A DNA stretch of 64,000 bases from Elusimicrobiota bacterium (GTDB lineage Bacteria > Elusimicrobiota > Elusimicrobia > JACQPE01): positions 1,559-65,558 of the forward strand of contig JACQPE010000004.1 in the NCBI GenBank assembly GCA_016207685.1, written 5' to 3'. The notes under the pieces were generated by a model. That model saw only the letters and a list, made by a program, of their open reading frames with translations. It searched no databases and was not told where the DNA came from. Shown in pieces: positions 1 to 64,000 of this stretch. How positions within the stretch are numbered: the first letter of the stretch is position 1; each line of letters opens with the position of its first letter. The translations under genes were made by a program, and so were the position numbers.

Positions 1-330
1 CTTTTGACCGATGCGTTGGCCATGGTTGGCTGCCAAGTTTTTCAGGCGGAAAATGGGGCCCAGGCCATCGCCCTGGCTAAGCAAGAGCATCCGGACTTCG
101 TTTTAATGGATCAGACCATGCCTGATTTGAAAGGTTACGATGCGATCAAGGAAATTCGCAAAGAGACGGGCATGGAACAGGTGCCCTATGTCATGATCAC
201 CGGTGATTTCAACGTCCAATACGACCAGGAAGACGATCAAATGACCAATTGCGCCTTCCTGCCCAAACCTTATAGCATTGACCAGCTCATGACCACCATT
301 GGCAATGCCTTGGGCCGGCCGTTTCCTTAA
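1..330 (+). CDS. response regulator receiver (CheY-like) domain protein, 5' partial at window edge
   Basis: ORF open to position 1; receiver hallmarks in translation (DFVLMDQTMPDLKGYD, VMITGDF, LPKPYSIDQL). Confidence 0.7.
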   Translation, partial: LLTDALAMVGCQVFQAENGAQAIALAKQEHPDFVLMDQTMPDLKGYDAIKEIRKETGMEQVPYVMITGDFNVQYDQEDDQMTNCAFLPKPYSIDQLMTTIGNALGRPFP

Positions 331-366
331 GTTTCTTAATGGGTTTGCTAACCGACCGGCCAACGA

Positions 367-2145
367 ATGGTGCTGAAAATTCCCAAACGGACCGCCATCG
401 TTCTTGTTTTGGCCTGCTTTTTACAAGGATGCGTCCCCGGCGCCATGATGACGGCTGATCATGAATTTCTTGAAGGGGATTCCCTTGTAGAAGAACCCGA
501 ACCGTCAACACCTTATCCATTGAGCTTGATTTGGGTCGTATCGCCAAATCATTCTTTAGAAGACACCATCAGCGCTCTTGAATTTTTGGCTGAACGATAT
601 GACCATTGGAATCTTGTTCTGGCGCTGCCATCGGCTTCATTGAAGGATCTCTCACCCGAACAAAAAAGCCGCCTGGCCCGTCTTGGCGAGCACCGCCGCG
701 TCACTTTGGCCGCGCAGCTCTATGGAAGCCTTCCCTTGGGCATGCTGACTTCGACGCGCCGCTTTTTGGAAACTCACCTCAACCTCGCCCCCGCCCCGGA
801 TATCCCTCAACGAATCCTCCGAGAATCCGAAGTGTCTAAATTGCTTTTGATAACCGAAGAGCTTTGGCTGCAGACTTTTCCACAGATGCCCAATCCCGGG
901 CTTGTGTTGCCTTTGGGTCAATGGCCCGCGGCCATTCCTAAATTCAAAGCCTTGAAAGATTTTTCCTGGGTCGTCACCGCCTCGACCACGGGGCTGACCG
1001 GTTGTGACGGTTCCCATTGGTGCCGGGGTTTCATGATTCCCGCTTCATCTCTTGGAGAATCCTCGCTTCGCGGAATTGTCGCAATTGATGAAACATACTC
1101 GCCGCCGGCGCCGGATCCACGCCCCATCCTTGATGATATCTTCCGGCGTCACGATAATGAAGAGGTTTCATGGCAATTAAGAAGCCTTGAATCGTGGGGT
1201 GATCTGACTATCGCCCCAAAATACCCGGATCAATTTTCATGCCTTAATCCCTGCTCCAGTTGGGCCGGGCCTCAAAGCGCCGGCGTTCTCTGGGGGACCT
1301 CGGCCCAAGAACAATACTGGGCAACAATGGCCCAGTGGCGGAAAGATATTCACCAGTACCAAAATTCCGGCAAAGCCACCATCTCAACGCTCGATCAAAT
1401 TTGGGAAGAATACTACCGATGGCTCGACTATCGGCTTCCTTCATCGTTAGCGCGCGGCAGGGAACGCTCCTCCACCGATGTCGCCCTGGAACAAACATTC
1501 ATCGCCGGCGTCAAATCTATCTATCAAAAAATGTTTCCTGTTTTAGGAAAAACCGCGCGTCTTGCAGACACGCTTGATTCCGCTATCAACGGAGATTCTT
1601 CCCAAGATTTAACGGCAGGCGCCCGATCGCAGCTTAAATTTTTTGACCGATATGACAATTTTCCCCAAGAGGCCGGCATACCTAACATTGATTCTCTGGA
1701 TCTCTCTTGGAATGATCAAGAAATCACTTTTCAAATCCGGTTCTCAACAGCGCCCCGAGAGTGGCCGCTCATGGAACTTTATATCGACCTTAACAATCAA
1801 TCCTATGCCGGCGCCAGCGATTCCGCAGACGGCCGGCTTCACGCTGCGGCTAATGACTACTGGGAATACTTAATCCGGGCCGGACCAGAATCCGGCCTCA
1901 CTCTTTATCGCTACAGTCCTCAAGGAGCGCCGCGTGAGCGCGCCGCGCTCAAAGAAACCCTTCAATGGCGCGAGGGAGTGCTTTCGGGCCGATTCCCCCG
2001 TTTATGGATCGCTGGAAAAAATCCGCGAAATTGGGGCTGGGCCCTGTGCTCTCAACCGGCCGGCGATACCCTTGAGCGCGACTGCCTGCATTCGGTAAAA
2101 ACTCTCGAAGATGTCCTTCCTTTCATGCGGCCAGATTTTCCATAA
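367..2145 (+). CDS. hypothetical lipoprotein
   Basis: N-terminus MVLKIPKRTAIVLVLACFLQGC is a signal peptide ending in a lipobox Cys; no family recognisable by eye. Confidence 0.5.
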   Translation: MVLKIPKRTAIVLVLACFLQGCVPGAMMTADHEFLEGDSLVEEPEPSTPYPLSLIWVVSPNHSLEDTISALEFLAERYDHWNLVLALPSASLKDLSPEQKSRLARLGEHRRVTLAAQLYGSLPLGMLTSTRRFLETHLNLAPAPDIPQRILRESEVSKLLLITEELWLQTFPQMPNPGLVLPLGQWPAAIPKFKALKDFSWVVTASTTGLTGCDGSHWCRGFMIPASSLGESSLRGIVAIDETYSPPAPDPRPILDDIFRRHDNEEVSWQLRSLESWGDLTIAPKYPDQFSCLNPCSSWAGPQSAGVLWGTSAQEQYWATMAQWRKDIHQYQNSGKATISTLDQIWEEYYRWLDYRLPSSLARGRERSSTDVALEQTFIAGVKSIYQKMFPVLGKTARLADTLDSAINGDSSQDLTAGARSQLKFFDRYDNFPQEAGIPNIDSLDLSWNDQEITFQIRFSTAPREWPLMELYIDLNNQSYAGASDSADGRLHAAANDYWEYLIRAGPESGLTLYRYSPQGAPRERAALKETLQWREGVLSGRFPRLWIAGKNPRNWGWALCSQPAGDTLERDCLHSVKTLEDVLPFMRPDFP

Positions 2146-2161
2146 TAGGACAGGATTGATC

Positions 2162-3664
2162 ATGAAAAATAAAATAATTTTCTCCTTTGGATTTGTGATC
2201 GGCTCGATACTCCTGATCCACTCACGCTCCCATGCGGCGGATACGGGACTGCCCGGGCTCCAGCAAGCCTTCCGGGCGGTCGCTGAAAAAGCGCGCCCCT
2301 CCTGCGTGAACATTTCGGCATCCCATGAAGAGGAAATTGCAGTTCCTGAATTCTATTTTATGGACCCTGAAGAATTCTTCTTTGATTATTTCCATGGCGC
2401 GCCGCAGCGCCGGGGGAAACCACGAACTCAAAAACGGACTCAAGCAAGCACCGGCTCAGGCGTCATCATTGACCCCGAGGGTTATGTTTTGACCAATGCC
2501 CACGTGGTCGCTGATGCGGATAAAATCAAGGTGCGCCTCACCGTTAATGGAAAGAAAAAAAACTATCCGGCTAAAGTTGTTGGCCGTGATGAGCGCGTGG
2601 ATTTGGCGCTCATCAAAATCGAAGGCCAAGGCCCGTTTCCCGCTGCTGCATTGGGCGATTCCGATCAAGCCCAAGTCGGCGACTGGGCCATTGCCGTGGG
2701 AAGCCCCTTTGAGCTAGAGCAGACCTTCACCGTGGGTGTCATCTCGGCGATGCGGCAATCCTTCAATATAGAAGGCCGCACCTATCATAATCTCATTCAA
2801 ACCGACGCGGCCATCAATCGAGGGAATTCCGGAGGGCCGCTCGTCAATATCAATGGCGAAGTGATCGGCATCAATACCGCCATCTATTCGCCTTCAGGCG
2901 TTTTTGCCGGAATCGGTTTTGCCTTGCCGGTTAATTTAGCCAAAGATGTCATCCCCTATCTTAAATCCGGCAAACAGCGCCAGTGGGGATGGATAGGAGT
3001 CACCGTCGCCGAAATTGACGAGGTGTTAGCCAAGCGCTTCAACCTTCCCGAGTCCCGCGGGGCTCTTATCAATGAAATTATTACAGATGGTCCGGCCGAA
3101 AAAGCCGGCCTTGAACGCAGCGACGTCATTGTCAGCGTTAATGATACCGCCATTGATACTCCGGATGATCTCACCAGCACCATCCGTCAGAGGAGAATCG
3201 GGGACACCTTGCGCCTCGGCATTATCCGGGATGGCCGCGCGAAAGACCTTAAAGTCACGGTTGGGCAACGGCCAAAATGGGCTGATGTCCAGGGACAAGA
3301 CTCCTCGGATGCAGCGCCAGAAAACGACTCTGCAGAGCCTCCTGCAACAGTGAACACCGATGTTTCATGGACCTGGGAGGGGTTGGATCTCTCCAATGTC
3401 AACGCTGCGCCGCGCGCCTTCCTAAAACGTTGGCTCATCCCGCCTCAAACATCCGGAGTGGCGATTATCGCCATCAACCCTGCGAGCTCTTTGGCCAGTT
3501 ATTTAGATCAAGGCGACGTCGTCACCGGTATTAACCGCTCAAAAATCGACTCGGTCAACGAATTCCAACGCGAAGTCCGCCGGGCCAGCCTTAAGGACGG
3601 AATCGTTTTTGACATTATCCGCCAAGGCAACCGTCAATTCGTAAGCATTCAAGTCAGTCCCTAA
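2162..3664 (+). CDS. htrA: periplasmic serine endoprotease DegP/HtrA family with two PDZ domains
   Basis: trypsin-fold motifs GSGVIIDPEGYVLTNAHVV, DLALIKI, GNSGGPLVN; signal peptide MKNKIIFSFGFVIGSILLIHSRSHA; start set at ATG 2162 rather than the ORF-track 2111. Confidence 0.85.
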   Translation: MKNKIIFSFGFVIGSILLIHSRSHAADTGLPGLQQAFRAVAEKARPSCVNISASHEEEIAVPEFYFMDPEEFFFDYFHGAPQRRGKPRTQKRTQASTGSGVIIDPEGYVLTNAHVVADADKIKVRLTVNGKKKNYPAKVVGRDERVDLALIKIEGQGPFPAAALGDSDQAQVGDWAIAVGSPFELEQTFTVGVISAMRQSFNIEGRTYHNLIQTDAAINRGNSGGPLVNINGEVIGINTAIYSPSGVFAGIGFALPVNLAKDVIPYLKSGKQRQWGWIGVTVAEIDEVLAKRFNLPESRGALINEIITDGPAEKAGLERSDVIVSVNDTAIDTPDDLTSTIRQRRIGDTLRLGIIRDGRAKDLKVTVGQRPKWADVQGQDSSDAAPENDSAEPPATVNTDVSWTWEGLDLSNVNAAPRAFLKRWLIPPQTSGVAIIAINPASSLASYLDQGDVVTGINRSKIDSVNEFQREVRRASLKDGIVFDIIRQGNRQFVSIQVSP

Positions 3665-3682
3665 AGGGGCACGTCCGGCGTT

Positions 3683-5263
3683 TTACGGCGCGAATAATAA
3701 AAAAACGACCACGCCCAAAATGACCGCTGTTGCGGCGGCAGCCACGGTGGCCTTGGCTATTTTCTGCGTTTGGGTATCCTCCCTGGAATCCCCTCGTATC
3801 CGGCGCCATTTTCTGGATTCCTCCGGCGTTAATCCGGTGGAAGACGCCGTTTCTTCCTTATAGTCAATGGTCAATACCTTTTTTTGAAAATTACCCGCGG
3901 CATCCACCGCCGCAATAACCATACGATTTTCTCCTAATTGCAGCGTTGTCTCCATCGAAAAATACCCTTGGCTGTCTGTATCGGCAGATGTCGCTCCCAA
4001 GCGGATGAGCGCCCCGGGCTCCGATCGCCCCTGGATGACCAACGAATTTTTCTTTATCGTTGAGAATTCTTGTTCGGGCTCAGTGATATCCAAAAATGGC
4101 GCTTGGCGGTCCAACGCTAATTTTTGCCAATCGCCAAATGGCCCTTCAAAACCCAAACGATCACGCAAAGAGACCCGATAAACATAAAGTCCGTCATCCA
4201 AACCAGTCCGACCAAAATCAAAAGGTTCCTCAAACGTAGCTGTTTCATCCCAAAGTAAAACGCCCTCCGGGGACTGCGCCACTTGAACACGCAGCAAAGA
4301 AACTTGAGGTATTCTCCGCATGATCCCGGCGCCGCGGCGGCTGCTTCCCATAACCCAACCCAAGGCGCTTCCTCGAAGAACAAAATTCCCTTGGTCTGAA
4401 ATCGTCTTTGTTGATGTAACTACGGATTCAGAATCCCAAAACTTCTCTATCACCACCCGGTTAGGAACTTCCGGCACAGGAACTGCTTGACCCGGAGGCC
4501 GGCCCGCAGGCACCTCCGTGGCAAAACCTTGACGCACAGAAACAGTTTGATTTTGCGCTTGAACATCAGCGACGCCCGCATAAACCTCAACCACTGTGGC
4601 CAAATCTTCGCGTACTCGGGCGCGGTATTCCACATTTTTCGATTTTGGCGTGATTCGGGCCGATTGGGTAACCACGCGAGCGCCCAAAGACCGAATTTCT
4701 CCTGAAATCAGCGCGGCCTCTCCAATGTTTTGCGCACCGGCGCGCTCAGGGCGTATAACGGCAAAAGATTGAGGTCCCAGGACCAAGTCTTCCCCTTGCG
4801 CGAAACGCACCCGCGCTTGGGAGAGCGCGCCGGTGCGCAAGCCGTCATCTTGCCAAATATCCATATTTTTCGAGGCGACTTTCCACAAGGGGGACTCCCG
4901 CCGCCGAAGCTCCACCAGCCGCTGAGTTTCCATGAGCTTAGCTGATCGCAGGCTTTCTTTTACCAATAAAACAGGAATTCTCAAGGTTTGCCCGGGTAAA
5001 GCCATGGCGGGATCCGATGTCGGCAGCTTGTTGTGCCGGGCAATTTCAGGCCAACGGCTAGGGTCCTTGAGATAACGCTCGCTTAAGGACCACCATGTAT
5101 CCCCGGGCTCAATAGCCACTTCTTGATAGAAGCGGGACTCTTCCGCGAAGATAAAATTCCATGTTCCAAGTTCTAGGCTCCAAGTCGAAAATAAAAAAAT
5201 CCCAGCGATTCGGCATCTTGTTTTGAACCGGGAACTGGGAACCGGGAACTGGGAACTAATCAT
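3683..5263 (-). CDS. LysM domain-containing protein with C-terminal transmembrane anchor
   Basis: LysM-like [20 protein letters not shown]...LPGQTLRIP; C-terminal hydrophobic [20 protein letters not shown]; ATG lies 2 nt after the histidine kinase stop (translational coupling); 5' codons are made of the heptamer repeat, so the true start is uncertain. Confidence 0.55.
5225..5256. repeat. heptanucleotide tandem repeat (GAACYGG)x4.5
   Basis: read directly: gaaccgg gaactgg gaaccgg gaactgg gaac, spanning the histidine kinase stop and the start of the LysM gene. Confidence 0.9.
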
Positions 5264-7388
5264 TTATGGGGATCGTGAAACTAAACGTGCTGCCTTGGCC
5301 TGCGGCGCTTTGGACCCAAATTTTACCGCCGTGAGCTTCGACGATTTCCTTGGAAATTAAAAGACCCAGCCCCGTGCCGCCTTTGGAACGCCCTTCAATT
5401 TGCCCATATTTCTTAAAAAGTCTCTGTTGATCTTCGGGAGCAATCCCCTCCCCCGTATCAACAACGTCAATGCGTAAAAATTTTTTTTCTGAAGCATCCC
5501 CCAGGCGCAAGGTGATTCGACCTCCGGAGGGCGTGTATTTCAGCGCATTACCAACAAGATTAATAAAAACTCGTTCAATTAGCGCCGCGTCGCAGGCGGC
5601 GCGGGAATCAAAACCGGAGATGGTCTCCAAGATAAGCTCATTCCCCAAAGCTCGGGCCCTGCCCTCAAACATCTCCACCACGTCGCGAGCCAAATCAGCA
5701 ACATTCACCGGATGCTTGGAAATGGGAATTGCTCCATGCTGAATGCGAAATGAATCCAAAATATTATTAATCATGGTCAACAAACGGCGCGAGGCGCGGT
5801 CCATTTGCGTCAATGCCCAACGCTGCTTTTCCGTCAAAACGCCCATGCCGGGGCCGTGCAACACTTCAATAAAACCGGTAATGCCGTTTAAAGGATTTTT
5901 TAAATCGTGGGTCACCGCTTGCACAAACTCATCTTTCACCGCCTCCATTTGCTTTTCGAGCGTCACATCACGCAAAACCAAAAGCTCGTCTAAAATCAAT
6001 GCCGGGGCGGCGTCATGTTTACCCACGGGCTCAAGATGCAGTTCATAAACTTTCTTCGTATTGGGACCCAGACTCAACTCCATTACCCTTGAGGGCACAT
6101 GGTCTTTTCGAAATGCCTCCACGGCTTCCATTACAAACGCGCGCCAAGGCGCACCTAAAGAATCTGCGTAGGGATGCTCCAAAATTTCCTGGAGCGCCTT
6201 GTCGGAAAAAAGAATTTTTCTGGCCTGCTCATTGGCCAAAACCACGTTCTGATTTTCGAGCAAGACAAGCCCATCGCGCATAGAGGCCATGGTGGCTTCG
6301 GTTTTGGCTTTTTCAGCCAGCAAACGCTCCAATTGAATCTCTGAATAACGCTTCAACTGAATGACCATCGCATCAAAACTGCTTTCAAGCTCCCCTATTT
6401 CATCTCTGCGGCTTTTTAAGGGAGTGATTTCAAATGAACCTTGGGCCACTTGGCGCGCCGCATGGATCAATTTCCATAATGGCCCCAACAGGCGCTGGGC
6501 CACCAACAAAGCCGCTGCCACGGAAACCAAAACGGCAAAAAATAACAACCCGAGCGCTCTCTTGCGGATTAAACGCACGCTGGCATAAGCATCGCTTTGC
6601 GCTTGTTGCGCCAACACCCAATAGGTCCCGCCGCCGATCGACACCGGAGCCCAGGAACCCACCATGGCGCCGGCGCCGTTGGGTAGCTCAAAATGGAGCG
6701 ATCCCATGGCGGCGGGATTTTGTCGCGCCTGGGCCACCAAGGGGTCGTCCCCCAAAATGGTCCCCATGACTGAACCGGACCGCGGGGACAAAAGCGTCCC
6801 TTGGGCATCAACAAAAAAAGCGTTGCCCGTTCCTGAAAACCGCTCCTCGGCTATCGCCTGGGCCAAAGATGCCGCTGATTCCTTAACGGTCAACAAAAGC
6901 TGCCCCTCGATCGTATCTTCGTGCCAAAGTCCGAGAATGGGACCTTGCTGGTTTTGACGGCTGCTCAATAGCGTCAAAACAGCCGCTGACAAGCTCGCTG
7001 AGGCTGGGCGCTTCGTCCAGTCTCCCGGATTGAAATTCCTCTGATATACCCTCAAGAGAACCTGTTTTTTTTCCAGATCCCAAACGGCAACCTCTAAAAT
7101 TTCAGGGTGCGTTTCCAGAAAACTGCTGATCATGCCGCGCTTTTGGCCGACCATGAGATCCCGCCGTTTCAGGATGCCTTTCAAAAATCCAGCCTGCTTA
7201 AGTGAATGCTCATAGCGCTCCCGAACGCGCTGGGCCAAAGATTGTGCTAATTTTGTTTCAAGCTCGAGGGTCGCCGACACCACTTCCTGTTCATTGAGAC
7301 GCAATAAGCGCCCGCCCACGCCCACGAGCGGTATTACGACCATGGCCACGAGCAATAAAGTCAGCTTGAGGCGTATCCCAGGATTCAT
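5256..7388 (-). CDS. sensor histidine kinase (TM sensor-HAMP-HisKA-HATPase_c)
   Basis: H-box [19 protein letters not shown]; ATPase boxes [25 protein letters not shown] and [25 protein letters not shown]; N-terminal TM helix and HAMP-like segment. Confidence 0.85.
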
Positions 7389-7465
7389 GATTAGTGGTCC
7401 TCTACGAAACTCTAGAGGGTATTGCGTGTTAATTCAAGACGGAAGACGGTCCAAAGGAGTTAGAC

Positions 7466-8425
7466 TCAAGCCGCGCGAAACCAACGGGCCACTTTAGGCC
7501 AAACCCGGCGATGCGCCATAGCGCTCACGGCTAGCCCAATATGTCCAACTGGGAATTCCCAATTCGTCACCTGTTTATTTAAAATTTTTTCCAAAGAACG
7601 CGAGCTTGCCGGAGGCACCAAATGATCCTCGGCGGCCATTAAATTAAGCACCGGGCATTGAATATGATTCAAATGAACGCGCTCATCGGCCAGACTGAGG
7701 CGGCTCTTAATAAGATTATTTTTTTGATAACACTCCCGGACAAATTCTTCAAACACAGCTCCGGGAATGTTCACGCCGTCATGGATCCATCGCTCCATGG
7801 CCTTAAAAAACGCCACAAATTCTCTGTCGCTTTTATTCTGATGGCGTTGAACGTATTTGTCAAACATGTTATGCAAAGGCCGCATCCATTGGAACCCCCA
7901 TTCCAGCATCCATGCCGGGATATTGCCGAATGCCCGCGCCACCTCATTTACCGGCAGAATCTGCGGCGATGACCAAAGACCCAGAAGGCTCTCAGAAACA
8001 TGAAAATCAACAGGAGCCGCCATAAGAGCCAATTTTTTTAATCCCTGCGGCATTAGGCTCGCATACATCAGGGCCAACGTGCCCCCCATGCAATAGCCCA
8101 GCATGGAAATTGTTGAATGGCCCGAACGGCGCCGCACAAGCGCGGCGCAATCCGGAATAACCCCGTAAACATAATCTTCAAGCGTATTAAAACGATCCGA
8201 ACGATCCGGAACACCCCAGTCAATCAAATAAATATCCAAGCCGCCGTGATTGAGCGATTCAATCACGCTGCGGCCCGGATAGAGATCGAGAATATAAGGC
8301 CGGTTAACCAAAGCAAAAACCATCAACACCGGCAGCGCGCCGGTTCGTTGACTGGGAAAGTGGCGCAACAAAACCTTCCCTTGGCGCCAAATCACGCGAT
8401 GCGGCGTGGCCCAAAGAGATTTCAT
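7466..8425 (-). CDS. phaC: poly(3-hydroxyalkanoate) synthase catalytic subunit PhaC, short class III/IV type
   Basis: alpha/beta-hydrolase with lipase box GYCMGG and upstream YLIDWG, both characteristic of ~36 kDa PhaC. Confidence 0.65.
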   Translation of the reverse strand: MKSLWATPHRVIWRQGKVLLRHFPSQRTGALPVLMVFALVNRPYILDLYPGRSVIESLNHGGLDIYLIDWGVPDRSDRFNTLEDYVYGVIPDCAALVRRRSGHSTISMLGYCMGGTLALMYASLMPQGLKKLALMAAPVDFHVSESLLGLWSSPQILPVNEVARAFGNIPAWMLEWGFQWMRPLHNMFDKYVQRHQNKSDREFVAFFKAMERWIHDGVNIPGAVFEEFVRECYQKNNLIKSRLSLADERVHLNHIQCPVLNLMAAEDHLVPPASSRSLEKILNKQVTNWEFPVGHIGLAVSAMAHRRVWPKVARWFRAA

Positions 8426-8432
8426 AAATTCT

Positions 8433-8472
8433 AGTTATAGTGTTATAAGGTTATTGAGTTATCGGGTTGACG
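8433..8472. repeat. octanucleotide tandem repeat (RGTTATNN)x5 in the phaC upstream region
   Basis: agttatag tgttataa ggttattg agttatcg ggttgacg read directly. Confidence 0.8.
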
Positions 8473-8521
8473 GATTTGTTCTTCTTGTAACTTTATGTCC
8501 TATGACTCTACAACTCAATAG

Positions 8522-8818
8522 CTATTTTATCTGACGTTCCAGAGCGCGCACGCGGCGCTCAAGATCGTGGGCTTTCTTCGCTAACGCGTCAAAATCCGTC
8601 AACGTCGGATAAGACATTTTTTTAAGCGCCGCCTCAAACCACGCATCCGTCTTTTTTTTTGCGGCCTGCGCCTGGCGGATATTCTCTTTGGCCGCCTTCA
8701 AGAACACCGGATGGCGCAACAACGTCTCCGACATCTGCCCCGTCGCCGCAAGCCACGCGTCATAAAAACTCCGATAAAAATTCTTCGACATTGTTAGAGG
8801 TTTGGTGCCGGCGCTCAA
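8522..8818 (-). CDS. small coiled-coil protein, possible PHA synthase partner/phasin (PhaE/PhaR-like)
   Basis: 98 aa, co-oriented immediately upstream of phaC; Ala/Lys-rich coiled-coil C-terminus (ALAKKAHDLERRVRALERQIK); assignment rests on context only. Confidence 0.3.
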   Translation of the reverse strand: MSAGTKPLTMSKNFYRSFYDAWLAATGQMSETLLRHPVFLKAAKENIRQAQAAKKKTDAWFEAALKKMSYPTLTDFDALAKKAHDLERRVRALERQIK

Positions 8819-8928
8819 CGCAGGCCGGTTTTCAAATCCCCCCTTTCAAATCATTCATGATCGTCGTTAGATTCTAGGTTTCCAAAATTTTGCTCATATC
8901 TATGACCCCTGACCCTGCATATTTTACT

Positions 8929-9867
8929 TTACGCGCGGGGATGGGTTCTCTCGTAGACTTTTTTGAGATTGGACGGCGTGAGCGCCGTGTAAATCTGGGT
9001 TGCCTCCAATGATTTGTGACCCAGCATCTCTTGAAGATGGCGCAAGTCCAAACCCGCCAAGAGCAGGTGCGTGGCAAAAGAATGGCGAAGTTGATGCGGT
9101 GTGACCCGCGTTCCCAAAGCCGCGCGGCCCAAGAGCCGAAGGCGGGACTCCATGAGAACTCTTGAAAGCGGACGGCCCTGTTTATTAGAAAAAATCACGC
9201 CGTCGCCTTTTCGGGACAAATGAGGCCACTGCCGGGACCGCTCGGTCAAATACTCCCGAAGCGCCGTCAGAGCTTGTCCTCCAATGGGAACCAAACGCTC
9301 TCTGGCCCCCTTGCCAAAAATGCGCAATGATCCGGCATCCCAATGGACCGCCCCGGGCAGCAAACTTAAAAGCTCGCTGATGCGAAGTCCCGATGAGTAT
9401 AGAATTTCAAGCGCGGCCCAATCACGCATCGCTGCGAGCCGCCCGCGGCCCCTGGCGTCATCGGTCTTTTTTTTCGCCAAAGCCAAAAGCGCCGACATTT
9501 GATCCGTTGAAAGGGCTCTAGGCAACGTTCTTGAGCGCTTCAGACGGCGCCCAAATCCCAACAAAGAAACCGCCGACGCCAACCGCCACTGGGGTTCGCG
9601 ACTTAAATATTTAATCCAACCCCGAAGGCTTGAAATCCGGCGCGCCAAGGTAGCCGCCGCCCGTGACAACTCTTCCCTTTCTCGAGCCAAATAAGCCCGC
9701 AACAATTGACGATTTAAGTCGGCAACGGATTCGACTTGATGATCCCGTGCATAATCGGCAAAATCATGGAGGTCCAACCGGTAGGATTCCTGGGTATTAA
9801 AAGCCAGCCCCCGGCGCGTGCGCAAATGCGCCAAATAAACCTCAATGGACCGAAGCAGGTCAGACAC
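8929..9867 (-). CDS. tyrosine site-specific recombinase, XerC/XerD family
   Basis: catalytic C-terminus HQLRHSFATHLLLAGLDLRHLQEMLGHKSLEATQIYTAL (R...HxxR...Y); 312 aa like chromosomal Xer. Confidence 0.8.
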   Translation of the reverse strand: MSDLLRSIEVYLAHLRTRRGLAFNTQESYRLDLHDFADYARDHQVESVADLNRQLLRAYLAREREELSRAAATLARRISSLRGWIKYLSREPQWRLASAVSLLGFGRRLKRSRTLPRALSTDQMSALLALAKKKTDDARGRGRLAAMRDWAALEILYSSGLRISELLSLLPGAVHWDAGSLRIFGKGARERLVPIGGQALTALREYLTERSRQWPHLSRKGDGVIFSNKQGRPLSRVLMESRLRLLGRAALGTRVTPHQLRHSFATHLLLAGLDLRHLQEMLGHKSLEATQIYTALTPSNLKKVYERTHPRA

Positions 9868-9877
9868 AAATAAAAAA

Positions 9878-9895
9878 GTCCAACGTCCAATGTCC
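9878..9895. repeat. heptamer array (GTCCAAY)x2.6
   Basis: gtccaac gtccaat gtcc; inverse complement of the array at 9934..9960. Confidence 0.8.
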
Positions 9896-9933
9896 GCTTT
9901 TTAAAATTTGAAGTAGGGAATTAAAAATTCCAT

Positions 9934-9960
9934 GACTTTGGATTTTGGACTTTGGACTTT
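9934..9960. repeat. heptamer array (GAYTTTG)x4
   Basis: gactttg gattttg gactttg gacttt; the same unit recurs at 24520..24550. Confidence 0.85.
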
Positions 9961-9981
9961 TTTCGTGATCTCCGCCATTTA

Positions 9982-12234
9982 TTATTTAGGCAAACTCTTC
10001 GTGTTGCGGCATTTAGGAAACCCTGAGCACGCCAAGAACGGCCCCCTGGGCCCGACACGTTTAAGAAGAAACTTGCCGCATTTTTCGCATTTGAATTCGG
10101 TGATCTCGGGCGCCGGACGGATGACCTTGTTTCCTTGACGGTCTAGACTGATGCTCGTTTTGCACTTCGGATAATCCTGACACGCCAAGTAAAAAAGCCC
10201 GCGCAAGCCTCGCTTCTTAAACATCAACTTACCGCATTTGGGACATTTTTCCTGCGTGACTTCAGGCTCCAAGGGATTGCCCTCTGTATCCAACGACATT
10301 TTATTTGTGCATGTTTCAGGATTATTCTCGCACATCAAGTACTTGCCGAAGCGCCCCTCCTTTAGCAGCATCACGCCGCCGCAGCGGCGGCATTTGTGGC
10401 CTGAATCTTTGGGAACCACGCTGACCTTGCCCATGGCTTTTTGAGCCTTTTGAATCTCCTTGTCAAAAGGCTTATAAAAAGCCTCGATCACCTTTTGCCA
10501 GGGGCGCTCCCCCTCGGCGATGAGATCCAAATCTTCCTCCATTTGGGCCGTAAAGGACAAATCCACCACGTCAGGAAAATGACCTTTAAGCTGTTCGATC
10601 ACCACTTTGCCGATTTCATTGGGATAAAATCGCCGCTCTTTAAGATACACATAGCCTCGGTCAACAACCGTAGCCAACGTCGGAGCGTAGGTAGACGGCC
10701 GTCCAATGCCGTGCTCTTCAAGAGTGCGCACTAGGCTGGCCTCATTGTAGCGCGGCGGAGACGAAGTTTCATGAGACCTGGCCTCAAGCGCATTCGGGAC
10801 GCCTGCCAAAGCCAATGATTCCCCTTCCTTCAGGGCCGGTAAACTCGACGGCTCGTCTCCCTCTCCTTCTTGATAATCTTCGTAGAGTCTCAAAAATCCG
10901 TCAAAAACCAGCCGCCGTCCGGTCGCGCGAAATTTCGCCTGGCCGCCGGCGTCGGCAATCTCAACGGTCATGACATGATAGAGCGCATCCTCCATTTGAC
11001 TCGCTAAAAACCGCCGCCAAATCAAATCATACAAGGCCCCATGGTCCTTTCCTCCCTGATCGCGCGCCATCTTGTACGCCAGCGCGTCTTTGTCCTGATA
11101 AACCGATGTGGGCCGGATCGCTTCATGCGCCTCTTGAGCGCCTTTGGTTTTTGTTTTATAAACAGGAATTTGGGCCGGATAATAATTTTTCCCAAAATTC
11201 TTGGCAATAAAATCCCGCGCCTGCTCCTGGGCCGATCGAGCGACATTGACCGAATCCGTGCGCATATAGGTGATAAAACCGTTCTCGTAAAGCCCCTGGG
11301 CCACGCGCATAGTGCGCTGGGCTGAAAATCCCAGCGCTTGAGACGCCGCCTGGGTCATCGTTGATGTCGTGAAGGGAGCGGCCGGGGAGCGTTTGCGGTC
11401 GGCCTCATCAAGCTTGCTGATACGCAAGGGCAACTGACGCAGTCGCGCGGTCGCCGCCTGCGCTGAAGCGTCATCCTTAAAGATGGTTGATTGGACTTTA
11501 TAAGTTTGAGCAAATAATTGATGCGTCCTTGTCTCGCCCACGACAGAGCCTTGCCACTCCACAAGTTCGGAGCTGAATGTCGCGCCGTTTTTTTCAAATA
11601 TCCCATGAATGCTCCAATAGGTTTCCCTGGCGAATTGATCAATTTCCTTCTCGCGTTCCACAATAAGCCGCACGGTTACCGATTGCACGCGTCCGGCCGA
11701 AAGCCCGCGGCGCACCTTGGCCCAAAGCAAGGGTGAGAGCTTGTAGCCCACCAGCCGGTCTAAAACCCGGCGGGCTTGCTGCGCCGAGACTAGATTTAAG
11801 TCAAGGCCGCGCGGATGCCCGATCGCCTCTTTAATGGCGTCTTTCGTGATTTCATGAAAAACAACCCTCTTGATTTTTGACGCGGGCAGCTTAAGCGTCT
11901 CAACCAAATGCCACGCGATGGCCTCGCCTTCCCTGTCATAGTCCGTGGCCAAAAAAATTTCCTTGGCCCCACGGGAAGCGCTCTTCAGTTCCGAGATCAC
12001 TTTGGTCTTTTTTTCAATGACCACGTATTGAGGCTCAAAATTCTTCTCCAAATCAACCCCAAGATCGCGCTGCGGTAAATCCCGAATATGGCCCATGCTG
12101 CTCTTAACGACAAAATTTTTTCCCAAAAATCCGGCGATCATGCGCTGCTTGGTCGGCGACTCGACGATCACGAGGGCGCCTCCGGAAGACGAGGTTCCTC
12201 TAGCTGCGCTCATAGCCATAGGCGCCGCTGACAA
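9982..12234 (-). CDS. topA: DNA topoisomerase I
   Basis: TOPRIM N-terminus GALVIVESPTKQRMIAGFLGKNFVVKSSMGHIRDL; C-terminal repeated CxxC...CxxC zinc-ribbon modules. Confidence 0.9.
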   Translation of the reverse strand: MSAAPMAMSAARGTSSSGGALVIVESPTKQRMIAGFLGKNFVVKSSMGHIRDLPQRDLGVDLEKNFEPQYVVIEKKTKVISELKSASRGAKEIFLATDYDREGEAIAWHLVETLKLPASKIKRVVFHEITKDAIKEAIGHPRGLDLNLVSAQQARRVLDRLVGYKLSPLLWAKVRRGLSAGRVQSVTVRLIVEREKEIDQFARETYWSIHGIFEKNGATFSSELVEWQGSVVGETRTHQLFAQTYKVQSTIFKDDASAQAATARLRQLPLRISKLDEADRKRSPAAPFTTSTMTQAASQALGFSAQRTMRVAQGLYENGFITYMRTDSVNVARSAQEQARDFIAKNFGKNYYPAQIPVYKTKTKGAQEAHEAIRPTSVYQDKDALAYKMARDQGGKDHGALYDLIWRRFLASQMEDALYHVMTVEIADAGGQAKFRATGRRLVFDGFLRLYEDYQEGEGDEPSSLPALKEGESLALAGVPNALEARSHETSSPPRYNEASLVRTLEEHGIGRPSTYAPTLATVVDRGYVYLKERRFYPNEIGKVVIEQLKGHFPDVVDLSFTAQMEEDLDLIAEGERPWQKVIEAFYKPFDKEIQKAQKAMGKVSVVPKDSGHKCRRCGGVMLLKEGRFGKYLMCENNPETCTNKMSLDTEGNPLEPEVTQEKCPKCGKLMFKKRGLRGLFYLACQDYPKCKTSISLDRQGNKVIRPAPEITEFKCEKCGKFLLKRVGPRGPFLACSGFPKCRNTKSLPK

Positions 12235-13363
12235 TGCGGCCCTCCATCTCCAATTCCAAAAGGGCGCGACTGGCTTCCTCTAGGCCTAATCCACTTTTCG
12301 AGAGCAATTGATCCATGTTCATCGGTTCCCCTGACAAGTGCTTTAAAATCTTCTCTTGAATCGCCAAAGAGACCGGCGTGATTTCTTTCAACGATCCTGC
12401 TTGAACCGTTTGTTGTTGATATTGCTTCCAGGGTTCAAGCCCTCGCGGCGCTCGCGCGATCATCTCCGGCAGGGACTCTAGCAAATCTTCGGGCTTTGAC
12501 AAACAAATGGCCCCATCCTTAATGAGAGCATGCGGACCCGCGCTACCGGCGGCAAAAATGCTTCCCGGTACGGCCCAAACGTCTTTTCCCAACCGCGCCG
12601 CGTGGCGCGCTGTAATTAAAGAACCGCTCGCCACGTCTCCCTCCACCACAACCACGGCCTGGGCCAAGGCGGCGATAATACGGTTTCGCTGCGGAAAATG
12701 ATGCGCCTGGGGGCCTTCCCCCAGGCCAAACTCCGTCACCGCTAAACCGTTGGACGGTATTGCTTCCCCCTGAAGAGACCGGTGGCTTGAAGGGTAGTTT
12801 TGATCCAAGCCCGTGCCCAAAACCGCAACTGTTGGCGCTCCTTCTTGCAAAGACCCCCTGTGCGCCGCCACGTCAATACCGTAGGCCAAACCGCTGATCA
12901 CGACAACCCCGGCTCGGGCCAATGATCGCGCCAAGCGTTCAGCCACGGCAACGCCGTAGGCGCTGGCTCGGCGCGAACCCACAATCGCGACGACCGGATG
13001 CCGCCAATGAGTCAAATCCAGCGTCCCGTGACACCACAAACCGGCAGGGGATTCTGTTGACCCAAGCCCGGCCAGGGCCTCCTTGATTTCTTCCAAAATC
13101 AAAAATTTCCAGCCCTTAGCCAAGGCCTCCTCATAAAGCCTGATCCAATATCCTATTTGGGGCTCCATGGCCTTTAAGGAGCGTTGATCGCCGGCGGGCA
13201 GCCGGCTCCAAAGACCTGGTTCAACATTCGGCAGCGAAAAATCGGCGCCAGCCCCCTCCCAGGCGCTTTCAATGATATTAATGCCCGCCAAGGAACATCC
13301 GGCCTGATGCAAAAGAAAACGCCGCTGCCGCAAATCTTCGCGGAGAGACGGAGCCATTAACAA
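12200..13363 (-). CDS. dprA: DNA processing protein DprA (Smf)
   Basis: DprA core GVVVISGLAYGIDVAAHRGSL and GSLITARHAARLGKDVWAVPG; typical dprA-topA order with 35-nt overlap. Confidence 0.85.
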   Translation of the reverse strand: MLMAPSLREDLRQRRFLLHQAGCSLAGINIIESAWEGAGADFSLPNVEPGLWSRLPAGDQRSLKAMEPQIGYWIRLYEEALAKGWKFLILEEIKEALAGLGSTESPAGLWCHGTLDLTHWRHPVVAIVGSRRASAYGVAVAERLARSLARAGVVVISGLAYGIDVAAHRGSLQEGAPTVAVLGTGLDQNYPSSHRSLQGEAIPSNGLAVTEFGLGEGPQAHHFPQRNRIIAALAQAVVVVEGDVASGSLITARHAARLGKDVWAVPGSIFAAGSAGPHALIKDGAICLSKPEDLLESLPEMIARAPRGLEPWKQYQQQTVQAGSLKEITPVSLAIQEKILKHLSGEPMNMDQLLSKSGLGLEEASRALLELEMEGRIVSGAYGYERS

Positions 13364-13384
13364 AAAATCCTCAAAATAATCCCT

Positions 13385-14239
13385 TCAGTCTTGTTCATTG
13401 CGGCGCGGCAAGCGCATCACGCCGTCGCCCAAAGAAATCGCGTCGTGGGAATAAATGATTTGGCACTCCGCGCGCTCATCAAAAACCTCATCGGTCACGC
13501 GCACTCTGCCGACGCGCTCGATGAGCCAATAACGCTTGCGTGTTCGCGGATCCGTCGCCTGCCGGGTCTTGCGAATAACCGCTAATTCATCTCCTGGCAC
13601 CAGCCCATCTCTGGACCCTAGGCTAATAAAAATAATGTCCCCCTGCGAGAGCATCACCAACTCCTTGTCGCGGCTGGAAATGATCCGGCCGTCATAATTC
13701 GTGAACTCTCTCTGACGAATAATCCGCCGCTGGGAATTGGTCGCGGTGGATACGGCCATTGTCCCTTCGCTTCCATCGCCCGCAGGAATATCGCTTTCAG
13801 CGGCCTCGGCCACGGGGGTCATTCCGGCCTTGGTTTCTGCGCCCCGTGGTTCTTGTTGAGGCTTGGCCGCCGCCATTGTTGGTTGTTCAGAAGCCTGATG
13901 TTCGGATGCGCCCAATTTTTTTATATCCCCCCTGGAGGCCCCGGAAACATAATCCGGCCCCGGCAGCTTTAATACCTGCCCGGGAACAAGTTGATTAGGA
14001 TCTTTCAAGATGTCGCGATTGATGTCATAAATCGCGCTCCAATCATAACCGTTTTCCCTGAATAAAACCGCGATCTGCCAAAGGGTGTCGCCTTTAACGA
14101 CAACGTAGCGCTCCTCCAAAATTTCCTCTTCGGCCCCGGCCGCGCTGATCTGACATAAAACGCAAGCGGCCATGGCCGCTTGAATAAATATTATCTTTCG
14201 TGACCCCTGACCCCTGACCCATGACCGCTTATTCCTCAT
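13385..14239 (-). CDS. secreted LysM domain protein
   Basis: LysM YVVVKGDTLWQIAVLF...VPGQVLKLP; start moved to MRNKRSW (14239) to avoid a 71-nt overlap with comM; N-terminus reads as a signal peptide and its first codons are the (TGACCCC)n repeat. Confidence 0.55.
   Translation of the reverse strand: MRNKRSWVRGQGSRKIIFIQAAMAACVLCQISAAGAEEEILEERYVVVKGDTLWQIAVLFRENGYDWSAIYDINRDILKDPNQLVPGQVLKLPGPDYVSGASRGDIKKLGASEHQASEQPTMAAAKPQQEPRGAETKAGMTPVAEAAESDIPAGDGSEGTMAVSTATNSQRRIIRQREFTNYDGRIISSRDKELVMLSQGDIIFISLGSRDGLVPGDELAVIRKTRQATDPRTRKRYWLIERVGRVRVTDEVFDERAECQIIYSHDAISLGDGVMRLPRRNEQD
14201..14226. repeat. heptamer array (TGACCCM)x3.7
   Basis: tgacccc tgacccc tgaccca tgacc; a 2-unit copy (tgacccctgaccctg) occurs at 8903..8917. 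Confidence 0.9.
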
Positions 14240-14258
14240 TTGCCCCCCCGCTTGGCGC

Positions 14259-15839
14259 TCAAAACGTAGGCGCGCGGTCCAGCGCGCGCATCTTGACGGC
14301 CATGCCCACATCCTCCATGGCGATTTCATCCCTGCCGCATAAATCAGCGGCGGTGCGCGCCACCTTCAAGATGCGGTGATAGGACCGCACTGATAAACTC
14401 AAGCGTTTGATCACCTTGCCTAGAAATTCTTCTTGAGCTTTATCAATTTTGCAATAGGCTTTTATCTCTTTGACGCCCATGGCCGCATTCACGCTGAAAT
14501 GCCGGCCATCGAACCGCCGCCGCTGGCGCGAGCGCGCCTCGATGACGCGCTGACGCACTTGGGAGGACGGCTCCGCGGTCACGCTTGGAGCCTGCCCGCT
14601 GGATAACGCCTCGCGAAACTCTTGGGAGGTGACTTCCACGTGAATGTCCATGCGGTCTAAAATAGGGCCGGAAAATTTACGGCGATAACGAATCACTTGA
14701 GAAGGGCTGCATTGACAGGGCCGCTCGGAAGAGCCCAGATACCCGCAGGGACAGGGATTCGTGGCCGCGATCATCATGAAACGCGCCGGATAGCGGAATC
14801 TACCGGCCGCCCGCGTGACATAAACCTCGCCCTCTTCAAGCGGCTGGCGCAAGGCTTCCAAAACCGGCCGGGAGAACTCGCCCATTTCATCAAGAAACAA
14901 AACCCCGTGATGCGCCAGACTGATTTCCCCGGGCAACGCCTGGGCGCCCCCGCCGATTAAGGAAATGTCGCTTGCCGTATGATGCGGATTGCGAAAAGGC
15001 CGCCGGACTACCAACGAAGCGCCGTCTTGTAAAGCCCCTGTCATGGAATAAATTTTTGTCAGCTCCATGGATTCTTGAAGCGACAAGGGCGGCAAAATTC
15101 CAGCAAAAGCCTTGGCCATCAATGTCTTGCCGACTCCCGGCGGCCCAACTAAAAGCGCATGATGGCCTCCGGCAGCCGCAATTTCCAAGGCTTTCTTGGC
15201 CAAGACATTGCCCACAACATCGCTAAAATCAACGCCATGTCCCAGGCCGTCCTCAAGACCGCCGTCCCATCCGTTCCAAAAATGATCATCATGGCGGAAT
15301 GGCGCCAACTCGCGCCGTCCTGAAATCCAATCCATGGCTTCCCGAAGATGCCCACAGCCGATGACATTCAAGTCGCGGACCAAGGCCGCCTCTTCCTTGT
15401 TATCCACGGGAACAACAACGCCTTGATACCCCTTGTCCCGCGCCAAAATCGCCATGGCCAAAACGCCGCGAACCCGGCGCAACGAGCCATCCAACCCCAA
15501 CTCCCCGGCAAATAAATACCGCGAGAGCTTGCCATGCGCGTCCTGATGATCAAACTGCCCGTCTTGGGCCATGATGCCGCAGGCCATGGCCAAATCAAGC
15601 TCGGCGCCGGCCTTAGGTAAATCCGCGGGCGCGAGATTAATCGTGAGTTTGGCCGCCGGGAAAGGCACGCCGCAGTTGCGGATAGCGGAGAGCACCCGCT
15701 CTCGGGACTCGCGCACTGACGGATCCGGAAGCCCGACCAAAGCAAAGGACGGCACCCCCCGTCGGCGCAAATCCACCTCGACCGTCACCAGCCGCGCGTC
15801 AATCCCATGCAGACAAGCCGAGGAAATTTTACTCGTCAT
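14259..15839 (-). CDS. comM: YifB/ComM family Mg-chelatase-like AAA+ ATPase
   Basis: N-terminus MTSKISSACLHGIDARLVTVEVDL; Walker A HALLVGPPGVGKTLMAKAFAGILPPL. Confidence 0.85.
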   Translation of the reverse strand: MTSKISSACLHGIDARLVTVEVDLRRRGVPSFALVGLPDPSVRESRERVLSAIRNCGVPFPAAKLTINLAPADLPKAGAELDLAMACGIMAQDGQFDHQDAHGKLSRYLFAGELGLDGSLRRVRGVLAMAILARDKGYQGVVVPVDNKEEAALVRDLNVIGCGHLREAMDWISGRRELAPFRHDDHFWNGWDGGLEDGLGHGVDFSDVVGNVLAKKALEIAAAGGHHALLVGPPGVGKTLMAKAFAGILPPLSLQESMELTKIYSMTGALQDGASLVVRRPFRNPHHTASDISLIGGGAQALPGEISLAHHGVLFLDEMGEFSRPVLEALRQPLEEGEVYVTRAAGRFRYPARFMMIAATNPCPCGYLGSSERPCQCSPSQVIRYRRKFSGPILDRMDIHVEVTSQEFREALSSGQAPSVTAEPSSQVRQRVIEARSRQRRRFDGRHFSVNAAMGVKEIKAYCKIDKAQEEFLGKVIKRLSLSVRSYHRILKVARTAADLCGRDEIAMEDVGMAVKMRALDRAPTF

Positions 15840-15901
15840 TGCGCCTCATTATAAATATGAATGAGCCGTTAGCCAACAAAAATTTTCGATAAAATCCTCT
15901 T

Positions 15902-16543
15902 ATGCTCATCGAACTAAATCCTATTGAAGCGCGCCTATTGGGCTCTCTGGTTGAAAAATCCCTGACAACGCCGGGGCTTTATCCGCTGACTTTTAACTCG
16001 CTGATCAACGCTTGCAATCAAAAAACAAACCGGGACCCGGTTATGAGCCTTGATGCGGACACGGCCGGCAAAGGCATCCAAACGCTCATCGAAAAGGGCC
16101 TTGCCGAGCGCCTGCAGCTTCCGGGGGACCGCGTCCCAAAATTTAAGCATCACATCGAGAAACTCTTAAACGGCGCTGATTCAAAACTAATCGGAACAAT
16201 CTGCGTGCTGCTACTTCGAGGGCCTCAAACCCCCGGCGGAATCAAAACGCGCACGGACCGCTTGTGCACCTTCACCGGCACCGCCGAAGTGGAAGGCCTC
16301 CTACAAAAACTTTGTGCTAGAAGCGAGGACCCCTTGGTCGCGCGCCTGCCACGTCAACCGGGACAAAAAGAAACCCGCTATCAGCACCTCTTGGGCGGGC
16401 CCATCGCCCATGCGCCGGCAGAGCCATTCCCAAAAATCGTCCCGCCTTCGGCAGACCGCCTAAGCAACCTGGAAACACGGGTCGGAGCCCTGGAAGCCTT
16501 CGTCAAAACTCTTCAACTCCAACCCCCGCGTAATCAGACCTAA
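15902..16543 (+). CDS. DUF480 (YceH/UPF0502-like) protein
   Basis: N-terminus MLIELNPIEARLLGSLVEKSLTTPGLYPLTFNSL typical of YceH family. Confidence 0.55.
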   Translation: MLIELNPIEARLLGSLVEKSLTTPGLYPLTFNSLINACNQKTNRDPVMSLDADTAGKGIQTLIEKGLAERLQLPGDRVPKFKHHIEKLLNGADSKLIGTICVLLLRGPQTPGGIKTRTDRLCTFTGTAEVEGLLQKLCARSEDPLVARLPRQPGQKETRYQHLLGGPIAHAPAEPFPKIVPPSADRLSNLETRVGALEAFVKTLQLQPPRNQT

Positions 16544-16550
16544 ATTCTCA

Positions 16551-16578
16551 AAAATGTAAAATGTGTAGATGTGACCCC
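16551..16578. repeat. 28-nt intergenic element, copy 1 (aaaatgtaaaatgtgtagatgtgacccc)
   Basis: its reverse complement matches 26 of 28 nt of 31339..31366; it fills the gap between convergent genes. Confidence 0.85.
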
Positions 16579-16583
16579 AATCC

Positions 16584-17340
16584 TTATTGGATTTTTTGAA
16601 GCACATACATCACATTTTTGACAGACCAAAGCCGAAGCCGTAAAACCAATTGTGCCACTCGCGTCAAAAAAATGGACCACTTCATCCGATTGTTCGTCAT
16701 GAACAGAAATCTGGTTAGCAAACGGGGATCAAGGCCGTTGATCACCAACTCTACCCCGCGCGGAAATTTCATATTTGCCGGCCTGATGCATTGATCATGC
16801 CCCTGACCATGACGTATAAAAATAAGCCCCCCGGGCGCCAAGAGATCGACATACTCTGCCAGAACCTTCCGGTGGACCTCCCCGGCTTCTTTCGCCGAGC
16901 TAAAAAATTTCCGGGTAAATGGATGGAACTCCCGGATATAAATCAAATCGTACCGGCCTTGCGCCACGTCTCGGTTGGCTTTGGGATCCGTGCCATCGGC
17001 CACCAAAAAATTGACACCCTCCACGGAACCGTTTCTTTGGCGAGCGATTGCAACTCCCGCATCGGACAAGTCAAAGGCGGTTACTTCTTTCGCTAAGCAC
17101 CGCAGTGCCAGCGTCAAATGTCCCAGACCGCAGCCGACCTCAAGACACCGCCGGATTGTGTGTGTGTGTGTGTGTGTGCTTTTCTATCAGAACAGAAACC
17201 AAATAAACATCTTTAAATACGCGCCATTTCTCCACGATGGTGCTGTTGTGTTCGACCTTGGGGTCGCCTCGGGCATACCCAGCGTTTTGACCGCGCACAT
17301 GATCCATCATCTTATCTCGAACAAAATCAATGTTCCCCAT
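16584..17340 (-). pseudogene. class I SAM-dependent methyltransferase with reading frame broken at a (CA)11 tract (possibly phase-variable rather than dead)
   Basis: Rossmann motif I LEVGCGLGHLTLALR is in frame with ORF 16584..17117 but upstream of its TTG start; the N-terminal part is ORF 17140..17340 ending ...EKHTHTHTH-NPAVS*; one extra CA unit would fuse the two frames. Confidence 0.5.
17157..17178. repeat. (TG)11 dinucleotide microsatellite
   Basis: read directly: 22 nt of alternating tg. Confidence 0.95.
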
Positions 17341-17471
17341 ATTAATTATCTCCTTGTTGAACCTGACAATAGCCGACGCGATCGGGCCGGGCCGTTAAAA
17401 AATTATAACACGTCGGCGGCGCGCCCTGCAGGGGTGTAGGCAAGAAGGTATTCTATTTTTATAATAAGCTC

Positions 17472-20240
17472 GTGCCCGGAAGAAAATTTGTTTTTTCCTT
17501 TGGCCGGGGAAAGGCCGACGGCCGCGCCGGGGATCGCGTTCTCTTGGGCGGCAAAGGGGCCAACCTTCATGAAATGACCCGGCTGGGACTTCCCGTGCCG
17601 CCGGGATTTACGATCAGCACGGATGTCTGCGATTATTTCTACCGCCATCTTAAAACTTACCCCGTCAGCCTCAAAAAGGAGGTGTCTCGAGCTCTCGCCA
17701 AACTTGAGCGCGTGATGGATTTACAGCTGGGAAATCCAGAACGGCCGCTCCTTGTATCCGTGCGTTCCGGAGCGCGCGCCAGCATGCCCGGCATGATGGA
17801 CACCATCTTAAATCTTGGCATGAACGATGCCGTGGCCGAAAGTCTCTCCTTGCGGCTCAACGATGAACGCTTCGTTTATGACAGCTACCGGCGCTTGATC
17901 GCGATGTACGCGGACGTTGTCCTCGGTTTGGACAAAAATATTTTTGAGGAAGCTCTGGAAAAACTAAAACGTGAACGGGGCGTTACACGGGATTCCCAAT
18001 TAACCGCTCCAGCCTATAAAACGTTGACCGCGCAATTTAAATCGCTCGTGCGCCGGCACACGCAGCGCGAATTTCCGCAGGACTCACAGGAACAACTCTG
18101 GGGCGCTATGGGCGCCGTCTTTGGCTCATGGATGAATCCCCGCGCCATCACCTACAGGAAACTCAATCGCATTCCCGAAAGCTGGGGCACGGCCGTCAAT
18201 GTGCAGGCCATGGTCTTTGGCAATCGGGGCGGCGCGAGCGCCACGGGCGTGGCGTTCACGCGCGATCCTTCGACCGGAAAGAAACGTTTTTTTGGAGAGT
18301 TTCTTCCCAATGCCCAGGGTGAAGACGTCGTGGCCGGAATCCGCACGCCGCAACCCATCAACCAACAATCCAAAAACGGCTCGAACGGCCATTCGCCTAC
18401 TCTCGAAAATCTTATGCCCAAAGCTTACGCCGAATTGGTAAAAATCCGCAGCCTCCTTGAGAATCATTACAGGGACATGCAAGATATCGAATTTACGATT
18501 CAAGAGGGAACTCTCTACCTCCTTCAATGCCGCAACGGCAAACGCACTGCGGCAGCAGCCATCAAAATAGCTGTGGACATGGCTCATGAAGGGCTCATCA
18601 CCAAAGAAGAATCTTTACAACGCGTGACTCCGGCCCAATTCGAGCAATTACTGCACCCGCGACTAGATACCCAAGCGAAAAAAAACGTGGTTGCCCGGGG
18701 TTTGCCGGCAAGCCCCGGGGCCGCCTGCGGACAAATCGTGTTTGACCCAACAACGGCGTTCGAATGGTCCCAAAACTTGAAGCGCCGGGTCATCTTGGTG
18801 CGTCCGGAAACAAGCCCCGAAGATATCCACGGCATGCACGCGGCAGAAGGCATCCTAACCGCTCGCGGCGGCATGACCTCCCATGCCGCTGTTGTGGCGC
18901 GCGGCATGGGCAAATGCTGCGTGGCCGGATGCAACGATCTGACTGTTTCCTTAAACCATCGCGAGATGGTTCTCGGGGGACGGGTCTTCAAAGAAGGGGA
19001 CTATTTGACTCTTGACGGCGGCACCGGAGAGATCATGACCGGGGCCGTAGCGACCATTGAACCCAGCCTAACGAAGGATATCGAAGAGTTTCTCTCTTGG
19101 GCCGATCAAATCCGCGCGTTGCGCATCCGGGCCAATGCGGACACGCCGCACGACGCGCGCATTGCGCGAACATTCGGCGCCGAGGGCATCGGTCTCTGCC
19201 GCACGGAACACATGTTTTTTGATTCGGACCGCATTGATACGGTGCGTGAAATGATTCTGGCCGATGATCCTGAAGGCCGCCAACGGGCGCTGGAAAAAAT
19301 TATGCCCATGCAAAAAAAAGATTTCATGGGAATCTTTCGGGAAATGAAAGGGCTGCCGGTGACGATCCGGCTTCTCGATCCCCCTCTTCATGAATTCTTG
19401 CCGCAAAAAGAGGAAGAAATCAGGCGCCTGGCAGCCAAAATCGGCATTCCCGAAGAAAAACTGCGCCGCAAGGCGGAAAGCCTTAAAGAGTTTAACCCCA
19501 TGCTGGGACATCGCGGGTGCCGTTTGGGGATCAGTTTTCCCGATATTTACATCGTGCAGGTCCGCGCCGTTATGGAGGCTGCCTGTGAGCTGATCCGCGA
19601 TGAAGGAATTGATCTTTTCCCTGAAATCATGATTCCTCTGGTGGCGCATGAAAAAGAATTAAAAATCATTAAGGACTACATCGAACAAGAAAACAAAGCC
19701 GTCTTGGCCCGATATAAAGTCCATATTCCCTACACCATCGGCACCATGATCGAATTGCCGCGCGCGGCTTTAACAGCGGATCAAATCGCCCGACATGCGG
19801 AATTTTTCAGCTTCGGCACCAATGATCTGACACAGACGGCCTACGGCCTATCAAGAGATGATTCGGCTGTTTTTTTGGACTCCTACCAAGAACGCGGTAT
19901 TTTTGACAAAGATCCCTTTGTCACCCTTGATCAAGAAGGCGTGGGCAGCCTTATTAACACAGCGTGCCGCCTCGGCCGCTTAACGCGGCCAACCATCAAG
20001 CACGGCAACTGCGGCGAGCATGGCGGCGACCCGGACACGATCGCTTTCTGCCCCAACAAAGGCCATCATTATGTCAGTTGCTCGCCCATTCGCGACCCCA
20101 TCGCCCGCCTGGCCGCCGCGCATGCGGCGTTAGCGTCTAAAAAATTGAAGATCCTCTTGAACCAAAAATCGCCTGCTCGTCGCAGACTTAAAAACAACGG
20201 ACAAATGACGGCGCGCCGAAACAATATATTAACGGGTTGA
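17472..20240 (+). CDS. ppdK: pyruvate, phosphate dikinase
   Basis: VLLGGKGANLHEM, catalytic-His region ARGGMTSHAAVVARGMGKCCVAGC, PEP-utilising C-terminal domain (FFSFGTNDLTQ); unusual ~30-aa basic C-terminal tail. Confidence 0.9.
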   Translation: MPGRKFVFSFGRGKADGRAGDRVLLGGKGANLHEMTRLGLPVPPGFTISTDVCDYFYRHLKTYPVSLKKEVSRALAKLERVMDLQLGNPERPLLVSVRSGARASMPGMMDTILNLGMNDAVAESLSLRLNDERFVYDSYRRLIAMYADVVLGLDKNIFEEALEKLKRERGVTRDSQLTAPAYKTLTAQFKSLVRRHTQREFPQDSQEQLWGAMGAVFGSWMNPRAITYRKLNRIPESWGTAVNVQAMVFGNRGGASATGVAFTRDPSTGKKRFFGEFLPNAQGEDVVAGIRTPQPINQQSKNGSNGHSPTLENLMPKAYAELVKIRSLLENHYRDMQDIEFTIQEGTLYLLQCRNGKRTAAAAIKIAVDMAHEGLITKEESLQRVTPAQFEQLLHPRLDTQAKKNVVARGLPASPGAACGQIVFDPTTAFEWSQNLKRRVILVRPETSPEDIHGMHAAEGILTARGGMTSHAAVVARGMGKCCVAGCNDLTVSLNHREMVLGGRVFKEGDYLTLDGGTGEIMTGAVATIEPSLTKDIEEFLSWADQIRALRIRANADTPHDARIARTFGAEGIGLCRTEHMFFDSDRIDTVREMILADDPEGRQRALEKIMPMQKKDFMGIFREMKGLPVTIRLLDPPLHEFLPQKEEEIRRLAAKIGIPEEKLRRKAESLKEFNPMLGHRGCRLGISFPDIYIVQVRAVMEAACELIRDEGIDLFPEIMIPLVAHEKELKIIKDYIEQENKAVLARYKVHIPYTIGTMIELPRAALTADQIARHAEFFSFGTNDLTQTAYGLSRDDSAVFLDSYQERGIFDKDPFVTLDQEGVGSLINTACRLGRLTRPTIKHGNCGEHGGDPDTIAFCPNKGHHYVSCSPIRDPIARLAAAHAALASKKLKILLNQKSPARRRLKNNGQMTARRNNILTG

Positions 20241-21779
20241 TTTTTCAGCAGGCAGCGAAGTCCGCAGATGGTTGATTTCCTTCCAACGAATGAAAGTTTG
20301 ATCCGGTGGCAGGCCGGCCGCGGTTAATGCCTTGGCTAGAACCGGTTCGCCTCTCGACAAAATTTTTAATTTTGTCTCACCCGCCTGGCGCAAAGCATAA
20401 ACTGCCAACAAAACGGCAATCAGGCTAGGCAGCGAATCCCGCGAGAGCTCCTCAAAAAATTCCACAAAAAGAAAAACAGCCAGTGGGATCGCAGAAACCC
20501 AAACCCCTTTCTTCCAAATTTTCCAGCAGATCATCAAGCAAAAAACCGAAAATAAGGAAAAGCCAACAAGTCCCGTCTCACAAAGAATACGCAGCCAAAG
20601 ATTGTGCGGGTGGCTAAACATCGGCTGGCTCAATCCCGCCGATTTCCAAGAGGTATCGGTCACATAGGGATAGCTGCCGATGCCTGAACCGATGATTTTA
20701 TTCTTCTGCCAAACTCCCCAAGCGGTCTGCCACTGCGTCAATCGGTAGGACAGCAGCTGATCCATCCGATGAAATACCGTGAGACTGTCCGGGCGGTCAT
20801 TAACCCAGCTGCGAATACGGGGAATGGAAGGCACGGCAATTAAAAAAATAAAAAGCGCCAATGCCTGCCGGGCCACCAACGGACGGCTCGCCTCTTTGAC
20901 GTGCAGCCAATAAATTCTCATCACGCACAAACTCACCAGCAACACCACGGAAAGCCTAGATTGCGAGAACGCGGTGGCCGCAAAAAGCAATGCTTCGGCG
21001 GCCACAAACACAGGCCATGAAAACCGGGCTTGGCAAAGGAGTCCCGCAGCGTAGCAAATCACCATGACAGCACCATAGGTGGTAGGATTCTGCAGAGAGG
21101 CTAGGGATCGGTCGGCGAAGCCCCCATTGGTCATAGGCCGGAACATCTGAGCGCAAAATTGCCAGGCTGGCGGAAAAAAATGCTCCAAGATGCCGATGGC
21201 CGCCAAAAATACGCCCAACAAAAAAACTTGCTCCGGAATTGATTTCCATGCCTGCGTTTGCGGCCATGCCAAAAATATCCAAAAAAGATAAAAAAACAAA
21301 CCATAAAAAATCAACTGCTCTAGCCCAGGCGCAGGGAAACGACCGAAAAGCACAGAAATTACGGCAGCCCCCGCAAAAGCCAGGCTTAAAAGAAATAGAG
21401 ACCGGTGAAAAGTCCATATAATTTTAAAACCCCGGCGCAAAAACCAAACGCCTGATATGCAGCAAAAAAAAGCCAGCGCCACGCGTGCCGTGGTCCAAAA
21501 AAAGGACATTCCACCGATAACCACGCGCGAACCACGAATCTCAAGGGCCGTGCTCCAAAGCAAGAGGGGAAGCAACGCCATGTCCCAAAGGTTGGGTGTC
21601 TCACGATAATCGCTGCGATTTTGACGCAAAAAATTTCTACCTGAAATATTCTTCGGATTTATACCAGACACGGGCACAATGTTAGCAGTATAACCTTTAA
21701 CGCTCATTGCCGCTAAGATAACTTTAAGTTTTACCCAAGCGCGCGGCTTCGCAACGTCATGCCGGGAGCCAAATCCCAA
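20229..21779 (-). CDS. O-antigen ligase/polymerase (Wzy_C)-like polytopic membrane protein
   Basis: about 10 hydrophobic helices, no soluble domain; resemblance is at family level only; probable true start at 21581 (MALLPLLLW). Confidence 0.4.
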   Translation of the reverse strand: MGFGSRHDVAKPRAWVKLKVILAAMSVKGYTANIVPVSGINPKNISGRNFLRQNRSDYRETPNLWDMALLPLLLWSTALEIRGSRVVIGGMSFFWTTARVALAFFCCISGVWFLRRGFKIIWTFHRSLFLLSLAFAGAAVISVLFGRFPAPGLEQLIFYGLFFYLFWIFLAWPQTQAWKSIPEQVFLLGVFLAAIGILEHFFPPAWQFCAQMFRPMTNGGFADRSLASLQNPTTYGAVMVICYAAGLLCQARFSWPVFVAAEALLFAATAFSQSRLSVVLLVSLCVMRIYWLHVKEASRPLVARQALALFIFLIAVPSIPRIRSWVNDRPDSLTVFHRMDQLLSYRLTQWQTAWGVWQKNKIIGSGIGSYPYVTDTSWKSAGLSQPMFSHPHNLWLRILCETGLVGFSLFSVFCLMICWKIWKKGVWVSAIPLAVFLFVEFFEELSRDSLPSLIAVLLAVYALRQAGETKLKILSRGEPVLAKALTAAGLPPDQTFIRWKEINHLRTSLPAEKSTR

Positions 21780-21872
21780 CCGGCAAGGGTGAACAAAAAT
21801 TATCTTAGCGGCGATGACTTTAACGCTATGAATCCGCGAGTGGTTTGCGCATCACAGACGCCGGAACCTCGG

Positions 21873-22994
21873 CTATGCCATAGGCTCCCTGCGGGAAATG
21901 CCGATTAAAATTCCGGCCATGAGGCAGCAGGTAATTAATGATGAGCCGCCATAGGAAATAAAGGGCAGCGTGATACCTTTAGTCGGCGCCAGCGCCGTGG
22001 TGACTGCCATGTGGATGGCCGCCTGATATGAAAGACAAAACGTGATTCCCAGGGCCAGATGCCGCTCAAAAAACCATTGGGACTTAAGCGCCGCGCGCAA
22101 GCCGCGGATGGTGACTATCGCGAATAACCCGATCACCAGGACGCTGCCCGCAAACCCTAGTTCTTCGCCGATCACCGGAAAAACAAAATCCGTGTGCGGC
22201 TGCGGCAGATAATGCAGCTTCAGCTCCGAGTCGCCCAAACCCTTGCCTAACAAGCCTCCGGACCCAAGAGCCAAAAGCGCCTGAGCGATTTGATAGGTGG
22301 CGCCGTGATTGCCGGCGTCAAGGCCGCCGCGCCACAGCGACAGGAATCCGATTAATCGCTTGACGCGATAAGGGCTTTGATTAACTAAAAAAATCACCGC
22401 CGGTATAGCGGCCAGGGGATACACCAAAAAAAACCGCCAAGGTATCTCGGAGGCCAAAATCATCGTAAAAAAAACAAGCGCCATCACGACGGGATTGCCA
22501 AAATCAGGCTCCCAAACGACCGGTAAGACCAGCACGACAAAAATCAACGCAGGCCAAGCCAATGCCCATGGCAAGCGATCCAGTTTTGAATGGTAGCGGT
22601 CCAAATACCGAGCCAGGGCAACAATCAAAACGAGCTTAGCCAGTTCCGATCCTTGAAAACCCAATGGACCCAAATAAAGCCATCGCTTGGCCCCGCCCAC
22701 GCTGCGCCCCAAACCCAATGTCAGGATCAACAGACAAAACGTGGCCACGTAAAGCGGCAGCCATAGCTTTCTCCAAACTTCCATCTTAAGCCGCGTCCCG
22801 AAAAACATGGCAACTAAACCCATAGTCAAATAAATCAAATGCCGCCTTAAGTAGTAAAAAACGTCGCCAAAACGGTTGCCGGCCATAATGGAACTTGAAG
22901 AAAAAACCATCACGGCTCCCATGATGATTAAAATAGCGAAAGCGCCGATGAGCCAAGGGTCTCCGACCGCTAATCCGGACCGCTTAAATTTCAC
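21873..22994 (-). CDS. ftsW: SEDS-family peptidoglycan glycosyltransferase FtsW/RodA
   Basis: conserved C-terminal block GGLLGKGLGDSELKLHYLPQPHTDFVFPVIGEELGF; position after murD in the dcw cluster. Confidence 0.8.
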   Translation of the reverse strand: MKFKRSGLAVGDPWLIGAFAILIIMGAVMVFSSSSIMAGNRFGDVFYYLRRHLIYLTMGLVAMFFGTRLKMEVWRKLWLPLYVATFCLLILTLGLGRSVGGAKRWLYLGPLGFQGSELAKLVLIVALARYLDRYHSKLDRLPWALAWPALIFVVLVLPVVWEPDFGNPVVMALVFFTMILASEIPWRFFLVYPLAAIPAVIFLVNQSPYRVKRLIGFLSLWRGGLDAGNHGATYQIAQALLALGSGGLLGKGLGDSELKLHYLPQPHTDFVFPVIGEELGFAGSVLVIGLFAIVTIRGLRAALKSQWFFERHLALGITFCLSYQAAIHMAVTTALAPTKGITLPFISYGGSSLITCCLMAGILIGISRREPMA

Positions 22995-24376
22995 GCGCCT
23001 AATTCCTTCGCCAATGCGCTGATTAATCGCTTAAACTCTTCTCCACGATGCTCATAATGGCGGAATTGGTCAAAAGAGGCGCAGGCTGGAGAAAGAACGA
23101 TCAAATCTCCGGTTGAGGCATTCATTAAGGCGGCGCGCATCGCCAGTTCCAACGTTTGACAGCGCTCGCCATCGAATGCCGCATGTAGTTCCTTAAAAAT
23201 CAACTGATTCGCCTCTCCGTAACAATAAAATTTTTTGACTTGACCGCCGCGCGCGGCAATCGGGGCATATGATGCGCCCTTATCCTGCCCCCCTAGAAGC
23301 AAATGGATTTTTCCCCCTCTTGATAGCGCCAAGGGTTCCAGCGCCCGCAAAGCCGCGACCACGCTATCCACATTGGTCGCTTTTGAATCATTGATGAATA
23401 ACACATCCCGGATGCTGCCTGCGCGCTCGAGACGATGCGGCGGCGGTTGATACGTCTCCAGGGCCTCTTCAACGCCCACGCGCGGCATATCCGCCTCCAA
23501 AACGGCCAAAAGGGCAGCCATCTGGTTTTCCAAATTATGAACTCCCATTAAATTTGGCGCCGGCTTCATATCATAAGAACGCGCCCCGCGCTGACCGGAA
23601 TAACGGACGCGAAGCATGCCTCCCTCAAACCATGCGCCCTCTTGGAGAGAGCGCGCTGAACTAAAAAAAACGCGGCGGCTTGATGCCCGCTCCAGAACGG
23701 CCCTGGCCGCGGCATCCTCAAAATTACCCACGCCAAGACCTGCGACTTTGACAAAGTCGAACAATTTCGCCTTGGCCGAAACATAATTTTCCCAACTACC
23801 ATGATGGCTTAAATGATCCGCGGTGATGTTCATCAAAACGCCGCAATCAAGCGTCAATGAGGCAGAATCCTCCAGTTGGTAGCTCGAAATTTCCAAAATC
23901 AACGCATGCTTGTTCGTTATTTGGTCAATCGCCTCGATCAGGGGCGAACCAATGTTGCCCGCCGCCAGAGCCGGATAACCGCAAGTTCTAAATAGGTGGC
24001 CGGTCAAATCCGTGGTTGTTGTTTTGCCGTTGGTGCCGGAAATGCCGATGATTATTTTTGGCTTTATCGCCATTGCTCCAAAGGCGAAATCCATCTCGCT
24101 TAAGATGGTCTTGCCCGATTCATTCAATTTTTTAAATATCGATGACCGTGGATCAAGCCCCGGGCTTTTAATGACATAACGCGCCTTCAGCACCGCGTCC
24201 GAATGGCCGCCCAACTCAATGAGCGCCCGAGGGTGGGCTTCCTTGGCGGATTTCCCCAACAAAGGGCTCGCGGCGTTATCGCTGGCTAAAACTTTTGCCT
24301 TGGGATGGCGGCGCCGCAAAAAACGCAACGCGGCCAATCCCGATTTGCCTAATCCCAGGACAGCGTAGTCGAACAC
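22991..24376 (-). CDS. murD: UDP-N-acetylmuramoyl-L-alanine--D-glutamate ligase
   Basis: Mur-ligase P-loop IGISGTNGKTTTTDL; dcw context. Confidence 0.85.
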   Translation of the reverse strand: MFDYAVLGLGKSGLAALRFLRRRHPKAKVLASDNAASPLLGKSAKEAHPRALIELGGHSDAVLKARYVIKSPGLDPRSSIFKKLNESGKTILSEMDFAFGAMAIKPKIIIGISGTNGKTTTTDLTGHLFRTCGYPALAAGNIGSPLIEAIDQITNKHALILEISSYQLEDSASLTLDCGVLMNITADHLSHHGSWENYVSAKAKLFDFVKVAGLGVGNFEDAAARAVLERASSRRVFFSSARSLQEGAWFEGGMLRVRYSGQRGARSYDMKPAPNLMGVHNLENQMAALLAVLEADMPRVGVEEALETYQPPPHRLERAGSIRDVLFINDSKATNVDSVVAALRALEPLALSRGGKIHLLLGGQDKGASYAPIAARGGQVKKFYCYGEANQLIFKELHAAFDGERCQTLELAMRAALMNASTGDLIVLSPACASFDQFRHYEHRGEEFKRLISALAKELGA

Positions 24377-24390
24377 TAGCGGGGGCCCAA

Positions 24391-24415
24391 CGTCCGGCGT
24401 CCGGCGTCCGGCGTC
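24391..24415. repeat. heptamer array (CGTCCGG)x3.5
   Basis: cgtccgg cgtccgg cgtccgg cgtc, 15 nt upstream of the murD start codon. Confidence 0.9.
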
Positions 24416-24519
24416 TTAAGCCTGAAAATAAAAAATTTAATAATGAAATCAGAGAGTGTAACAATGGAAAAATGAAAATCCGAAAATCCAAACTTCCATA
24501 CTCCAAATTTTTTTGATTT

Positions 24520-24550
24520 GACTTTGGACTTTGGACTTTGGACTTTGGAC
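24520..24550. repeat. heptamer array (GACTTTG)x4.4
   Basis: gactttg gactttg gactttg gactttg gac, ending 5 nt from the mraY stop codon. Confidence 0.9.
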
Positions 24551-24554
24551 TTCT

Positions 24555-25652
24555 TCATCTCACTTTCAAACTGGCCAAAGCAATGAGGGCCAAAATAACC
24601 CCGACCACCCAAAATCGAACCACAACTTTGGGCTCGGCCGCCCCCAAAAGCTCGAAGTGGTGATGAACGGGCGACATTTTAAAAATTCTCTTGCCCTTGG
24701 TCATGCGGAAATAGCCCATCTGAATAACCACGCTCAAGGATTCGGCCAAAAAAACACCGCCGATCACGGGCAGCAAAATCTCCTGCTTGGAGACAATGGA
24801 GACGAACACCAGCAAGGACCCCAACGGCAGCGATCCTGTGTCTCCCATAAAAATTTGCGCCGGATAACTGTTGAACCATAAAAATCCTAAACCCGCGCCG
24901 ATCAAAGCGGAAAGAACGATCGTGAGTTCCCCCGCGGCCGGCACTGAAATAATGCGCAAATACTGAGAAAACCGGGCATGCCCCGCGGCATAGACGAACA
25001 CGAGCATCGCGGAGGCCGCAATCACCAAATTACCGATCGCGAGTCCATCCATGCCGTCGGTTAAATTAACGCTGTTGGAAAATCCAACGAACAAGAGCAT
25101 CACCAGGAAAAAATAAAACACATGCAAATTAAGATAAGTCTCTTTGATAAAAGGCACATTAACGCTCAAAGCGAATTGGGCATTGGGGGGATAAAGCGCC
25201 AGATAAAAAGCGAACGCCGAGGCCGCGCCGATTTGAAGCAAGAATTTAACCCTGGAGCTTACGCCTTCGGCCCTGCCCTCGCGCCTCGGCGCGTGAATTT
25301 TGAGCCAGTCATCCCAAAACCCGAGCGCTGCAAATAAAAAAAGCAGCAATTGCGCCATCAGCACATAGCGGTTATCCGGGCGCGCCCATAAAAACACCGT
25401 CAACATCATCACCGCAATAATTAAAAGTCCCCCCCCAACGGCAATTCCTGTTTTGGTTTGATGGGAATCCGGACCCCAGACTTTGGGTTTATTGACCATT
25501 CCATGAGCCAAAAGCGTTCGAATCATCCAGGGTCCCATAAACAAACACACGGCGAAGGCCGTCACGGCCGCTGCCCCGGCCCTGAAGGTGATGTAAGAAA
25601 ATACATTGAGGCCAAAATAGCTGTGGCGTAACAGAGAAAGATAATAGAGCAT
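24555..25652 (-). CDS. mraY: phospho-N-acetylmuramoyl-pentapeptide transferase
   Basis: polytopic membrane protein with MraY blocks IFMGDTGSLPLG and PVHHHFEL. Confidence 0.9.
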   Translation of the reverse strand: MLYYLSLLRHSYFGLNVFSYITFRAGAAAVTAFAVCLFMGPWMIRTLLAHGMVNKPKVWGPDSHQTKTGIAVGGGLLIIAVMMLTVFLWARPDNRYVLMAQLLLFLFAALGFWDDWLKIHAPRREGRAEGVSSRVKFLLQIGAASAFAFYLALYPPNAQFALSVNVPFIKETYLNLHVFYFFLVMLLFVGFSNSVNLTDGMDGLAIGNLVIAASAMLVFVYAAGHARFSQYLRIISVPAAGELTIVLSALIGAGLGFLWFNSYPAQIFMGDTGSLPLGSLLVFVSIVSKQEILLPVIGGVFLAESLSVVIQMGYFRMTKGKRIFKMSPVHHHFELLGAAEPKVVVRFWVVGVILALIALASLKVR

Positions 25653-25768
25653 TAAACTGTCACTGACATATAGCCTCGAAAAAAATTATTTTCCAGCCCG
25701 GACGATTCGCTCTTCGCTCTCTGGGCCGCGTTTCGCGTTTCGCCGCTTTTGGACTTTGGCCATCCTAT

Positions 25769-27220
25769 TTAAAACTCCCTTTTTAGATCACTAATCAATT
25801 CTTCAAGAGCCTCGGCCCGCGATGCCTTAAATAACACCGCTCCTGGCGGAGGATATAAAAATAGTTGCCGCTTAATAAGTTCCAATGCCTCTCCTCTCGT
25901 CGCAAAAATGACCTTGGGTCCCATTTTGCCGAATTCCTGGTTCAAGCCCATGGCCAAGCGCTCGGCCGCGAACCGGCCCGTCACCACAAAAACCACGCGT
26001 TCATTGATGAGACCGGCCCCTTTGGCTTGCCGGGCGATGCTGGCGCCTGTTTGATAATGCAGCTCCATCTCACGACTGCCCAGCTCACGCATTTCCCCCA
26101 AAACGACGATGCGCGTTCCCTCGCGGGCGCCGGCCAAAAACCCGATGACGCTATCCTCCATGGAAGCGGGATTGGCATTGTACGCGTCATTAATGGCGAC
26201 AAACTGTTCAGCTAGCGCCGGACTTAAATCAATGCGATCGCCGCGCAGGGAAACCGGAGTAAATTTTAAAAGTCCTTGCAAAATTTTCTTGACCGGAACT
26301 TTGGCGGCCAAGCCGCAGGCTGCGGCGGCAAGCGCGTTTTTCATAGGTCCCAAGGCTGTCATGGGGATCATCGCCTCGCCCAAAAATTTTTCTTGGTACA
26401 TGATCTCCAACAAGGTTCCCTTGGCGCTGCGACTCTTAATGCGCCCCTGAACATCGGCGCCGGGCTCAAAACCAAAACTTAAATAACCGCAACCAGGCCA
26501 CAACGCCGGAAGCCTGGATAGCCAGGGATCCTCTTTCCCATAAATAACCTGGCCGCCGGGTTCAAGGCCGCGTAAAATTTCGGACTTCGTCTCAAAAATA
26601 GTTTTTTCGTCGCCAAAAGTCGCCAGATGCGCCGGCGCGATGTTGGTCAAAACAACAATCTGGGGTTTGCCGGCCAAAGACAAAGGCTCAATATCGCCCT
26701 TTTTCCGCGCTCCCATTTCCCAAACTGCGAAACGATGCTTCTCGGAAAGTTCAAGAATAGACAACGGACAGCCCACTTCATTATTAAAATTACCGCGACT
26801 GCTGGTAACGGGGCCTGATTGGGAAAGAACTCCGGCAATCATTTCCCTCGTTGTTGTTTTACCGTTGCTGCCGGTGACGCCCACGACGGTGACTTGGGAA
26901 AAAAGAGCCCGGTGCGCTTGGGCCAAAGCCAATAACGCATCCAGACCGCGCCTCACTAAGATGATCGCCCCCTGGGCAGAAGCAGGGGGCCGGGGCTCGC
27001 GACTCACCAAAGCGCCCAAGGCTCCGCTGGCCAAGGCATCAGGCACAAAATCATTGCCGTCTTTATTGGCGCCTTCAATGACCCAGAAAAGTTCTCCCTT
27101 GGCGATTCGCCGGGAATCAACGGCGATTGAAGACACGGCTTGCCGTGGATCGCCTTGAAGCAACCGCCCATGGCAAGCATCCGCAATTCTTCCCAGAGTC
27201 CAATGCTTCAAGAGCTCCAT
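25769..27220 (-). CDS. murF: UDP-N-acetylmuramoyl-tripeptide--D-alanyl-D-alanine ligase
   Basis: P-loop VGVTGSNGKTTTREM and Mur-ligase C-terminal domain. Confidence 0.85.
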   Translation of the reverse strand: MELLKHWTLGRIADACHGRLLQGDPRQAVSSIAVDSRRIAKGELFWVIEGANKDGNDFVPDALASGALGALVSREPRPPASAQGAIILVRRGLDALLALAQAHRALFSQVTVVGVTGSNGKTTTREMIAGVLSQSGPVTSSRGNFNNEVGCPLSILELSEKHRFAVWEMGARKKGDIEPLSLAGKPQIVVLTNIAPAHLATFGDEKTIFETKSEILRGLEPGGQVIYGKEDPWLSRLPALWPGCGYLSFGFEPGADVQGRIKSRSAKGTLLEIMYQEKFLGEAMIPMTALGPMKNALAAAACGLAAKVPVKKILQGLLKFTPVSLRGDRIDLSPALAEQFVAINDAYNANPASMEDSVIGFLAGAREGTRIVVLGEMRELGSREMELHYQTGASIARQAKGAGLINERVVFVVTGRFAAERLAMGLNQEFGKMGPKVIFATRGEALELIKRQLFLYPPPGAVLFKASRAEALEELISDLKREF

Positions 27221-27241
27221 TGTTTTATAATTTCATCATAT

Positions 27242-28195
27242 ATGGGCGTGACTCAAGAAAGCCTGCTCTTAACAAACGCGCGCAACGTGATTCATTCTTT
27301 TGATCCGAATCTGTTGACTCAACTGCGCATTGATGCCACCGGCATCGGCCTGCGCGTTGAAAAAATTTCTAAAACCCGAGCCCCCAAAAAAGAACATCAA
27401 GCGGCCTGGCTGGAAGCGGCCATCGGCTTGATTGACCTGACGACCCTTGAAGGGTCGGACACGGATGAACGCGTGAACCGGCTCGCGCATAAGGCCGTGC
27501 GCCCATGGCGCGCGCAGCCAGCCATACACGCGGCCGCCCTATGTGTTTACGGCAATCTAGTGCCTCAAGCCAAAAAATTTCTCGATGGCTCCCCCGTTAA
27601 AATCGCGGCCGTTTCCACGAGCTTCCCTCACGGCCAAACGCCGCTCGCGATCAAAATTCAGGAAACAAAAGCTCTGGTGGCCGCGGGCGCTGATGAAATT
27701 GACATGGTCATCAGCCGCAACGCTCTCTTGCGCGGGGACCACTACAAAGTCTATGAAGAAATCGCCGAAACGCGCGAAGCCTGCGGCGACGCCCATTTGA
27801 AAGTCATCTTAGAAACAGGCGAACTCTCCGAATTCCGCCAAATTTGGATCGCAAGTGAAATCGCCATGCAAGCCGGAGCTGATTTCATTAAAACATCCAC
27901 CGGTAAAATCCAGCCGGCCGCCACCCTTGAAGCAGGGCTCATCATGCTTCAAGCCATCGATCAATTTCACCGCCGAACGGGATATAAAATTGGATTTAAA
28001 CCTGCCGGAGGCATCCGATCGGCCAAACAAGCGCTGACCTGGATGGCATTGGTCCAAGAAACGCTCGCTGATGATTGGGTTGCGCCCCGCTTATTGCGCC
28101 TTGGGGCGTCAAGCCTGCTCGATGATATTATCCGGCAACTGCATCATCTAAAAACCGGCCAATACGAAAGCTATGATTACATTCCCAAGGGATAG
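27242..28195 (+). CDS. deoC: deoxyribose-phosphate aldolase (long form)
   Basis: Schiff-base lysine region ADFIKTSTGK within a TIM-barrel aldolase-like sequence; start taken at ATG 27242 to avoid overlap with divergent murF. Confidence 0.65.
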   Translation: MGVTQESLLLTNARNVIHSFDPNLLTQLRIDATGIGLRVEKISKTRAPKKEHQAAWLEAAIGLIDLTTLEGSDTDERVNRLAHKAVRPWRAQPAIHAAALCVYGNLVPQAKKFLDGSPVKIAAVSTSFPHGQTPLAIKIQETKALVAAGADEIDMVISRNALLRGDHYKVYEEIAETREACGDAHLKVILETGELSEFRQIWIASEIAMQAGADFIKTSTGKIQPAATLEAGLIMLQAIDQFHRRTGYKIGFKPAGGIRSAKQALTWMALVQETLADDWVAPRLLRLGASSLLDDIIRQLHHLKTGQYESYDYIPKG

Positions 28196-28204
28196 GAGAT
28201 CGTC

Positions 28205-30589
28205 ATGAAAACACCCTCTGCAATAATGGCCCGCCTGGATTACGGCCCCAATCCCGAAACAACCAAAGTCCATTTTAAGCCGATTTATGATCTTTTTATT
28301 AACAATGAATGGGCGCCACCGATATCCGGAAAATACTATGACACCATCAATCCGGCCGCGGGCAAAGCGCTGGCCAAGATTGCCTGGGGCAATGAGCTTG
28401 ATATTGACCGCGCCGTCAAGGCCGCCCAAGAAGGATTTAAAACATGGAAATCTTATTCCCCCTCCGAGCGCAGCCGTCTGATCTTCGCTTTGGCCCGTAT
28501 CATCCAAGAACGCTCCCGCGAATTGGCCATTGCCGAAACGCTCAATAACGGTAAGCCCATTCGCGAATCGCGTGACATTGATATTCCATTGGCGGCGCGG
28601 CACTTTTTCTACCACGCGGGATGGGCCGACAAACTGGAATCAGCATTTGCCGATATTACGATCGCACCCCTGGGCGTTGTCGGTCAAATCATCCCTTGGA
28701 ATTTCCCCTTTCTCATGCTGGCTTGGAAAGTGGCTCCCGCATTGGCTGCCGGCAATGCCGTGATCTTAAAACCCGCGGAAACCACGCCCCTAACAGCGCT
28801 TTTATTTGCCGATATCTGCCGTGATGCAGGGCTGCCGCCAGGCACCGTTAACATCGTCACCGGGCACGGCGACACAGGCGCCGCCTTGGCCAACCACCCA
28901 GGCGTGGCCAAAATCGCTTTTACCGGTTCGACCGAAGTGGGGAAATTAATCCGCAAGGCCACGGCCGGTTCAGGCAAAAAACTGTCCCTCGAACTCGGCG
29001 GTAAATCCCCAACGATTATCTTCGAGGATGCGCCGCTCTATCAAGCCGTTGAAGGCATCGTGGACTCAATTTTCTTTAACCAAGGCCAGGTGTGCTGCGC
29101 CGGCTCCAGACTGTTGCTCGAAGAAAGCATCGCTCCCAAATTTATCGAACTTCTGAAAGACCGGATGGCCAAAATTCGCGTCGGCGACCCCATGGATAAA
29201 AATACGGATATGGGCGCCATTAACTCTCAAGATCAGCTTGATAAAATCCGCCATTACGCCAAAATCGGACAAGATGAGGGAGCCTGCTTGTGGCAAGCTC
29301 CTTGCGAGCTGCCCAAACAGGGTTTTTTCTTTCCCCCAACGATTTTTACGGAAGTTCAAACCACTCATACGATTGTTCAAGAAGAAATTTTCGGCCCGGT
29401 GCTTTCCATCCTGACATTCAGAACCGTGAACGAAGCCGTGGAACTGGCCAATAACACGCCCTATGGCCTGGCTGCGAGCGTCTGGACTAAAGATGTGTCC
29501 AAGATGGTGGCTGTATCGCGAACGCTCAAAGCGGGCACCGTCTGGGGCAATGGCACGAATAAATTCGATGCAGCCGCCGAATTCGGCGGACACAAAGAAT
29601 CCGGCTTTGGCCGCGAAGGCGGTTTGCAGGGACTATGGGAGTACTTGCAAGTTCAAAGTTCAAAGTCCGAAGTCCGAAGTCTCGATGAAATCTACCGCAA
29701 CGCCTCACCGCAACCCGCAACCCGCAACCCGCAACCCGCAACTCATGTATGGAAAACGCCGAAGATGCTCATCGGCGGCAAGCAGGTTCGCACGGAATCA
29801 GGCCGTTATTACAAAATCAACGCCGCCAACGGCCAAAAACTTCTTGCCGATGTTAATCAAGGCTCGCGTAAAGACATTAGAGATGCCGTTGAAGCGGCGC
29901 ATGCCGCTTTGCCTGGATGGTCCAAAACCACGGCCTACAATAGAGGCCAAATTCTCTACCGCATGGCCGAGATGCTTTCCTCCCGCGCCTCTGAATTCGC
30001 CCATGCCATTGCCGCCCAAACAGGGAGTTCCTGGGAAGATGCCGCAGGTGAAGTTTCCTTAACCATCCAACGCCTGCTCCACTATGCCGGCTGGTCGGAT
30101 AAATACACGGGGAGCGTCAATCCCGTGACACAAACGGACTTTAACATCACCTACCCGGAAGCCGTCGGCGTCGTCGCTTTATTCGCGCCCAACACCCGGC
30201 CCCTCTTGGGCCTCATCAGCAAATTAGCGCCCGCTTTTGCAGCCGGCAACACGAGCGTCGTCGTTGCCTCCGAGCAATTTCCCCTAAGCGCCACGGACTT
30301 TATTGAAATTTTAGACAGCTCGGACGTCCCTGCGGGCGTCATTAACATCATAACCGGATTGCATGAAGAACTCCTGCCCACTGTAGCCGAACACCGCGCC
30401 GTGGGCTTGATTGATGTTTCAGGACCCGCCGCACGGGTTAAAATAGCCGAGGAGCTTTCGATCAGCAACCTCAAACGCGTTTATCATGACCCGGAAATGC
30501 CGGATTGGACATCTCCCGAAGCCCAAGGCCGATTGTGGATGCGCCGCTACCTGGAATTTAAAACCGTCTGGATCACCAGCGGCTTTTAA
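28205..30589 (+). CDS. aldehyde dehydrogenase fused in frame to a second, truncated ALDH-like module
   Basis: module 1 complete (LSLELGGKSP, catalytic FFNQGQVCCAGSRLL, end ...GLWEYLQVQ); heptamer-encoded linker SSKSEVRS...PQPATRNPQPAT; module 2 from Met 29765 (MLIGGKQV...) has ALDH N-terminal/NAD-binding-like sequence but no catalytic Cys/Glu region. Confidence 0.7.
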   Translation: MKTPSAIMARLDYGPNPETTKVHFKPIYDLFINNEWAPPISGKYYDTINPAAGKALAKIAWGNELDIDRAVKAAQEGFKTWKSYSPSERSRLIFALARIIQERSRELAIAETLNNGKPIRESRDIDIPLAARHFFYHAGWADKLESAFADITIAPLGVVGQIIPWNFPFLMLAWKVAPALAAGNAVILKPAETTPLTALLFADICRDAGLPPGTVNIVTGHGDTGAALANHPGVAKIAFTGSTEVGKLIRKATAGSGKKLSLELGGKSPTIIFEDAPLYQAVEGIVDSIFFNQGQVCCAGSRLLLEESIAPKFIELLKDRMAKIRVGDPMDKNTDMGAINSQDQLDKIRHYAKIGQDEGACLWQAPCELPKQGFFFPPTIFTEVQTTHTIVQEEIFGPVLSILTFRTVNEAVELANNTPYGLAASVWTKDVSKMVAVSRTLKAGTVWGNGTNKFDAAAEFGGHKESGFGREGGLQGLWEYLQVQSSKSEVRSLDEIYRNASPQPATRNPQPATHVWKTPKMLIGGKQVRTESGRYYKINAANGQKLLADVNQGSRKDIRDAVEAAHAALPGWSKTTAYNRGQILYRMAEMLSSRASEFAHAIAAQTGSSWEDAAGEVSLTIQRLLHYAGWSDKYTGSVNPVTQTDFNITYPEAVGVVALFAPNTRPLLGLISKLAPAFAAGNTSVVVASEQFPLSATDFIEILDSSDVPAGVINIITGLHEELLPTVAEHRAVGLIDVSGPAARVKIAEELSISNLKRVYHDPEMPDWTSPEAQGRLWMRRYLEFKTVWITSGF
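29651..29685. repeat. heptamer array (GTYCRAA)x5 inside coding sequence
   Basis: gttcaaa gttcaaa gtccgaa gtccgaa gtctcga. Confidence 0.9.
29709..29743. repeat. heptamer array (CGCAACC)x5 inside coding sequence
   Basis: cgcaacc x4 then cgcaact; encodes PQPATRNPQPAT in the ALDH frame. Confidence 0.9.
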
Positions 30590-30612
30590 TCTCACGTAAA
30601 ATTTTCTCTTCA

Positions 30613-30652
30613 GGCGCACTCAAGACCAGGCGCCATTTTGTTTTTTGTTTTT
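30613..30652 (+). terminator. putative rho-independent terminator after the ALDH gene
   Basis: ggcgc-actcaagaccag-gcgcc stem-loop followed by a T-rich run (attttgttttttgttttt). Confidence 0.45.
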
Positions 30653-30692
30653 CTTCTCTGCCAGCCTCATGAAGAGCTAAAATGAGTCCATT

Positions 30693-31337
30693 ATGCTCCA
30701 TCCTGATTTAAAGGATATTATAACGAGCCGGTTTTTGCTGGGGGGCTTGATTATTGGATTTTTAAGCGCCACGCCCTTGGGCCCCATCGGCGTTCTGTGC
30801 ATCAATCGGACGTTAACTAAGGGCAAATCGGTCGGCGTCGCCTCCGGCTTCGGCACGGCGGCAGCCGACGCTATTTACAGTTGCGTGGCTGGATTCGGTC
30901 TGCGCCTGATAAGCGCCCTCATCAACGGCCAGCATTTCTGGTTTCGCCTGACCAGCGGCCTATTAATCTGCGGCTACGGTCTTAAAACATTCTTCGCCAA
31001 ACCGCCGCACCCTGCGGACAGACAACGCCTTAAAGGTCTTTTGAGCGCCTTCCTGTCCACATTCTTGCTAACTCTGGCCAACCCAACCATTATTATCAGC
31101 TTCATGGCCATATTTGCCGGTTTAGGGGTAGCCCATACGCACGGCAACCGCCTGCTGGCCGCAGAATTGGTGGGCGGTGTTTTCCTTGGCGCCCTTTTTT
31201 GGTGGGCGGCTTTCAACAGTTTAATCAGCGTATTCCCGGTAAAGCTCAATGACAACGGCCTCAAATGCTTTAACAAAGTCTCTGGCGTCGCGATTATCGG
31301 CCTAGGCCTTCTCGCGCAGTTCTTTTTAGAAACCTAG
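30693..31337 (+). CDS. LysE/RhtB family amino-acid exporter
   Basis: six-TM protein with N-terminus LGGLIIGFLSATPLGPIGVLCINRTLTKG typical of the LysE translocator family. Confidence 0.75.
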   Translation: MLHPDLKDIITSRFLLGGLIIGFLSATPLGPIGVLCINRTLTKGKSVGVASGFGTAAADAIYSCVAGFGLRLISALINGQHFWFRLTSGLLICGYGLKTFFAKPPHPADRQRLKGLLSAFLSTFLLTLANPTIIISFMAIFAGLGVAHTHGNRLLAAELVGGVFLGALFWWAAFNSLISVFPVKLNDNGLKCFNKVSGVAIIGLGLLAQFFLET

Positions 31338-31338
31338 C

Positions 31339-31366
31339 GGGGTCACATCTCTACATTTTACATTTT
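31339..31366. repeat. 28-nt intergenic element, copy 2 (ggggtcacatctctacattttacatttt)
   Basis: inverted copy of 16551..16578 (26/28 identical); it fills the gap between convergent LysE and HExxH genes. Confidence 0.85.
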
Positions 31367-31367
31367 G

Positions 31368-32135
31368 TCAACGATTAACGCTGACGGCTCGAATAAAATT
31401 ATCCTGGGGACTCCTGTCCTGGGTTAAACGCTCCAGGCCCAGCAGGTAATAAATTTTTGCCGCTTCCAGAGGAGCATCCCTTTCCAATTCTTCAAGAGCG
31501 CGCTCATTAAACCGGTAAGGCGAGACCGCTCGGTCAATGGTGGCGATTTGTTTCGGCGACAAAGACAAGGCCTCGCCGCCTTGGAAATCCCCCAGCGCAT
31601 CTTGACACGCGTCATAGTGGAGGTCCCGCAGGATTGCCGTTTCCCGAAGATCCCAGCCGCCCTCCAGGCAGAGGAGCCCTTGCGCCCAATGACGGCGCAA
31701 GGGCTCCTCAATGGCTGCTTCTCCCGCCAGCTCCTCGGCTTCGGCAAATCCCCCGATACCAAGTTCATGACTGAACAAATGCCACATTTCATGACGCAAT
31801 GTCCGCCATAAAAGCAGTCTCCGAATCTTCTGGTCGGCAATGAGCCGGAAATGAGGATGGATCAAAATTAAATCGCTTTCAGGATCATAGACGGCGGCGG
31901 CGCGTTCCCGGCGTTTCCCTTTAGTTTCAATCGGCTCATCGTTGTAGCGAACAAGAATGGGATTATCCTCGTCAACCACATTTTTAATCACTTGACCGAT
32001 AAAATCATCCGCCAAAATGATCCAGGTTAAATCTTCAGCTAAATAGGAATCGGGCGATTGAATCGCTTCCGGCAGGCTGGCCCATAAAAAACCTGGCGCC
32101 GCGGCCAACAGAACGACTCTCCGAAAAACCCTCAT
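31368..32135 (-). CDS. secreted protein with HExxH zinc-metallopeptidase-like motif
   Basis: signal peptide MRVFRRVVLLAAAPGFLWASL; LRHEMWHLFSHELG. Confidence 0.4.
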   Translation of the reverse strand: MRVFRRVVLLAAAPGFLWASLPEAIQSPDSYLAEDLTWIILADDFIGQVIKNVVDEDNPILVRYNDEPIETKGKRRERAAAVYDPESDLILIHPHFRLIADQKIRRLLLWRTLRHEMWHLFSHELGIGGFAEAEELAGEAAIEEPLRRHWAQGLLCLEGGWDLRETAILRDLHYDACQDALGDFQGGEALSLSPKQIATIDRAVSPYRFNERALEELERDAPLEAAKIYYLLGLERLTQDRSPQDNFIRAVSVNR

Positions 32136-32213
32136 ATAACATAGTCATATCCCTTAAAAGAGCATTTCCGCAAGGGAGCTTACCTATAAATTTTGGTGGG
32201 GGATAAAAATTTT

Positions 32214-33869
32214 TTATTTCGTTTCAAAAATGTAGACGCCGTCCCAATCAGCGTGGGGAGGCGCCTCTTGAAATCTCCGGCAGCGTTCAATATAAATTTT
32301 TGATGGAGCATCATCGGGTATATTGATAAGACACTGTTCAAAAGCCTTGAGCGCCTCGGGCCATCGGCGGTTACGATAATAAAGCACGCCGGCATCGAAA
32401 CGCTCCAGAAGCGCCTGTTGCGGCGCCGTCAAGCCGCCGCGCCTGGCTAATAACTCGTAAATTTTAATAGGCTGTTGTTTGCCTTTGACACGGACCACAT
32501 CGAGCTCCCGGCACTCGATGGCGTTTTTCGCCATAGCATAGGTGGTTTCCGAAATCGTCAGGAAGGTTCCGTAATTTTTACCCCCGGATTCAAGGCGTGA
32601 TCCTAAATTAACCGCATCACCCATGACCGTATAGCTCATGATGCCTTTGCTGCCTAAATTGCCGACCAACATCTCTCCGGAATTGACTCCGATGCGCACA
32701 TCAAGATGCGGCAGACCGCGCTTGGCCCAATCTTGATTTAAGACGCGCACGCGCTTCTGCATATCAAGACAGCAAAGCGCGGCCCTCGTCGCATGATCCG
32801 ACTGCTCCAATGGGGCACCCCAGAAGGCCATGACCAAATCGCCCTCAAACTTATCGAAAGTTCCCTTATGGTCAAGAATAATTTTGACCATATCATCAAA
32901 ATACTCATTAAGAAAAGAGACCAACTGGGTTGGTTTCATTTTTTCAGAGATGGTCGTAAATCCTGTCAAATCCGCAAAAATAACCGTCATTATGCGGACT
33001 TCACCGCCTAACCGAAGCTTGTTCGGGTCTTTCAAAACCTCATCCACAACCGAAGGGGCCACATAGCGTTTGAAAGTTTCCCTAATATGCTCACGATCGC
33101 GCAAACCCTTAATCATGTCATCAAAATGTTCTCCCAACACCGCAATCTCCCCGCGCCCGCTGGTGACGATTTTGGAATCCAAATCGCCGTGCTTGACGAT
33201 CGTCATGGCCTGCATTAAAGCGGCGATCGGACGATTAATTAAATAGGTCACCAACAAAGAAAGCGCCGCGGCCAAAACCAAAACCAAAATCGCCGTCGTC
33301 CCCACGGTCAACATCGTGCGGCGGGCCATTTGATCAATGATTTCGAGTTCCCCTGTCAACTCCTCATGTAGCGCTTTCTGAAAATTCTGAAGAGCCGCAT
33401 TAAGCTGCCGGGAGATTTCACCCAATTGAGCCAAATCGGCGGCCATGGCCCCAAAATCAGCTCCTTCAACCATATTGCGGGCGGCGCGCCCGCCGGTTTC
33501 TAGATAAGGAGGAAAAAGTTTTGATAATTCCTGGCTCGACGCCGCGCCTATAATCCCGAAGGAGAGCAGGCTTTTGAGCTTATCTTGAATTTCAATTCCC
33601 AATTGATGCGCCTTCTCCAACTTGCCGGTATTCTTGAACATAATGGCCGATGAATAAAGCTCTCCAAGATAACGGAAATCAGCATGGAGCTGCCGCCCTA
33701 GCTCATGCGCCGGATATACGGTCCCCTCCACATAGGCGGTCAATTCTCGCGTGCGCCGGCTGGATTGATACGCGACGGCAGTCGCCAAAAAAAATAGCGC
33801 CAAAAGCGCCGCGAAACTAATAAAAAGCTTATAGCGAAGCTTGAGAAAATCGGCAATTCGAGTTTTCAT
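32214..33869 (-). CDS. membrane sensor-HAMP class III adenylate/guanylate cyclase
   Basis: N-terminal TM/periplasmic segment and HAMP; cyclase homology domain MTVIFADLTGFT, KFEGDLVMAFWGAP, YTVMGDAVNLGSRLES; TPR-like C-terminal tail. Confidence 0.8.
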   Translation of the reverse strand: MKTRIADFLKLRYKLFISFAALLALFFLATAVAYQSSRRTRELTAYVEGTVYPAHELGRQLHADFRYLGELYSSAIMFKNTGKLEKAHQLGIEIQDKLKSLLSFGIIGAASSQELSKLFPPYLETGGRAARNMVEGADFGAMAADLAQLGEISRQLNAALQNFQKALHEELTGELEIIDQMARRTMLTVGTTAILVLVLAAALSLLVTYLINRPIAALMQAMTIVKHGDLDSKIVTSGRGEIAVLGEHFDDMIKGLRDREHIRETFKRYVAPSVVDEVLKDPNKLRLGGEVRIMTVIFADLTGFTTISEKMKPTQLVSFLNEYFDDMVKIILDHKGTFDKFEGDLVMAFWGAPLEQSDHATRAALCCLDMQKRVRVLNQDWAKRGLPHLDVRIGVNSGEMLVGNLGSKGIMSYTVMGDAVNLGSRLESGGKNYGTFLTISETTYAMAKNAIECRELDVVRVKGKQQPIKIYELLARRGGLTAPQQALLERFDAGVLYYRNRRWPEALKAFEQCLINIPDDAPSKIYIERCRRFQEAPPHADWDGVYIFETK

Positions 33870-33899
33870 TAACCGAGGTACCGTCTTGAGAATACTTGA

Positions 33900-34352
33900 T
33901 CACTCTTTGATAGTGATCACAAGCAGCGTCTTTAAACCGGCAATCTTCGATGCATCCGATGCCCACAGAAAACCCAGGGCATTGTGATCGGTTTGCAACG
34001 CCGCAACAAGCGCCTCGACGCCGGTTAGCGAAGAAGGCGGCGTGCCGCCATCTTGAAACACTTTTTTAATCCAATAACTCTGATAACCGTCTTCAGAAAC
34101 ACTTAAGACGGCTTTAAAAAACAATCCGCGCAAGCCTTTGGGCTCCTTAGTTTCCAGGGGCCGCAGCCGGTTCCCCTGGAGCATCACCTTCTCCCCCAAA
34201 AAAATATCCCGCGCTTCTTCTCTGGTCAGCGTTGAGGCGGGAAAACCGGGCCCGGCGACGATGGCAATTTCCTTGGACCAGAGAGAACCGCTCGCCATCA
34301 GCATGATACAAAGGACCGGTAAAAACCGCCCCATTAGAAGGAAAAGGCCCAC
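33900..34352 (-). CDS. small periplasmic PstS-like (PBP-fold fragment) protein
   Basis: signal peptide; segment TLTREEARDIFLGEKV resembles the conserved region of phosphate-binding proteins; only ~150 aa, so half a PBP fold at most. Confidence 0.35.
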   Translation of the reverse strand: MGLFLLMGRFLPVLCIMLMASGSLWSKEIAIVAGPGFPASTLTREEARDIFLGEKVMLQGNRLRPLETKEPKGLRGLFFKAVLSVSEDGYQSYWIKKVFQDGGTPPSSLTGVEALVAALQTDHNALGFLWASDASKIAGLKTLLVITIKE

Positions 34353-35461
34353 TGGAAGGCCACCTCCCGATAAATCTGTTCCCCGGCTGTGGCGCCGCCG
34401 GGCACCTCATAATAGCGGCCCTCCGCCTTAAGCGCCGAGCGCACATCCAAATTGTAGCGCACGCCGACAATATGCCGGGCATGATCTTGGGCGCTTGTGG
34501 GCAAAACTCCGGTCACAAAGTTTTGAGTCACGGAATTGCGGCGCAGGGCCATCACATAAGAACTCTCTTCCGCGGCGCGAACTTCTTCATAGCGGTAATA
34601 GGGCATAAACTTCTCCCGGAAGTTATAACCCACTTGGACAAAATAGGCCGCACTCGTTTGCGTGCCCGTAGCCTCGGAAACGCCCACGCCTTGATCGGCA
34701 ACCCTATAATACTCCGCAATAAACTCAACAGGCGCTTGCGCATGAAATAAATGCGCGCCGATGATCATTTGCCGGGTCTGCGTCAGCACGACCGAAGCCG
34801 CTGTGCGTTCCGTGATATTTGAACGATAGCCGGAAAAACCAAAACCTGAAAAGGGATGCGTCCGCGGCTTTGCGGTGACATTGAAAGAAACGGCCTTATC
34901 CGTATTGTCGTCGCCGACATTATTCGTCTGCATTCCGGACGTGGTGATCTGGGGGCCATTGCCGGCCATCAGACCGTAATGAAGCTTGAGGGGTCCTGCC
35001 GGCACCCTGCCTTCGGCCCAGAGTCCGTTAAAATGCGTCGGCAAAAACCCGCCGTCGTGTTCCCACTTCAAAAATTCCGGCCGGTCAACGCTCGTGTGCA
35101 AAATCAGTCCATGATGATAAGCTAAATTCCAGTAACCCAGCAAATTATGAAAACGCCCAACCCACAAGCGAAGCCCGTCATTAAAAAGATAGCCCGCCTG
35201 CAATCGCTCTAAATCAATACCGGCCAACCCTGTCTTATGAGGATGCACTGTGGTTTCGGCAAGGATATCAATTCGTTCATTAATACTGTCGGTCAGAAAT
35301 AAATCCACCGTTCCCTGGATAAAGCCGCCTGAATTTCCAGGTTTTGAAGACTCGACAAAATCCGCATTCCCAAATCCCCGAAACGTCAATGCGTGGCTCC
35401 GCAACGGCAAAACAACAAACGTTCCCAACATGACCGCTGCCAACTGCCATTGTTTACTCAT
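34334..35461 (-). CDS. outer-membrane beta-barrel porin-like protein
   Basis: signal peptide MSKQWQLAAVMLGTFVVLPLRSHA; alternating amphipathic strands; C-terminal aromatic end ...AFQWAFSF. Confidence 0.45.
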   Translation of the reverse strand: MSKQWQLAAVMLGTFVVLPLRSHALTFRGFGNADFVESSKPGNSGGFIQGTVDLFLTDSINERIDILAETTVHPHKTGLAGIDLERLQAGYLFNDGLRLWVGRFHNLLGYWNLAYHHGLILHTSVDRPEFLKWEHDGGFLPTHFNGLWAEGRVPAGPLKLHYGLMAGNGPQITTSGMQTNNVGDDNTDKAVSFNVTAKPRTHPFSGFGFSGYRSNITERTAASVVLTQTRQMIIGAHLFHAQAPVEFIAEYYRVADQGVGVSEATGTQTSAAYFVQVGYNFREKFMPYYRYEEVRAAEESSYVMALRRNSVTQNFVTGVLPTSAQDHARHIVGVRYNLDVRSALKAEGRYYEVPGGATAGEQIYREVAFQWAFSF

Positions 35462-35504
35462 TAGTCAACATCATAAAAAAAATAGAGGTCAGTCAACCGT
35501 TTCT

Positions 35505-37055
35505 TCACGTCTTCCATTTAGAAAGATACTTGCGGCATATCTCGCGATCATCAAAATGGACTCTTCTGTCGCGAAAAATTTGATAAGTTTCATGCCCTTT
35601 ACCGGCGACAAGCACGCAGTCTTCCGATTGCGCCTGGAAAATGGCGTATCGAATCGCTCTCCGGCGATCAACAAAATGAACGAAATTCCGGCGTCCTTCG
35701 GATTCGGGTCCTTTGATCATCATATCGATGATACGCCTAGGGTCCTCGCTGCGTGGATTATCCGAGGTAAATACGGCCAGATCAGCCAAACGGGACGCCA
35801 GGGCCCCCATGATCGGACGTTTACCCGGATCGCGATCGCCGCCGCAGCCGATCACAACAATGAGACGCCCTTTCCGGGGCAGAGCGCGCAATGCTTCGAT
35901 AACATTTTTAAGCGCTTCCGGTTTGTGCGCGTAGTCCACCAGAACCAGGGGTTGCCCATATTTTGAAATTTTCTCCAGCCTCCCGGGAACACCCTTGAGC
36001 GCAGCTATTCCACGGGCAATGGCCCGCCAAGACATTCCCAGGGACCGGCACGCCGCGGCCGCGGCCAGAGCATTGACGGCATTATAAGAACCGATCAAAG
36101 GGAGCGCTGTTTTCATTCTTTCTTTTCCAGCGGCGATCTCGCAATCCGTATGATCAAAAAAGGGACTAACTCTTTTGAGGCAAAAATCGCTCTTCTTGTT
36201 CACGCCGCCGCCAAACAACAAAGGCTTTGCTGTTTTCTCTGATAATAACTTCCGGTAAAGCTTACGGCCCCACGCATCGCCCATATTGACAAGCGCCATT
36301 TTTCCAGTCTTGGATGATTTCTTAAGAAGCCGGGTGAATAACTGCTCCTTGGCGGCAAAGTATTGCCCCATTGTTTGATGGTAATCCAAATGATCCCGGC
36401 TCAAATTCATGAACACGGCCCTATCAAAATGAAGTCCCTCGAGCCTGCCCCGATGAATCGCCTGAGAGGTCGCTTCCATGAAACAAAACCGGCATTTGGC
36501 GTAGACCATGCGCGCCAACATGGAAATAATCTCATCCGGCTGCGGTGTCGTGAGGGTCGCTGGAAAAATTCGTCCATTAATTCGGTTGCTCACGGTCCCC
36601 AAAACGCCGCACGGCCATCCCTGGGCCCTGGCGATTGCCTCCATCAGGTAACACACCGTTGTCTTGCCGCTGGTGCCCGTGACAGCTACCAATTTGATTT
36701 TTTTTGAAGGATCGTCATAAACCCAATTGGCCAACTCATGGAGCCATTCTCGCAGCCGAGGCCCTTGATAAACAGGAACGTCGCGCATCGAGGCCTCTTC
36801 ACGAAGATTCTTCATAATCTTTGGAGGCGCCGATGGCTCCACCAAAACCGCGCAGGCGCCGTCCCTAATGGCCTGCAAGGCATAACATGCGCCATGGGTT
36901 TGAGCGCCGGCCAAGGCGCAAAACACGGTGCCAGGAGCCACGCGGTTCGAATCGGAACTGACGTGGGCAATGGCACGATCAACAGGCGACTCCACAAAAG
37001 GTTGAAGCCTGTCTCCAAAATGCCTTATGAGCGCGACTAATGTTTTTTTTCTCAT
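35505..37055 (-). CDS. murE: UDP-N-acetylmuramoyl-L-alanyl-D-glutamate--2,6-diaminopimelate ligase
   Basis: P-loop VAVTGTSGKTTVCYLM; 4-nt overlap with ftsI. Confidence 0.85.
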   Translation of the reverse strand: MRKKTLVALIRHFGDRLQPFVESPVDRAIAHVSSDSNRVAPGTVFCALAGAQTHGACYALQAIRDGACAVLVEPSAPPKIMKNLREEASMRDVPVYQGPRLREWLHELANWVYDDPSKKIKLVAVTGTSGKTTVCYLMEAIARAQGWPCGVLGTVSNRINGRIFPATLTTPQPDEIISMLARMVYAKCRFCFMEATSQAIHRGRLEGLHFDRAVFMNLSRDHLDYHQTMGQYFAAKEQLFTRLLKKSSKTGKMALVNMGDAWGRKLYRKLLSEKTAKPLLFGGGVNKKSDFCLKRVSPFFDHTDCEIAAGKERMKTALPLIGSYNAVNALAAAAACRSLGMSWRAIARGIAALKGVPGRLEKISKYGQPLVLVDYAHKPEALKNVIEALRALPRKGRLIVVIGCGGDRDPGKRPIMGALASRLADLAVFTSDNPRSEDPRRIIDMMIKGPESEGRRNFVHFVDRRRAIRYAIFQAQSEDCVLVAGKGHETYQIFRDRRVHFDDREICRKYLSKWKT

Positions 37056-38800
37056 GTCGGCCCCTGATGCACAACATTGACATTTTGCGCTGACAATGCG
37101 GGCTTAAGTCCCATATTCACAATCGCTTCCTGCATTATTTTCTTAAACAATGGGGCCGCCAAGTCGCTGGCCCAGGCCACTTTAGGCTTGCGCGGATCAT
37201 CCAATATCACACAGGCGGCCAATTCCGGTTCCGGCATGGGCAAGGCGCCACAAAATGAAACGACAACATGATTTGGCGTATGGAGTCTGGTTTTCGGATC
37301 AATTTTCTGTGCCGTCCCTGTTTTTCCGGCCGTTGGATATCCGGCCATTTGAGCGGACTTGCCAGTTCCCTGTGCCACCACGCCTTCCATCAAAACCATG
37401 GCGCGCTTGGCCGCATTTTGAGGTAATGCTTGACGGACTTTCCGCGAAGAAAACGCGTAAAGCCGGCGCTCCTCGCGAAAACCCTTAATGCGATCAACAA
37501 TCTGGGGTTCAAGCAAAATGCCGCCGTTGGCCAAAGCCGCGTACGCTTGCGTTAATTGAAGCGGCGTCGTTCCGATTTCATATCCAAATGACATCATGGG
37601 CAAACTGACAGCGCTCCATCCCGCGGGCGGCCGGACAATGCCGACCGATTCTCCCGTGACGGGGAGCGCGGTTCTTGAGCCGAAACCAAACGCCCGATAG
37701 GCCTGATAAAGACCTTCCTGGCCGAGAGCCATGCCGATCTTGGCAAAACCGATATTTGAAGAATGCGCTATCACGGCGCTCAAGGGAATCAACCCATAAG
37801 GCTCATGGTCGGAAATCGTCAGGCTCGGCGTTGGATGCCAGCGCCCATTCTCGCAATCAATTTCATCTGTCTCTTGGACAACGCCGGCGTCCAATGCCGC
37901 CGCCAACACAAAAGGCTTGACAACGCTGCCCGGCTCAAAGGTATAACTCACGGCCAAATTAGGGTCCAGACTAAATCCCAATCCATCCTCAAAACCAGCT
38001 TCGGTGCGGCTCGCCATGGCCAAAAGCGCTCCCGTCCTGACATGAACGACTACGGCCACGGCGGCGCGGGCGTCCTGATGGGCCAGCGCTTCTTCCAAAT
38101 GAGCTTCCGTGCTTGATTGCAACTGAGCATCCAGCGTTAAATAAACATCAAAGGGTCCTTCGTCATGGCCGCGACTCCAGGGCCAGATCGCCATGCTCTC
38201 CGGCCGATCCTCTTCAGCAAACACCTTTCCTAAGGCATCCCGCAAAACAACACGCACCTCCTCTTTCCCTTGCAGCAGGGGATTAAGCTGCCTCTCAAGG
38301 CCGGATGTCCCCTCGCCGTCAATGCCCACGGAACCGATCAACTCCGCTGCCGTTTTCCCCCAGGGATAACGGCGCTTGGATTCAAGCTCAATTCCGATTC
38401 CCTTAATTCCCAGGCGCCTTAACGCCTCGGCCTCATCGGCAACGACCTGACGTTTGATCCAAACAAAATTCGACGATCCCCGAAGGCGGCGCATGAGGTC
38501 GCGTTGGTCAACACCTGAAATAACACGCGCGATTTGAAGCGCCAGGCGCTCGGGTGGAATATCGGTCTCTCGACGCGACACAAACAAAGACGGCATCTCG
38601 ACCGATACCCCAAGAACCCGGCCTCGCCGGTCAAGGATCCGCCCTCGCATGGGGCGGACACGCCTTGTTTGAACAACCTCGGAAGCTGTCATCTTGGCGT
38701 AAGAACCGTGCCTCACAATCTGAAGCTGGCCTAACCGGACAGCCACGGCGCCATAGAGAAAAAAAATCGCAGCCAAAGGCAGAAAGAGCCGGAAAGTCAT
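37052..38800 (-). CDS. ftsI: peptidoglycan D,D-transpeptidase FtsI (PBP3)
   Basis: SxxK (SVVKPF), KTG (AGKTGTAQK) and a dimerisation domain; start set at MTFRLFLPLAAIF (38800), because the ORF-track N-terminus MALFHFELGTWNLELGT is the translated heptamer repeat. Confidence 0.85.
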   Translation of the reverse strand: MTFRLFLPLAAIFFLYGAVAVRLGQLQIVRHGSYAKMTASEVVQTRRVRPMRGRILDRRGRVLGVSVEMPSLFVSRRETDIPPERLALQIARVISGVDQRDLMRRLRGSSNFVWIKRQVVADEAEALRRLGIKGIGIELESKRRYPWGKTAAELIGSVGIDGEGTSGLERQLNPLLQGKEEVRVVLRDALGKVFAEEDRPESMAIWPWSRGHDEGPFDVYLTLDAQLQSSTEAHLEEALAHQDARAAVAVVVHVRTGALLAMASRTEAGFEDGLGFSLDPNLAVSYTFEPGSVVKPFVLAAALDAGVVQETDEIDCENGRWHPTPSLTISDHEPYGLIPLSAVIAHSSNIGFAKIGMALGQEGLYQAYRAFGFGSRTALPVTGESVGIVRPPAGWSAVSLPMMSFGYEIGTTPLQLTQAYAALANGGILLEPQIVDRIKGFREERRLYAFSSRKVRQALPQNAAKRAMVLMEGVVAQGTGKSAQMAGYPTAGKTGTAQKIDPKTRLHTPNHVVVSFCGALPMPEPELAACVILDDPRKPKVAWASDLAAPLFKKIMQEAIVNMGLKPALSAQNVNVVHQGPT

Positions 38801-38813
38801 GGCGGACAATAGA

Positions 38814-38848
38814 GTTCCAAGTTCCAAGTTCCAAGTTCCAAGTTCAAA
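38814..38848. repeat. heptamer array (GTTCMAA)x5
   Basis: gttccaa x4 then gttcaaa, 14 nt upstream of the ftsI start. Confidence 0.9.
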
Positions 38849-38896
38849 ATGGAAAAGGGCCAAAAAAAGCAGGGCTTCTTTTCCCTCTTGACTTTT

Positions 38897-38924
38897 AACT
38901 TGGAACTTGGATATTGGAACTTTC
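38897..38924. repeat. heptamer array (AACTTGG)x4, inverse complement of 38814..38848
   Basis: aacttgg aacttgg atattgg aactttc. Confidence 0.85.
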
Positions 38925-38930
38925 TGCTGA

Positions 38931-39203
38931 TCATGGCATCACCCGGAGCTTTTCAGCAACCGGATAATCTGTGGGCAACCGATAACCTTGTTCGCGCGCC
39001 TTGATGGCCGTGATCTTATAAAACTGAATTTGTGCCAACTTAAATTCCATTTGAGCCAATTCTAAATCAAGGCCTTGAAGTTTTTCCCTCAAGCTTGCCA
39101 CCCGGTAGCCGCTTTGAACAACAAGAGTGCGCATCCAGACAACGGTCAAAAATGATAGGGCAACCCCCGGAATAATAATTAAGACTTTGACGCCGGATTT
39201 CAC
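38931..39203 (-). CDS. ftsL: cell division protein FtsL
   Basis: 90 aa, single N-terminal TM helix (VLIIIPGVALSFLTVVW) then coiled coil; position between rsmH and ftsI. Confidence 0.5.
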   Translation of the reverse strand: MKSGVKVLIIIPGVALSFLTVVWMRTLVVQSGYRVASLREKLQGLDLELAQMEFKLAQIQFYKITAIKAREQGYRLPTDYPVAEKLRVMP

Positions 39204-39250
39204 TCGCGCCGCCTTGAAAAACCAAAAGAATGCCGAATGCCGGAATCTAA

Positions 39251-39360
39251 AACGTCGAATTTCGAACGTCGAATTAAGGAACAGGGAAAATTTTGAATTT
39301 TAAATTTTGAATTTTGAATTAAGGAATTCATTTTATTTGTCATTTGAGATTCGTCATTCG
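39251..39360. repeat. compound short-tandem-repeat region: (CGTCGAA/TTTCGAA)x3, (AATTTTR)x4, (GTCATTY)x2
   Basis: aacgtcgaatttcgaacgtcgaatt ... ttttgaattttaaattttgaattttgaatt ... gtcatttgagattcgtcattcg; related to 51470..51506. Confidence 0.85.
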
Positions 39361-40253
39361 CCATTTCTAGGTTCATCAATTTTTTCAATGGCTCGCAATC
39401 TGGCTGATCGCGCTTTAGGATTCTGTTCCAGCTCCCTCTCGCAGGCCTGAACCGTGGAACGCGACAAAAAACGCGCCTGTCCGGATTCGACCCAAGAGTG
39501 AAAAACATCCTTGACAATCCGGTCCTCTAAAGAATGAAAACTAATAACAACCACCCGTCCCCCTGGTTTTAAGACCGCCGGAACAAAACCGAGCATTTGC
39601 CGGATGGCTCCCAGTTCATCATTGACCACGATGCGCAAGGCTTGAAAAACTTGAGCCCATATTTTGCGATTTCCGCTCGCACGCCGCAAAAATTTCACGA
39701 GCGCGCCCGATGTTTTGATCGAACCCCCGGCATTACAGAGCGTATGCGCGATACGACGGGACCACGATCTTGAAATTTCACCATTGGCCATCAGCAATTG
39801 TTCCAGGTCGCCCTCTGAAAGGGCCGCCAACAATTCGGCCGCGGTAATGCCTTTGTTTTGGCTGTCTAAACGCATGTCAAGAGGCTCGTCATTTTGGTAA
39901 GAAAGCCCAAGGCCTGAGTCCAAAACCTGAAAAGTCGAAGGTCCGAGGTCGCATAAGATGCCATCAACCGAAGGCCACGCCGCTCGAGTCAACACATGGT
40001 CCAAATTTCTAAAATTTGCCCGGACAAACCGGGTTCGATCGTGAAAAAATTTAAGGCGCTCCTGCGCTAAAGCCAAACTGCGCTCATTCCAATCAACACA
40101 AAGGCACCTTGCTTGAGGAAGCAGGGACAAAAGAGACCAGGAATGCCCTCCCGCTCCTGTCGTCAAATCCACATAATAGCCCTGGGGGTTTCCAGCCCAA
40201 TAATCTACCGCCTCTTGAAGAAGAACGGGCACATGAAGGGTCAGCGGCTTCAT
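39354..40253 (-). CDS. rsmH: 16S rRNA (cytosine1402-N4)-methyltransferase
   Basis: MKPLTLHVPVLLQEAVDYW...VDLTTGAGGHS, typical MraW/RsmH N-terminus; heads the dcw cluster. Confidence 0.9.
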   Translation of the reverse strand: MKPLTLHVPVLLQEAVDYWAGNPQGYYVDLTTGAGGHSWSLLSLLPQARCLCVDWNERSLALAQERLKFFHDRTRFVRANFRNLDHVLTRAAWPSVDGILCDLGPSTFQVLDSGLGLSYQNDEPLDMRLDSQNKGITAAELLAALSEGDLEQLLMANGEISRSWSRRIAHTLCNAGGSIKTSGALVKFLRRASGNRKIWAQVFQALRIVVNDELGAIRQMLGFVPAVLKPGGRVVVISFHSLEDRIVKDVFHSWVESGQARFLSRSTVQACERELEQNPKARSARLRAIEKIDEPRNGE

Positions 40254-40265
40254 ATAATGATTATT

Positions 40266-40670
40266 GCATTACCGGCGGCATCTGCCGGAGGGCCGCCCTT
40301 CATCTATTACAGATCGAGGGAGGAAATTCCGAACTCCGCAGAGCCAGGGTGCCGTCTAAAAGGCGGGGCGCCCGTTGGAGACAACCGGCGCACGGACAGT
40401 GCCACAGAAACGAAACCACCCCATGATCCGTCACGATTAAGGGGAACGGGTGAAACCGTGAGGTAAAAGCTCACGCAGAATCATAGAAATATGAATCCGG
40501 AGGAAAACCCCACCTGGAGCAAGGCTGGATTTAGGAAAACTCCGCCAGGTCAGGCTCAAGACCGGGGTTCCTAAGTCCCTGCAAAGCAGAACGCCGCTTA
40601 GATAAATGGTCCTCGCTTGATTTTTACATCAAGCACAGAATTCGGGGTACAGGCAAGCCGCCGGTAATGC
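40266..40670 (+). ncRNA. rnpB: RNase P RNA (bacterial type)
   Basis: P4-region block GAGGAAAUUCCGAACUCCGCAGAGCCAGGGUGCCG (cf. GAGGAAAGUCCGGGCUCC...GGGCAGGGUGCCAGG); also CACGGACAGUGCCACAGAAACGAAACCACC, GGUGAAACCGUGAGGUAAAAGCUCAC and CCACCUGGAGCAAGGCUGGAUUUAGG; 14-bp terminal helix gcattaccggcggc/gccgccggtaatgc. Confidence 0.8.
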
Positions 40671-40716
40671 AAAAAAATTGATCTCCCGGCCCCGATATTT
40701 AAAACCCCCCTGGCTT

Positions 40717-40751
40717 GCGCACCGGATCAAAAGGTGCGCTGTTTGTTGTGG
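40717..40751 (+). terminator. putative terminator hairpin after rnpB (overlaps the rnhA stop)
   Basis: gcgcacc-ggatcaaaa-ggtgcgc stem-loop then tgtttgttgtgg. Confidence 0.4.
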
Positions 40752-41206
40752 ACGGATAAACGGGCCAACCGATCGGCCATGCTATTTTGTTCGCGCGGGA
40801 CATGGTTGATATCCACTCTTTCAAAATGACGCTCCAACGTTTTAGCCTCCAAAGAAAGTTTTTGAAGCTTGGCATCCCGAATCTTGTACTTCCCTTTGGC
40901 TTGCTGGGCCAATAGCTGGGAATCGGTAAAAACAGCGATTACCTTGGCGCCTCGATCACGGCCTTCTTTTAAGGCGCGAAGGTACGCGCTCCACTCGGCA
41001 ATGTTATTGGTGCCATGGCCTAGGTATTCGGAAATCTCCGCCACGGTCTCTCCGCCCTCGCCAACAAGCCAAACGCCGATGCCTGCCGGCCCCGGATTAA
41101 ACCGGCAAGCGCCGTCAATGTAAGCGACCAATTTTACTGATCTATCCATAGCGCGCCTCGTTTCGCTGGGCGCAGGGTGCGGGGCAGAACAAAATATCTT
41201 CGACAA
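40727..41206 (-). CDS. rnhA: ribonuclease HI
   Basis: LVAYIDGACRFNPGPAGIGVW, TNNIAEWSAYLRAL, FTDSQLL; probable true start at MDRSVKL (41149). Confidence 0.8.
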   Translation of the reverse strand: MSKIFCSAPHPAPSETRRAMDRSVKLVAYIDGACRFNPGPAGIGVWLVGEGGETVAEISEYLGHGTNNIAEWSAYLRALKEGRDRGAKVIAVFTDSQLLAQQAKGKYKIRDAKLQKLSLEAKTLERHFERVDINHVPREQNSMADRLARLSVHNKQRTF

Positions 41207-41310
41207 ATAACAAAAAATTTATGGTTCATGCCATAGGGGTTCGCAAAAAAATTCTGTCAATCCTCATATCTTGCGAATCCCGAACCCCGATCAATAGATC
41301 AACCCACGGG

Positions 41311-42099
41311 TTACGGAGGCAAATAAAGAATGCGCTGACAGCGCTCGCATTGCACAAATTCATGAGCTTTAATCACTTCATTAATCATCTGCGGCGTTAA
41401 ATGCATGCGGCAGCCGCCGCAACTGGCTCCCTCCAAAACAGGAGCGACGGCCACGCCTTCACGCTTCGCCCGCAGACGTTCATAACGCGATGCCACATCC
41501 GGAGGAAAGACGGCAAAAAGTCCGGCGCGTTCTTGGATCGCTTGTTCCAACAAAGACTCTAATTTTCCTTTCTCCGAATCCAATTGCGCGGCGCGGTCTT
41601 CTTTCTCTTTTTTGTGCGTCTCCATGGCAGCCGCCGCTTCTTTGGCGCGCTTTTGCTGAAGATCCAATTCATCCATGAGTTCCAAAATTTTGGTTTCGGC
41701 ATCATCCTTCTTTTTCTTCAAATTCTCGATCGCGGTCAAAAGCGCCCTGTAGGCCTCGTTGGTTTTCACGAGGCGCAGCTCGCCCGAATGTTTGTTGATA
41801 TCGCCGTCAATTTTCGCCACGTCGCCCTCAAGGGTTTTATGATGCAATAAAAGTTTCTTGCGCTGTTCCTTGGCGGATTCGATTGCTTGCTGCTCCTCTA
41901 TTATGCTGCGGCGAATTGCATCCGCCGAAGTTTGCGCCTGCGCGATTTGAGCCTTGATCCGGTCAAGGCCCCTGTCTTTTTCCTGCAGGCCCGTCATGCG
42001 CTTAATGGTCTCTTTGACGGAAAGCTCCGGCGTTTCCTGGGGCGGATTTTGTTCTGGGACCGGCGCCACGGCGGGCTCTTCCATGTTTCGAGTATACAA
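41311..42099 (-). CDS. COG1579-type coiled-coil protein with C-terminal C4 zinc ribbon
   Basis: long coiled coil then CGGCRMHLTPQ...CERCQRIL. Confidence 0.6.
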   Translation of the reverse strand: MYTRNMEEPAVAPVPEQNPPQETPELSVKETIKRMTGLQEKDRGLDRIKAQIAQAQTSADAIRRSIIEEQQAIESAKEQRKKLLLHHKTLEGDVAKIDGDINKHSGELRLVKTNEAYRALLTAIENLKKKKDDAETKILELMDELDLQQKRAKEAAAAMETHKKEKEDRAAQLDSEKGKLESLLEQAIQERAGLFAVFPPDVASRYERLRAKREGVAVAPVLEGASCGGCRMHLTPQMINEVIKAHEFVQCERCQRILYLPP

Positions 42100-42108
42100 A
42101 TCCTTTTC

Positions 42109-42143
42109 TAAAAATCCCGTAAAAATCCTGGCAAAAATCTTCC
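42109..42143 (+). promoter_or_regulatory. three 12-bp direct repeats (YAAAAATCYYSS) upstream of the 42164 gene
   Basis: taaaaatcccg taaaaatcctgg caaaaatcttcc read directly. Confidence 0.4.
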
Positions 42144-42163
42144 TTCGGGGTTAAACTTGGACT

Positions 42164-43651
42164 ATGCGGCGGCAAATTCTCATCTTTGCGGCGCTCGCTA
42201 TTTTTTGGCCCGCGGCCGCGCATGCCGGCTGCTCCAAAACAGAAAGGATGTCATTCCTGGAAGCCATCAACCTCATTGACAGGCCTGTCACCGGAATCAT
42301 TGAACATTCGGGGCTTTCCAATGGCTGCAAACGGACGATTCTAAAAAGCCTCTCCGAGGCTTTTGAATTTCGCTCCCAAAACAACCTCTGTTTTGCCGAT
42401 GAAGAACGGTCCTGCCAACAGCTCTTTGAAGCGGCGGCAGCCATTGATGAATTATTAAAAGAAGGCGAACGCCCTCTGTGCCGCCGCCACGGAAAAAATG
42501 AGGAAGAAGCGGAAAGCGATAATGAAGAAGACGCCGAGGAAGAAGACGCATGCGACGCGAACGAAAAAAACGCCTGGTTGATCGCTGCTGCCGATGCCTC
42601 GGCCGGCATGGCGATTGAATTTGAAATTCTTCATTTTGAGGATAAACTTTCAAAAAAAATTGTCCCTTACTGCCTGCTGCCCCAGGCCTGTTTTGATGAA
42701 GGCCCTCAATGCCGCCGCGAACTGGCCAAAATGTGGTGGGGGGGCACCGGGTTCGACTTTGGCGATCGCAAGAATGAGGAATTCTGGCTGCGATCCGGCG
42801 GCTTTATCCATCTCTTTCTGGCCTCCGCCTTCACCTGCAGTTCAGGCCGCCAACACGGCGGAACGTGCTCGATTTATTCGGGAGCCAGTCTCATGGCCCA
42901 TTACTGCTCGACGCCGGCCACCAACCCCAATGCCGCCCCCGGAACATGCGCCATGACGGGCCCCGGATTTGAGTGTGTTTTGCCGGATCAGCTCCTTGAG
43001 GACGCCTACCAACATAAAGCGTGGAAACGGGAAATTTGTCGCACGGATAAAGAGACCGCAACGGTCACTTGCTCGCCGACTACGAATACAACTTTGGAAA
43101 ATAGCAGCGACGCCGCAATGGCCAGGCTTGACAAAAACAAATGCCATGACTCAACCAGCGCGCCGGATCAAAAAATTTGCGAACGTCTAAAAAACCGCTC
43201 GGGAAGAATCAACCGCAATGCCGCCATTTTGACGGAAGGAATAGACGCGATAGGCGATCCCAACGCTTCTCTTCGAGGCCGCTCCGGGGCTTACCTATGG
43301 AGCCTAATTAATGTTTATGAGGGCTATGGATTTGATGCCAAATTCTACGCGGCCAACGAAACCGGATGGAATAGCGCTCTGGAATCGGTGGCCGACGGCC
43401 ATCCCGTTCAAATAGGGATTGATGTCAAAAATTGGAAATACTACGGCTCCCGGGGCGGCCGCCATGCCGTTGTTCTTGAAGGCGCTTGGCTGGGGCCCGA
43501 TGGGTGGCAGGTCCTTCTGCGTGATTCCAACTTTCCGGACGTCGTAAAAATTTTTGAAGCGGATTTTATCAAGGCCACTTTTCTTGAAGGCGGCGGCGGC
43601 GTCGGCGTGCGGCCGCCGGCAGCCCCTTCAAGGCCGCCGGCCGGTCAATAA
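42164..43651 (+). CDS. secreted cysteine-rich protein with acidic segment and C-terminal papain-like (C39-like) domain
   Basis: signal peptide MRRQILIFAALAIFWPAAAHA; acidic run EEEAESDNEEDAEEEDACD; candidate Cys motif TCSIYSGASLMAHYC and His motif GGRHAVVLEGAWLGPDGWQVLLRDSN. Confidence 0.35.
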   Translation: MRRQILIFAALAIFWPAAAHAGCSKTERMSFLEAINLIDRPVTGIIEHSGLSNGCKRTILKSLSEAFEFRSQNNLCFADEERSCQQLFEAAAAIDELLKEGERPLCRRHGKNEEEAESDNEEDAEEEDACDANEKNAWLIAAADASAGMAIEFEILHFEDKLSKKIVPYCLLPQACFDEGPQCRRELAKMWWGGTGFDFGDRKNEEFWLRSGGFIHLFLASAFTCSSGRQHGGTCSIYSGASLMAHYCSTPATNPNAAPGTCAMTGPGFECVLPDQLLEDAYQHKAWKREICRTDKETATVTCSPTTNTTLENSSDAAMARLDKNKCHDSTSAPDQKICERLKNRSGRINRNAAILTEGIDAIGDPNASLRGRSGAYLWSLINVYEGYGFDAKFYAANETGWNSALESVADGHPVQIGIDVKNWKYYGSRGGRHAVVLEGAWLGPDGWQVLLRDSNFPDVVKIFEADFIKATFLEGGGGVGVRPPAAPSRPPAGQ

Positions 43652-44371
43652 ATTTTTGGAAAGCAAGGCCTGGGCGCGCTCGTAATCGGCGGGGGTGCCG
43701 ATATCAATAAAAAAAGCTTCCGGAAACGCCAATGCATAAAGCGATTTATTCGCCATTGTTGGAAATAGGCCGTATTCCAGAGAAAAATCAACGCCCTTGG
43801 GGATCTCAGCCAGAACGCGGCGCTCAACAACATAAGCGCCGCCATTGATCAAACATGGGGCCGAGTCCGGCGTTTTAGTTTTTTCCAAAAAAGCCGTGAC
43901 AAGACCGCTGTCATTGGATTGAACGCGGCCATAGCGGCCCTCATCAATGACTTTGGCCAACGCCAAGGTGAGATCGGCCCGATGGCGGACGTGCCAATCC
44001 CAAAGTTCGGCCAACGACGCATTAAAGTAAACATCCCCGTTAAAAGCGAAAAATTTATCTTCTTGAATCAATGGCTCCGCTTCTTTAATGGAACCAGCAG
44101 TCCCCAGCTGGCGCCTAGGATCGGAATATAAAATTTCCGCGCCCCAGGAGCCGCCATCGCCAAAATAAGCCTTCATTTTATCCGCATGATAAGCCACGGC
44201 CAAAATAATTCGATGAATTCCCTGGCGCACCAGGCGTACAATAAAATGCTCCAAAAAAGGTTTCCCCGCCACAATCAACATGGGCTTGGGCGTGTCTTTG
44301 GTCAAAGCGCCCAAACGCGCGCCTAACCCACCGACCAATACCACCGCTTCTTTGGGCATTCCTGCAGCCAT
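43628..44371 (-). CDS. sugar-phosphate nucleotidyltransferase (NTP_transferase family)
   Basis: N-terminal VLVGGLGARLGALTKDTPKPML pyrophosphorylase signature. Confidence 0.75.
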   Translation of the reverse strand: MAAGMPKEAVVLVGGLGARLGALTKDTPKPMLIVAGKPFLEHFIVRLVRQGIHRIILAVAYHADKMKAYFGDGGSWGAEILYSDPRRQLGTAGSIKEAEPLIQEDKFFAFNGDVYFNASLAELWDWHVRHRADLTLALAKVIDEGRYGRVQSNDSGLVTAFLEKTKTPDSAPCLINGGAYVVERRVLAEIPKGVDFSLEYGLFPTMANKSLYALAFPEAFFIDIGTPADYERAQALLSKNLLTGRRP

Positions 44372-44440
44372 AAACTTGTTATTGATTTTCGAGTTCTTTG
44401 TCTATTTTGCCAAGTTATGAACGAACCCGCACTTAAAATT

Positions 44441-44534
44441 TAGGACTTTAGTCCTATTTATTAATAGGACTTTTATCCCATTAAAACATGGGACTTCAGT
44501 CCTAAATTAACCGGCTTCTTAGGACTCAAACTTA
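44441..44534 (+). promoter_or_regulatory. array of four AGGACT(n2)AGTCCT-type near-palindromes with 24/24/30-bp spacing, immediately upstream of the 44541 start codon
   Basis: TAGGACTTTAGTCCTA (44441), TAGGACTTTTATCCCA (44465), TGGGACTTCAGTCCTA (44489), TTAGGACTCAAACTTA (44519). Confidence 0.55.
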
Positions 44535-44540
44535 AATGCT

Positions 44541-45722
44541 ATGAAACATTTATTGACAGCCGCTTTGGTCAATATGACCGCAGTCAACATGCCGCTTTAC
44601 GCGGATCATGGCCAGGGCGCTCCGGATGCCCCAGCGGATTTCGCTTATGAAGACCTGCGCTGCCGCTGGGAAGGCGGCGCAGGCAGCAGGGTTGTCTGCG
44701 AGGATCAAGATGGAGGCGGTATCAGCGCTTCCTGCGATGACCTAAAAAAAATTTGCGAAGCGGGCTTGACTCAAACGAAGATGGGAATTCCAGCCATTGA
44801 ATCCCAACAAGAACAAAACCATGAACCTCTCACCAATGCCCAAGGAGAACCCTGCCAAACCTTACAGACCGGCACTGTTGCCTGCACCAAAAAAGACGGC
44901 TCTATCTATGCCTCCCGGCTCGGCGCTCAATCAGCCGCGTCCATCCTATTTGATGGAAACGCGGATGTCTCCATCTTCAATAGCGCCGATGGCTACACCT
45001 GCGAGGTAACGGCCGGCCGGTACTCGGTTTGCGAAAAACATGATGAAACAGGACGACTGGCGCATAGCTTTGGCGCCACCTGCGACATGCGTCCGGATCT
45101 TTGCGGACCCGCTTCCGATTCAACGACATCTCCCTCCACTCAAAAACAAGCTGAACAAATCGCGGTATTTCCGCAAGGCAATGACGGGCTGCCGGAGTTG
45201 GACCTGGGTTTAGGTTCATCAGGAAATTCAACAACAACTCCGGCAGCTGGATCACCGGCCCATGACAACGGACTTCTCATGACCGAGGGTGCCCCATCAG
45301 TATATGACCCTCTGATGGAACAATCCGAATCTGCCCTGCGTCAAACGGATGCTGCCATCAAGAAAGTTTGGCGCGAGGTCAAAAAAGGAGCCCAATCAAT
45401 CACCAACGCGGCGGCGGCTCAATTGAATCATTTGAGTCTGCGCCTTTGGCACGCCATTTCCCACCAGGTGACGCGCACGCAAGTGATGCGCCGGCTGCCG
45501 GCTAAATATTTCGCCTCAAACGGCATTTTTGAAAAACCGGACAAAGTCCTTCTTGAACTCAATCTTATCGCGGAGCCAGGATTGCCGGCCATGCTCCGGG
45601 ATGTGAGCGTCACCGAAGAATGCCTGGGCGCCGTTCCTGGGCAGGCGAGCGTGCAACACGTGGACATGCTCGCCCAATGCGGCCGGGTCGCTTTCGGCGA
45701 AAGCCGCAGATTCAAAATATAA
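44541..45722 (+). CDS. hypothetical secreted cysteine-rich protein
   Basis: signal peptide MKHLLTAALVNMTAVNMPLYA; paired Cys throughout; Ser/Thr/Gly-rich linker; no family recognised. Confidence 0.4.
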   Translation: MKHLLTAALVNMTAVNMPLYADHGQGAPDAPADFAYEDLRCRWEGGAGSRVVCEDQDGGGISASCDDLKKICEAGLTQTKMGIPAIESQQEQNHEPLTNAQGEPCQTLQTGTVACTKKDGSIYASRLGAQSAASILFDGNADVSIFNSADGYTCEVTAGRYSVCEKHDETGRLAHSFGATCDMRPDLCGPASDSTTSPSTQKQAEQIAVFPQGNDGLPELDLGLGSSGNSTTTPAAGSPAHDNGLLMTEGAPSVYDPLMEQSESALRQTDAAIKKVWREVKKGAQSITNAAAAQLNHLSLRLWHAISHQVTRTQVMRRLPAKYFASNGIFEKPDKVLLELNLIAEPGLPAMLRDVSVTEECLGAVPGQASVQHVDMLAQCGRVAFGESRRFKI

Positions 45723-45726
45723 ATGG

Positions 45727-46923
45727 TTAAAAATGCCAAGCCGCCAAAAGCTGATGTCGGCGGGGCAGTCGGCGGTATTCTCCGGAACCGGGGCCAAAGG
45801 ATCTCTGGAGATTTATTTTTACTTCGAGATTCGATCCCGGGGAAAGAAAAATAAGTTCCGGAATCCAAGCGAATGAGCCATCGTTGATGTTGGAATACCC
45901 TTGAACGGCAAACGACCACAATGGGGTGAATGTCCGCCCCAGGTGAACGCCGACATAGTCTTTGGCCATATAAAGGTCCTCTCCCCGCAACAACCTGGTG
46001 AAATCATAACTTGACGCATCGCCGGCGCCCAGGCCGTTATGCAAATACTCCAATGATACGAGCCAATCCGCCGCATACGCGCGTTCCCAATGGATCAAGT
46101 GCCTTTTGAATTTTTTTTGAACAATCTCGCTTCGAATGACCGGCGTCAAACCGGCGATTTCAAAGCTGAACTCTTCTTCTTGAATCTCATTAAAAGTTCC
46201 TTCCCATCGCAGTTCACCCTGCAGCACGGACCACTCGAGACTGGCACCCAGGCCGCGCGTCATCGGGGCCAGTTCTCCGGCTAAAAAACTTCCCTCCAAT
46301 CCAGAAGCCAACAATCCTTGGGCCAGGAGATAAGAACGGTATCGCGCGTTATCCCGGTCCCAACAATAAGCGCCCTCGATTTTTAGTAAATTGCCGGGCC
46401 GCCAACGCCACCGAGCCGTATCCGATCCGGGCCTTTCCAACGATTCCGCGGCAATCGCCGGAAGCGCGTCAAAACGATCCAGAATCGAAACAAAAACACG
46501 GGTATTGCCCATGGCGTTACGCATCCGCCCGGCTGATAGTTCCCACGAATCAGCGCTAAAAGCGCCATAAAAACGGTAGGCTCGCGCTAAAAGCTGCCGG
46601 TTATTAAATGCCCCCCAGGAAGCCTCCCAATTTATCCGATTGCTTCCCTGAAGACGCTCCAATGTCAGCGACTGCCATTCTGATGTGCCAAGGTAATCTC
46701 CTGAAAAATAATGAACCTGCAGATCCGCCTCAAGGCGCCAAGGGCCGCGGCGCAGATCCGATGGGCGGGCGCTCAAATAACTGCGTGATAGACTATAGGG
46801 ATCCTGCTCAAAAACCGTTTTTGAGGCGGCCAGAGACTCTTTAAAGCCAATGTCAAACGGAATAGCGTAAGCCGGCGCGGCCAAAAAAAGAAAACAAAAT
46901 TTAAGAAACGCTCGCCGCTTCAT
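45727..46923 (-). CDS. hypothetical outer-membrane beta-barrel protein
   Basis: signal peptide MKRRAFLKFCFLFLAAPAYA; C-terminal ...LLAAWHF; last gene of the LolA-like/FtsX/ABC operon. Confidence 0.4.
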   Translation of the reverse strand: MKRRAFLKFCFLFLAAPAYAIPFDIGFKESLAASKTVFEQDPYSLSRSYLSARPSDLRRGPWRLEADLQVHYFSGDYLGTSEWQSLTLERLQGSNRINWEASWGAFNNRQLLARAYRFYGAFSADSWELSAGRMRNAMGNTRVFVSILDRFDALPAIAAESLERPGSDTARWRWRPGNLLKIEGAYCWDRDNARYRSYLLAQGLLASGLEGSFLAGELAPMTRGLGASLEWSVLQGELRWEGTFNEIQEEEFSFEIAGLTPVIRSEIVQKKFKRHLIHWERAYAADWLVSLEYLHNGLGAGDASSYDFTRLLRGEDLYMAKDYVGVHLGRTFTPLWSFAVQGYSNINDGSFAWIPELIFLSPGSNLEVKINLQRSFGPGSGEYRRLPRRHQLLAAWHF

Positions 46924-47836
46924 GGGCGACTAAAGAGGCATTTTTATCGTCGCTTAAAATCGAGCCGTCGCGCAAGTGAACCACGCGCCGGGCGCGCTCT
47001 AAAATCAACGCGTCATGACTTGAAAACAAAAACGTCGTTCCCCTGTCCCTATTAATTTTCTGCATCAAATCAAGAATGCCGGCGGCTGTTTTAGAGTCCA
47101 AATTCGCCGTTGGTTCATCGGCTAAAATCAGCTTGGGGCTGGCGGCCAAGGCCCGCGCAATGGCCACGCGCTGCTGCTGACCGCCGGAAAGCTTCGACGG
47201 CCGGCGATGGGCGCAATTTTCCAGGCCGACATAACGCAGGCCCTCCCAAACACGCTCACGCCGTTCCGGCGGCGACACTTCTTTTAAAATCAAGGCGTAT
47301 TCGATATTTTCATAGGCGCTTAAAACAGGAATAAGATTAAAGGCTTGAAAAACGAATCCCAGGTTTAGCCGCCGGAAATCACTTCGATCATCCTCGGAAA
47401 GATCCTCAAGATTGCGTCCCTCGAATAAGACTTGGCCATAGGTCGGCTGCTCCAGGCTCGCGATGATATTTAACAACGTTGACTTGCCTGATCCCGAAGG
47501 GCCGGCCAAGGCCAAAAACTCCCCTTGCCGAATGTCCAGGCTGACGTTTAACAAAGCTGTTACGGCAAATTCGTCCTCCTTGACGATCAGCTCCCGCAAA
47601 AAACGGGCCCTCTGCAAGACGGAATCTTTCCGGCGAAACTCCTCCGCCTTTGACTCAACGACGGTTTTAATGTCCCGGTATGCGCTTAATAACTTCTTGG
47701 CCGAGAAAGTCTTGCGCAAATCGCCCAAATCCCTAGTTTTTTCATAGAGATCGGCAAGTCCCGGAATGAAGGCGCGCTCGCTGGTCCGATAAATTTTTGT
47801 GACCTTATCAATCGAGAGCAAAGACGCGTTAGACAT
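46901..47836 (-). CDS. ABC transporter ATP-binding protein (LolD/MacB-type) with ~80-aa N-terminal extension
   Basis: Walker A GPSGSGKSTLLN, signature LSGGQQQRVAIARAL, Walker B LILADEPTANLD. Confidence 0.85.
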   Translation of the reverse strand: MSNASLLSIDKVTKIYRTSERAFIPGLADLYEKTRDLGDLRKTFSAKKLLSAYRDIKTVVESKAEEFRRKDSVLQRARFLRELIVKEDEFAVTALLNVSLDIRQGEFLALAGPSGSGKSTLLNIIASLEQPTYGQVLFEGRNLEDLSEDDRSDFRRLNLGFVFQAFNLIPVLSAYENIEYALILKEVSPPERRERVWEGLRYVGLENCAHRRPSKLSGGQQQRVAIARALAASPKLILADEPTANLDSKTAAGILDLMQKINRDRGTTFLFSSHDALILERARRVVHLRDGSILSDDKNASLVAHEAASVS

Positions 47837-49058
47837 GGCGCAGGGCCTCCGCGGCGCGCAGGCGGGTTACCCGGATCGCGGGAATAATGCCGGCAATGGC
47901 GCTAACCAAAATCACCAGCAAAACGGCAACAATATGGCTCTTCCAGGCAAAACGCATGTAAAGAACCTTTTCAAAAGGCAAAAAATAACTTAAGGCTTCG
48001 CCCAAAGGCAACGGAAGTCCGACAAAATGAAACACGACAATGGCGGATAATCCCCAAGCCGCGCCCCAAGCAAGGCCCATCGTTCCCAAAAAAGCGGACT
48101 CCATCAAAAGAAGCAGCGCGACGTCGCGGCGCTTCGCGCCCAAGGCCATCATTAAGCCGAATTCCCGGATGCGTTCGAATAGGCTCATGAGCATGGTGTT
48201 TAAAATTCCCAAGGCCACGATGATAAATACGATGCCGATCATAAAAGACAAAACAGCATCCTGAAATCCCTGCACATGAACGATCTCGGAGCTGATATCG
48301 CTCCAGCGCAAAATCTTTAATCCCCTCCGGGGCGCTTCCAGCGACACGGCTAATCGCTCCTGGGTTGCTTCAATCATCGTGGCGTCCTTAAGCTTGACGG
48401 CGATGCAGTTAATGTCCTCTCCCCAGGCCAATAGCTCTTGGGCGTCTTTAAGATGCATGTAAATAATCGAGGCGTCCCAGGTGTAGCTGCCCGTCTTATA
48501 AATACCGGAAACGCGCAATACCTTGCCCTCAAAAGCGCCTTGGCGGTTTTGAGCCATAAGCACTAATTTTTCCCCCACGCGCACATCCAAATTTTTAGCC
48601 ACTTTGGCCCCGATCGTCACCTGCTTTGGGGCATCCAAAAACCGGCCCTCGACGATGTATTGGGCCACGCTCGTTAATTGCTTTTCCTTCTCCGGCTCCA
48701 TGGCAAAAACACCCGTGCCTACGGAATTTTGGGCCGACGCCAATAAAGCGGTAAATAACACCCTCTGGGAATAAGCCATAACGGCGTTATCGCGCGAAAG
48801 CGCCTCTTCAATCGCCGCAACATCTCCAAAAGAATACTCGGGAATTTTCAAATCCTCCGTATCTTTGTTCTGAATTTGAATATGGGAATTAAAAACGCTC
48901 AAGGAACGCTCCACCATGTCGGATTGAAGACTTTTAATCAGGCTCTGAATAAAAAATAAAGCCGCCACGCCGATGATCACCGAGGCCAGCGTCAAGCCGC
49001 TGCGGCGGCGGTTGCGAAACACGTTGCGCAAGGCCAGCTTGATAACGGCAAAAATCAT
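47829..49058 (-). CDS. FtsX-like ABC permease (LolC/E/MacB-type)
   Basis: TM1 MIFAVIKLALRNVFRNRRRSGLTLASVIIGVAALFF, large periplasmic domain, three C-terminal TM helices. Confidence 0.8.
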   Translation of the reverse strand: MIFAVIKLALRNVFRNRRRSGLTLASVIIGVAALFFIQSLIKSLQSDMVERSLSVFNSHIQIQNKDTEDLKIPEYSFGDVAAIEEALSRDNAVMAYSQRVLFTALLASAQNSVGTGVFAMEPEKEKQLTSVAQYIVEGRFLDAPKQVTIGAKVAKNLDVRVGEKLVLMAQNRQGAFEGKVLRVSGIYKTGSYTWDASIIYMHLKDAQELLAWGEDINCIAVKLKDATMIEATQERLAVSLEAPRRGLKILRWSDISSEIVHVQGFQDAVLSFMIGIVFIIVALGILNTMLMSLFERIREFGLMMALGAKRRDVALLLLMESAFLGTMGLAWGAAWGLSAIVVFHFVGLPLPLGEALSYFLPFEKVLYMRFAWKSHIVAVLLVILVSAIAGIIPAIRVTRLRAAEALRHV

Positions 49059-49876
49059 TTGGGGAGGCCCTCTTCCAAGGTCTTTTTCGTAAAAATTTTC
49101 TCATCGAACTTTTCATCGAAACTGACGCTTTTATATTCGATCTCGGTTTCCTGGCCTTTCTTTTTCATCGGCCTGCACGTCGTCACCAAGGGGATGCGCC
49201 GCCCGCCCATCATTTTGATTTTATCAAGGGCAATGTCCCGGATAAGTTCTCCACGCTCGTTATAATCCTTCTCGCCCACGGGAATGACCTCGAGGCCGTC
49301 TTTAGACACTACGGCCATCCAAACAACTTTGCCCCAAACCACCGGCGCATCGTCATGCGGGATCATCTCGATCGTCACCTGATAATCGCTTCGTTTTTTG
49401 GGATCGGGAATCTCCTCAATTATTTTATGGCCATAATCCGTAACGAAAGAATCCAACTTGGTCATGTCCTCATAAGTGAAATCCGACCCCATCCAAGAAG
49501 TGTGCATCATGGAAAAGGGCACCTTAATCGCCTGCTCCGTCTCTCGGGTGTACGTCCAGATGTCCTTGCCCAGGCGCAACGTGCGATTACCTTTTTCTTT
49601 ATCCGGTTTATGGATGACTAAAAACGATTTTTCCTTGCCCTGGTGGAAACTCTCCACCTCAAGCTCGCGAACGTAAGAAGGCCGGACGATGCGCATGGCA
49701 ACCCGCGCATGCGAGCTTTTAATGCCCCGCATCACCTCCAACCCGCGATCCACAATCTCCTTAGGAGTCAGCTTAAGGACCGGGGGTGCCGCCGGCGGGA
49801 CAACGCTCGGCGCCGCAATCCCTTGAGCTTGGGCTAAAGCTAAAAATAAAAAAATCCAAAATCCAGCCAAAAACAT
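49055..49876 (-). CDS. LolA-like outer-membrane lipoprotein-sorting/carrier family protein
   Basis: signal peptide; family commonly encoded upstream of FtsX/ABC pairs; 4-nt overlap with the permease gene. Confidence 0.5.
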   Translation of the reverse strand: MFLAGFWIFLFLALAQAQGIAAPSVVPPAAPPVLKLTPKEIVDRGLEVMRGIKSSHARVAMRIVRPSYVRELEVESFHQGKEKSFLVIHKPDKEKGNRTLRLGKDIWTYTRETEQAIKVPFSMMHTSWMGSDFTYEDMTKLDSFVTDYGHKIIEEIPDPKKRSDYQVTIEMIPHDDAPVVWGKVVWMAVVSKDGLEVIPVGEKDYNERGELIRDIALDKIKMMGGRRIPLVTTCRPMKKKGQETEIEYKSVSFDEKFDEKIFTKKTLEEGLPK

Positions 49877-50449
49877 GAATCCACTGACAGTTTAGCGAAT
49901 TATTGGATAGAGAACCGCTTCCAATGCCGTGGCGGCTCCCACTGCCTTCAGGACTCTTGCCTAACGATCCGGCTGACCTATTGAGCCGGCTCCGTCTTTG
50001 GATGCGTCGTAAGCATCGCCGTAAATGGTCGCAGTCTCATCGAGCGTGGCCCGCCTCGCTTTTCTATAAGCGGGGGCTCTGTCGCCCTGGCGCCGCTTTA
50101 TATTGTCGGGCTAGCAGGCGAGGCGGCCTTGGGTAAAATCGGCGTTTTAACGATGAATTTGCAATACCACATGGCAAAAATGGAAACCGTTACTTTTACT
50201 GATTGTTGCGGCGATGATTCCGGCGCCTTGAAGTCCGCGGATGGAACGAAGAACATCTCCATTGATTACGGCGGAATATTCATCAGCATGGGACTCGGTT
50301 TTTAGCGAAGCCTCAAAAATAGAACTGGGGTCAATGCCTGACACATATTTTTTGTAAATAATAAAATTTCCATTATGTCTCACCCGCTTCGCATAGAATA
50401 GTAAAGGTGTAGCCCAGGGGAGCCCCCCGCCAACAATCCCTACATTCCG

Positions 50450-50480
50450 AAAAATGCCCCTGGCCGGGGCGCATTTTTGC
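50450..50480. terminator. bidirectional rho-independent terminator-like hairpin downstream of meaB
   Basis: aaaaat-gcccc-tggcc-ggggc-gcattttt: GC stem flanked by an A-run and a T-run. Confidence 0.5.
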
Positions 50481-50497
50481 CGGTGATAACACGATTT

Positions 50498-51448
50498 TTA
50501 CCGCCGTTTTCTTTTGAGAACTTTCTCGACGTACTCAATGGGGTCGGCTTTGCGCTCGAGAAGGTTGCCCAAGTCCACATCGGAAACCTTGGAGTCAATG
50601 GCCTGCCATAGCCTTTCCATCATCATGAGGCGGACTTCCGTGCGGATAGACTCCTTTTTGCGGCGTTCCCATTCGCCCGAGTCTTTCATGTGGCGCTCAT
50701 GGTCGTCAATGGTGGATAAAAGCCCTTCGGCGCCGTCTCCGGAGACCGAGTTGACCGCCATGACCGGGGTTTTCCACGCCCCTGATTTGCGCACGTCCAT
50801 GCTAAAAATATTCTTCCAAAACGTAATCGCCCGGTCCGTGCCTTCGGTATCTGATTTGTTGACCGCCACCATATCGGACATCTCGATAATGCCCGCTTTC
50901 ATGGCCTGCACCTCGTCTCCCAGGGTGGGCACCGTCACATAAACCGTGGTCTGGGCGACCTTGGCGATCAAGGTGTCATCCTGGCCGCTGCCCATGGTTT
51001 CAATAAAAATAAAATGCTTGCCGCTGGCCTCCATCACATGCACGAGAGAATAAATTTTTCGCGTCAATGAATCCAGGCTTTGCGCGCCGCCCGGCACCGA
51101 CCGGATAAAAACGCCTTCATCGTTGGCAATCTCCTGCATCCGGATGCGGTCCCCCAAAAAAGAGCCATGGCTGATGGGACTCGTGGGGTCAATCGAGAGC
51201 ACGCCCACGGTTTGCCCGCGTTTGCGCACCGCTTTAGCTAATTGGAAAATGAGCGAACTCTTGCCCACGCCCGTGGATCCGGTAATGCCGATAATCCGGG
51301 CATTACCGCCATACGGGTAAATTTTCTGCAGAAACTTAACGCTCGCCCCGTCGCCGTTTCGCTCCACCAAGGAAAGCCCTCTGGCAATGGCGCTCATCTC
51401 GCCGGAAATTACTCCGAGAACAAGTTCTTTTAATTCAAATGGCAGCAT
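50498..51448 (-). CDS. meaB: methylmalonyl-CoA mutase-associated GTPase MeaB/ArgK
   Basis: P-loop GITGSTGVGKSSLI and G-protein motifs. Confidence 0.85.
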   Translation of the reverse strand: MLPFELKELVLGVISGEMSAIARGLSLVERNGDGASVKFLQKIYPYGGNARIIGITGSTGVGKSSLIFQLAKAVRKRGQTVGVLSIDPTSPISHGSFLGDRIRMQEIANDEGVFIRSVPGGAQSLDSLTRKIYSLVHVMEASGKHFIFIETMGSGQDDTLIAKVAQTTVYVTVPTLGDEVQAMKAGIIEMSDMVAVNKSDTEGTDRAITFWKNIFSMDVRKSGAWKTPVMAVNSVSGDGAEGLLSTIDDHERHMKDSGEWERRKKESIRTEVRLMMMERLWQAIDSKVSDVDLGNLLERKADPIEYVEKVLKRKRR

Positions 51449-51469
51449 AAGGACACCTCTCTTCTAAAA

Positions 51470-51506
51470 ATTTTCAATGACGATTTTCGAATGACGAATT
51501 TCGAAT
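51470..51506. repeat. (TTTCGAA/TGACGAA) 14-mer tandem repeat x2.5
   Basis: ttttcaatgacgattttcgaatgacgaatttcgaat; shares the core GACGAATTTCGAA with 39251..39275. Confidence 0.85.
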
Positions 51507-51520
51507 AAAAACGAATCCTG

Positions 51521-51952
51521 CTAATTTCTGCGCGTCTTTTTGGCAAGCCGTTCTTTTAAAAAACGGACGATTTCATTGGTCGGCGTTCCCGGACCAAAAA
51601 CGCGCTCCACGCCCTTTTTCTTGAGTTTGAGCACATCTTCACGCGGAATAATCCCTCCGCCAAAAACAAGAATATCTTTAAGCCCTTTTTCGTGGAGCAA
51701 ATCCATCACTTGGGGAAAAAGCGTCATATGGCTTCCGGACAGTAACGACAGCCCCACGCAGTCCACATCCTCCTGAAGGGCCGCCGTGGCGATCATTTCG
51801 GGGGTCTGCCGGATACCCGTGTAAATCACATCAAATCCCGCATCGCGCAACGCGCGAACCACGACTTTAGCGCCGCGATCATGACCGTCTAAGCCCGGTT
51901 TGGCAATTAAAATCCTACTCATAAACCATTTCCTCCTCTTGGAGCATTTCAA
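51521..51952 (-). CDS. methylmalonyl-CoA mutase, B12-binding (small/C-terminal) subunit
   Basis: cobalamin-binding DxHxxG: [15 protein letters not shown]. Confidence 0.8.
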
Positions 51953-53003
51953 GGTAGGCTTTGACCACCTGGGGGTCCAACCTTATCGAACTTAAGCTTT
52001 GGAGCTCGGTTGTGAGCTGTCCCAGGAGTTGTTCCCGGGGGACCCCGCGTAATTGATAGCGAATATCTTCGGCGGTGTCAACTACCGCGATAATGCGCGC
52101 GCCCAAGGGAATGGCTTCTCCCTTGAGATGGTCCGGGGTCCCGGAGCCATCCATGCACTCATGATGATGGCGGATAATAGGAATGGCCCCTTTGAAAAGT
52201 TCGACGCCGGAGAGCATTTTTTCCGCCAAGACCGAATGTAATCCATCCAACGAACCTTCCGAAGACTTATATTCCATGCGGGAAATACTTAAAAAATCCA
52301 TATAACGAGTATTTTTTTCCGCCAAAAATCCAATGTCATAAAGCAAGCTCGCATGCGCCAGATCCGCCAGTTCCTTGGCGGAAAGCCCCAGCCTTCGGCC
52401 TAAATACGCGGCTTGGCGCTGACACCGCCAAGGACGGCCCACGAATCGAGGACCGATAGATTCGATGGAAATAGCCAGCACTTCAAGAATGTGGGCAAAA
52501 AAATTACGCTGCTCATGAACCAGGCGGGCATTGGAAATGGCAATCGAAGCAAAACTGGCCAAATGGGTCAAAAGCATCTGATCTTCCTGGGTGAACTGCC
52601 CATTAATTTTATTGAGCATTTCCACAATCCCCAAGGGTTCTCCTTTGAAAAACATGGGCACGCACAAAAGAGATTTAGTCACGAAGCCGCTGGTTTTATC
52701 AAACTGCCCGGCAAACCTGGCGTCCCGCGTGACATCTCCGATAACTAAAGGCTGCAGATTTTGAGCCACCCATCCGGCGACCCCCACTCCGACGGGAATG
52801 ATGAGCTTTTTAATCGCCATTCCCTTGTCACCCGTCGCTACCTTAAAATAAAGATTCTTTCGGGTATCATCAAACAGCATTATTGAACTCGCTTCGCAAT
52901 TCAATAATTTTTTACCCACAAGACCAATTTTGCCCAAAACCGTATCCAAGTCGGTTGAACTTGTGAGCTCTTCGGCTATTTCAAAAAGACCTGCGGCATC
53001 CAT
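51915..53003 (-). CDS. GAF domain protein with degenerate HD-GYP domain
   Basis: N-terminal GAF; C-terminal HD-GYP fold in which HD is YDIGF ([14 protein letters not shown]) and GYP is GTP ([15 protein letters not shown]). Confidence 0.7.
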
Positions 53004-53005
53004 AA

Positions 53006-54994
53006 TTATTTTTTCTTCTCCTCTTCATGTTTTTCTTCGGCGCCGCCGATGACTTCGCGCACCGTGGTCAGGCCCTGCAGGCATTTCATGAGACCGTCTT
53101 GAATGATGGTTCTCATGCCGGAGGCTACGGCGGCATCCTTCAAGGGCCCGGCCGCCACCTCCTTAAGCGCCAGCGTGCGAATCCGATCATCCATCACCAG
53201 TAACTCATGAATACCGCAGCGCCCTTTAAATCCGGAGCCTTTGCATGTCGCGCAATCCTCTCCTTTGCCGCGATAAAGCTTGGCTCCGGCCGGCAACTCC
53301 ACCGCATGGGCCTTATAAATCTCCTTTTCCTCGGCTGTTGGCTCCACGGTGATCTTGCAATCAGGGCAGACCCGCCTGGAGAGCCTCTGGGCCAAAATCG
53401 CTTTCACCGTGCTCGCCACCATAAAGGCCGGTATCTTCATCTCCGTCAAGCGGGCGATCGAGCTTGGCGCATCGTTGGTATGAATCGTGGAAAAAACCAA
53501 ATGACCCGTCATGGCCGCTTCCATGGCGATATGGGCTGTTTCTTTATCGCGAATTTCACCGACCATGATCACATCGGGGTCCAACCGTAAAAATGACCGC
53601 AAGGCCGCGGAAAAATCGAAAAATTTATCCCCGCTTAATTTTAAGTCCGGATTAACAGGAACTTGAACAATGCCGTCGAGATTATACTCCACGGGATTTT
53701 CCGCGGTTAAAATTTTAATGTCGGGCCTGTTAATAAAATTTAACGATCCATAAAGCGTCGTTGATTTGCCCGATCCCGTAGGTCCGCAAACCAAAACCAG
53801 GCCAAAATTCTTCTTGCCGCCGACGCCTTTTAAAAGTCCCAAATATTTCTCCAGCGTGTCGGGCAAAAAGCCCATGGTATTGATATCCACCTGCACGCTG
53901 CGCCGATCCAGGACTCGCATGACGCAAGACTCGCCATAAGCCGTAGGCACAACTTCCACGCGAAACTCAAGCGGATTGCCCTTGGCGATGACTTGGATGC
54001 GCCCCGATTGGGGAATTCGCCGCTCGGTGATATTCATGGATTTGGTCATAATTTTGATTTTAGCGATCAAAGCGTTGCGAAAAAGCCAAGGAATCTTAAT
54101 GTAACGCGCATCTTTCAGCATCCCGTCAACGCGTAAACGGATACCCACTTTGCTTCTCTTGCCACGAGGGTCCTCAAAAGGCTCGATATGAATATCAGAG
54201 GCCTTCTCGCGGATGGCCGCCAAAATAATAATGTTCATAAGCTTCTCGACTTCCGGAGCGGACGTATCGACTTCTGTAATGTCTGATTTTTGTTCGCTGC
54301 TTTGAATCTCCAGGCCTTCGGACATCGTGCCCAGGTCCTGGCTGCGCACATCCTCCAAGGCCTTTTCCAAAGCTTCACTGGCGGCTTCCGCCTGGCTGGG
54401 GCCTCCTTCTTCCTCAACTTCCTCCTCCTGCTCCTCATCCAGTTCTTCGGCGGCCATTTCAATCGCGGAAGGGCCGGATTTGACGTGCGCTTCGGACGAA
54501 GGGCTTGAAGGGCCGTCTTTCGGATCTCCTCCCAATGCCTTGCGGCCGGCGGCCAAAATATCATCGGGGAATGCGAAATAACTTCTGACTTGAAATCCTG
54601 TGCGCAATTGAATGTCATCCGCCACAAATAAATCGCGCGGATCGGGCATGGCCACCAAAAGCATCCCCTCCTCTTTCATGAACGGCAGCAACGTATGCCG
54701 GCGCTGCAAGGCCTCCGGGACCAGGTGAATCACATCCGGATCAATGGCCAATTGAGATAAATCAACGGCCTTCACATTCCATCCCTTCATGATTATTTCC
54801 AGCAGCTTGGCTCGATCCGCCAACTTTTTACGCAAAATAAACATCAAAAATTGCGCCACATTGCCCTTGGCCTTGACCCAAAGCAGGTCTAATTGCTTGG
54901 CGTCAATCAAATGGGATTCAACAAGAAGTTCTTTAAGTGTTTTTTTACGAACAAGCGCTTCCATGGGATTTATTAATAGGGAACCAACGGGCAA
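53006..54994 (-). CDS. PilB/GspE-family secretion ATPase with MshEN-like N-terminal domain
   Basis: N-terminus TLKELLVESHLIDAKQLDLLW; acidic linker; Walker A LVCGPTGSGKSTTLY; C-terminal tetra-Cys CPDCK...CATCKGSGFKGRCG. Confidence 0.8.
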   Translation of the reverse strand: MPVGSLLINPMEALVRKKTLKELLVESHLIDAKQLDLLWVKAKGNVAQFLMFILRKKLADRAKLLEIIMKGWNVKAVDLSQLAIDPDVIHLVPEALQRRHTLLPFMKEEGMLLVAMPDPRDLFVADDIQLRTGFQVRSYFAFPDDILAAGRKALGGDPKDGPSSPSSEAHVKSGPSAIEMAAEELDEEQEEEVEEEGGPSQAEAASEALEKALEDVRSQDLGTMSEGLEIQSSEQKSDITEVDTSAPEVEKLMNIIILAAIREKASDIHIEPFEDPRGKRSKVGIRLRVDGMLKDARYIKIPWLFRNALIAKIKIMTKSMNITERRIPQSGRIQVIAKGNPLEFRVEVVPTAYGESCVMRVLDRRSVQVDINTMGFLPDTLEKYLGLLKGVGGKKNFGLVLVCGPTGSGKSTTLYGSLNFINRPDIKILTAENPVEYNLDGIVQVPVNPDLKLSGDKFFDFSAALRSFLRLDPDVIMVGEIRDKETAHIAMEAAMTGHLVFSTIHTNDAPSSIARLTEMKIPAFMVASTVKAILAQRLSRRVCPDCKITVEPTAEEKEIYKAHAVELPAGAKLYRGKGEDCATCKGSGFKGRCGIHELLVMDDRIRTLALKEVAAGPLKDAAVASGMRTIIQDGLMKCLQGLTTVREVIGGAEEKHEEEKKK

Positions 54995-55009
54995 TAAAAA
55001 TACGCGCTG

Positions 55010-56647
55010 TTAATGCTGCGATTGCTGCCAACCGGCGACTCGGGCCAAGGCTTGCGCGATTTCTCCAAGGGTTGCTCCGGCGTCAACGGCTCCAATCGCG
55101 ACGGGCACCACATTTTCTTGGGTCGCCATAACCTGGGCAAGACGCTCAAGGGCCCTCTCGACGCGTTTTTTCTCGCGCTGCCTACGGTGTCGCGCCAACG
55201 CCCGCACGCTTTGGTTCTCCGATAAGGGCCGGACCTTAAAAGCCTTGACGCCGCTGGAATCATGATCTCCACCAAAAGTATTTACACCAACGATGGGAAT
55301 TTTTCCAGACTCAATTGCCATTTGATAATGATAGCTTGACTGGGCGATTGCCTGGCCGGCAAAACCATCCTTAATGGCCTCAAGCATGCCCCCGTGCCGG
55401 CTGATTTCTTCAAGACGGTCTTTGACCGAAACCACGATGTCTTGAGTTAAAGCTTCAATGGCATAGGAACCGCCAACCGGGTCCGCCGTGTCGGCAATGC
55501 CAGTTTCAAGCGCCAAAATTTGCTGGGTTCTCAAGGCCAAAAGCTGGGCTTGCTCCGTGGGAATAGCCAAAGCTTCATCAAAGGAATTGGTGTGGAGGCT
55601 TTGGGCGCCGCCCAAAACAGCGGCCATTGCTTGCAACGACACGCGAACGGCATTATTGAAGGGATCCTGCCGCGCCAAGGTTGATCCGCAGGTCTGGGCA
55701 TGAAAACGCAAATGAAGCATTTTAGGGTCTTCAATGCCGTAGCGCAAGCGCACTAAATGCGCCCAAATTTTTCGCGCGGCCCGGAACTTGGCGATTTCCT
55801 CTAGAAAATGGTTGTGCACGCCAAAGAAAAAACTTAACCGCTGTAACAAAGTCTTAATGGAGCCAACCCTGGCCTTAAATTGATCCAAATAGACCAGCGC
55901 ATTACCGAAGGTGAAAGCCAACTCATCAACGGCCGTAGCCCCAGCCTCCCGGATATGATACCCGGAAACGGACACAGGATAAAAAAGAGGAGTCTCCTTC
56001 ACGGAATACTCCATCAAATCGCAGGCCAAACGCAAGCTGGGGGCCGGCGGAAAAGCATAGGTTCCGCGCGCCAAATACTCCTTTAAAATGTCATTTTGCA
56101 CGGTGCCGCGCAAAATTTTAGGGTCTAATCCGCGGCGCCTGGCCAGGACCACCAAACAAGAATAAAGAACAAGGGCCGTGGCATTGATGGTCATGGAAAT
56201 CGAAACCTTGCTTAAATCAATGCCCTTAAAAAGCCGCTCGAAATCCCAAATGCCGCCGACGCTCACCCCGACCTTTCCAACCTCCCCCTTGCTGTTGGGA
56301 TGATCCGGATCAAGCCCCATTTGCGTGGGTAAATCAAAGGCCAGCGACAACCCCGTTTCACCATGACCGATTAAATAATGAAACCGCTTGTTCGTTTCCG
56401 CAGCTGTTCCATAGCCGCAATACATGCGCATCGTCCAGAGCTTGGCTTGATATCCTTGAGGGTAAAGCCCGCGCGCAAAAGGAAACTTGCCGGGCTCGCC
56501 TTCCTGCCGCAAGGTCACGTCGTTGATATCCTGGTGCGTGTACACTCTCTTGATATCAAAACCGCTTGGCGTCTGAAATTCCATCGCCGGCGGCGTTCGA
56601 TTGTTGGATGTGCTATCGGAATTCTTAACTTCAGCCGTCAAAGTCAA
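55010..56647 (-). CDS. methylmalonyl-CoA mutase, catalytic (large/N-terminal) subunit
   Basis: FPFARGLYPQGYQAKLWTMRMYCGYGTAAETNKRFHYLIGHGETGLSLAFDLPTQMG. Confidence 0.85.
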   Translation of the reverse strand: MTLTAEVKNSDSTSNNRTPPAMEFQTPSGFDIKRVYTHQDINDVTLRQEGEPGKFPFARGLYPQGYQAKLWTMRMYCGYGTAAETNKRFHYLIGHGETGLSLAFDLPTQMGLDPDHPNSKGEVGKVGVSVGGIWDFERLFKGIDLSKVSISMTINATALVLYSCLVVLARRRGLDPKILRGTVQNDILKEYLARGTYAFPPAPSLRLACDLMEYSVKETPLFYPVSVSGYHIREAGATAVDELAFTFGNALVYLDQFKARVGSIKTLLQRLSFFFGVHNHFLEEIAKFRAARKIWAHLVRLRYGIEDPKMLHLRFHAQTCGSTLARQDPFNNAVRVSLQAMAAVLGGAQSLHTNSFDEALAIPTEQAQLLALRTQQILALETGIADTADPVGGSYAIEALTQDIVVSVKDRLEEISRHGGMLEAIKDGFAGQAIAQSSYHYQMAIESGKIPIVGVNTFGGDHDSSGVKAFKVRPLSENQSVRALARHRRQREKKRVERALERLAQVMATQENVVPVAIGAVDAGATLGEIAQALARVAGWQQSQH

Positions 56648-56975
56648 TCTGGTCTCCTATGCCGGTACCCGAAGCCGCAATCGTTCCTCTCGGCAATTCA
56701 ATCACCCGATCCGCTTTCCAATAGATACGCGACAGTCTCCAGGGCGCCAGCGTTTCGGCCCCCACAACCTCATTATGCCGGTTAATAAACAAGCAATCAA
56801 TTGGGTACCGCATAAAAAACGTATGCACCTGCGGACACACGGAATATAGGACCATGGCCTCGCCATTGTCCAGCGGACGCTGGCCCAAAAGGCCTTGAAT
56901 ACGCTCCCAAAAACCTCGGGCCAGCCGCAGGCGTCCGGCGATTTCGATGCGGCGCGTGCGGTTTTTTATTACCAA
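56631..56975 (-). CDS. DUF192 family protein
   Basis: ~114 aa with VHTFFMRYPIDCLFIN-type core. Confidence 0.55.
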   Translation of the reverse strand: MVIKNRTRRIEIAGRLRLARGFWERIQGLLGQRPLDNGEAMVLYSVCPQVHTFFMRYPIDCLFINRHNEVVGAETLAPWRLSRIYWKADRVIELPRGTIAASGTGIGDQIDFDG

Positions 56976-58000
56976 ACGAAATCAACGCCCAAAAAGCCCA
57001 GGAGGCCGGAAAAACTCCATGAACCCAAATCCTTGTTGGTCACCCGTGTCGTTTGGCGCTCCGCGTCAACCGATCCGGCAACCGAAGTCGCCGCCTGGTA
57101 ACCCAGCTCCAAACGGATCATGTGATTTCGTGAAGCGGCCCACTCGATACCATACTGAACGCGGCCGGCGAAAACAGTTTGGCTGCGGCTCGCCGAAAGC
57201 AGAACCTGATCGCTGGTGCTCACGGATCCCTCAATAGGGCTTTCGCTGCCATAGTCAATATCCGTATCCACGGAAAACGTATAGGTGCGGTCAACCTTGG
57301 TATTAATAAGCCCAAGGCCGATGAGCCAATGCGGTTTAAGCGCCAGAGACGATTTAGAATCCATCTGAACAAAAAAGATCAATGGAACCTGGCGCATGGA
57401 TTCGTCAATTTCCAGACGCGCGTAAGAATACATGGAATCATCGCCGCCGCCGTCGATGCTTAATGTATCCAATCCAATATCGTTGCTGACGATTCGGTTG
57501 TTGAGCGAGCCATACCCCAAAGAAACACCCACGGCCATGCCGTGGTCAACGTAATAACGATAAACAATTTCCGGTAAAAATCCGGACGGCGACCATTCGG
57601 TCCTGCTAAAACTATAGATGAACGTATCGGACACGCCTGCCGTCTGTGTCGTGACGACGGTATGCAATATATCAACCACATTGTTAGAATGCCAATTGGG
57701 ATTGCCGCCGCCCAGCAAGCTGGGCTGCGAAAAAAAACCAAGCTCAATGCCGAAGGAACTGGCTTCATCTAAATTCCATTCAGAATGCTGCGGGCCCCTG
57801 CTGCGCGAGGAGCGACGCTCATACTCTTCATAACGGCGCGGATCATACCCGTATTCTCGGATCGATGGAACCTCATCCGGAACAGACGGCAAGCTCGAAG
57901 ATGCGGCCCGAAGTTCAACATTCATTGCGCCCAACAATATCCCCAAAACCAAGACACGGGGCCCCTGTTGACGCAGAATCGTCTGCCTGAATCTTTTCAC
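56969..58000 (-). CDS. hypothetical outer-membrane beta-barrel protein (GTG start)
   Basis: start moved to GTG at 58000 (VKRFRQTILRQQGPRVLVLGILLGAMNVELRA is a signal peptide), 1 nt after the ALDH stop; the ORF-track start would overlap ALDH by 265 nt; C-terminus ...FLGVDFVW. Confidence 0.4.
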   Translation of the reverse strand: MKRFRQTILRQQGPRVLVLGILLGAMNVELRAASSSLPSVPDEVPSIREYGYDPRRYEEYERRSSRSRGPQHSEWNLDEASSFGIELGFFSQPSLLGGGNPNWHSNNVVDILHTVVTTQTAGVSDTFIYSFSRTEWSPSGFLPEIVYRYYVDHGMAVGVSLGYGSLNNRIVSNDIGLDTLSIDGGGDDSMYSYARLEIDESMRQVPLIFFVQMDSKSSLALKPHWLIGLGLINTKVDRTYTFSVDTDIDYGSESPIEGSVSTSDQVLLSASRSQTVFAGRVQYGIEWAASRNHMIRLELGYQAATSVAGSVDAERQTTRVTNKDLGSWSFSGLLGFLGVDFVW

Positions 58001-58001
58001 G

Positions 58002-59555
58002 TTATTGATCAATCTGGGCTTTTTGAAGCCGCCCGGAATAATCCACATATACCGCTTTCCATTCGGTAAAAATATCAAGAACCGCTTGGCCTGCTTCGCG
58101 ATGGCCGTTGCCCGTGTGCTTGACACCGCCAAAAGGCAAATGCACTTCCGCGCCGATCGTGGGCGCGTTGATATAGGTAATTCCTGTTTGCATGTCCCGC
58201 ACCGCCTGCATGACGCGATTGACATCCCTTGTGTAGACCGAACCCGAAAGGCCATAGCGAGTGCCATTCATCACCTGGAGCCCCTGTTCAAAAGTCTTAA
58301 CCTTAATGACCATCAACACAGGCCCAAAAATTTCTTCTTGAGCCAAGCGCATGTCCGGGGCGCCTTCAAAAATAGTCGGCTCAAAATAAAATCCTTGCCC
58401 CAAGACGCCTTCCGTAGCCCGGCGGCCTCCCAAAAGCAGCCTTGCTTTGTCCTCGCGTAATCCGATGTCCACATAGCGCTTCACCGTTTCGAGCTGGTCC
58501 TCGCTCACCAAAGGCCCCACTTGGGAATCTGCATCAAGGCCATTGCCCAATTTTAATTTTGAGGCCGCTTGGACCAATTTCTCGATCAACGCTCCATAAA
58601 TCCCCTCCTGAATAATGAGGCGGCTGGTGGCTGTGCAGCGCTGCCCCGTCGTGCCAAAAGCGCCCCATAGAGCGCCCTCAATCGCCAAGTCTACGTCCGC
58701 ATCATCAAGCACCAGTTGAGCGTTTTTGCCGCCCATCTCCAAAGAAACTTTTTTAAACAATTGACCGCAAGCCGCTGCGATCGAGGACCCCACCTCGGAG
58801 GATCCCGTAAAAGAAATCAGCCGGACCACCGGTGACTCAATCAACGCTTGTCCCAAGACGGAGCCGCTGCCATGAACCAAATTAACGACGCCCGCCGGAA
58901 TACCCGCCTCTTCCAAAATTTCCACCAAAAGCGTGGCGGTCGCCGGGGTGCAGGATGCCGGCTTAAAAACAACCGTGTTACCGCACAAAAGCGCCGGAAA
59001 TATTTTCCATGAAGGAATCGCCATGGGAAAATTCCATGGCGTGATCAAGCCGCAAACGCCGATGGAACTCCTCACGGTCATGGCAAATTTATCGGCCAAC
59101 TCGGAAGTTGTCGTGACGCCAAATAGACGCCGGCCTTCGCCCGCGAAATAAAGCGCCGTGTCAATAGCTTCCTGCACATCGCCCCGGGTTTCTTTTAACA
59201 CCTTGCCCATCTCTTGAGTCATCACTTGGGCCAAGGCTTCTTTGCGTTCGAGCAAAACCTGGTAGGCCCGCAAAATCCGTTCAGCCCTCTTTGGCGCCGG
59301 CACCAATCTCCACGAGGCGTACGCCTCCGAGGCTGCAACGACGGCCTCATTCAAATCCTCCGCCGCTGATGATGGCCACCGGCCCAAAAGCTCTCCGGTT
59401 GCCGGATTAATATTGTCAAATGTCTTGCCGGAACGCGACGCCTTCCATTGGCCATTGATATAGTTATAAGCGCCGGGCAGCCGGACCGCCCTGGAAACGC
59501 CATCCATGATATCGGCTATTTTTTTATTAGTCCTATGCAATGTCGTGCTTGCCAT
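58002..59555 (-). CDS. NAD(P)-dependent aldehyde dehydrogenase
   Basis: [11 protein letters not shown] and catalytic [14 protein letters not shown]. Confidence 0.85.
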
Positions 59556-59572
59556 GAATCCTCCTTAAACCA

Positions 59573-59995
59573 TCAAGTAACTTCTTTGCTTGTGATTCCA
59601 ATTTTGGGTTCTTTCCCAAAACGCGCCGCGATTGTAGTGGATAAGCCCCCGCGCGCATTAAACTCCCCCTTGACTTCGCAAAAAACAGGTCTCACCGCCG
59701 AAACTAAATCTCTCAAAATTCTATTGATGACATTTTCCTGAAAAATGCCCACCTGACGGTACGCATTAATGTAAATCTTCAACGCCTTGAGTTCCGCCAC
59801 CCAAGCGCCCGGCACATACCTCAAGCGGATGCGGCCAAAATCCGGCAGCCCTGTCCTGGGGCAAATGGATGTGAACTCCGGGATATCAATCGTGATCTCA
59901 TAGTTTGGGTATTGATTGGAAAAAACTTCAATCCGCGGCAGCCCGGTCTTGCGGCCGCTTTGAGCATGCTCGTGTGTGTAAAGGGCGCTTTTCAT
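59573..59995 (-). CDS. queF: NADPH-dependent 7-cyano-7-deazaguanine reductase
   Basis: FTSICPRTGLPDFGRIRLRYVPG and QueF motif ELKALKIYINAYR. Confidence 0.8.
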   Translation of the reverse strand: MKSALYTHEHAQSGRKTGLPRIEVFSNQYPNYEITIDIPEFTSICPRTGLPDFGRIRLRYVPGAWVAELKALKIYINAYRQVGIFQENVINRILRDLVSAVRPVFCEVKGEFNARGGLSTTIAARFGKEPKIGITSKEVT

Positions 59996-60022
59996 TGCGT
60001 GTAACCATTCATAAATCGTCTA

Positions 60023-60094
60023 TGTCCCCAAGTGGAATTGAACCACTATCTTTGCCTTCGCAGGGCAACACTCTATCCGTTGAGCTATGGGGAC
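60023..60094 (-). tRNA. tRNA-Arg, anticodon GCG
   Basis: cloverleaf folded by hand from GTCCCCATAGCTCAACGGATAGAGTGTTGCCCTGCGAAGGCAAAGATAGTGGTTCAATTCCACTTGGGGACA; acceptor 7 bp, Arg-type D-arm, anticodon loop CTGCGAA. Confidence 0.75.
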
Positions 60095-60163
60095 TCAAGA
60101 ACAAACGAACGCTACAGTTTAGCCTTTCTTGGAATTCTCGAAAAGCAAGGTGTAAAATAAAAC

Positions 60164-60712
60164 ATGGAGAAAAAAACAAGCTCAATGAAGGGCATTTATT
60201 CTACCCCATCGCTTAATGAAACCATGCTGCCTCAAGGGATCTGCCTTGGCTGCGGCATCAACAATCCACATGGTTTTCGAGCAAAATTTTGGCGCGGCCC
60301 GGATAACACCGATGAAATCATTGGCCGCGTCACTATTCCTGAACATGGCTGTGGCTGGCCGGGCATTGTGCATGGAGGATCATTATTCACGGTACTTGAT
60401 TGCTTGGCTGCCTGGACCGTCTTCGCCGCGAGGCCCGGAGCGCCGACGGTAAATGTGACCCAATCAGCCACAAGCCGGTATTTTAAGCCGGCGCGGCCCG
60501 GCCAAATCCTCTCGTTAGCGGGAACGCTGCGCGATGCGGGCCATGATCGCTCAAGTCCTGTCATTACCTTTGGCCAAATCCATAATGACCAGGGCCAACT
60601 CCTCGCTGAACTCGAGGCTTCTTTAATGACTTTGAAGCCCGCCGTGTTCAAACGCCTGACAGGACTCGCCCAGCTTCCGCCTGACTATCAACGCCATTTC
60701 CCGGACTTGTAA
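60164..60712 (+). CDS. PaaI/hotdog-fold acyl-CoA thioesterase
   Basis: GIVHGGSLFTVLDCLAAWTVFA. Confidence 0.65.
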   Translation: MEKKTSSMKGIYSTPSLNETMLPQGICLGCGINNPHGFRAKFWRGPDNTDEIIGRVTIPEHGCGWPGIVHGGSLFTVLDCLAAWTVFAARPGAPTVNVTQSATSRYFKPARPGQILSLAGTLRDAGHDRSSPVITFGQIHNDQGQLLAELEASLMTLKPAVFKRLTGLAQLPPDYQRHFPDL

Positions 60713-60765
60713 GTGAAAAAAATTTGTTGTTCACTCCGATCTCCCGACCCCTAACTCCTAATTTT

Positions 60766-60854
60766 GGAGAGATGCGTGAGCGGTTGAAACGGCACGCCTG
60801 GAAAGCGTGTATAGCCGAAAGGCTATCGAGGGTTCGAATCCCTCTCTCTCCGCA
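60766..60854 (+). tRNA. tRNA-Ser, anticodon GGA
   Basis: class II tRNA: acceptor GGAGAGA/TCTCTCC, D-loop GAGCGGTTGAA identical to E. coli tRNA-Ser, anticodon loop CTGGAAA, long variable arm TAGCC-GAAA-GGCTA, T-loop TTCGAAT; T-run follows. Confidence 0.85.
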
Positions 60855-61321
60855 CTTTTTTAGAGAAAAAGTACGGTTCGGACGGCCCCTGCTCGGAGGG
60901 CAGGGACCCTTGAAGCGCCTGAGGCGCGTTGAGCCGGAGGCGCTGGGACGAATATAAAATATGTCCCATTCTCTCCGCAGAAGTTGACAGATTTCAAAAC
61001 TCTACCGCAAGAAAGCCGCGTTCATGTTGGGCAACGGGCGGAGCAATAGCTCAACCGTCTTTCTAGGCCATTCATGGTTGAGATTATCCTCCGTTGTGGG
61101 TATCCCAGCGCCTCGGCGCACACAACAATCCCTGTTTTTGGGGCTCAATAGGTTCATTTGCATTATGGCCTGTCGTTTTGCTGTCTACGCTTCACGACCA
61201 GCGTCGCCGAGGACCTTGCAAGACGCGCTACGACCCTGCGGGCTAGGCTTTGGGTTGATGGAACTTGCATCCATTGGATTTCTACGGCTTTCCTGGCGCA
61301 GGGGGGTTAGGGGTTAAAAAA

Positions 61322-61831
61322 TTAGTTTCCCTGACATGCGGAGTCAAAGGGGATCGGCTCAAAATCAACGCCCATCTCTAAATTCATCGTCCCGTCACTG
61401 GCAAATTCGCCGCCCGCGTCTTTGAACATGGAATAATAAATGGCTTTCATGACTTCTTTATAGAATCCAATATCGCTGACAGTAAGGGCCTCATCGCTGA
61501 AGGATTGGTTATTCGCCGCAATCAAATACCGCAAGGCGTATTCGCCCTTCAATGTCAACGTCTTGATCCCATAGTCCCCGGGCCGGCACGATTTCAGGGG
61601 AACGCTCGCATTGGTGTAGCGAAATAACACCTCGGCCGTGGAACCGCCGCGAACGCGCCAACTGTTCGGACGGCGATCCACCCATTCCTGCGCATTGCGT
61701 TTAATGAACCCTCTTAAGCTCATCTCCCATCCCTGTTCACCGGACTGCGCCAAAGCCCAGGTGATCACAATTCCTGTCATCACCGCTGAAAATCCTAAAA
61801 TCAACGTCCTGTGCCTCATGGTATCCTCCAA
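61322..61831 (-). CDS. hypothetical exported protein
   Basis: N-terminal hydrophobic helix LILGFSAVMTGIVITWALA; no family recognised. Confidence 0.35.
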   Translation of the reverse strand: MEDTMRHRTLILGFSAVMTGIVITWALAQSGEQGWEMSLRGFIKRNAQEWVDRRPNSWRVRGGSTAEVLFRYTNASVPLKSCRPGDYGIKTLTLKGEYALRYLIAANNQSFSDEALTVSDIGFYKEVMKAIYYSMFKDAGGEFASDGTMNLEMGVDFEPIPFDSACQGN

Positions 61832-62092
61832 AATAAATCCTGAAATTAGTCTAACAGTGAAAACCGCGATTGCAAGGCATTAATTTCTAAACCTAAAGAG
61901 GCTCAAGAGAAGGAAGCTGCCCAGAAAAATCAAGAAAGAACAAAGAAGGCTCTTATTCTTTTTGAACAAAACTCAAGTCATCCCTCCCTGGGCCACGAAA
62001 AATGGCCGGGCAAGAAAAAATTGACGAAATCCGCGTCTCCGATTCCCACCGGATCACGTATCAAAAAATCTACGATGAGGCGACCCTAAATA

Positions 62093-63565
62093 TCAAGCCG
62101 GGGGATTGGCGGCGCCTAATTCCCGGCGCAGGAGGTTCTCAAGTTTCTGGGGATGGGCTTGGCCTTTGGTTTTGCGCATGACGGCGCCGATTAAGGACTG
62201 GATGGCTTTGTCTTTGCCGGCTTTGTATTCAGCTACGGGTTTGGGGTTTTCGGCAATGGCTTGGCGCACGAAACCGAGCAAATCGCCGTCCGACGAGATC
62301 AGCGTCACACCGCTTTGTTTGTAGGCCTCCTCCGCGGTAATATCCGAATGATCAAAAATTTTCAAAAATAAGTCTTTGGAAAGACGGCTGGAAAGATCTT
62401 TGGCGGCGACCAGCTTAATAAATCCGGCCAGGCGTTCAGCGGTCACGGGGCTTTGAGCCACGCTTTTTTGGCGCTCCCTTAAGGTTCCCAACAAATCGTT
62501 CAATATCCAATTGGCCACGCTTTTGGGATTGATCGTGCCGCCATCGGCCGTCACAAGCTCACAGGTTGCGTCAAAAAGATCGGGGACGCCCTCGTCTTCA
62601 TGAAACGCCAAGGCCTTCGCCTCCTTGGCGGGAATCCCCAACTTCTCATAACGCCTCACCTTGGCCAAAGGCAATTCGGGCAGCGCTGCGCGCCATTGGT
62701 TAATCCAAACCTCATCCAGCACCAAAGGCGGCAGATCCGGTTCCGGAAAATACCGATAATCACTCGCCTCTTCCTTGCTGCGGAGTTTCTGCGTTTGATT
62801 GTTCGCTGCGTCCCAGAGGCGGGTTTCAAGCGCGATCCTTTCCCCTGCTTCAAGAGCCCGGCGTTGCCGCGCGATTTCGTAATCTAAGGCATCACGCACG
62901 GCCTTAAAAGAATTCAGATTTTTGATCTCCACGCGCTGGCCAAAGGAGCCATCGGTGTTGGTGACTGAAACGTTCACGTCCACCCGAAGCTCGCCTTTTT
63001 CCATGTCGCAGTTAGAGACCCCCAAGGCGCGCAGCGTCGTGCGCAAGGCCACCAAAAAATCGCTCGCTTGCGCCGGTGTTTCAAAATCAGGCTCGGTCAC
63101 AGTTTCCGCCAGGGGAACCCCCGCTCTGTTGTAATCGGCCAGGCTATAATCGAGATCGCGATTTCCGATCGCATGCAGGAGTTTGCCCGCATCTTCTTCC
63201 AAATGAATGCGCCGGATGTGGATAGTTTTGACGGCGCCATCGCTTGCGACGTCCAAACGGCCATTTTCACAGATGGGCTTGTCGTATTGGGAAATCTGAT
63301 AATTTTTAGGCAGATCCGGATAAAAATAATTTTTGCGCGCAAAAATCGAAGTCGAGCGAATCGCGCAATCCATGGCCAAGCCCATCTGCACGATGCGCTC
63401 AACAGCGCCTTTATTTGTGACCGGTAAAACCCCAGGGTCCCCCACACAAATTGGGCATATATTGCTGTTGGGCGGCCTGCCGAAGGAATCTGTCCGGCAA
63501 GCGCAAAAAAGCTTGCTCTCGGTATTGAGCTGAACATGGATTTCAAGGCCTATCACAGGGCGCAT
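62093..63565 (-). CDS. gatB: aspartyl/glutamyl-tRNA(Asn/Gln) amidotransferase subunit B
   Basis: MRPVIGLEIHVQLNTESKLFCAC. Confidence 0.9.
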   Translation of the reverse strand: MRPVIGLEIHVQLNTESKLFCACRTDSFGRPPNSNICPICVGDPGVLPVTNKGAVERIVQMGLAMDCAIRSTSIFARKNYFYPDLPKNYQISQYDKPICENGRLDVASDGAVKTIHIRRIHLEEDAGKLLHAIGNRDLDYSLADYNRAGVPLAETVTEPDFETPAQASDFLVALRTTLRALGVSNCDMEKGELRVDVNVSVTNTDGSFGQRVEIKNLNSFKAVRDALDYEIARQRRALEAGERIALETRLWDAANNQTQKLRSKEEASDYRYFPEPDLPPLVLDEVWINQWRAALPELPLAKVRRYEKLGIPAKEAKALAFHEDEGVPDLFDATCELVTADGGTINPKSVANWILNDLLGTLRERQKSVAQSPVTAERLAGFIKLVAAKDLSSRLSKDLFLKIFDHSDITAEEAYKQSGVTLISSDGDLLGFVRQAIAENPKPVAEYKAGKDKAIQSLIGAVMRKTKGQAHPQKLENLLRRELGAANPPA

Positions 63566-63612
63566 GGTTTTCCCGAAAAGTATATACTTTCTCCGAGGGA
63601 AAATTTTCGATC

Positions 63613-64000
63613 ATGGAGGATACGATGGACTGGGGAATCAAAAATCGGATTTCACGAATTATCAAACCTAAAACAGGAAAAACAGTGATGCTGGCCGTGG
63701 ATCACGGCTATTTTTTAGGGCCCACCACGGGTTTGGAAGACGCCCGGGCCACGGTCGCGCCCCTGGCGCCCTATGCCGATGCCATCATGCTCACGCGTGG
63801 AATTTTGCGCAACTGCGCAGACCCCTCTTGGAACGCTCCGATCGTGTTGCGCGTTTCGGGCGGCGCCAGCATCTTGACCGAACTTTCCAACGAAACGATC
63901 ACCGTGACCATGGAGGAGGCCCTGCGGCTTAACGCCAGCGCCGTGACTAACTCCATTTTTATCGGCGCGCCCCATGAAAAAGAATCTCTTGTCGGGCTTT
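63613..64000 (+). CDS. class I (DhnA/FbaB-type) aldolase family protein, 3' partial at window edge
   Basis: MEDTMDWGIKNRISRIIKPKTGKTVMLAVDHGYFLGPTTGLED; ORF runs off the window. Confidence 0.5.
   Translation, partial: MEDTMDWGIKNRISRIIKPKTGKTVMLAVDHGYFLGPTTGLEDARATVAPLAPYADAIMLTRGILRNCADPSWNAPIVLRVSGGASILTELSNETITVTMEEALRLNASAVTNSIFIGAPHEKESLVGL

Follow-up and report, generated by a model that had tools for sequence, protein, structure and literature searches.

Heptanucleotide tandem-repeat arrays at gene junctions and within coding sequence of an Elusimicrobiota metagenome-assembled genome

A 64-kb stretch of an Elusimicrobiota metagenome-assembled genome (MAG), hereafter the window, carries 7-nt units repeated head to tail at many of its gene junctions. 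This raises the questions of whether the arrays are genuine, whether they lie in translated or untranslated DNA, and what process could make and keep them. The arrays were verified both with TRF and by direct reading of the sequence, giving about 10 separate loci across 46 kb of the window (Table 1). All those listed in a first-pass annotation were present within a few bases of where it had placed them, although the one at 8903 has only two copies rather than three to five; an array at 39289 was absent from its list.

Heptamer arrays are real and occur far beyond chance. Under one scoring rule with a fixed score, the 64-kb window contains nine arrays of period 7 where none is expected, three of period 14 and none or one at each other period from 4 to 15 (none at periods 4, 5 and 8-13). 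The expectation, 0-0.05, was obtained from 20 shuffles in which the dinucleotide transitions of the window were resampled. There are four perfect arrays of at least three copies at period 7 (3.6-5.0 copies each) and none at periods 4, 5 and 8-15. In non-coding DNA the self-match at lag 7 is 0.352, against about 0.25 at other lags and in coding DNA, and lag 7 tops all lags in 14 of 28 gaps. The window thus has head-to-tail 7-nt iterations beyond chance, with period 7 dominant over the range 5-11. Since the source is a MAG, assembled from short reads, and two Logan contigs of a relative break off within an array, one could ask whether the arrays are artefacts of assembly. We regard this as very nearly negligible: the arrays are no longer than 37 nt and have unique flanks; orthologous arrays occur in independent assemblies; and the three arrays in an aldehyde dehydrogenase linker leave its ORF in frame at 794 aa, matching the 793 and 796 aa of orthologues.

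Table 1. Heptamer arrays and associated open reading frames in the window
Feature	Position	Strand	Context
Degenerate (CTTGGAA)x~4	5157..5185	-	Hairpin 3' arm, pairs with 5225 array, z = -2.9
(AGTTCCC/GGTTCCC)x4.7 in gene sense	5225..5257	-	GAACCGG/GAACTGG; begins at histidine kinase TAG stop; hairpin 5' arm
(TGACCCC)x2, weak	8903..8917	.	Downstream of xerC
(GGACNTT)x~2.7	9878..9897	-	topA/xerC hairpin 3' arm; ends 4 nt before xerC GTG
(AAGTCCA)x3.9	9934..9960	-	topA/xerC hairpin 5' arm, z = -3.25
(GGGGTCA)x3.7 in sense	14201..14226	-	Encodes SWVRGQGSR, signal peptide n-region of 284-aa LysM protein
60-codon relay ORF	24376..24558	-	Whole mraY/murD spacer; NCBI hypothetical protein MBI4368632.1
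(GACGCCG)x3.6	24391..24415	-	Ends 14 nt upstream of murD GTG
Decayed complementary array, TTTGGAN-like	24460..24500	-	3' arm to 24520; -50.3 kcal/mol, z = -3.2
(AAGTCCA)x4.7	24520..24552	-	Starts 2 nt past mraY stop; hairpin 5' arm
Two short arrays, 2.1 and 2.4 copies	25706..25743	-	murF/mraY spacer
Aldehyde dehydrogenase, 794-aa ORF	28205..30589	+	Three arrays in interdomain linker
(AAGTTCA)x2.6 then, at 29663, (AAGTCCG)x2.7	29649..29681	+	Aldehyde dehydrogenase interdomain linker
(CCGCAAC)x5.0	29708..29742	+	Same linker; encodes PQPATRNPQPAT
45-codon relay ORF	38797..38934	-	ftsL/ftsI spacer; without NCBI annotation
(TGGAACT)x4.7 in sense	38813..38845	-	ftsL/ftsI hairpin 3' arm; ends 12 nt before ftsI ATG (38800)
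(CCAAGTT)-type	38891..38923	-	ftsL/ftsI hairpin 5' arm; -56.3 kcal/mol, z = -7.6
Three direct arrays: (CGGCATT)x2.1, (CGACGTT/CGAAATT)x3.3, (CAAAATT)x4.6	39228..39320	-	rsmH/ftsL spacer
(AATGACG/ATTTTCG, + strand)x2.7 of 14-nt super-unit	51470..51506	-	Junction of B12-binding-domain gene and meaB

To judge whether the arrays are untranslated, we considered their position relative to genes and reading frames. In the initial scoring, 14 of 17 arrays fell in the roughly 5% of the window taken as non-coding, and arrays occupy 9 of 19 co-directional gaps and none of the 8 divergent or convergent gaps. The label "intergenic" given to them previously nevertheless fails for several: the arrays at 29649-29742 lie within a coding sequence, and those at 5157/5225, 14201 and 24391-24552 lie within protein ORFs annotated by NCBI. 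The 5225 array supplies N-terminal codons of an annotated 526-aa LysM protein (ATG at 5263), and the 14201 array is an insertion relative to orthologues of the 284-aa LysM protein; two LysM proteins carry arrays within their first 10-35 codons. The annotated start of FtsI, a TTG at 38827, is itself inside the 38813 array.

The gaps are also open in the direction of transcription. All eight array-bearing gaps have a stop-free sense frame, compared with two of eight on the antisense strand and two of ten gaps without arrays (P ~0.002 under a conservative null that fixes the arrays and shuffles the rest). Likewise, 11 of 15 arrays are spanned by an ORF of at least 100 codons on the sense strand and 1 of 15 on the antisense. 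Placement in operon-internal 5' UTRs, as first suggested, is therefore doubtful, since every array-bearing gap is sense-open and annotated CDS contain several of the arrays. Codon structure does not account for a unit of 7, as had been pointed out, yet arrays are read in frame in the aldehyde dehydrogenase linker here and in MurD, MurE and MurG loops of relatives. Judged from sequence, the arrays lie mostly in readable stretches, whether the end of a gene, a linker or a junction, rather than in untranslated DNA. The same avoidance of sense-strand stops was not seen in Nitrospinota or IMG/VR loci, and for that reason a filter for compatibility with translation may be specific to this lineage or partly due to chance.

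Several array-bearing junctions fold. The first-pass annotation gave double loci at 9878/9934, 38814/38897, 24391/24520 and 29651/29709 and described three loci as inverted pairs; the first two of these double loci are truly complementary but the last two are not. The partner of the 24520 array is instead a decayed array at about 24460-24500, and a further pair, 5157/5225, had gone unlisted, so that four junctions fold into long hairpins (Table 1). The rsmH/ftsL arrays gave no hairpin on folding (z = +1.9). Scans for consensus terminators did not flag the array hairpins, whose stems are long and AT-rich and whose loops are large, where an intrinsic terminator has a short GC-rich stem, a loop of 3-8 nt and a U-tract; the topA/xerC hairpin is still followed by U6AU3, after the 9878..9897 array. 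At gathering threshold, the Rfam 15 covariance models matched no array, the only hits being RNase P RNA, two tRNAs and a group II intron fragment.

The units themselves are related between loci. Identical inter-locus unit pairs number 4 against 0.19 expected, and pairs within one mismatch 17 against 3.7 (P<=0.001), which bears out the earlier remark that units recur. The AAGTCCA unit, for example, is common to 9934 and 24520, and the unit family of the 51470 array is found again at the murD end in L146, a locus from outside the window. The recurrence of unit families across loci and relatives is something that purely random slippage would not predict; it may reflect some sequence-specific factor or a way of spreading.

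One alternative is that the array-spacer-array units are small mobile elements of the MITE or REPIN type that inserted into the junctions, with the arrays as terminal inverted repeats. The inverted-pair architecture, the shared AAGTCCA unit and junctions 100-170 nt longer than in relatives would all fit, as would a 7-nt direct repeat, GCCATGA, flanking the ftsL/ftsI insert, although this is seen at one locus only and consists mostly of the functionally required ATGA overlap. Like REP/REPIN elements and MITEs, the arrays form hairpins in the intercistronic spacers of operons. Unlike them, they have no conserved element or loop and their arms are internally periodic: neither spacers nor loops resemble one another or have internal sequence in common, the window matches itself through the GACTTTG array alone, the 64 kb yielded no transposase or RAYT-like gene, and many arrays stand alone as direct repeats or sit within protein loops. 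We thus consider a mobile origin improbable. Equally improbable, in our estimate, is selection for 7-bp periodicity at the DNA level, as G-quadruplexes (G4), i-motifs or sites for a nucleoid protein. Two arrays do match G3+ x4 on one strand (5230, 29714), and hairpin stability has no sense/antisense bias, as might be expected of such sites; the family CGAATKN, moreover, is oriented one way relative to transcription in the window and the other way in L146. However, most units (the AAGTYCN family, AATTTTG, CGAATTT) cannot form G4, their variety is too great for one protein to bind them all, and the arrays avoid the divergent gaps that contain promoters.

A more substantial alternative is that the arrays are adaptive cis-regulatory devices, in which short relay ORFs, starting on the upstream stop and ending on the downstream start codon, would melt the hairpins during their translation and keep neighbouring genes translationally coupled, with copy number modulo 3 setting the downstream frame and thereby tuning the coupling, heritably and reversibly, or switching the two LysM proteins on and off. 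In phase-variable contingency loci, expression is switched as a repeat early in the coding region of a surface-protein gene, or in its promoter, varies in copy number within a population; the arrays near the N-termini of the two LysM proteins have a comparable placement, and the Logan contigs that break off within an array in a relative are no more than suggestive of such variation. The relay ORF between mraY and murD begins with an ATG overlapping the mraY stop (ATGA) and ends with a TAG overlapping the murD GTG (TAGTG); that between ftsL and ftsI begins on the ftsL stop (ATGA) and ends with a TGA overlapping the ftsI ATG (ATGA). Beyond its TAA stop the murF frame has 38 further open codons, up to a TAATG overlapping the start of mraY, and one sense frame is open throughout the rsmH/ftsL spacer as far as a GTGA overlapping the start of ftsL. 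At five downstream starts the open frames end at -2, -2, +1, +1 and +5. An ATGA...TGA ORF of the same kind crosses the mraY/murD hairpin of L146, and in two Nitrospinota loci (L023 and L027) the MurF frame continues across the entire hairpin to a stop 8-15 nt short of mraY, a read-through kept in frame though the spacers differ by 12 nt. These observations, together with the stop-free sense frames in all eight gaps, count in favor of regulation. Against it, the relay peptides are not conserved; murF/mraY and topA/xerC lack a start codon near the upstream stop; sense stop avoidance is absent from other heptamer-rich lineages; and some arrays are in essential enzymes, in which gaining or losing a single unit would kill the cell. 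We think regulation unlikely, though worth more weight than the two preceding ones. Somewhat less likely again is the fuller proposal that in this Elusimicrobiota clade stop-free arrays act within translated sequence as frame-neutral adaptors tunable by slippage, with relay ORFs preserving coupling in the dcw cluster and copy number modulo 3 working as a three-state switch. Were it true, coupling would be maintained across dcw junctions expanded by 100-180 nt, and the switch would act reversibly both on coupling and on the N-terminally arrayed, wall-binding LysM proteins.

Comparison with related genomes bears on how the arrays arise. The junction arrays are almost absent from close relatives: at 63-77% MraY identity the junctions are tight, measuring 0-33 nt, and 17-21 kb of sequence contains 0-2 arrays. 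Heptamer arrays are also found in Nitrospinota and Desulfobacterales loci. At orthologous positions, arrays turn over. At the aldehyde dehydrogenase linker the unit is CCGCAAC in the window, (CCGCTCC)n in L149 and decayed in L144; L023 and L027 (83% DNA identity) share the same inverted pairs with unequal copy numbers; and L023, L027 and L035 each have a heptamer unit of their own in the MurG loop. In-CDS arrays nonetheless keep the reading frame. The first-pass view of the arrays as slippage-prone repeats with shared unit families agrees with these data, and the differences in copy number and unit between orthologous arrays fit slippage with homogenisation. The nearest relative in the collections has 77% MraY identity, so that in this organism itself slippage is probable rather than observed.

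Taken together, we favor the explanation that these are heptamer simple-sequence repeats made by slippage and surviving in readable positions of low constraint, and we hold it to be probable. In this Elusimicrobiota lineage the arrays are most likely generated, and continually reshaped, by replication slippage in steps of 7 nt, with survival presumably only where constraint is low and the transcript can be read. Sites that would tolerate an array, largely neutrally, include co-directional junctions, N- and C-terminal tails, signal-peptide n-regions, interdomain linkers and surface loops. A heptamer array free of stops can be read in all three frames, each of which gives the same cyclic 7-residue peptide, and can therefore sit in translated sequence. 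An array and its complement around a spacer form imperfect hairpins of 25-33 bp, the base of which brings the upstream stop near the downstream start; translational coupling may be affected.

The statement that such repeats are not a standard bacterial feature was too strong, given the Xanthomonas GGGAATC repeats and the survey of Mrazek et al. 2007, which according to two later papers found heptanucleotides to be the most over-represented class of long simple-sequence repeats in many prokaryotes (PMC4679880, PMC4692102). The comparison with cyanobacterial STRRs was fair: as in those repeats, there are several different heptamer units in one genome, in tandem, at sites inside operons. STRRs occur in heterocystous cyanobacteria (Calothrix, Anabaena, Nostoc) as several tandem heptamer units per genome (CCCCAGT, TTGGTCA, CAACAGT), some inside operons. 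None of these three units is tandem in the window, the host here belongs to a different phylum, Elusimicrobiota, and the STRR literature consulted contains no description of read-through ORFs. In marine Beggiatoaceae, TAACTGA occurs in 2-6 copies, mostly a few nucleotides upstream of starts, with some arrays overlapping ORF ends and a role in translation proposed (MacGregor 2015; PMC4679880). The arrays here similarly lie near start codons and in part overlap ORF ends; but TAACTGA, which occurs zero times in the window, is a single unit of fixed orientation that contains stops (TAA, TGA), whereas the units here are stop-free in sense and often form inverted pairs. In Xanthomonas and Nostoc, GGGAATC and GGGGAYT repeats, typically of about four copies, are over-represented between co-directional ORFs; their position is conserved among related species and their length varies (Rehm et al. 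2015; PMC4692102). The Xanthomonas repeats are described as lying no more than 50 bp from a start or stop codon and as including 70-75 inverted pairs (PMC4692102). The window has no tandem GGGAATC or GGGGATT, and only the two G3+ x4 sites resemble the G4-forming GGGNATC class (G3+ per unit, at least four units); its units are diverse, mostly not G4-capable and mostly in stop-free frames or annotated CDS. The likeness lies in tandem 7-nt units at co-directional junctions, inverted stem-loop pairs and conserved position with varying length. Long simple-sequence repeats with units of 5-11 nt, as two later papers report them from Mrazek et al. 2007, have a patchy phylogenetic distribution, are attributed to polymerase slippage with a proposed 7-nt contact, and in coding regions have unit lengths divisible by three (PMC4679880, PMC4692102). 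Heptamers dominate both there and here, with the difference that here they lie within coding or translatable sequence. Variation in copy number and unit at conserved positions (the window against L149; L023 against L027 and L035) is a further property of that class, and the arrays are members of this known class of heptanucleotide simple-sequence repeats, here in an Elusimicrobiota MAG.

The period-7 signal in the window is real and statistically strong. Tandem Repeats Finder returned 39 rows, 21 with a period of 7 and three more with a period of 14. Under a single mismatch-tolerant scoring rule applied to every period from 4 to 15, there were nine arrays at period 7, three at 14, one at 6 and none at 4, 5, 8-13 or 15, against an expectation of 0-0.05 per period from 20 shuffles in which the window's dinucleotide transitions were resampled. 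Perfect arrays of at least three copies numbered four at period 7 and zero at periods 4, 5 and 8-15. The self-match at lag 7 was 0.352 in gene gaps and ~0.25 at other lags and in coding DNA, and 7 was the top lag in 14 of the 28 gaps. All of the loci listed in the first-pass annotation were found on checking the sequence, although the one at 8903 is limited to two copies; an array of 4.6 copies at 39289 had been overlooked. The only long non-heptamer array is a perfect (TG)11 at 17157-17178, which precedes the pyruvate phosphate dikinase gene in a divergent gap. Among the few non-heptamer arrays at junctions is a period-8 array, (AGTTATAG)x3.8 with a 72% match, at 8433-8462 in the gap after an alpha/beta hydrolase gene.

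The recurrence of units between loci, noted at first, is far above chance: four pairs are identical, compared with 0.19 expected, and 17 match with at most one mismatch, compared with 3.7 (P ≤ 0.001). The dominant and second unit families are listed in the table; the AATGACG family is common to the window and an Elusimicrobiota relative (L146), in opposite orientations to transcription. Elsewhere, a (GGGGTTA)x2 at 61303 lies near a group II intron fragment (Rfam D1-D4, 62 bits, 61092-61267, minus strand), in whose vicinity no reverse-transcriptase ORF could be recognised; Pfam gives no match for the neighbouring 169-aa ORF (61322-61831).

Unit families and array-bearing gaps of the window. Gaps were folded in the gene sense and the energy set against shuffles; L144 is an Elusimicrobiota relative and HK a histidine kinase.
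Feature	Positions	Fold (kcal/mol)	z	Spacer in L144	Spacer in window	Open frame, start	Open frame, length	Open frame, end
AAGTYCN, dominant unit family	5157, 5225, 9878, 9934, 24520, 29649, 29663, 38813, 38897							
CGAATKN/AATGACG, second unit family	39251, 51470							
ftsL-ftsI		-56.3	-7.6	overlapping	130 nt	ATG on ftsL stop (ATGA)	45 codons	TGA on ftsI ATG (ATGA)
mraY-murD		-50.3	-3.2	10 nt	178 nt	ATG on mraY stop (ATGA)	60 codons	TAG on murD GTG (TAGTG)
HK-LysM		-34.9	-2.9			frame of downstream gene itself		
topA-xerC		-29.1	-3.25	15 nt	114 nt	-4 relative to topA stop		+5 relative to xerC start
murF-mraY				8 nt	116 nt	TAA stop		TAATG on mraY start
rsmH-ftsL				23 nt	150 nt			GTGA on ftsL start
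comM-LysM						frame of downstream gene itself		

Arrays occupy 9 of the 19 co-directional gaps and none of the 8 divergent or convergent ones (hypergeometric probability ~0.02). Every one of the eight array-bearing gaps has a stop-free sense frame, where mononucleotide shuffles predict 2.2 (joint probability ~5e-6) and a conservative null, with the arrays fixed and only the remaining bases shuffled, predicts 3.9 (~0.002). An antisense frame is open in two of these eight gaps, and two of ten array-less co-directional gaps are open. An analysis of spanning ORFs on either strand has upstream ORF extensions as a confounder; tested strand by strand, 11 of the 15 arrays fall within a sense ORF that measures 100 codons or more between stops, and only one falls within such an antisense ORF. 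On inspection of the window sequences, stop triplets are present in none of ~19 units read in sense and in 4 of 17 read in antisense, the probability that a random heptamer is stop-free being ~0.71. This sense-strand avoidance was not seen in the loci from Nitrospinota and other genomes (11/23 on each strand, p = 1.0) and was weak in loci from IMG/VR (15/47 versus 24/47, p = 0.09).

The open frames in the table include short ORFs that run from the upstream stop to the downstream start (relay ORFs). An ORF likewise crosses the mraY-murD hairpin of L146: its start forms an ATGA with the mraY stop, and its end is 1 nt short of the murD ATG. By exact-sequence look-up at NCBI, the 60-aa mraY-murD ORF of the window is hypothetical protein MBI4368632.1. 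The NCBI start of a 526-aa LysM protein, at 5263, places the arrays at 5157 and 5225 within its N-terminus; that of a 284-aa LysM protein, at 14239, makes the 14201 array encode SWVRGQGSR in the n-region of the signal peptide, residues inserted in comparison with the orthologues; and the 38813 array contains the TTG, at 38827, from which NCBI begins FtsI. The first-pass annotation had read the arrays as 5'-UTR elements with a possible regulatory role, which is unsupported as stated: the arrays are in translatable sequence, several of them in NCBI-annotated proteins, and are not simply intergenic. The signal-peptide coding region of the 284-aa protein (QAAMAAC) also holds a perfect 20-nt palindrome, CAAGCGGCCATGGCCGCTTG (14163-14182, minus strand), which lies just downstream of the heptamer array and was scored terminator-like in our scan.

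Arrays also lie within the genes of relatives. In L146, (AACTCAA)4.6 sits in a variable MurD loop of unchanged length and (ACGAATK)4.6 encodes the MurD C-terminus; in a second Elusimicrobiota locus (L152), comparison of the array position with the gene table puts an array in the first MurF codons. Nitrospinota have arrays in a MurE loop and, with three different units in three species, in one MurG loop; their MurF frame runs through the whole murF-mraY hairpin as a conserved 32-residue tail and stops 8-15 nt ahead of the start of mraY. Two Logan contigs (L147, L148), each from its own sequencing run, both end inside the (AACTCAA) array in murD, at the equivalent of L146 position 12005, and this may be a graph break from copy-number heterogeneity.

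The arrays at 29649-29742 lie in the linker (residues ~482-513) between the two domains of an aldehyde dehydrogenase of 794 aa, whose orthologues in the relatives L144 and L149 have 793 and 796 aa. The L149 linker has arrays at the same site with a different unit, CCGCTCC (PLPAPRS) as against CCGCAAC (PQPATRN) in the window, and the L144 linker has a decayed form. Judged from these sequences, the linker is a persistent locus undergoing homogenisation; arrays stay at one protein loop or linker whilst their unit is exchanged, a clean signature of that process. It is very unlikely that the arrays are an assembly artefact, as those in the 794-aa ORF preserve its reading frame and assemblies made independently contain orthologous arrays. 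The aldehyde dehydrogenase gene lies with that of a DeoC-family aldolase (27140-30589, plus strand) between murE and murF, on the opposite strand within the dcw cluster, a placement kept across the clade (also in L144, L149 and L150).

Four gaps fold significantly (table), each with (AAGTYCN)n as its 5' arm and the complement of that array as its 3' arm. One of the inverted pairs originally proposed, 24391 with 24520, has to be redrawn: the 24520 array instead pairs with a decayed array at ~24460-24500, in mraY-murD. Folding against shuffles gave no significant structure in the gaps at rsmH-ftsL, 51449, 14156, 25653 and 8819, and the rsmH-ftsL gap folded less stably than shuffled copies of itself (z = +1.9). 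We saw no consistent sense/antisense asymmetry in stability or in G:U pair counts; because both strands fold about equally and G:U counts are similar, there is no sign of RNA-specific selection on the hairpins. No array matched Rfam, and promoter and terminator scans gave nothing specific at the arrays. An origin of the arrays from MITEs or REPINs is not supported, since the loops are not conserved, no transposase was found in the window and the 12-mer that two spacers have in common (TTTTTTATTTTC) is not above chance. No more than two arrays could be explained as G4 or protein-binding DNA. The arms of the mraY-murD hairpin of L146 (11104-11202) have a 9-nt period (AAAGGYTCA / TTTTGAACC), so the arm period is not always 7, and they have a GTTCAAA core in common with the window's heptamer family.

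By MraY, the closest relative of the window has 77% identity and relatives in the wider protein collection lie at 63-77%, whilst the best species-representative genome reaches 51%; for FtsI, the JGI/ENA metagenome contigs reach 55% at best. We compared the dcw loci of L144, L146, L149 and L150-L152. These carry 0-2 heptamer arrays per 17-21 kb and have short junctions (table, for L144), and the arrays and expanded junctions are thus derived in the window's lineage. In the relatives, overlapping or adjacent stop and start codons would couple the genes in translation. In a relative with 68% MraY identity (L150, 11136-13771; L151, 9629-12264), a 195-aa ORF and the toxin-antitoxin pair AbiEi/AbiEii come between mraY and murD, a junction that seems to have taken up insertions repeatedly. 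Directly upstream of rsmH and the dcw cluster of the window, on the opposite strand, is a bacterial class A RNase P RNA (40275-40665, plus strand, 176 bits), which adjoins an RNase H-like gene (40727-41206).

Across 80 distantly related dcw loci, 1.29 Mb in total, we found 30 period-7 arrays and at most 9 at any other period. They are concentrated in Nitrospinota MAGs (10 in 16.8 kb of L023 and 6 in 9.2 kb of L027, plus L035), in Desulfobacterales (L054, L055) and in a Pyrinomonadaceae genome (L061), and many are inverted pairs at co-directional gene junctions. L023 and L027, with 83% DNA identity, have pairs in common at murF-mraY (CAGAAGA/TCTGTCT) and ftsW-murG (AGCAATG/CTCATTG) that differ in copy number and unit variants; in L035 (70-78% identity) the murF-mraY junction is ~22 nt long and lacks the array. 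The window, Nitrospinota and Desulfobacterales share a plan that recurs across phyla: an array past the stop and an array ahead of the start, often as an inverted pair. Separate from the heptamer arrays, a dispersed hairpin repeat of ~75-100 nt with a REP- or MITE-like look occurs in intercistronic dcw gaps of the Nitrospinota (L023 11118-11191 and 16470-16548; L027 9099-9174), its copies being 89% identical.

Exact scans of viral contigs in IMG/VR found (AAGTCCA)3 at 18 loci and (AATGACG)3 at 33, with 8 and 4 loci for two shuffled control units. We rejected AAGTCCA as a universally favoured unit, the preference in IMG/VR being modest and the controls, at two, too few. Contigs with these units are rich in heptamers: period-7 arrays number 57, 21 and 91 in them, and no other period exceeds 18. 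Three contigs with many heptamer arrays (L154, 2666-4933; L159; L170) are classed as viral and range in GC from 36% to 67%; in L154, GGACTTT/GGACTTC/GGACGTT units are near-continuous over ~200 nt.

The best-supported explanation is that the arrays belong to the known LSSR/STRR class of heptanucleotide microsatellites, that slippage generates them and that they are active in this lineage. Selection would act on them as a filter and leave them only where constraint is low and the sequence can still be translated. As 7 is congruent to 1 modulo 3, a stop-free heptamer array is open in all three frames and encodes the identical cyclic 7-residue peptide in each, which explains how linkers, tails and ORFs at junctions can accommodate it. 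Inverted pairs form hairpins with the upstream stop and the downstream start close together at the base, and read-through or relay ORFs may preserve translational coupling. Adaptive regulation by the relay ORFs, or phase variation, is a possible alternative. Should the slippage-generated arrays be tolerated by-products only, the lesson is one of annotation: in genomes of this kind, starts and stops have to be called with care for "intergenic" spacers and for odd short ORFs.

Our literature search found no paper describing heptamer arrays in Elusimicrobia, and with the window an uncultured, deep-branching phylum joins those that have heptamer repeats. The kind of repeat is known; the lineage is new, as is the location in translatable sequence with relay ORFs, and the arrays of this clade go against the usual intergenic picture. 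As cited in later papers (PMC4679880, PMC4692102), Mrazek et al. (2007) reported heptanucleotides as the most abundant class of long SSR in many prokaryotes and suggested that they arise when a DNA polymerase with a 7-nt contact slips. The analogy with STRR heptamers drawn at first is apt in light of this literature (PMC4679880, PMC4692102), which describes a broader and better documented class than had been assumed. In Beggiatoaceae, TAACTGA arrays lie just upstream of start codons (MacGregor, PMC4679880). Xanthomonas genomes each have 183-186 arrays of the GGGAATC type, 70 to 75 as inverted pairs, which favour sites between aligned ORFs at most 50 bp from start or stop codons and whose positions are 83% conserved between species whilst their lengths vary (Rehm et al., PMC4692102). 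The gaps of the window that carry arrays are likewise co-directional, not divergent or convergent.

Follow-up and report, generated by a model that had tools for sequence, protein, structure and literature searches.

The DNA analysed in the present study was a 64-kb stretch of an Elusimicrobiota genome, referred to below as the window. Two convergent gene junctions in the window are each nearly filled by one copy of a 28-nt element. The features of the two junctions are listed here, and the flanking genes are given as context only.

15902-16543, plus strand: DUF480/YceH gene (Pfam PF04337, E=6.6e-50), with its stop 7 nt before copy 1.
16551-16578, minus strand: copy 1 of the element, very likely a solo TIR (see below), with the minus-strand reading GGGGTCACATCT-AC-ACATTTTACATTTT; the layout is an outer GGGGWSAS terminus, then a variable NN, then the inner ACATTTT twice; the family profile matches at 16551-16583 (E=1.8e-9).
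16584-17117, minus strand: SAM-methyltransferase ORF (Pfam Methyltransf_11/25), with 5 nt between its stop and the GGGG end of copy 1.
30693-31337, plus strand: LysE-family gene (Pfam PF01810, E=6.3e-12), with 1 nt between its stop and the GGGG end of copy 2.
31339-31366, plus strand: copy 2 of the element, again very likely a solo TIR, reading GGGGTCACATCT-CT-ACATTTTACATTTT; the family profile matches at 31338-31367 (E=7.4e-9).
31368-32135, minus strand: gene for a HExxH protein of 255 aa, with 1 nt between its stop and the inner end of copy 2.

The pair of copies had been pointed out in a sequence-only reading of the same DNA, and its description of them was confirmed. The 28-mer AAAATGTAAAATGTGTAGATGTGACCCC was located at 16551-16578 (+), and a second copy in the opposite orientation at 31339-31366 (-) showed 26/28 identity to the reverse complement of the first. 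In 100 dinucleotide-preserving shuffles, no match with three or fewer mismatches was obtained, giving a chance expectation of 0 for such a pair. A repeat finder independently recovered the same pair as inverted repeat I4. The junctions were also as described: the DUF480 stop at 16543 and the methyltransferase stop at 16584 left a convergent gap of 40 nt, and the LysE stop at 31337 and the HExxH stop at 31368 left one of 30 nt. Pfam supported the DUF480, Methyltransf_11/25 and LysE assignments. The database protein identical to the DUF480/YceH product is named 'YceH family protein [Elusimicrobia bacterium]'. The HExxH protein gave no Pfam match, and its sole match among 5.8 billion clustered proteins was itself (HY547_00240), indicating that it is an orphan. 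Four DUF480 orthologues with 70-74% identity were found. Because their downstream neighbours differed, synteny was lost and no orthologous junction 1 was present among them. No copy of the element was found in 84 kb from related Elusimicrobiota.

The methyltransferase gene beside copy 1 was interrupted near its 5' end by a (TG)11 tract (17157-17178), with one minus-strand ORF on either side (16584-17117 and 17140-17340). The SAM-binding motif LEVGCGLG was in frame just after a THTHTHT stretch, with stop codons before it, and the N-terminal part lay in another frame. The interruption could reflect pseudogenisation by a frameshift, phase variation or an assembly error.

The wider occurrence of the element was determined by a scan with its 20-base core over one genome per bacterial species. 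A cyanobacterial MAG (L002) carried the same sequence as two inverted copies separated by about 27 nt, and a verrucomicrobial MAG (L003) had several direct copies. With the degenerate consensus GGGGTCRCRTCTNNAMATTKTACRT, matches were obtained in 90 metagenome stretches of soil, lake and sediment origin and in 0 viral contigs. Alignment of 77 distinct units yielded the conserved span (AAT)GGGGTCRCRTCT-NN-AMATTKTACATTT, with unconserved flanks on both sides. The profile of these 77 units had exactly two matches in the window, namely the two reported copies, with E values of about 1e-9. The results indicated that Elusimicrobiota, Cyanobacteria, Verrucomicrobia and lineages from soil share this sequence almost base for base. 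No invariant position of the family is changed in either window copy, and the two differ from each other only at the variable NN (positions 13-14); two differences placed at random would both land on this dinucleotide with a probability of about 0.003. In the inner half of the element, ACATTTT is exactly duplicated (31352-31366).

Over all sequences collected, the profile gave 183 matches; excluding L001, a read-set contig with the same sequence as a part of the window, reduced the number to 182. Among these 182 matches, 79 were solo copies, and 59 neighbouring pairs were observed. Thirty-five of the pairs were inverted doublets with the GGGG ends pointing outward and a sharply peaked spacing, 21 were tandem and 3 faced inward. 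The outward pairs included 24 distinct complete doublets, mostly 79-82 nt long with a few up to 104 nt, in which a spacer of about 26 nt separated two arms of 27 nt. All 24 were predicted to fold into long hairpins (dG -26 to -48 kcal/mol). No recognisable target-site duplication and no defined target were seen at the doublet ends; in one subfamily, the inverted repeat extends outward (caat...attg) instead. Within the doublets, the outer 12 bp of the arms always pair, and positions 14, 16 and 20 are often mismatched. Co-variation between the arms was weak (permutation p ~0.04) and was confounded by subfamily structure. According to the family profile, the window copies are solo, with no partner within 150 nt. 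The sequence-only reading had placed an imperfect partial inverted copy at 16603, which was not supported: the family profile did not detect it even at E<=100, its local-alignment score of 10 was equalled by 0.5% of random 51-nt windows, and it has no GGGGTC terminus and lies within the methyltransferase ORF. Such a partner would also make the GGGG ends face each other, which is the orientation of only 3 of the 59 neighbouring pairs.

Several further observations were made on the doublets and on the ends of the copies. In the high-GC 'caat' subfamily (L009, L028, L035, L043, L049, L050, L066 and L073), the arms were nearly identical and the spacer length of 26 nt was kept, while the spacers had no obvious common sequence and a host-like G+C content. 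The two doublets of L002 (247-326 and 1369-1448) had homologous spacers, about 19/26 identical by eye. Many TIR copies carried short partial tandem duplications outside the GGGG end that included the terminus, for example ggcaatggggtcggaaggcaatGGGGTC and gaagtaaatggggaagtaaatggggg.gaagtaaatGGGGTC. These were located in L003 (2811-2830), L006 (~9392-9420), L013 (~10690-10726), L036 (~397-436), L041 (~2670-2700), L062 (~180-210) and L072 (~169-208). The terminal duplications suggest that slippage, or a series of abortive events, took place at the end of the element.

The repeat was found to be associated with a gene for a Y1 transposase. In L003, three to four copies lie directly upstream of a 346-aa ORF, and a further inverted copy overlaps the stop of this ORF (...ATG TAC AAT GTC AAG ACG TGA cccc). 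The product matched Pfam Y1_Tnp (PF01797, E=1.7e-13) and showed a weak DnaA C-terminal match; its best NCBIfam match was REP_Tyr_transpos (REP-associated tyrosine transposase), at 64 bits and below the 80-bit cutoff. About ten loci selected by the motif had a Y1 gene adjoining a motif copy. In L056, a gap of 30 nt separates the left TIR (GGGGTCACATCTATACATTTTACATTT) from the downstream gene, and the right TIR supplies the last codons and stop of this gene (...GAA ATG TCA AAT GTA TAG ATGTGACCCC). L052 is arranged in the same way, with a left TIR and a right TIR that overlaps ...AAT GTA TAG. Each window copy shared 26 of 28 positions with the left TIR of L052 and L056, the same level of identity as between the two window copies.

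Because selection by the motif would make the association circular, the choice of four independent loci (L101-L104) relied solely on homology of their proteins to the enzyme of L056 (58-68% identity). The motif bracketed the gene in every one of them, and the right copy always overlapped a TAG stop. In three of the four, the left copy preceded the start codon by about 25-30 nt; in L104 it abutted the called GTG start. More than 6000 proteins were related to the L056 enzyme at E<=1e-10. They are typically 328 aa long, combine PF01797 (Y1_Tnp) with PF08299 (Bac_DnaA_C), and are often annotated by JGI as 'REP element-mobilizing transposase RayT'. HUH motifs (NHYHLL or NHFHLV) and a YIHxNP motif were visible in the translations of the associated proteins. 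These results demonstrated that the repeat and the Y1 gene occur together in loci collected without reference to the repeat. In the 64-kb window, neither a gene of this type nor a remnant of one was detected by tblastn or with a 61-sequence profile (best E 0.48), so the linkage in this Elusimicrobiota is inferred from other organisms.

In seven of the loci, representing about five independent lineages, the transposase gene adjoined a large gene for an RHS/YD-repeat protein (L003, 44-2476; L052, 3423-7907; L059, 1029-5537; L101, 804-5462; L102, 2742-7436; L103, 1-3396; L104, 5032-9546). Small unannotated ORFs often lay between the two genes, and L102 had a PT-HINT ORF downstream. In L077, a fragment of the transposase gene lay beside an S_4TM (SMODS-associated) effector gene. 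The excerpts of the two comparative studies considered next (PMC3733652 and PMC6006769) make no mention of an association with RHS genes.

A matching arrangement has been described in those studies. Di Nocera et al. 2013 (BMC Genomics 14:522; PMC3733652), in the sections that bear on it, describe RAYT-like genes that are flanked by long TIRs and not by REPs; the genes were named TIRYTs (TIR-associated tyrosine transposase) and the units TIRtrons. The same sections give a common GGGGWSAS motif, TIRs that overlap the gene ends (the '3'ov' arrangement of a figure legend), and moderately abundant TIR families whose copies are single, dimeric or grouped. In the corresponding parts of Quentin et al. 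2018 (BMC Genomics 19:475; PMC6006769), 20 of 26 TIRYTs are placed in TnpA-REP subclass 2.1, which is marked by a C-terminal Bac_DnaA_C/HTH_23/HTH_28 domain. The TIR consensus is given there as GGGG[AT][CG]A[CG], no REP-like hairpins are reported near subclass 2.1 genes, and the TIR is stated to be unlike the DnaA box. In the literature searched, TIRYTs were mentioned by these two bioinformatic works alone (PMC3733652, PMC6006769), and no experimental study was found.

The element resembles the TIRtron TIRs in several respects. Both window copies begin with GGGGTCAC, which fits GGGGWSAS (W=T, S=C, A, S=C) and likewise GGGG[AT][CG]A[CG]. In the related loci, two inverted copies of the element flank a gene for a Y1_Tnp plus Bac_DnaA_C protein, and the 3' copy overlaps the end of this gene. 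Dispersed copies in other organisms are single, dimeric or grouped and lie in intergenic DNA with a 3'-end bias. Unlike the published TIRtrons, the 64-kb window contains only orphan repeats and no TIRYT gene. The host also differs, since it belongs to the Elusimicrobiota, a phylum not named in the excerpts of those accounts. The likeness shown here is to the published consensus.

REP and REPIN elements are reportedly mobilised by RAYTs (TnpA-REP; Nunvar 2010, Bertels & Rainey 2011, Ton-Hoang 2012), and the present family shares much with them. It is short, non-autonomous and intergenic, and it is tied to a usually rare Y1 gene that is flanked by repeats. Its inverted doublets of about 80 nt fold into long hairpins as REPINs do, singlets are common, and there is a bias toward gene 3' ends. 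In contrast to a REP, the 28-mer contains no palindrome or stem-loop (MFE 0 kcal/mol on both strands), and in contrast to a REPIN, the window copies are solo and do not form two inverted units, although relatives elsewhere do form doublets. The REP superfamilies are defined by a GTAG or CGTC tetranucleotide tag, as stated in the relevant section of PMC3733652. No such tag was found in the element: the window copies have no CGTC and no palindrome to be tagged, and GTAG occurs only internally, in the variable region of copy 1. The TIR-associated protein also differs from REP transposases in falling below the NCBIfam REP_Tyr_transpos cutoff and in carrying an extra HTH domain.

The family was also compared with MITEs derived from DDE-type IS or from Tn3-family elements. 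As in these MITEs, a short non-coding core lies between two TIRs, the whole measuring about 80 nt, and solo ends occur as relics. In contrast to DDE-derived MITEs, the linked transposase is a Y1 HUH enzyme, and the doublet ends show no recognisable target-site duplication. The ends of Tn3-family transposons also start with GGGG; they are 38 bp long and carry an inner ACGYTAAG motif, which is absent from the element. CRISPR repeats, Tn3-family and Tn7-like ends, the cyanobacterial STRR heptamers and the DnaA box were rejected as candidates, as their sequences do not fit and the linked gene encodes a Y1 transposase.

The placement of the family relative to genes was then assessed with rough longest-ORF gene calls, which gave 59 classifiable intergenic sites. 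Convergent junctions accounted for 22 of these 59 sites (37%), compared with 100 of 429 background junctions (23%; Fisher p=0.018). Divergent junctions were slightly depleted (15% vs 20%), and this difference was not significant. A modest convergent bias of this kind is usual for REP/MITE-type repeats, which favour gene 3' ends. The sequence-only reading had taken the shared tail-to-tail topology of the two window loci as a sign of function at convergent junctions, and these figures give that argument little weight. Its recognition of a genuine repeat family, as opposed to a coincidence, stands; its view of the element as a terminator or a junction-specific element is not supported.

Collectively, the results suggested that the window 28-mers are very likely solitary TIR copies of the TIRtron/TIRYT family, the conserved ends of a transposon-like unit that a TIRYT would mobilise. 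Our confidence in the assignment to the TIRYT/TIRtron family is high. Our confidence in mobilisation by a TIRYT is moderate, because this part rests on analogy. A complete unit consists of a gene for a Y1 (HUH) tyrosine transposase of the REP-transposase lineage, with a C-terminal DnaA-C-like helix-turn-helix domain, placed between two inverted copies of GGGGTC(A/G)C(A/G)TCT-NN-A(C/A)ATT(T/G)TACATTT. The left TIR usually precedes the start codon by about 25-30 nt, and the right TIR encodes the last codons and the stop. The TIR also spreads without the gene, as inverted doublets of about 80 nt, tandem clusters and single intergenic copies. HUH Y1 transposases, such as the TnpA of IS200/IS605 and TnpA-REP, cut and rejoin single-stranded DNA. 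By analogy with these enzymes, a TIRYT whose gene lies at another place in this Elusimicrobiota genome, or has since been lost from it, may recognise the TIR and mobilise TIR-bounded DNA by single-strand cleavage and rejoining. The doublet of about 80 nt would then be the likely non-autonomous unit, and the solo copies may be by-products or decay remnants of mobilisation events. The copies in the tiny convergent gaps would be surviving harmless insertions and not terminators; putative insertions at such sites would survive because no promoter or coding sequence is disrupted. If the repeat is a footprint of a mobile element, the genome would therefore have, or have had, a TIRYT transposase.

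Three other explanations were weighed against mobilisation by a TIRYT. The one that survives best holds that the solo TIRs are retained, host-useful binding sites, which are bound in double-stranded form by the DnaA-C-like HTH of a TIRYT or by another host protein. The family would then be domesticated and not selfish, as has been argued for REP/RAYT systems. That both window copies keep the invariant positions and differ only at the tolerated NN points either to recent origin or to constraint, and leaves room for this explanation. TIRYTs carry an HTH domain. The doublet arms keep the recognition consensus over perfect complementarity, as seen in the weak co-variation and the mismatches at positions 14, 16 and 20, and one subfamily keeps its spacer length and not its sequence, which could mean a long-term constraint on the arms. 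However, the same pattern is expected from recent insertions of two slightly different master copies, and the homologous spacers of the L002 doublets (19/26) are as expected for the copying of a unit. The TIR is unlike a DnaA box, according to the part of Quentin et al. (PMC6006769) that deals with it, and the element is absent from the 84 kb of related Elusimicrobiota and is therefore not a conserved host feature. We consider retention as binding sites unlikely. The more specific proposal, in which the solo TIRs are double-stranded docking sites for the TIRYT HTH, maintained at the ends of genes, and the TIRYT/TIR pair is a domesticated host DNA-handling system, appears quite unlikely.

The sequence-only reading had regarded the element as a functional repeat, possibly a bidirectional terminator or a protein-binding element. 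It may indeed be a protein-recognition element, whereas the terminator half of the proposal was not supported. If the element were a bidirectional intrinsic terminator, or a 3'-end RNA stabiliser for both convergent genes, its position would fit: both copies lie 1-7 nt from stop codons in convergent gaps, copy 1 is followed by a weak 5-bp hairpin and a T-run, and REP-type repeats elsewhere have been reported to affect mRNA 3' ends (PMC3733652, in the section concerned). However, the 28-mer is unstructured on both strands, as noted above, and contains no T-tract. At junction 1, folding was no better than that of shuffled sequences (z=0.13 and -1.55). The minus strand of junction 2 did fold better than shuffles (z=-3.75), but this fold draws on flanking gene sequence that is absent from junction 1 and has no U-tract. 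No combination of a hairpin and a T-tract was common to both junctions. A scan with a terminator consensus found no site at either junction, and Rfam gave no match there. The four Rfam matches in the window all lay elsewhere, and they were as follows.

40275-40665, plus strand: RNase P RNA class A.
60023-60094, minus strand: tRNA.
60766-60852, plus strand: tRNA.
61092-61267, minus strand: group II intron domain (D1-D4-6), close to the tRNAs.

In addition, most family copies are away from convergent junctions. The same sequence also brackets the transposase gene and stands upstream of its start codon, a position that is not explained by a terminator role. A terminator or RNA-stabilising function is thus highly improbable.

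The least credible explanation is that the element arose from the tandem-heptamer process of this genome and not by transposition, as four units of 7 nt (AAAATGT AAAATGT GTAGATG TGACCCC): the window is rich in period-7 arrays (8 perfect ones), ACATTTT is exactly duplicated in the inner half of the element and a (TGACCCC)3.7 array lies at 14201, but the array units are unrelated, GGGGTCAC is not over-represented beyond the two copies, and the same 27-28-nt sequence occurs in cyanobacterial, verrucomicrobial, soil and lake contigs without heptamer arrays, a cross-phylum conservation because of which a heptamer origin is largely refuted. The sequence-only reading had also stated that the element ends in the GTGACCCC motif that seeds heptamer arrays at 8903 and 14201, and this tie did not exceed chance. 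The window contains three occurrences of GGGGTCAC, compared with an expectation of 1.08. Because two of the three occurrences are the copies themselves and the third begins the 14201 array, the tie to the (TGACCCC)n array is at chance level. The 8903 site has only the 7-mer in common with the element.

The heptamer arrays are a feature of the window in their own right, since nearly all of its tandem repeats have a period of 7. Perfect tandem arrays of at least 18 nt numbered 8 at period 7 and 0 at periods 5-6 or 8-12, and their units were unrelated (TGACCCC, CGTCCGG, GACTTTG, AAGTTCA, AAGTCCG, CCGCAAC, AGTTCCA and AATTTTG). TRF gave about 20 period-7 rows in the window, and no period-7 arrays were found in the 84 kb from related Elusimicrobiota. 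The arrays lie at 5157-5257, 9872-9963, 14201-14226, 24391-24552, 29649-29742, 38813-38922 and 39228-39320, among others. Several of them pair as inverted copies 44-47 nt apart and form hairpin-forming doublets (I1, I19). Three adjacent arrays at 29649-29742 (AAGTTCA, AAGTCCG and CCGCAAC x5) lie inside the plus-strand ORF 28205-30589. The product of 794 aa looks like two fused aldehyde-dehydrogenase-like halves, with an array-encoded linker (...SPQPATRNPQPATH...).

The analysis removes a false lead, in that the repeat is neither a new terminator nor a junction-specific regulator. The TIRYT family is known but little studied, it is spread over many bacterial phyla, and the Elusimicrobiota are a new host lineage for it. 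If the TIRYT/TIR pair did prove to be domesticated, it might serve, for example, in targeted recombination or cassette exchange at RHS polymorphic-toxin loci. The TIRYT/TIR family is very large, and almost all bases of its 27-nt site are kept from phylum to phylum. The collected loci provide a clean anatomy for the study of non-hairpin end recognition by a Y1 transposase with a DnaA-like domain.

Follow-up and report, generated by a model that had tools for sequence, protein, structure and literature searches.

Does the long dinucleotide repeat that interrupts a methyltransferase gene of this Elusimicrobiota bacterium act as an on/off switch, or has it simply broken the gene? In the 64-kb stretch of DNA analysed (hereafter the window), the tract is a (TG)11 of 22 nt at positions 17157..17178 (100% matches, 11.0 copies as estimated by TRF), which on the coding minus strand reads (CA)11, encodes a His-Thr run and marks the site of a frameshift. 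It is the sole dinucleotide run of at least five units in the window (regular-expression census), the runner-up having 4.5 units, and chance alone would not be expected to produce a perfect dinucleotide run of 22 nt in 64 kb. An apparent (GA)6 at 23645 was discarded, as it consists of GAGAGA followed by GCGCGC and hence is no six-unit dinucleotide run.

Along the minus strand, positions 17340..16584 read ATG…GAA AAG (CA)11 AAT CCG GCG GTG TCT TGA. The N-terminal segment of the gene is a 66-aa ORF (17140..17340, minus strand) that starts at the ATG at 17340 and ends in LIEKHTHTHTHNPAVS, its TGA stop (17142..17140) lying five codons 3' of the tract. On the other side, the ORF list holds a mechanically called C-terminal ORF of 177 aa with a TTG start (16584..17117, minus strand), so that TRF and the ORF list agree with the original prediction in placing the repeat between an N- and a C-terminal ORF. 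Translation and frame analysis give a larger methyltransferase frame (16584..17183, minus strand), open from 17183 through the tract to the stop at 16584, which includes motif I and the whole Rossmann-type catalytic domain. Motif I itself (LEVGCGLG, the glycine-rich SAM-binding loop, 17121..17144, minus strand) lies 5' of the TTG at 17117; it had been correctly recognized as being in frame upstream of that start, but the frame extends back to 17183, well beyond the TTG-started ORF. The stop predicted directly 5' of the repeat in this frame is there as well, as a TGA-TAG pair (17189..17184) which shuts it immediately before (CA)11.

Moving from the N-terminal into the methyltransferase frame takes a +1 shift (equivalent to -2), and the overlap between the two frames comprises the repeat plus 15 nt. 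The repeat unit is not a multiple of three in length, and gain or loss of units toggles in silico between an intact ORF and early termination: replacing the tract with 9, 12 or 15 CA units yielded a single ORF of 250, 252 or 254 aa, and all other counts tried yielded a product of 64-76 aa, with a stop 5 or 14 codons past the tract. Either one added or two lost CA units thus restore a single ORF in silico. The fusion of the two frames by (CA)12 was recovered as originally proposed, although at 252 aa instead of the ~245 aa given there.

The two ORFs were then compared with intact relatives. An exhaustive HMMER scan of 1.84 billion representative proteins returned 134 matches, including 25 at E<=1e-10. 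Three of these homologues cover both halves: P0002 (247 aa, 48% identity, query residues 5-250 against subject 3-244), P0003 (254 aa, 39% identity) and P0004 (245 aa, 35% identity), all three colinearly. In the alignment the homologues are single unbroken ORFs, and the N-terminal ORF aligns with the N-termini of all three (…Q..GYA…ST…RI.KELYL…L.E); the doubt raised in the original prediction as to whether the N-terminal part is genuine is settled by these intact proteins of 245-254 aa, colinear over both halves. Within motif I, G70 and G74 are invariant and L67 and C71 at least 90% conserved, and D91 is likewise invariant (alignment A1).

The His-Thr run falls, in this alignment, in a short linker just 5' of LEVGCG, which varies among homologues in both sequence and length and is clearly longer in P0008. 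A (CA)9 tract would give a linker of the same length as in P0002-P0004, and (CA)12 one that is two residues longer. This variation among homologues suggests that the loop tolerates changes in length. No aligned homologue has a His-Thr run at the linker, and no repeat occurs at the equivalent position in the homologue DNA, so the expectation that relatives might carry the same gene with an in-frame repeat was not borne out among these homologues; the repeat is lineage-specific. A repeat habit common to the whole family was considered and set aside, since the truncated homologues P0054 and P0008 break where short TARA scaffolds diverge, not at repeats. On these two ocean scaffolds (L015 and L016) homology ends abruptly mid-gene and unrelated sequence follows, with repeated CGAGCATGTTTTTT-like motifs in the non-homologous part of L015; both may be chimeric scaffolds or carry insertions.

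Codon usage and the predicted structure point the same way. In a log-likelihood model of codon usage that was trained on 33 long window ORFs (mean of 0.31 and sd of 0.15 for genic 165-nt chunks), the N-terminal part scored +0.354 in frame vs. -0.373 and -0.661 off frame, and the C-terminal part +0.202 in the methyltransferase frame. The AlphaFold model of the (CA)12 protein (from a 31-sequence alignment) reached a pLDDT of 93.1 and a pTM of 0.91, with helices at residues 3-23, 27-33 and 38-55 (pLDDT about 94), a loop at 56-62 and strand beta-1 at 63-69. Among 10-residue blocks, pLDDT drops below 90 only in the first (78), the one holding the His-Thr run (76) and residues 231-240 (84). In the model, the His-Thr run (55-62) forms the loop before motif I, itself made of beta-1 and the loop that follows. 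Genic codon usage, colinear full-length homologues and a confident fold together establish that both ORFs belong, as its two halves, to a single real class I SAM-methyltransferase gene that is intact apart from its frame, and the on-state protein is, as far as alignment and model allow us to judge, plausibly functional.

Such an intact gene bears directly on the possibility that we are looking at an incidental recent pseudogene, i.e., a dispensable, horizontally acquired methyltransferase gene heading for loss, in which a (CA)n tract expanded by chance within a tolerant loop and slipped out of frame without any regulatory role; in that case the slippage would still be real. The 252 codons hold a single frameshift and no second lesion, and no decay beyond that first frameshift (further lesions or relaxed constraint) was seen in the gene. 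Of the 57 columns without variation among the three intact homologues, the query keeps 44 (77%), within the leave-one-out range among the homologues themselves (59-88%); the family-invariant residues are therefore retained as in intact relatives, and codon usage is equally unspoiled. The tract is also perfectly uninterrupted, which makes reversion mechanistically easy. All of these points speak against a pseudogene, yet they show only that the frameshift is young or reversible.

The public annotation reflects the broken frame. The record MBI4368626.1 (177 aa, [quoted passage not shown]) corresponds to the TTG-started part only and lacks motif I, and such a fragment, we presume from what is generally known of class I methyltransferases, cannot bind SAM. 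It should be read instead as a fragment of a frameshifted 252-aa gene.

As for the type of enzyme, Pfam profiles matched the fusion for Methyltransf_25 (41 bits, cutoff 27), Methyltransf_11 (40.9, cutoff 21.2) and Methyltransf_12 (36.5, cutoff 30), with Methyltransf_31 and Methyltransf_23 also above their gathering scores; these matches start at about residue 64 of the fusion, and the 66-aa ORF alone has no Pfam match. NCBIfam gave only generic, sub-threshold matches to the fusion. In the model, strands at 63-69, 84-91, 110-114, 131-137 and 168-180 alternate with helices, the invariant D91 being the acidic residue after beta-2, and Foldseek returned a probability of 1.00 to many class I methyltransferases. 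The best fold matches in the PDB are phosphoethanolamine N-methyltransferases (PfPMT), the plantazolicin methyltransferases BamL and BpumL, NodS, prenyl-diphosphate C-methyltransferases and TleD, at TM-scores of about 0.5. Profiles, motif I and predicted fold thus concur on a class I (Rossmann-fold) SAM-dependent methyltransferase.

The same profile searches and model indicate that this is not a DNA methyltransferase. Neither Pfam nor NCBIfam matched any of the DNA-methyltransferase families (N6_N4_Mtase, N6_Mtase, MethyltransfD12, DNA_methylase) or a target-recognition domain, the 252-aa sequence contains no PP[YFW] motif, and the structural neighbours listed are small-molecule, lipid and natural-product methyltransferases and their relatives, with no DNA methyltransferase among them. 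A PADLOC match to mad2 was dismissed, since it extends over no more than the generic core of a methyltransferase (108 of the 492 positions in the profile). No restriction or specificity subunit gene adjoins the locus, where the neighbours are DUF480, ComM-like, PPDK and Wzy_C protein genes. The original remark that phase variation often occurs in methyltransferases applies to the DNA methyltransferases of restriction-modification systems, and does not carry over to a gene which has neither a match to such a family nor a restriction partner.

The homologue family is rare and patchy, its matches in genomes being limited to one MAG each of Rhodospirillales and Halobacteriovoraceae plus an unclassified bacterium. 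The Rhodospirillales homologue (46% identity) sits in a cluster with the order nucleotidyltransferase, two NAD-dependent epimerase/dehydratases, GT2, methyltransferase, PMT_2 (GT-C) and DegT aminotransferase. Other homologue surroundings, judged by eye, include a DxD-containing, possibly GT2-like fragment upstream in L001 (no Pfam match), a 636-aa hydrophobic and apparently polytopic protein (no Pfam match) followed by a flavin oxidoreductase downstream in L002, and a GFO/IDH/MocA oxidoreductase downstream in L008; the context of the Halobacteriovoraceae homologue is unrelated to glycans. A conserved module of methyltransferase and membrane protein was not retained, as the large downstream proteins of L002 and L004 (in one frame) and the Wzy_C protein of the window are mutually dissimilar; another frame of L004 carries PMT_2. 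Taken with the profiles and the model, this makes a sugar, a glycan or another small molecule the most likely substrate, for what is a new, uncharacterised methyltransferase subfamily.

In the genome studied here, the gene is solitary, with the DUF480 gene convergent and the PPDK gene divergent. TopA, DprA and ComM lie on one side, and a Wzy_C protein together with ftsW, murD, mraY and murF (the dcw cluster) on the other, so that it sits among housekeeping genes and outside any glycan cluster. No other long frame-shifting repeat was found inside a gene of the 64-kb window, and a wider repertoire of contingency genes is thus not evident.

Repeats of another kind are abundant between the genes. 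The window holds 10 perfect 7-bp tandem arrays of at least three perfect copies (TRF), vs. 0-1 in shuffled sequences, and arrays of 3-5 copies occupy intergenic spacers at 5157-5257, 9877-9960, 14201-14226, 24391-24415, 24470-24552, 38813-38922, 39228-39320 and 51470-51506. Their units are related (CCAAGTT, CAAAGTC, CAAAATT, CGAAT-type), and the arrays, mostly located between genes, often form inverted pairs 30-60 nt apart that give long hairpins in the transcribed strand (z = -7.4, -5.0, -3.7 and -2.9). They recall what we take to be comparable elements, the STRR heptamers of cyanobacteria, and may represent terminators, REP-like elements or mobile elements. The products of the genes beside these arrays, sought for a comparison of copy number between assemblies, had no database record. 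One set of arrays lies within a gene: a 794-aa ORF (28205-30589, plus strand) joins in frame a complete aldehyde dehydrogenase (Pfam Aldedh, residues 40-485) to a partial Aldedh-like domain (523-742), through a 32-residue linker encoded wholly by three adjacent heptamer arrays (29649-29742), where a change in copy number would uncouple the two Aldedh parts. A second, complete Aldedh gene, which shares 37% identity with that at 28205, is the upstream member (58002-59555, minus strand) of a pair of same-strand mechanical ORFs that overlap by 266 nt; the downstream member (56969-58267, minus strand, 432 aa) has no Pfam match and its true start is probably further in. Rfam also identified a bacterial RNase P class A RNA (40275-40665, plus strand, 176 bits), tRNAs at 60023-60094 (minus strand) and 60766-60852 (plus strand), and a group II intron D1-D4-6 fragment (61092-61267, minus strand, 62 bits), which lies close to the tRNA genes in an RNA-rich inter-ORF stretch (59.6-61.3 kb).

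The first point to establish for the repeat is whether its length is real. An in-frame allele such as (CA)12 could have been miscounted in the consensus, the source being a metagenome-assembled genome, and dinucleotide repeats are prone to PCR stutter. However, a Logan contig of run SRR12113385 (L007, 1,640 bp, corresponding to window 15773-17412) is identical to the MAG over about 1,624 nt, its tract again being exactly (CA)11, and differs by one synonymous SNP in the DUF480 gene (window 15922). The end of this contig is a Nextera adapter, CTGTCTCTTATACACATCT, which points to Illumina reads, and such reads easily span a 22-nt tract. Finding the same 11 units in a second, k-mer-based assembly makes an assembler miscount or mis-assembly unlikely, even if the two assemblies may share reads, and none of the other window genes checked was seen to be broken. 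Overall, we consider a sequencing or assembly artefact quite improbable, and the 11 units of the original prediction were reproduced. As side observations, the public SRR12113385 assembly contains untrimmed adapter, and the SNP at 15922 represents minor strain variation in the population.

Other repeat lengths were not recovered. The two public copies of the locus (MAG and Logan SRR12113385) both have 11 units, and L007 runs straight through the tract, which makes a second abundant allele in that sample less likely. DNA patterns built from the exact flanks and a gap of variable length detected no other repeat count in genome and metagenome contig collections, and a word-indexed search of 5.8 billion proteins, with the fusion and then the N-terminal ORF as query, retrieved nothing beyond the two fragments of the window itself. 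When the products of the flanking DUF480 and PPDK genes were looked up by exact match, they led to the same Logan contig or to nothing, and a look-up of P0001 returned no record. There is no close orthologue in these data, the best being 48% identical (Logan, on a 1.6-kb contig) and 46% identical (Rhodospirillales MAG), with metagenome relatives at or below 38%.

These observations are where an incidental pseudogene draws its strength: the off allele alone is seen, in two assemblies; the family is rare and patchy across phyla (the 25 matches at E<=1e-10 among 1.84 billion), a pattern typical of accessory genes that are gained and lost; the gene has no pathway partners nearby in this genome; and no homologue has a repeat at that position. 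Set against the single lesion and the conserved residues described above, we regard loss without regulation as a genuine possibility, to be entertained tentatively and ranked second. Counting against a switch are the 11-unit allele as the only one in the public copies, the lack of a close orthologue, the solitary gene and the uncultured environmental lineage.

The gene also carries plausible signals for its expression, with a Shine-Dalgarno-like AAGGAG (17350..17355, minus strand) 9 nt 5' of the ATG at 17340 and an extended -10-like promoter element, TGTTATAAT (17402..17410, minus strand), both read from the sequence and assigned putative functions. The latter lies in the 131-bp divergent spacer common to the pyruvate phosphate dikinase gene, and was not called by a promoter consensus scan, which requires a -35 element.

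The 11-unit allele might not be truly off if recoding provided a constitutive low level of full-length enzyme, either through a -2 slip of the P-site tRNA (CAC re-pairing with CAC) or through RNA polymerase adding one CA unit. The geometry would allow it, since shifting by -2 on a period-2 repeat leads into the methyltransferase frame, and nothing else speaks for it. The minus-strand region 17200..17050 is not unusually folded (z = +1.39, with 189 of 200 shuffles folding at least as well), Rfam has no match at the locus, and the homologues are single ORFs without a slippery tract, so that the arrangement is not conserved; of the hallmarks of programmed ribosomal frameshifting, neither a conserved slippery site nor a stimulatory downstream RNA structure was found. 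We know of no established bacterial precedent for efficient recoding on (CA)n, and hold this explanation to be very unlikely, the least probable of those considered here.

We therefore favor, with moderate confidence, an on/off locus that works by strand slippage, is currently off and encodes a methyltransferase of glycans or small molecules. The proposed switch would be a single accessory gene for a class I methyltransferase of ~250 aa, with (CA)n in the loop between an N-terminal helical cap and motif I, where replication slippage would add or remove CA units. Tracts of 9, 12 or 15 units would yield the full enzyme with a (His-Thr)n loop, and other counts would lead to early termination. The sampled population, at 11 units, would produce no enzyme but a 66-aa fragment, given that translation could start downstream only at a codon 3' of motif I, and a single slip of +1 unit would switch the gene on again. 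A perfect (CA)11 should slip by one unit in either direction far more often than ordinary sites mutate. Levinson and Gutman reportedly observed in 1987 that poly-CA/TG tracts frameshift often in E. coli, the more so when mismatch repair is missing. Selection in prokaryotes generally acts against dinucleotide repeats from about 10 bp upward, since these are mutable, and (CA)11 exceeds the length of ~10 bp treated as highly mutable for dimeric repeats (PMC3315296). We infer that the tract slips at high frequency in this organism and that switching is reversible and selected. The original suggestion of a phase-variation candidate in its OFF state thus holds for the frame lesion in a perfect tract, its reversal by one unit and the reproduced 11 units, and fails in its analogy to DNA methyltransferases.

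This layout is comparable to several known systems. In Helicobacter pylori, outer-membrane and LPS genes with CT or AG tracts (e.g., oipA) have well-documented repeat-length polymorphism between strains; they resemble the present gene in having a coding dinucleotide repeat near the 5' end and frame-dependent on/off states, but encode membrane proteins or glycosyltransferases, whereas here a single allele is seen in an uncultured environmental bacterium. The Type III mod gene mmyCImod of Mycoplasma mycoides is off with (AG)12 and on with (AG)10 (PMC3498834). Similarly to our locus, it has a perfect dinucleotide tract of about 11-12 units in the 5' third of a methyltransferase ORF, a sequenced allele that is out of frame with a stop soon after the tract, and a protein restored by a change of one or two units. 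However, mmyCImod encodes a DNA adenine methyltransferase with a restriction partner and its tract is common to related species, while our candidate is a small-molecule-type enzyme with no restriction gene nearby, homologues free of the tract and no on clone seen. The same distinction applies to phasevarions, in which phase-variable Type I or III DNA methyltransferases control regulons (PMC5909438, PMC7383803): the candidate shares the layout of a methyltransferase gene switched at random by a repeat, but has no DNA-methyltransferase domains and no restriction-modification context, and implies no epigenetic regulon.

The closest functional analogy is most likely a surface-glycan methyltransferase of the cj1426 type, given the glycan-cluster context of the closest homologues. 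In Campylobacter jejuni, cj1426 is a poly-G phase-variable capsule heptose 6-O-methyltransferase, with cj1421 and cj1422 as neighbours (PMC8437040). It likewise places a simple-repeat frameshift switch in a non-DNA methyltransferase, in its case one that decorates a surface glycan. Its tract is a homopolymeric G run and belongs to the capsule locus of a host-adapted pathogen, in whose genome dozens of such loci occur, whereas ours is a dinucleotide tract outside any glycan cluster.

The mechanism proposed here is a textbook one, in which the host and the enzyme subfamily are new, and the gain is in that sense incremental. A full-text literature search retrieved no paper treating phase variation in Elusimicrobia, only co-mentions of the two terms in four papers. 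If the tract does switch, it would add a rare (CA)n example and extend repeat-driven bet-hedging beyond host-adapted pathogens (Neisseria, Haemophilus, Campylobacter, Helicobacter, Mycoplasma) to an uncultured environmental phylum. It is thus tempting to speculate that this would be the first repeat-driven contingency locus in Elusimicrobia, through which a free-living bacterium would vary the methylation of its surface glycans, for example against phages.

Follow-up and report, generated by a model that had tools for sequence, protein, structure and literature searches.

Within the window, by which we mean the whole 64,000-nucleotide stretch that was analyzed, the genes of the dcw cluster, whose arrangement ranks among the best conserved in bacteria, lie on the minus strand in two separate units. 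The source is a MAG of uncultured Elusimicrobia from groundwater (NCBI locus tags HY547_...). The proximal unit is headed by rsmH/mraW (39354..40253, minus strand), which matched Pfam Methyltransf_5 with an E-value of 7e-74, and continues through a candidate ftsL (38931..39203, minus strand) and ftsI (37052..38863, minus strand; a class B PBP with Pfam PBP_dimer and Transpeptidase matches) to its final dcw gene, murE (35505..37055, minus strand). The ftsL candidate encodes 90 residues with one TM helix and a coiled coil; it gave no Pfam match above cut-off and was named from its position between rsmH and ftsI, and it had a tblastn match in a related locus, L001 (7886-8113, E = 3e-13). The real start of ftsI probably lies downstream of a heptamer array at 38813-38845. 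The distal unit (21873..27220, minus strand), recognized by Pfam and NCBIfam, consists of murF (25769..27220), mraY (24555..25652), murD (22991..24376), and ftsW (21873..22994), all on the minus strand, and the same run was found in three related loci (L081, L082, and L083). Both MurE (NF001124, 479.6 against a cut-off of 476; TIGR01085, 470.3 against 257.3) and MurF (TIGR01143, 318.8 against 288.6) scored above NCBIfam cut-offs, and the statement of an earlier, sequence-only reading of this DNA that the two genes stand apart with a mixed-strand block between them was borne out: the gap is 8,284 bp and holds seven genes on both strands. Contiguity of ftsL-ftsI-murE-murF-mraY-murD-ftsW is broken in the window; order and strand are retained, as are the 4-bp overlaps at ftsI-murE and murD-ftsW, and the internal spacers of the distal unit measure 116-178 bp and contain heptamer arrays.

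Both ends of the cluster are also unusual. The slot expected for mraZ, a 470-bp interval upstream of rsmH, is filled by the RNase P RNA gene rnpB (40275..40665, plus strand; Rfam RF00010, 176 bits, gathering score 100), and in L001 rnpB likewise lies between rnh and rsmH, on the opposite strand. We found no Pfam match to MraZ in the window, and none of its 49 ORFs (the longest per position) matched MurG, MurC, Ddl, FtsQ, FtsA, or FtsZ; tblastn searches of the window with the MurG and MraZ proteins of two more distant Elusimicrobia (L091 and L092) were likewise negative, the best E-value being 0.05. On the 3' side of ftsW, Pfam identified a Wzy_C protein and PPDK rather than murG-murC-(murB)-ddl-ftsQ-ftsA-ftsZ. 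The earlier reading had stated that mraZ is missing from the cluster, that murG, murC, ddl, and ftsQAZ are absent from the window, and that the cluster ends at ftsW and is followed by an O-antigen-ligase-like protein and ppdK, and it was right on all of these. Neither mraZ nor murG was detected in the window or in any locus of the clade to which it belongs, and the loss of mraZ and the halt after ftsW are clade traits as far as this locus is concerned. We infer that the absent dcw genes are located elsewhere in the genome; a clade that had dispensed with murG or ftsZ entirely is unlikely.

The plus strand of the block between murE and murF (27221-35504) carries, as had been proposed, deoC, an ALDH fusion, and a LysE-family exporter. 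The first of these (27242..28195, plus strand), which is divergent from murF, encodes a deoxyribose-phosphate aldolase that scored 175.3 bits on the equivalog TIGR00126 (cut-off 117.3). For this gene the ATG at 27242 is a likelier start codon than the listed TTG at 27140. The ALDH fusion (28205..30589, plus strand; 794 aa; Pfam Aldedh, E = 2e-209) has a full domain at residues 40-485, then a linker encoded by heptamer arrays at 29649-29742, and then a second, half-ALDH domain, the C-terminal 309 residues corresponding to positions 5-232 of the 461 in the Aldedh profile. Both genes recur in relatives: DeoC shares 68-70% identity with its counterparts in L082, L087, and L090, head-to-head with murF in all of them, and the fusion shares 69-71% with those of L082 and L087 over the entire protein; this pair (68-71% identity) is better conserved than MurE and MurF (45-52%). 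The pair would probably convert deoxyribose-5-phosphate to glyceraldehyde-3-phosphate and acetaldehyde, and the acetaldehyde to acetate. The exporter (30693..31337, plus strand; Pfam LysE) was not present in L087 or L082, where another gene directly follows ALDH.

Convergent with the exporter is a gene (31368..32135, minus strand) for an orphan 255-aa HExxH protein with a signal-peptide-like N-terminus. The HExxH motif seen in the earlier reading is present, in the form HEMWH, and no family could be assigned: this protein, the 150-aa protein, and the porin described below had no NCBIfam match and no Pfam match even under lenient settings (E up to 1). An exhaustive search of 1.84 billion proteins found three representatives, namely the protein itself and two others, a word-index search returned only the protein itself, and a single-sequence AlphaFold model was unusable (pLDDT 36.7). 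In L087 the gene next after murE is a homolog (E = 5e-28). In addition, the segment directly upstream of it (32136..32213, minus strand), which marks the inner edge of the cassette described next, aligned to DNA directly 3' of murE in L087 with a score of 43 that none of 2000 shuffles reached; these ~80 bp thus precede the HExxH gene in both genomes, after the cyclase gene in the window and after murE in L087. A strict 43-bp comparison of the spacers of L087 and the window was not significant, whereas the extended 85-bp comparison was. The HExxH gene, shared with L087, belongs to the older core of the block.

Between this segment and murE lies a three-gene cassette with a 43-bp leader (32214..35504, minus strand). 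Next to murE is a gene for a 375-aa protein (34334..35461, minus strand), for which an AlphaFold model from 17 sequences gave a 16-strand barrel (pLDDT 84, pTM 0.81); the best Foldseek matches in the PDB were chitoporin, OmpT, OmpC, OmpF, and OprP, with E-values from 6.6e-13 to ~2e-11 and TM scores of ~0.6. The predicted structure is that of a beta-barrel porin, in agreement with the original label. The last gene (32214..33869, minus strand), also correctly recognized from sequence as a HAMP adenylate cyclase, encodes by its Pfam domains a HAMP-class III cyclase-TPR protein. The label that fell was that of a PstS-like fragment for the middle gene (33900..34352, minus strand). Its product is a full-length 150-aa secreted protein conserved in the cassette, without a match in Pfam, NCBIfam, or the PDB, and the PstS-like assignment was rejected since a PDB sequence search gave only noise with E-values of ~1. 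The same trio, in identical order and with identical sizes, occurs with unrelated flanks in L093 and L094, and one cassette-bearing contig elsewhere has a GC content of 38%; the cassette is a portable unit, and it may carry its own promoter. It was not found in L087 between murE and the HExxH gene, and the junction of murE with the porin gene was seen in one MAG contig only. Together with LysE the cassette would represent genome-specific additions, but strictly a deletion in L087 fits too.

Other features at the locus concern its spacers. LysE and the HExxH gene converge on a 30-bp spacer that contains a 28-nt element (31339..31366, plus strand); the sole other copy in the window is inverted (16551-16578, minus strand) in the interval between ftsW and comM, zero copies are expected by chance, and the element was absent from all fetched loci. 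The element had been described as bounding the block, but it sits inside it, and the junctions, described as heptamer-rich, have no heptamer arrays at either edge (27221-27241 and 35462-35504), the arrays lying in other spacers. The inverted pair was considered as the end-points of an inversion of 16579-31338 and rejected, as relatives without the element share the relative orientation of murF and murE. At the other end of the block the ATG codons of murF and deoC are separated by a head-to-head spacer of 21 bp (27221..27241) with a TATAAT at 27226-27231. Consensus scans of 21.5-40.8 kb found promoters (23 sites versus 15.1 +/- 3.9 in shuffled sequence) and terminators (42 versus 33.1 +/- 5.5) not above expectation, and the promoter scan listed neither this TATAAT nor the TTGACT-15-TATGAT before the porin gene. 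We would place the promoter of the distal unit within or adjoining the 21-bp spacer, and murE may be co-transcribed with the passenger genes downstream of it.

The synteny comparison proposed in the earlier reading bears on the age of the break. Among loci from other phyla fetched via MurE, at least 65 of the 79 had a murF match starting 3-802 bp after murE, so the separation in the window is a true departure from the norm. The outgroup of more distant Elusimicrobia (L091 and L092) has the canonical order mraZ-rsmH-ftsL-ftsI-murE-murF-mraY-murD-ftsW-murG. All fetched relatives within the clade (MurF 41-52% identical) lacked murE-murF adjacency, mraZ, and murG at the locus. The gap in L087 is 4.2 kb and reads murE, HExxH homolog, ALDH(-), DeoC(-), murF; in L082, L084, and L085, which are one species from three datasets, it is 7.2 kb and reads murE, PhoX, SPOUT, AAA_14, a hypothetical gene, ALDH(-), DeoC(-), murF. 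In L083 murE and murF are separated by 8 kb of unrelated genes, in L001 and L086 (one MAG) they are on different contigs, and in L081, L088, and L090 murF has no murE directly upstream. At the same site, relatives have deoC-ALDH and the HExxH gene, and lack the cassette and LysE. A metagenome scan with MurF found only two loci, both of the L082 species, and added no lineage, and a search for identical copies of the window's MurE gave no entry. The collections searched held no relative closer than ~52-56% MurF identity, and for this reason the gains of the cassette and LysE are undatable.

The junction of deoC and murF could be aligned across the spacer among four lineages (the window, L087, L082, and L090), the distance between the two start codons being ~20-50 bp. 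In a neighbor-joining analysis of MurF, with support counted as explicit bipartitions, the clade was separated from the outgroup with 100% bootstrap support, and subclades B and A received 98.5% and 63.5%, respectively; this replaced a Biopython bootstrap consensus of concatenated MurF and MraY, which was incoherent and poorly supported. Taxa with the junction fall in both subclades, and the alignment points to a single origin; since the subclade A members L081, L086, and L088 have no deoC beside murF, secondary losses must be assumed. A second variable slot is located between ftsW and comM (15902..21779; DUF480, methyltransferase, PPDK, and Wzy_C membrane protein genes by Pfam). This interval is 6 kb in the window and empty in L082, where ftsW adjoins comM-lysM-dprA-topA, and it behaves like the murE/murF slot. 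In L082 an AbiE insertion also separates mraY from murD.

We propose the following history. The ancestral dcw cluster would have split long ago in this clade into two co-oriented units, the proximal rsmH-ftsL-ftsI-murE and the distal murF-mraY-murD-ftsW, and the clade would have lost mraZ, the slot of which is now occupied by rnpB, and murG at the same locus. The oldest recoverable filling of the break would be the deoC-ALDH operon placed head-to-head against murF; in one subclade the orphan HExxH gene would also read on from murE. The broken interval may have served since as a permissive slot for gene gain and loss between two dcw transcription units: the window genome would have gained the signaling cassette of porin, small periplasmic protein, and HAMP-cyclase right after murE and the LysE exporter at the convergent junction, whereas the slot in other relatives contains PhoX, SPOUT, and AAA_14 genes, or genes of quite another kind. 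The shared break, the homologous deoC/murF junction, the portable cassette, and the native composition (below) are established by the comparisons; as an explanation of the whole, we hold an old clade-wide break with later turnover in the slot to be correct with considerable confidence.

A different reading would tie the block to envelope growth, with the deoC/murF spacer as a selected, shared bidirectional control region and the genes after murE (porin, cyclase, and the HExxH protein, taken as peptidase-like) as envelope functions co-expressed with the proximal unit; the breakdown of deoxynucleosides would in this way be linked to late peptidoglycan-precursor synthesis. The junction has indeed been kept in four lineages despite turnover elsewhere in the slot, and DeoC and ALDH show stronger conservation than the Mur ligases. 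The spacer leaves too little room for two independent promoters and contains a TATAAT, and the genes after murE are co-oriented, with short spacers and envelope or secreted products. However, neutral inheritance also predicts that a tight junction will be retained, and three members of the clade have other genes before murF, indicating that the linkage is dispensable. No biochemical link is known between the Mur pathway and either DeoC or ALDH, and the cassette occurs away from murE, possibly under its own promoter. We consider a functional tie improbable, if the best of the alternatives, and slightly more doubtful still is the specific idea that selection maintains the junction as a bidirectional control region, possibly a leaderless one, which would tie the late peptidoglycan-precursor operon to the catabolism of deoxyribose and nucleosides and so supply replacement regulatory logic for the split dcw cluster in a clade without the MraZ regulator.

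A single recent, horizontally acquired island of 8.3 kb might be suspected from the mixed strands and heterogeneous gene set, from the occurrence of the cassette in unrelated contexts, including the 38% GC contig, and from the repeated element inside the block. The composition check that had been suggested for 27221..35504 found the block indistinguishable from its flanks, with GC 0.527 in both and a flat profile, GC3 of 0.580 versus 0.575, no difference in codon-usage distance (p = 0.32), and a tetranucleotide correlation of 0.9685, where sliding windows as large as the block had a median of 0.971. There was no integrase, tRNA target, or flanking repeat at the block edges and no repeat pair at 27221 or 35504; the window has a single integrase-like gene, of XerC type (8929-9867), and its tRNAs lie near 60 kb, all of them far from the block. 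The deoC-ALDH pair and the HExxH gene, which make up half of the block, occupy the same place in relatives at 45-52% MurF identity, with a junction that can be aligned, and relatives without the block genes also lack murE-murF adjacency, which leaves the island very hard to defend. Equally implausible is an assembly or binning artefact in a chimeric MAG contig: the source is metagenome-assembled, the murE-porin junction is unique to the contig, and the heptamer arrays and 28-nt element are repeats able to mislead assemblers, but the deoC/murF junction and the murE-murF gap recur in independent NCBI, ENA, JGI, and Logan assemblies, composition is uniform over both edges, which are repeat-free, and the backbone order on either side agrees with L001, L081, and L082.

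We return, then, to the old break with later turnover. The earlier reading had left the choice between a lineage-specific dcw architecture and a historical insertion. The former is supported, the break being common to the clade and the outgroup canonical. A single insertion of ~8.5 kb is not supported, the block being a mosaic; an insertion rather than a stable lineage trait is largely contradicted by the sharing of the break among relatives and by composition that matches the flanks.

Usually murE and murF are adjacent and in some cases even fused, and this has served as an argument that gene order mirrors how a Mur enzyme complex is assembled (PMC10214165). The window resembles the canonical cluster in the order and orientation of rsmH-ftsL-ftsI-murE ... 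murF-mraY-murD-ftsW, and differs from it in having rnpB in place of mraZ, the 8.3-kb mixed-strand gap, and no murG, murC, ddl, or ftsQAZ after ftsW. Fragmented clusters are known: in Cyanobacteria the genes are dispersed, in non-rod and Gram-positive species the mur genes are rearranged, and ftsA/ftsZ are missing from Chlamydiae and Planctomycetes (PMC8871954; PMC10214165). With these the present clade shares a vertical, clade-level loss of contiguity and of members, the remaining sub-clusters being intact, although here the break falls at murE/murF and is marked by the conserved deoC-ALDH wedge. As in genomic islands and integration hot spots, the cargo varies among relatives and includes at least one portable multi-gene cassette, but the block in the window is free of integrases, tRNA targets, and flanking repeats, does not stand out in composition, and is in part ancient, native content. 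The window adds another lineage-specific broken dcw cluster to those known, not a recent insertion. Understanding of the pathway is unchanged by it, and its practical use lies mainly in the annotation and phylogenomics of these MAGs, where the deoC-ALDH/murF junction together with rnpB/rsmH provides a synteny marker for the clade. The clade has been stable with murE and murF separated and with neither mraZ nor murG at the locus, and adds another natural counter-example, in which the adjacency of the two genes is dispensable.

An ORF map combined with Pfam and NCBIfam scans placed the dcw genes of the window in two co-oriented runs on the minus strand: a proximal unit comprising rsmH (39354-40253), a candidate ftsL encoding 90 residues (38931-39203), ftsI (37052-38863) and murE (35505-37055), and a distal unit comprising murF (25769-27220), mraY (24555-25652), murD (22991-24376) and ftsW (21873-22994), with MurE and MurF both scoring above curated NCBIfam cut-offs. 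The two units are parted by 8,284 bp (27221-35504) containing seven genes, an opposed operon among them, which bore out the mixed-strand block that a sequence-only reading had placed between murE and murF. That reading had also described the cluster as lacking mraZ and murG-ftsZ, and within the window this held: Pfam scans of 49 ORFs (the longest per position) found no murG, murC, ddl, ftsQ, ftsA, ftsZ or mraZ; tblastn queries taken from relatives with canonical clusters, MurG and MraZ, were likewise negative. Downstream of ftsW we saw genes for a Wzy_C protein and then PPDK. The 470-bp slot upstream of rsmH holds the RNase P RNA gene rnpB (40275-40665, plus strand), flanked by rnhA and rsmH and reading against the dcw genes, at the canonical site of mraZ; the slot is filled in the same way (rnpB at 6585-6965, minus strand) in L001, the nearest GTDB relative.

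The separation of murE from murF is unusual. In at least 65 of 79 loci of other phyla fetched through MurE, the murF match begins 3-802 bp past murE, and two more distant Elusimicrobia (L091 and L092) have the textbook order mraZ-rsmH-ftsL-ftsI-murE-murF-mraY-murD-ftsW-murG. Searches of genome, metagenome and protein collections found the nearest relatives to be ~50% identical in MurE and MurF, all labelled Elusimicrobia. Every relative fetched from the window's own groundwater clade lacks murE-murF adjacency, no mraZ was found in any fetched clade locus, and in all of them the distal run ends at ftsW, without murG; these shared absences support a lineage-specific dcw architecture, one of two options left by the sequence-only reading. 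Synteny showed the break to be common to the clade relatives and the content of the block to differ among them. From murE to murF, L087 has an HExxH homologue directly after murE (E = 5e-28), then ALDH and DeoC genes on the minus strand (4.2 kb in all), and L082, L084 and L085 (one species from three datasets) have PhoX, SPOUT, AAA_14, a hypothetical gene, and again minus-strand ALDH and DeoC genes (7.2 kb). In L083 unrelated genes fill 8 kb, and in L001 and L086, which come from one MAG, murE and murF are on separate contigs with a class A PBP gene before murF; the gene before murF is an aminotransferase in L081, a PIN gene in L088 and deoC in L090.

The other option, one insertion of ~8.5 kb, gives way to an old wedge with later additions, and the block itself was indistinguishable in composition from its flanks by every measure run: GC (0.527 in both), GC3 (0.580 vs 0.575), codon-usage distance (p = 0.32), tetranucleotide content (correlation of 0.9685 with the whole window, where sliding windows of equal size have a median of 0.971) and a flat GC profile. 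No integrase, tRNA or flanking repeats were found at the block edges, neither edge carries the heptamer arrays said to bound it, and the 28-nt element proposed as a boundary sits inside the block, in the convergent spacer between the LysE and HExxH genes.

The wedge is a deoC-ALDH pair lying head-to-head with murF. The window, L087, L082 and L090 all have this deoC|murF junction, which aligns through the spacer. Every replicate (100%) of a neighbour-joining bootstrap of MurF separated the clade from the canonical outgroup, and deoC-bearing taxa fell in both subclades (B with 98.5% and A with 63.5% support). Among wedge-bearing genomes DeoC and ALDH are 69-71% identical, vs 45-52% for MurE and MurF. 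The simplest reading of these comparisons is a single ancient event followed by vertical inheritance, with the wedge lost later in L081, L086 and L088. The deoC product passes the TIGR00126 equivalog, and the gene most probably starts at ATG 27242, with 21 bp between it and the murF ATG. In the ALDH (28205-30589, 794 residues) a full ALDH domain is joined through a linker to a second half-ALDH domain, a fusion kept in L082 and L087 (775-796 residues); its linker is coded by three heptamer arrays (29649-29742; AAGTTCA, AAGTCCG and CCGCAAC x5) and resembles an intergenic spacer turned coding upon fusion of two ORFs. Judging from family annotations, the pair could plausibly catabolize deoxyribose-5-phosphate: DeoC would yield glyceraldehyde-3-phosphate and acetaldehyde, which ALDH would oxidize to acetate.

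Besides a plus-strand LysE gene, the remainder of the interval encodes, on the minus strand, a 255-residue HEMWH protein, a HAMP-class III cyclase-TPR protein, a 150-residue secreted protein and a 375-residue protein. The 150-residue protein had been labelled a PstS-like fragment, for which Pfam, NCBIfam and PDB searches gave no support. By predicted structure (pLDDT 84) the 375-residue protein is a porin, with Foldseek matches to OmpC, OmpF and chitoporin (E ~1e-12). The HEMWH (HExxH) protein (31368-32135), possibly a secreted metallopeptidase, begins with a signal-peptide-like stretch; its orphan family is represented just 3 times among 1.84 billion cluster representatives, and its structure prediction was unusable (pLDDT 36.7). 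The other three genes form a ~3.3-kb minus-strand cassette (32214-35504): a 16-strand porin from a very small family (18 homologues among 5.8 billion proteins), a 145-150-residue secreted protein without a family, and the HAMP-class III nucleotide cyclase with a TPR tail. Cassettes with the same gene order and sizes (35-61% identity) occur among unrelated neighbours in two further loci, L093 (1526-4756, 53% GC) and L094 (338-3623, 38% GC), neither adjoining murE, and the cassette has the look of a trans-envelope signalling module whose genes travel together. Since a ~80-bp segment upstream of the HExxH gene follows the cyclase gene in the window and directly follows murE in L087 (alignment score 43, reached by 0 of 2000 shuffles), the cassette sits exactly between murE and this segment. 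Its 43-bp leader contains TTGACT-15 nt-TATGAT, so it may bring its own promoter. Where the window has LysE and the 28-nt element, L087 has only the convergence of its HExxH and ALDH genes; LysE and the element are probably later additions, although with relatives this distant they may instead have been lost in L087. The element, GGGGTCACATCT[C/A][T/C]ACATTTTACATTTT, has two inverted copies (16551-16578, minus; 31339-31366, plus), each filling a 30-40-bp convergent-gene spacer, one per variable slot, and was absent from all 94 fetched loci.

Variable content is confined to a few fixed junctions of a backbone (ntp, CT398-like, rnhA, rnpB, rsmH ... murE // murF ... ftsW // comM, lysM, dprA, topA) common to the window, L001, L081 and L082. 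The second slot, ftsW|comM (15902-21779, ~6 kb), holds DUF480, methyltransferase, PPDK and Wzy_C membrane protein genes, the last two convergent with a 12-bp overlap, and is empty in L082, where ftsW directly adjoins comM. A toxin-antitoxin pair (AbiEi/AbiEii) sits between mraY and murD in L082, L084 and L085, in L082 together with a small ORF (12514-15149), a further break within the distal unit; the mraY|murD spacer of the window measures 178 bp and contains heptamer arrays. Such tandem arrays use many different units and are found mainly in the window's intergenic spacers (5157-5257, 9934-9960, 14201-14226, 24391-24415, 24520-24552, 25706-25743, 29649-29742, 38813-38845, 38891-38923 and 39228-39320). 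Period 7 gave four perfect arrays of at least three copies, vs 0-1 for other periods from 4 to 12, and some arrays form inverted pairs (38813-38843 with 38891-38921; 9872-9895 with 9940-9963). Clade relatives L001, L081, L083 and L087 have one array apiece, and the other eight loci checked (L082, also of the clade, the outlying Elusimicrobia L091 and L092, L093, L094 and three of other phyla) have none. Separately, 61092-61267 (minus) matches Rfam group-II-D1D4-6 (62 bits, gathering score 49) near tRNA-Ser (60766-60853) and an ORF (61322-61831); no reverse-transcriptase ORF was detected nearby, and the match may mark a group II intron that is degraded or lacks an ORF.

With an opposed operon between the units, no single transcript can span murE to murF. 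The promoter of the distal unit would lie within the 21-bp deoC|murF spacer or overlap it; the spacer holds TATAAT on the deoC strand (27226-27231), making short or leaderless transcripts plausible. murE may share a transcript with downstream passenger genes, and the missing dcw genes would be at other loci of the genome. Consensus scans for promoters and terminators gave no useful signal.

Conservation of the dcw cluster across Bacteria was reportedly surveyed by Megrian et al. 2022 (Nat Microbiol). We found no paper describing the arrangement in Elusimicrobia, the sole match to 'dcw cluster' and 'Elusimicrobia' concerning murA sub-clusters. Fragmentation and member loss are documented in several lineages, with conservation highest in rod-shaped Gram-negatives (PMC8871954, PMC10214165), and the cluster in the window is one more of this known class of rearranged dcw clusters. 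Arguments for a Mur complex have drawn on the adjacency and fusion of MurE and MurF (PMC10214165), and the clade provides a further natural example in which this pair is unlinked.
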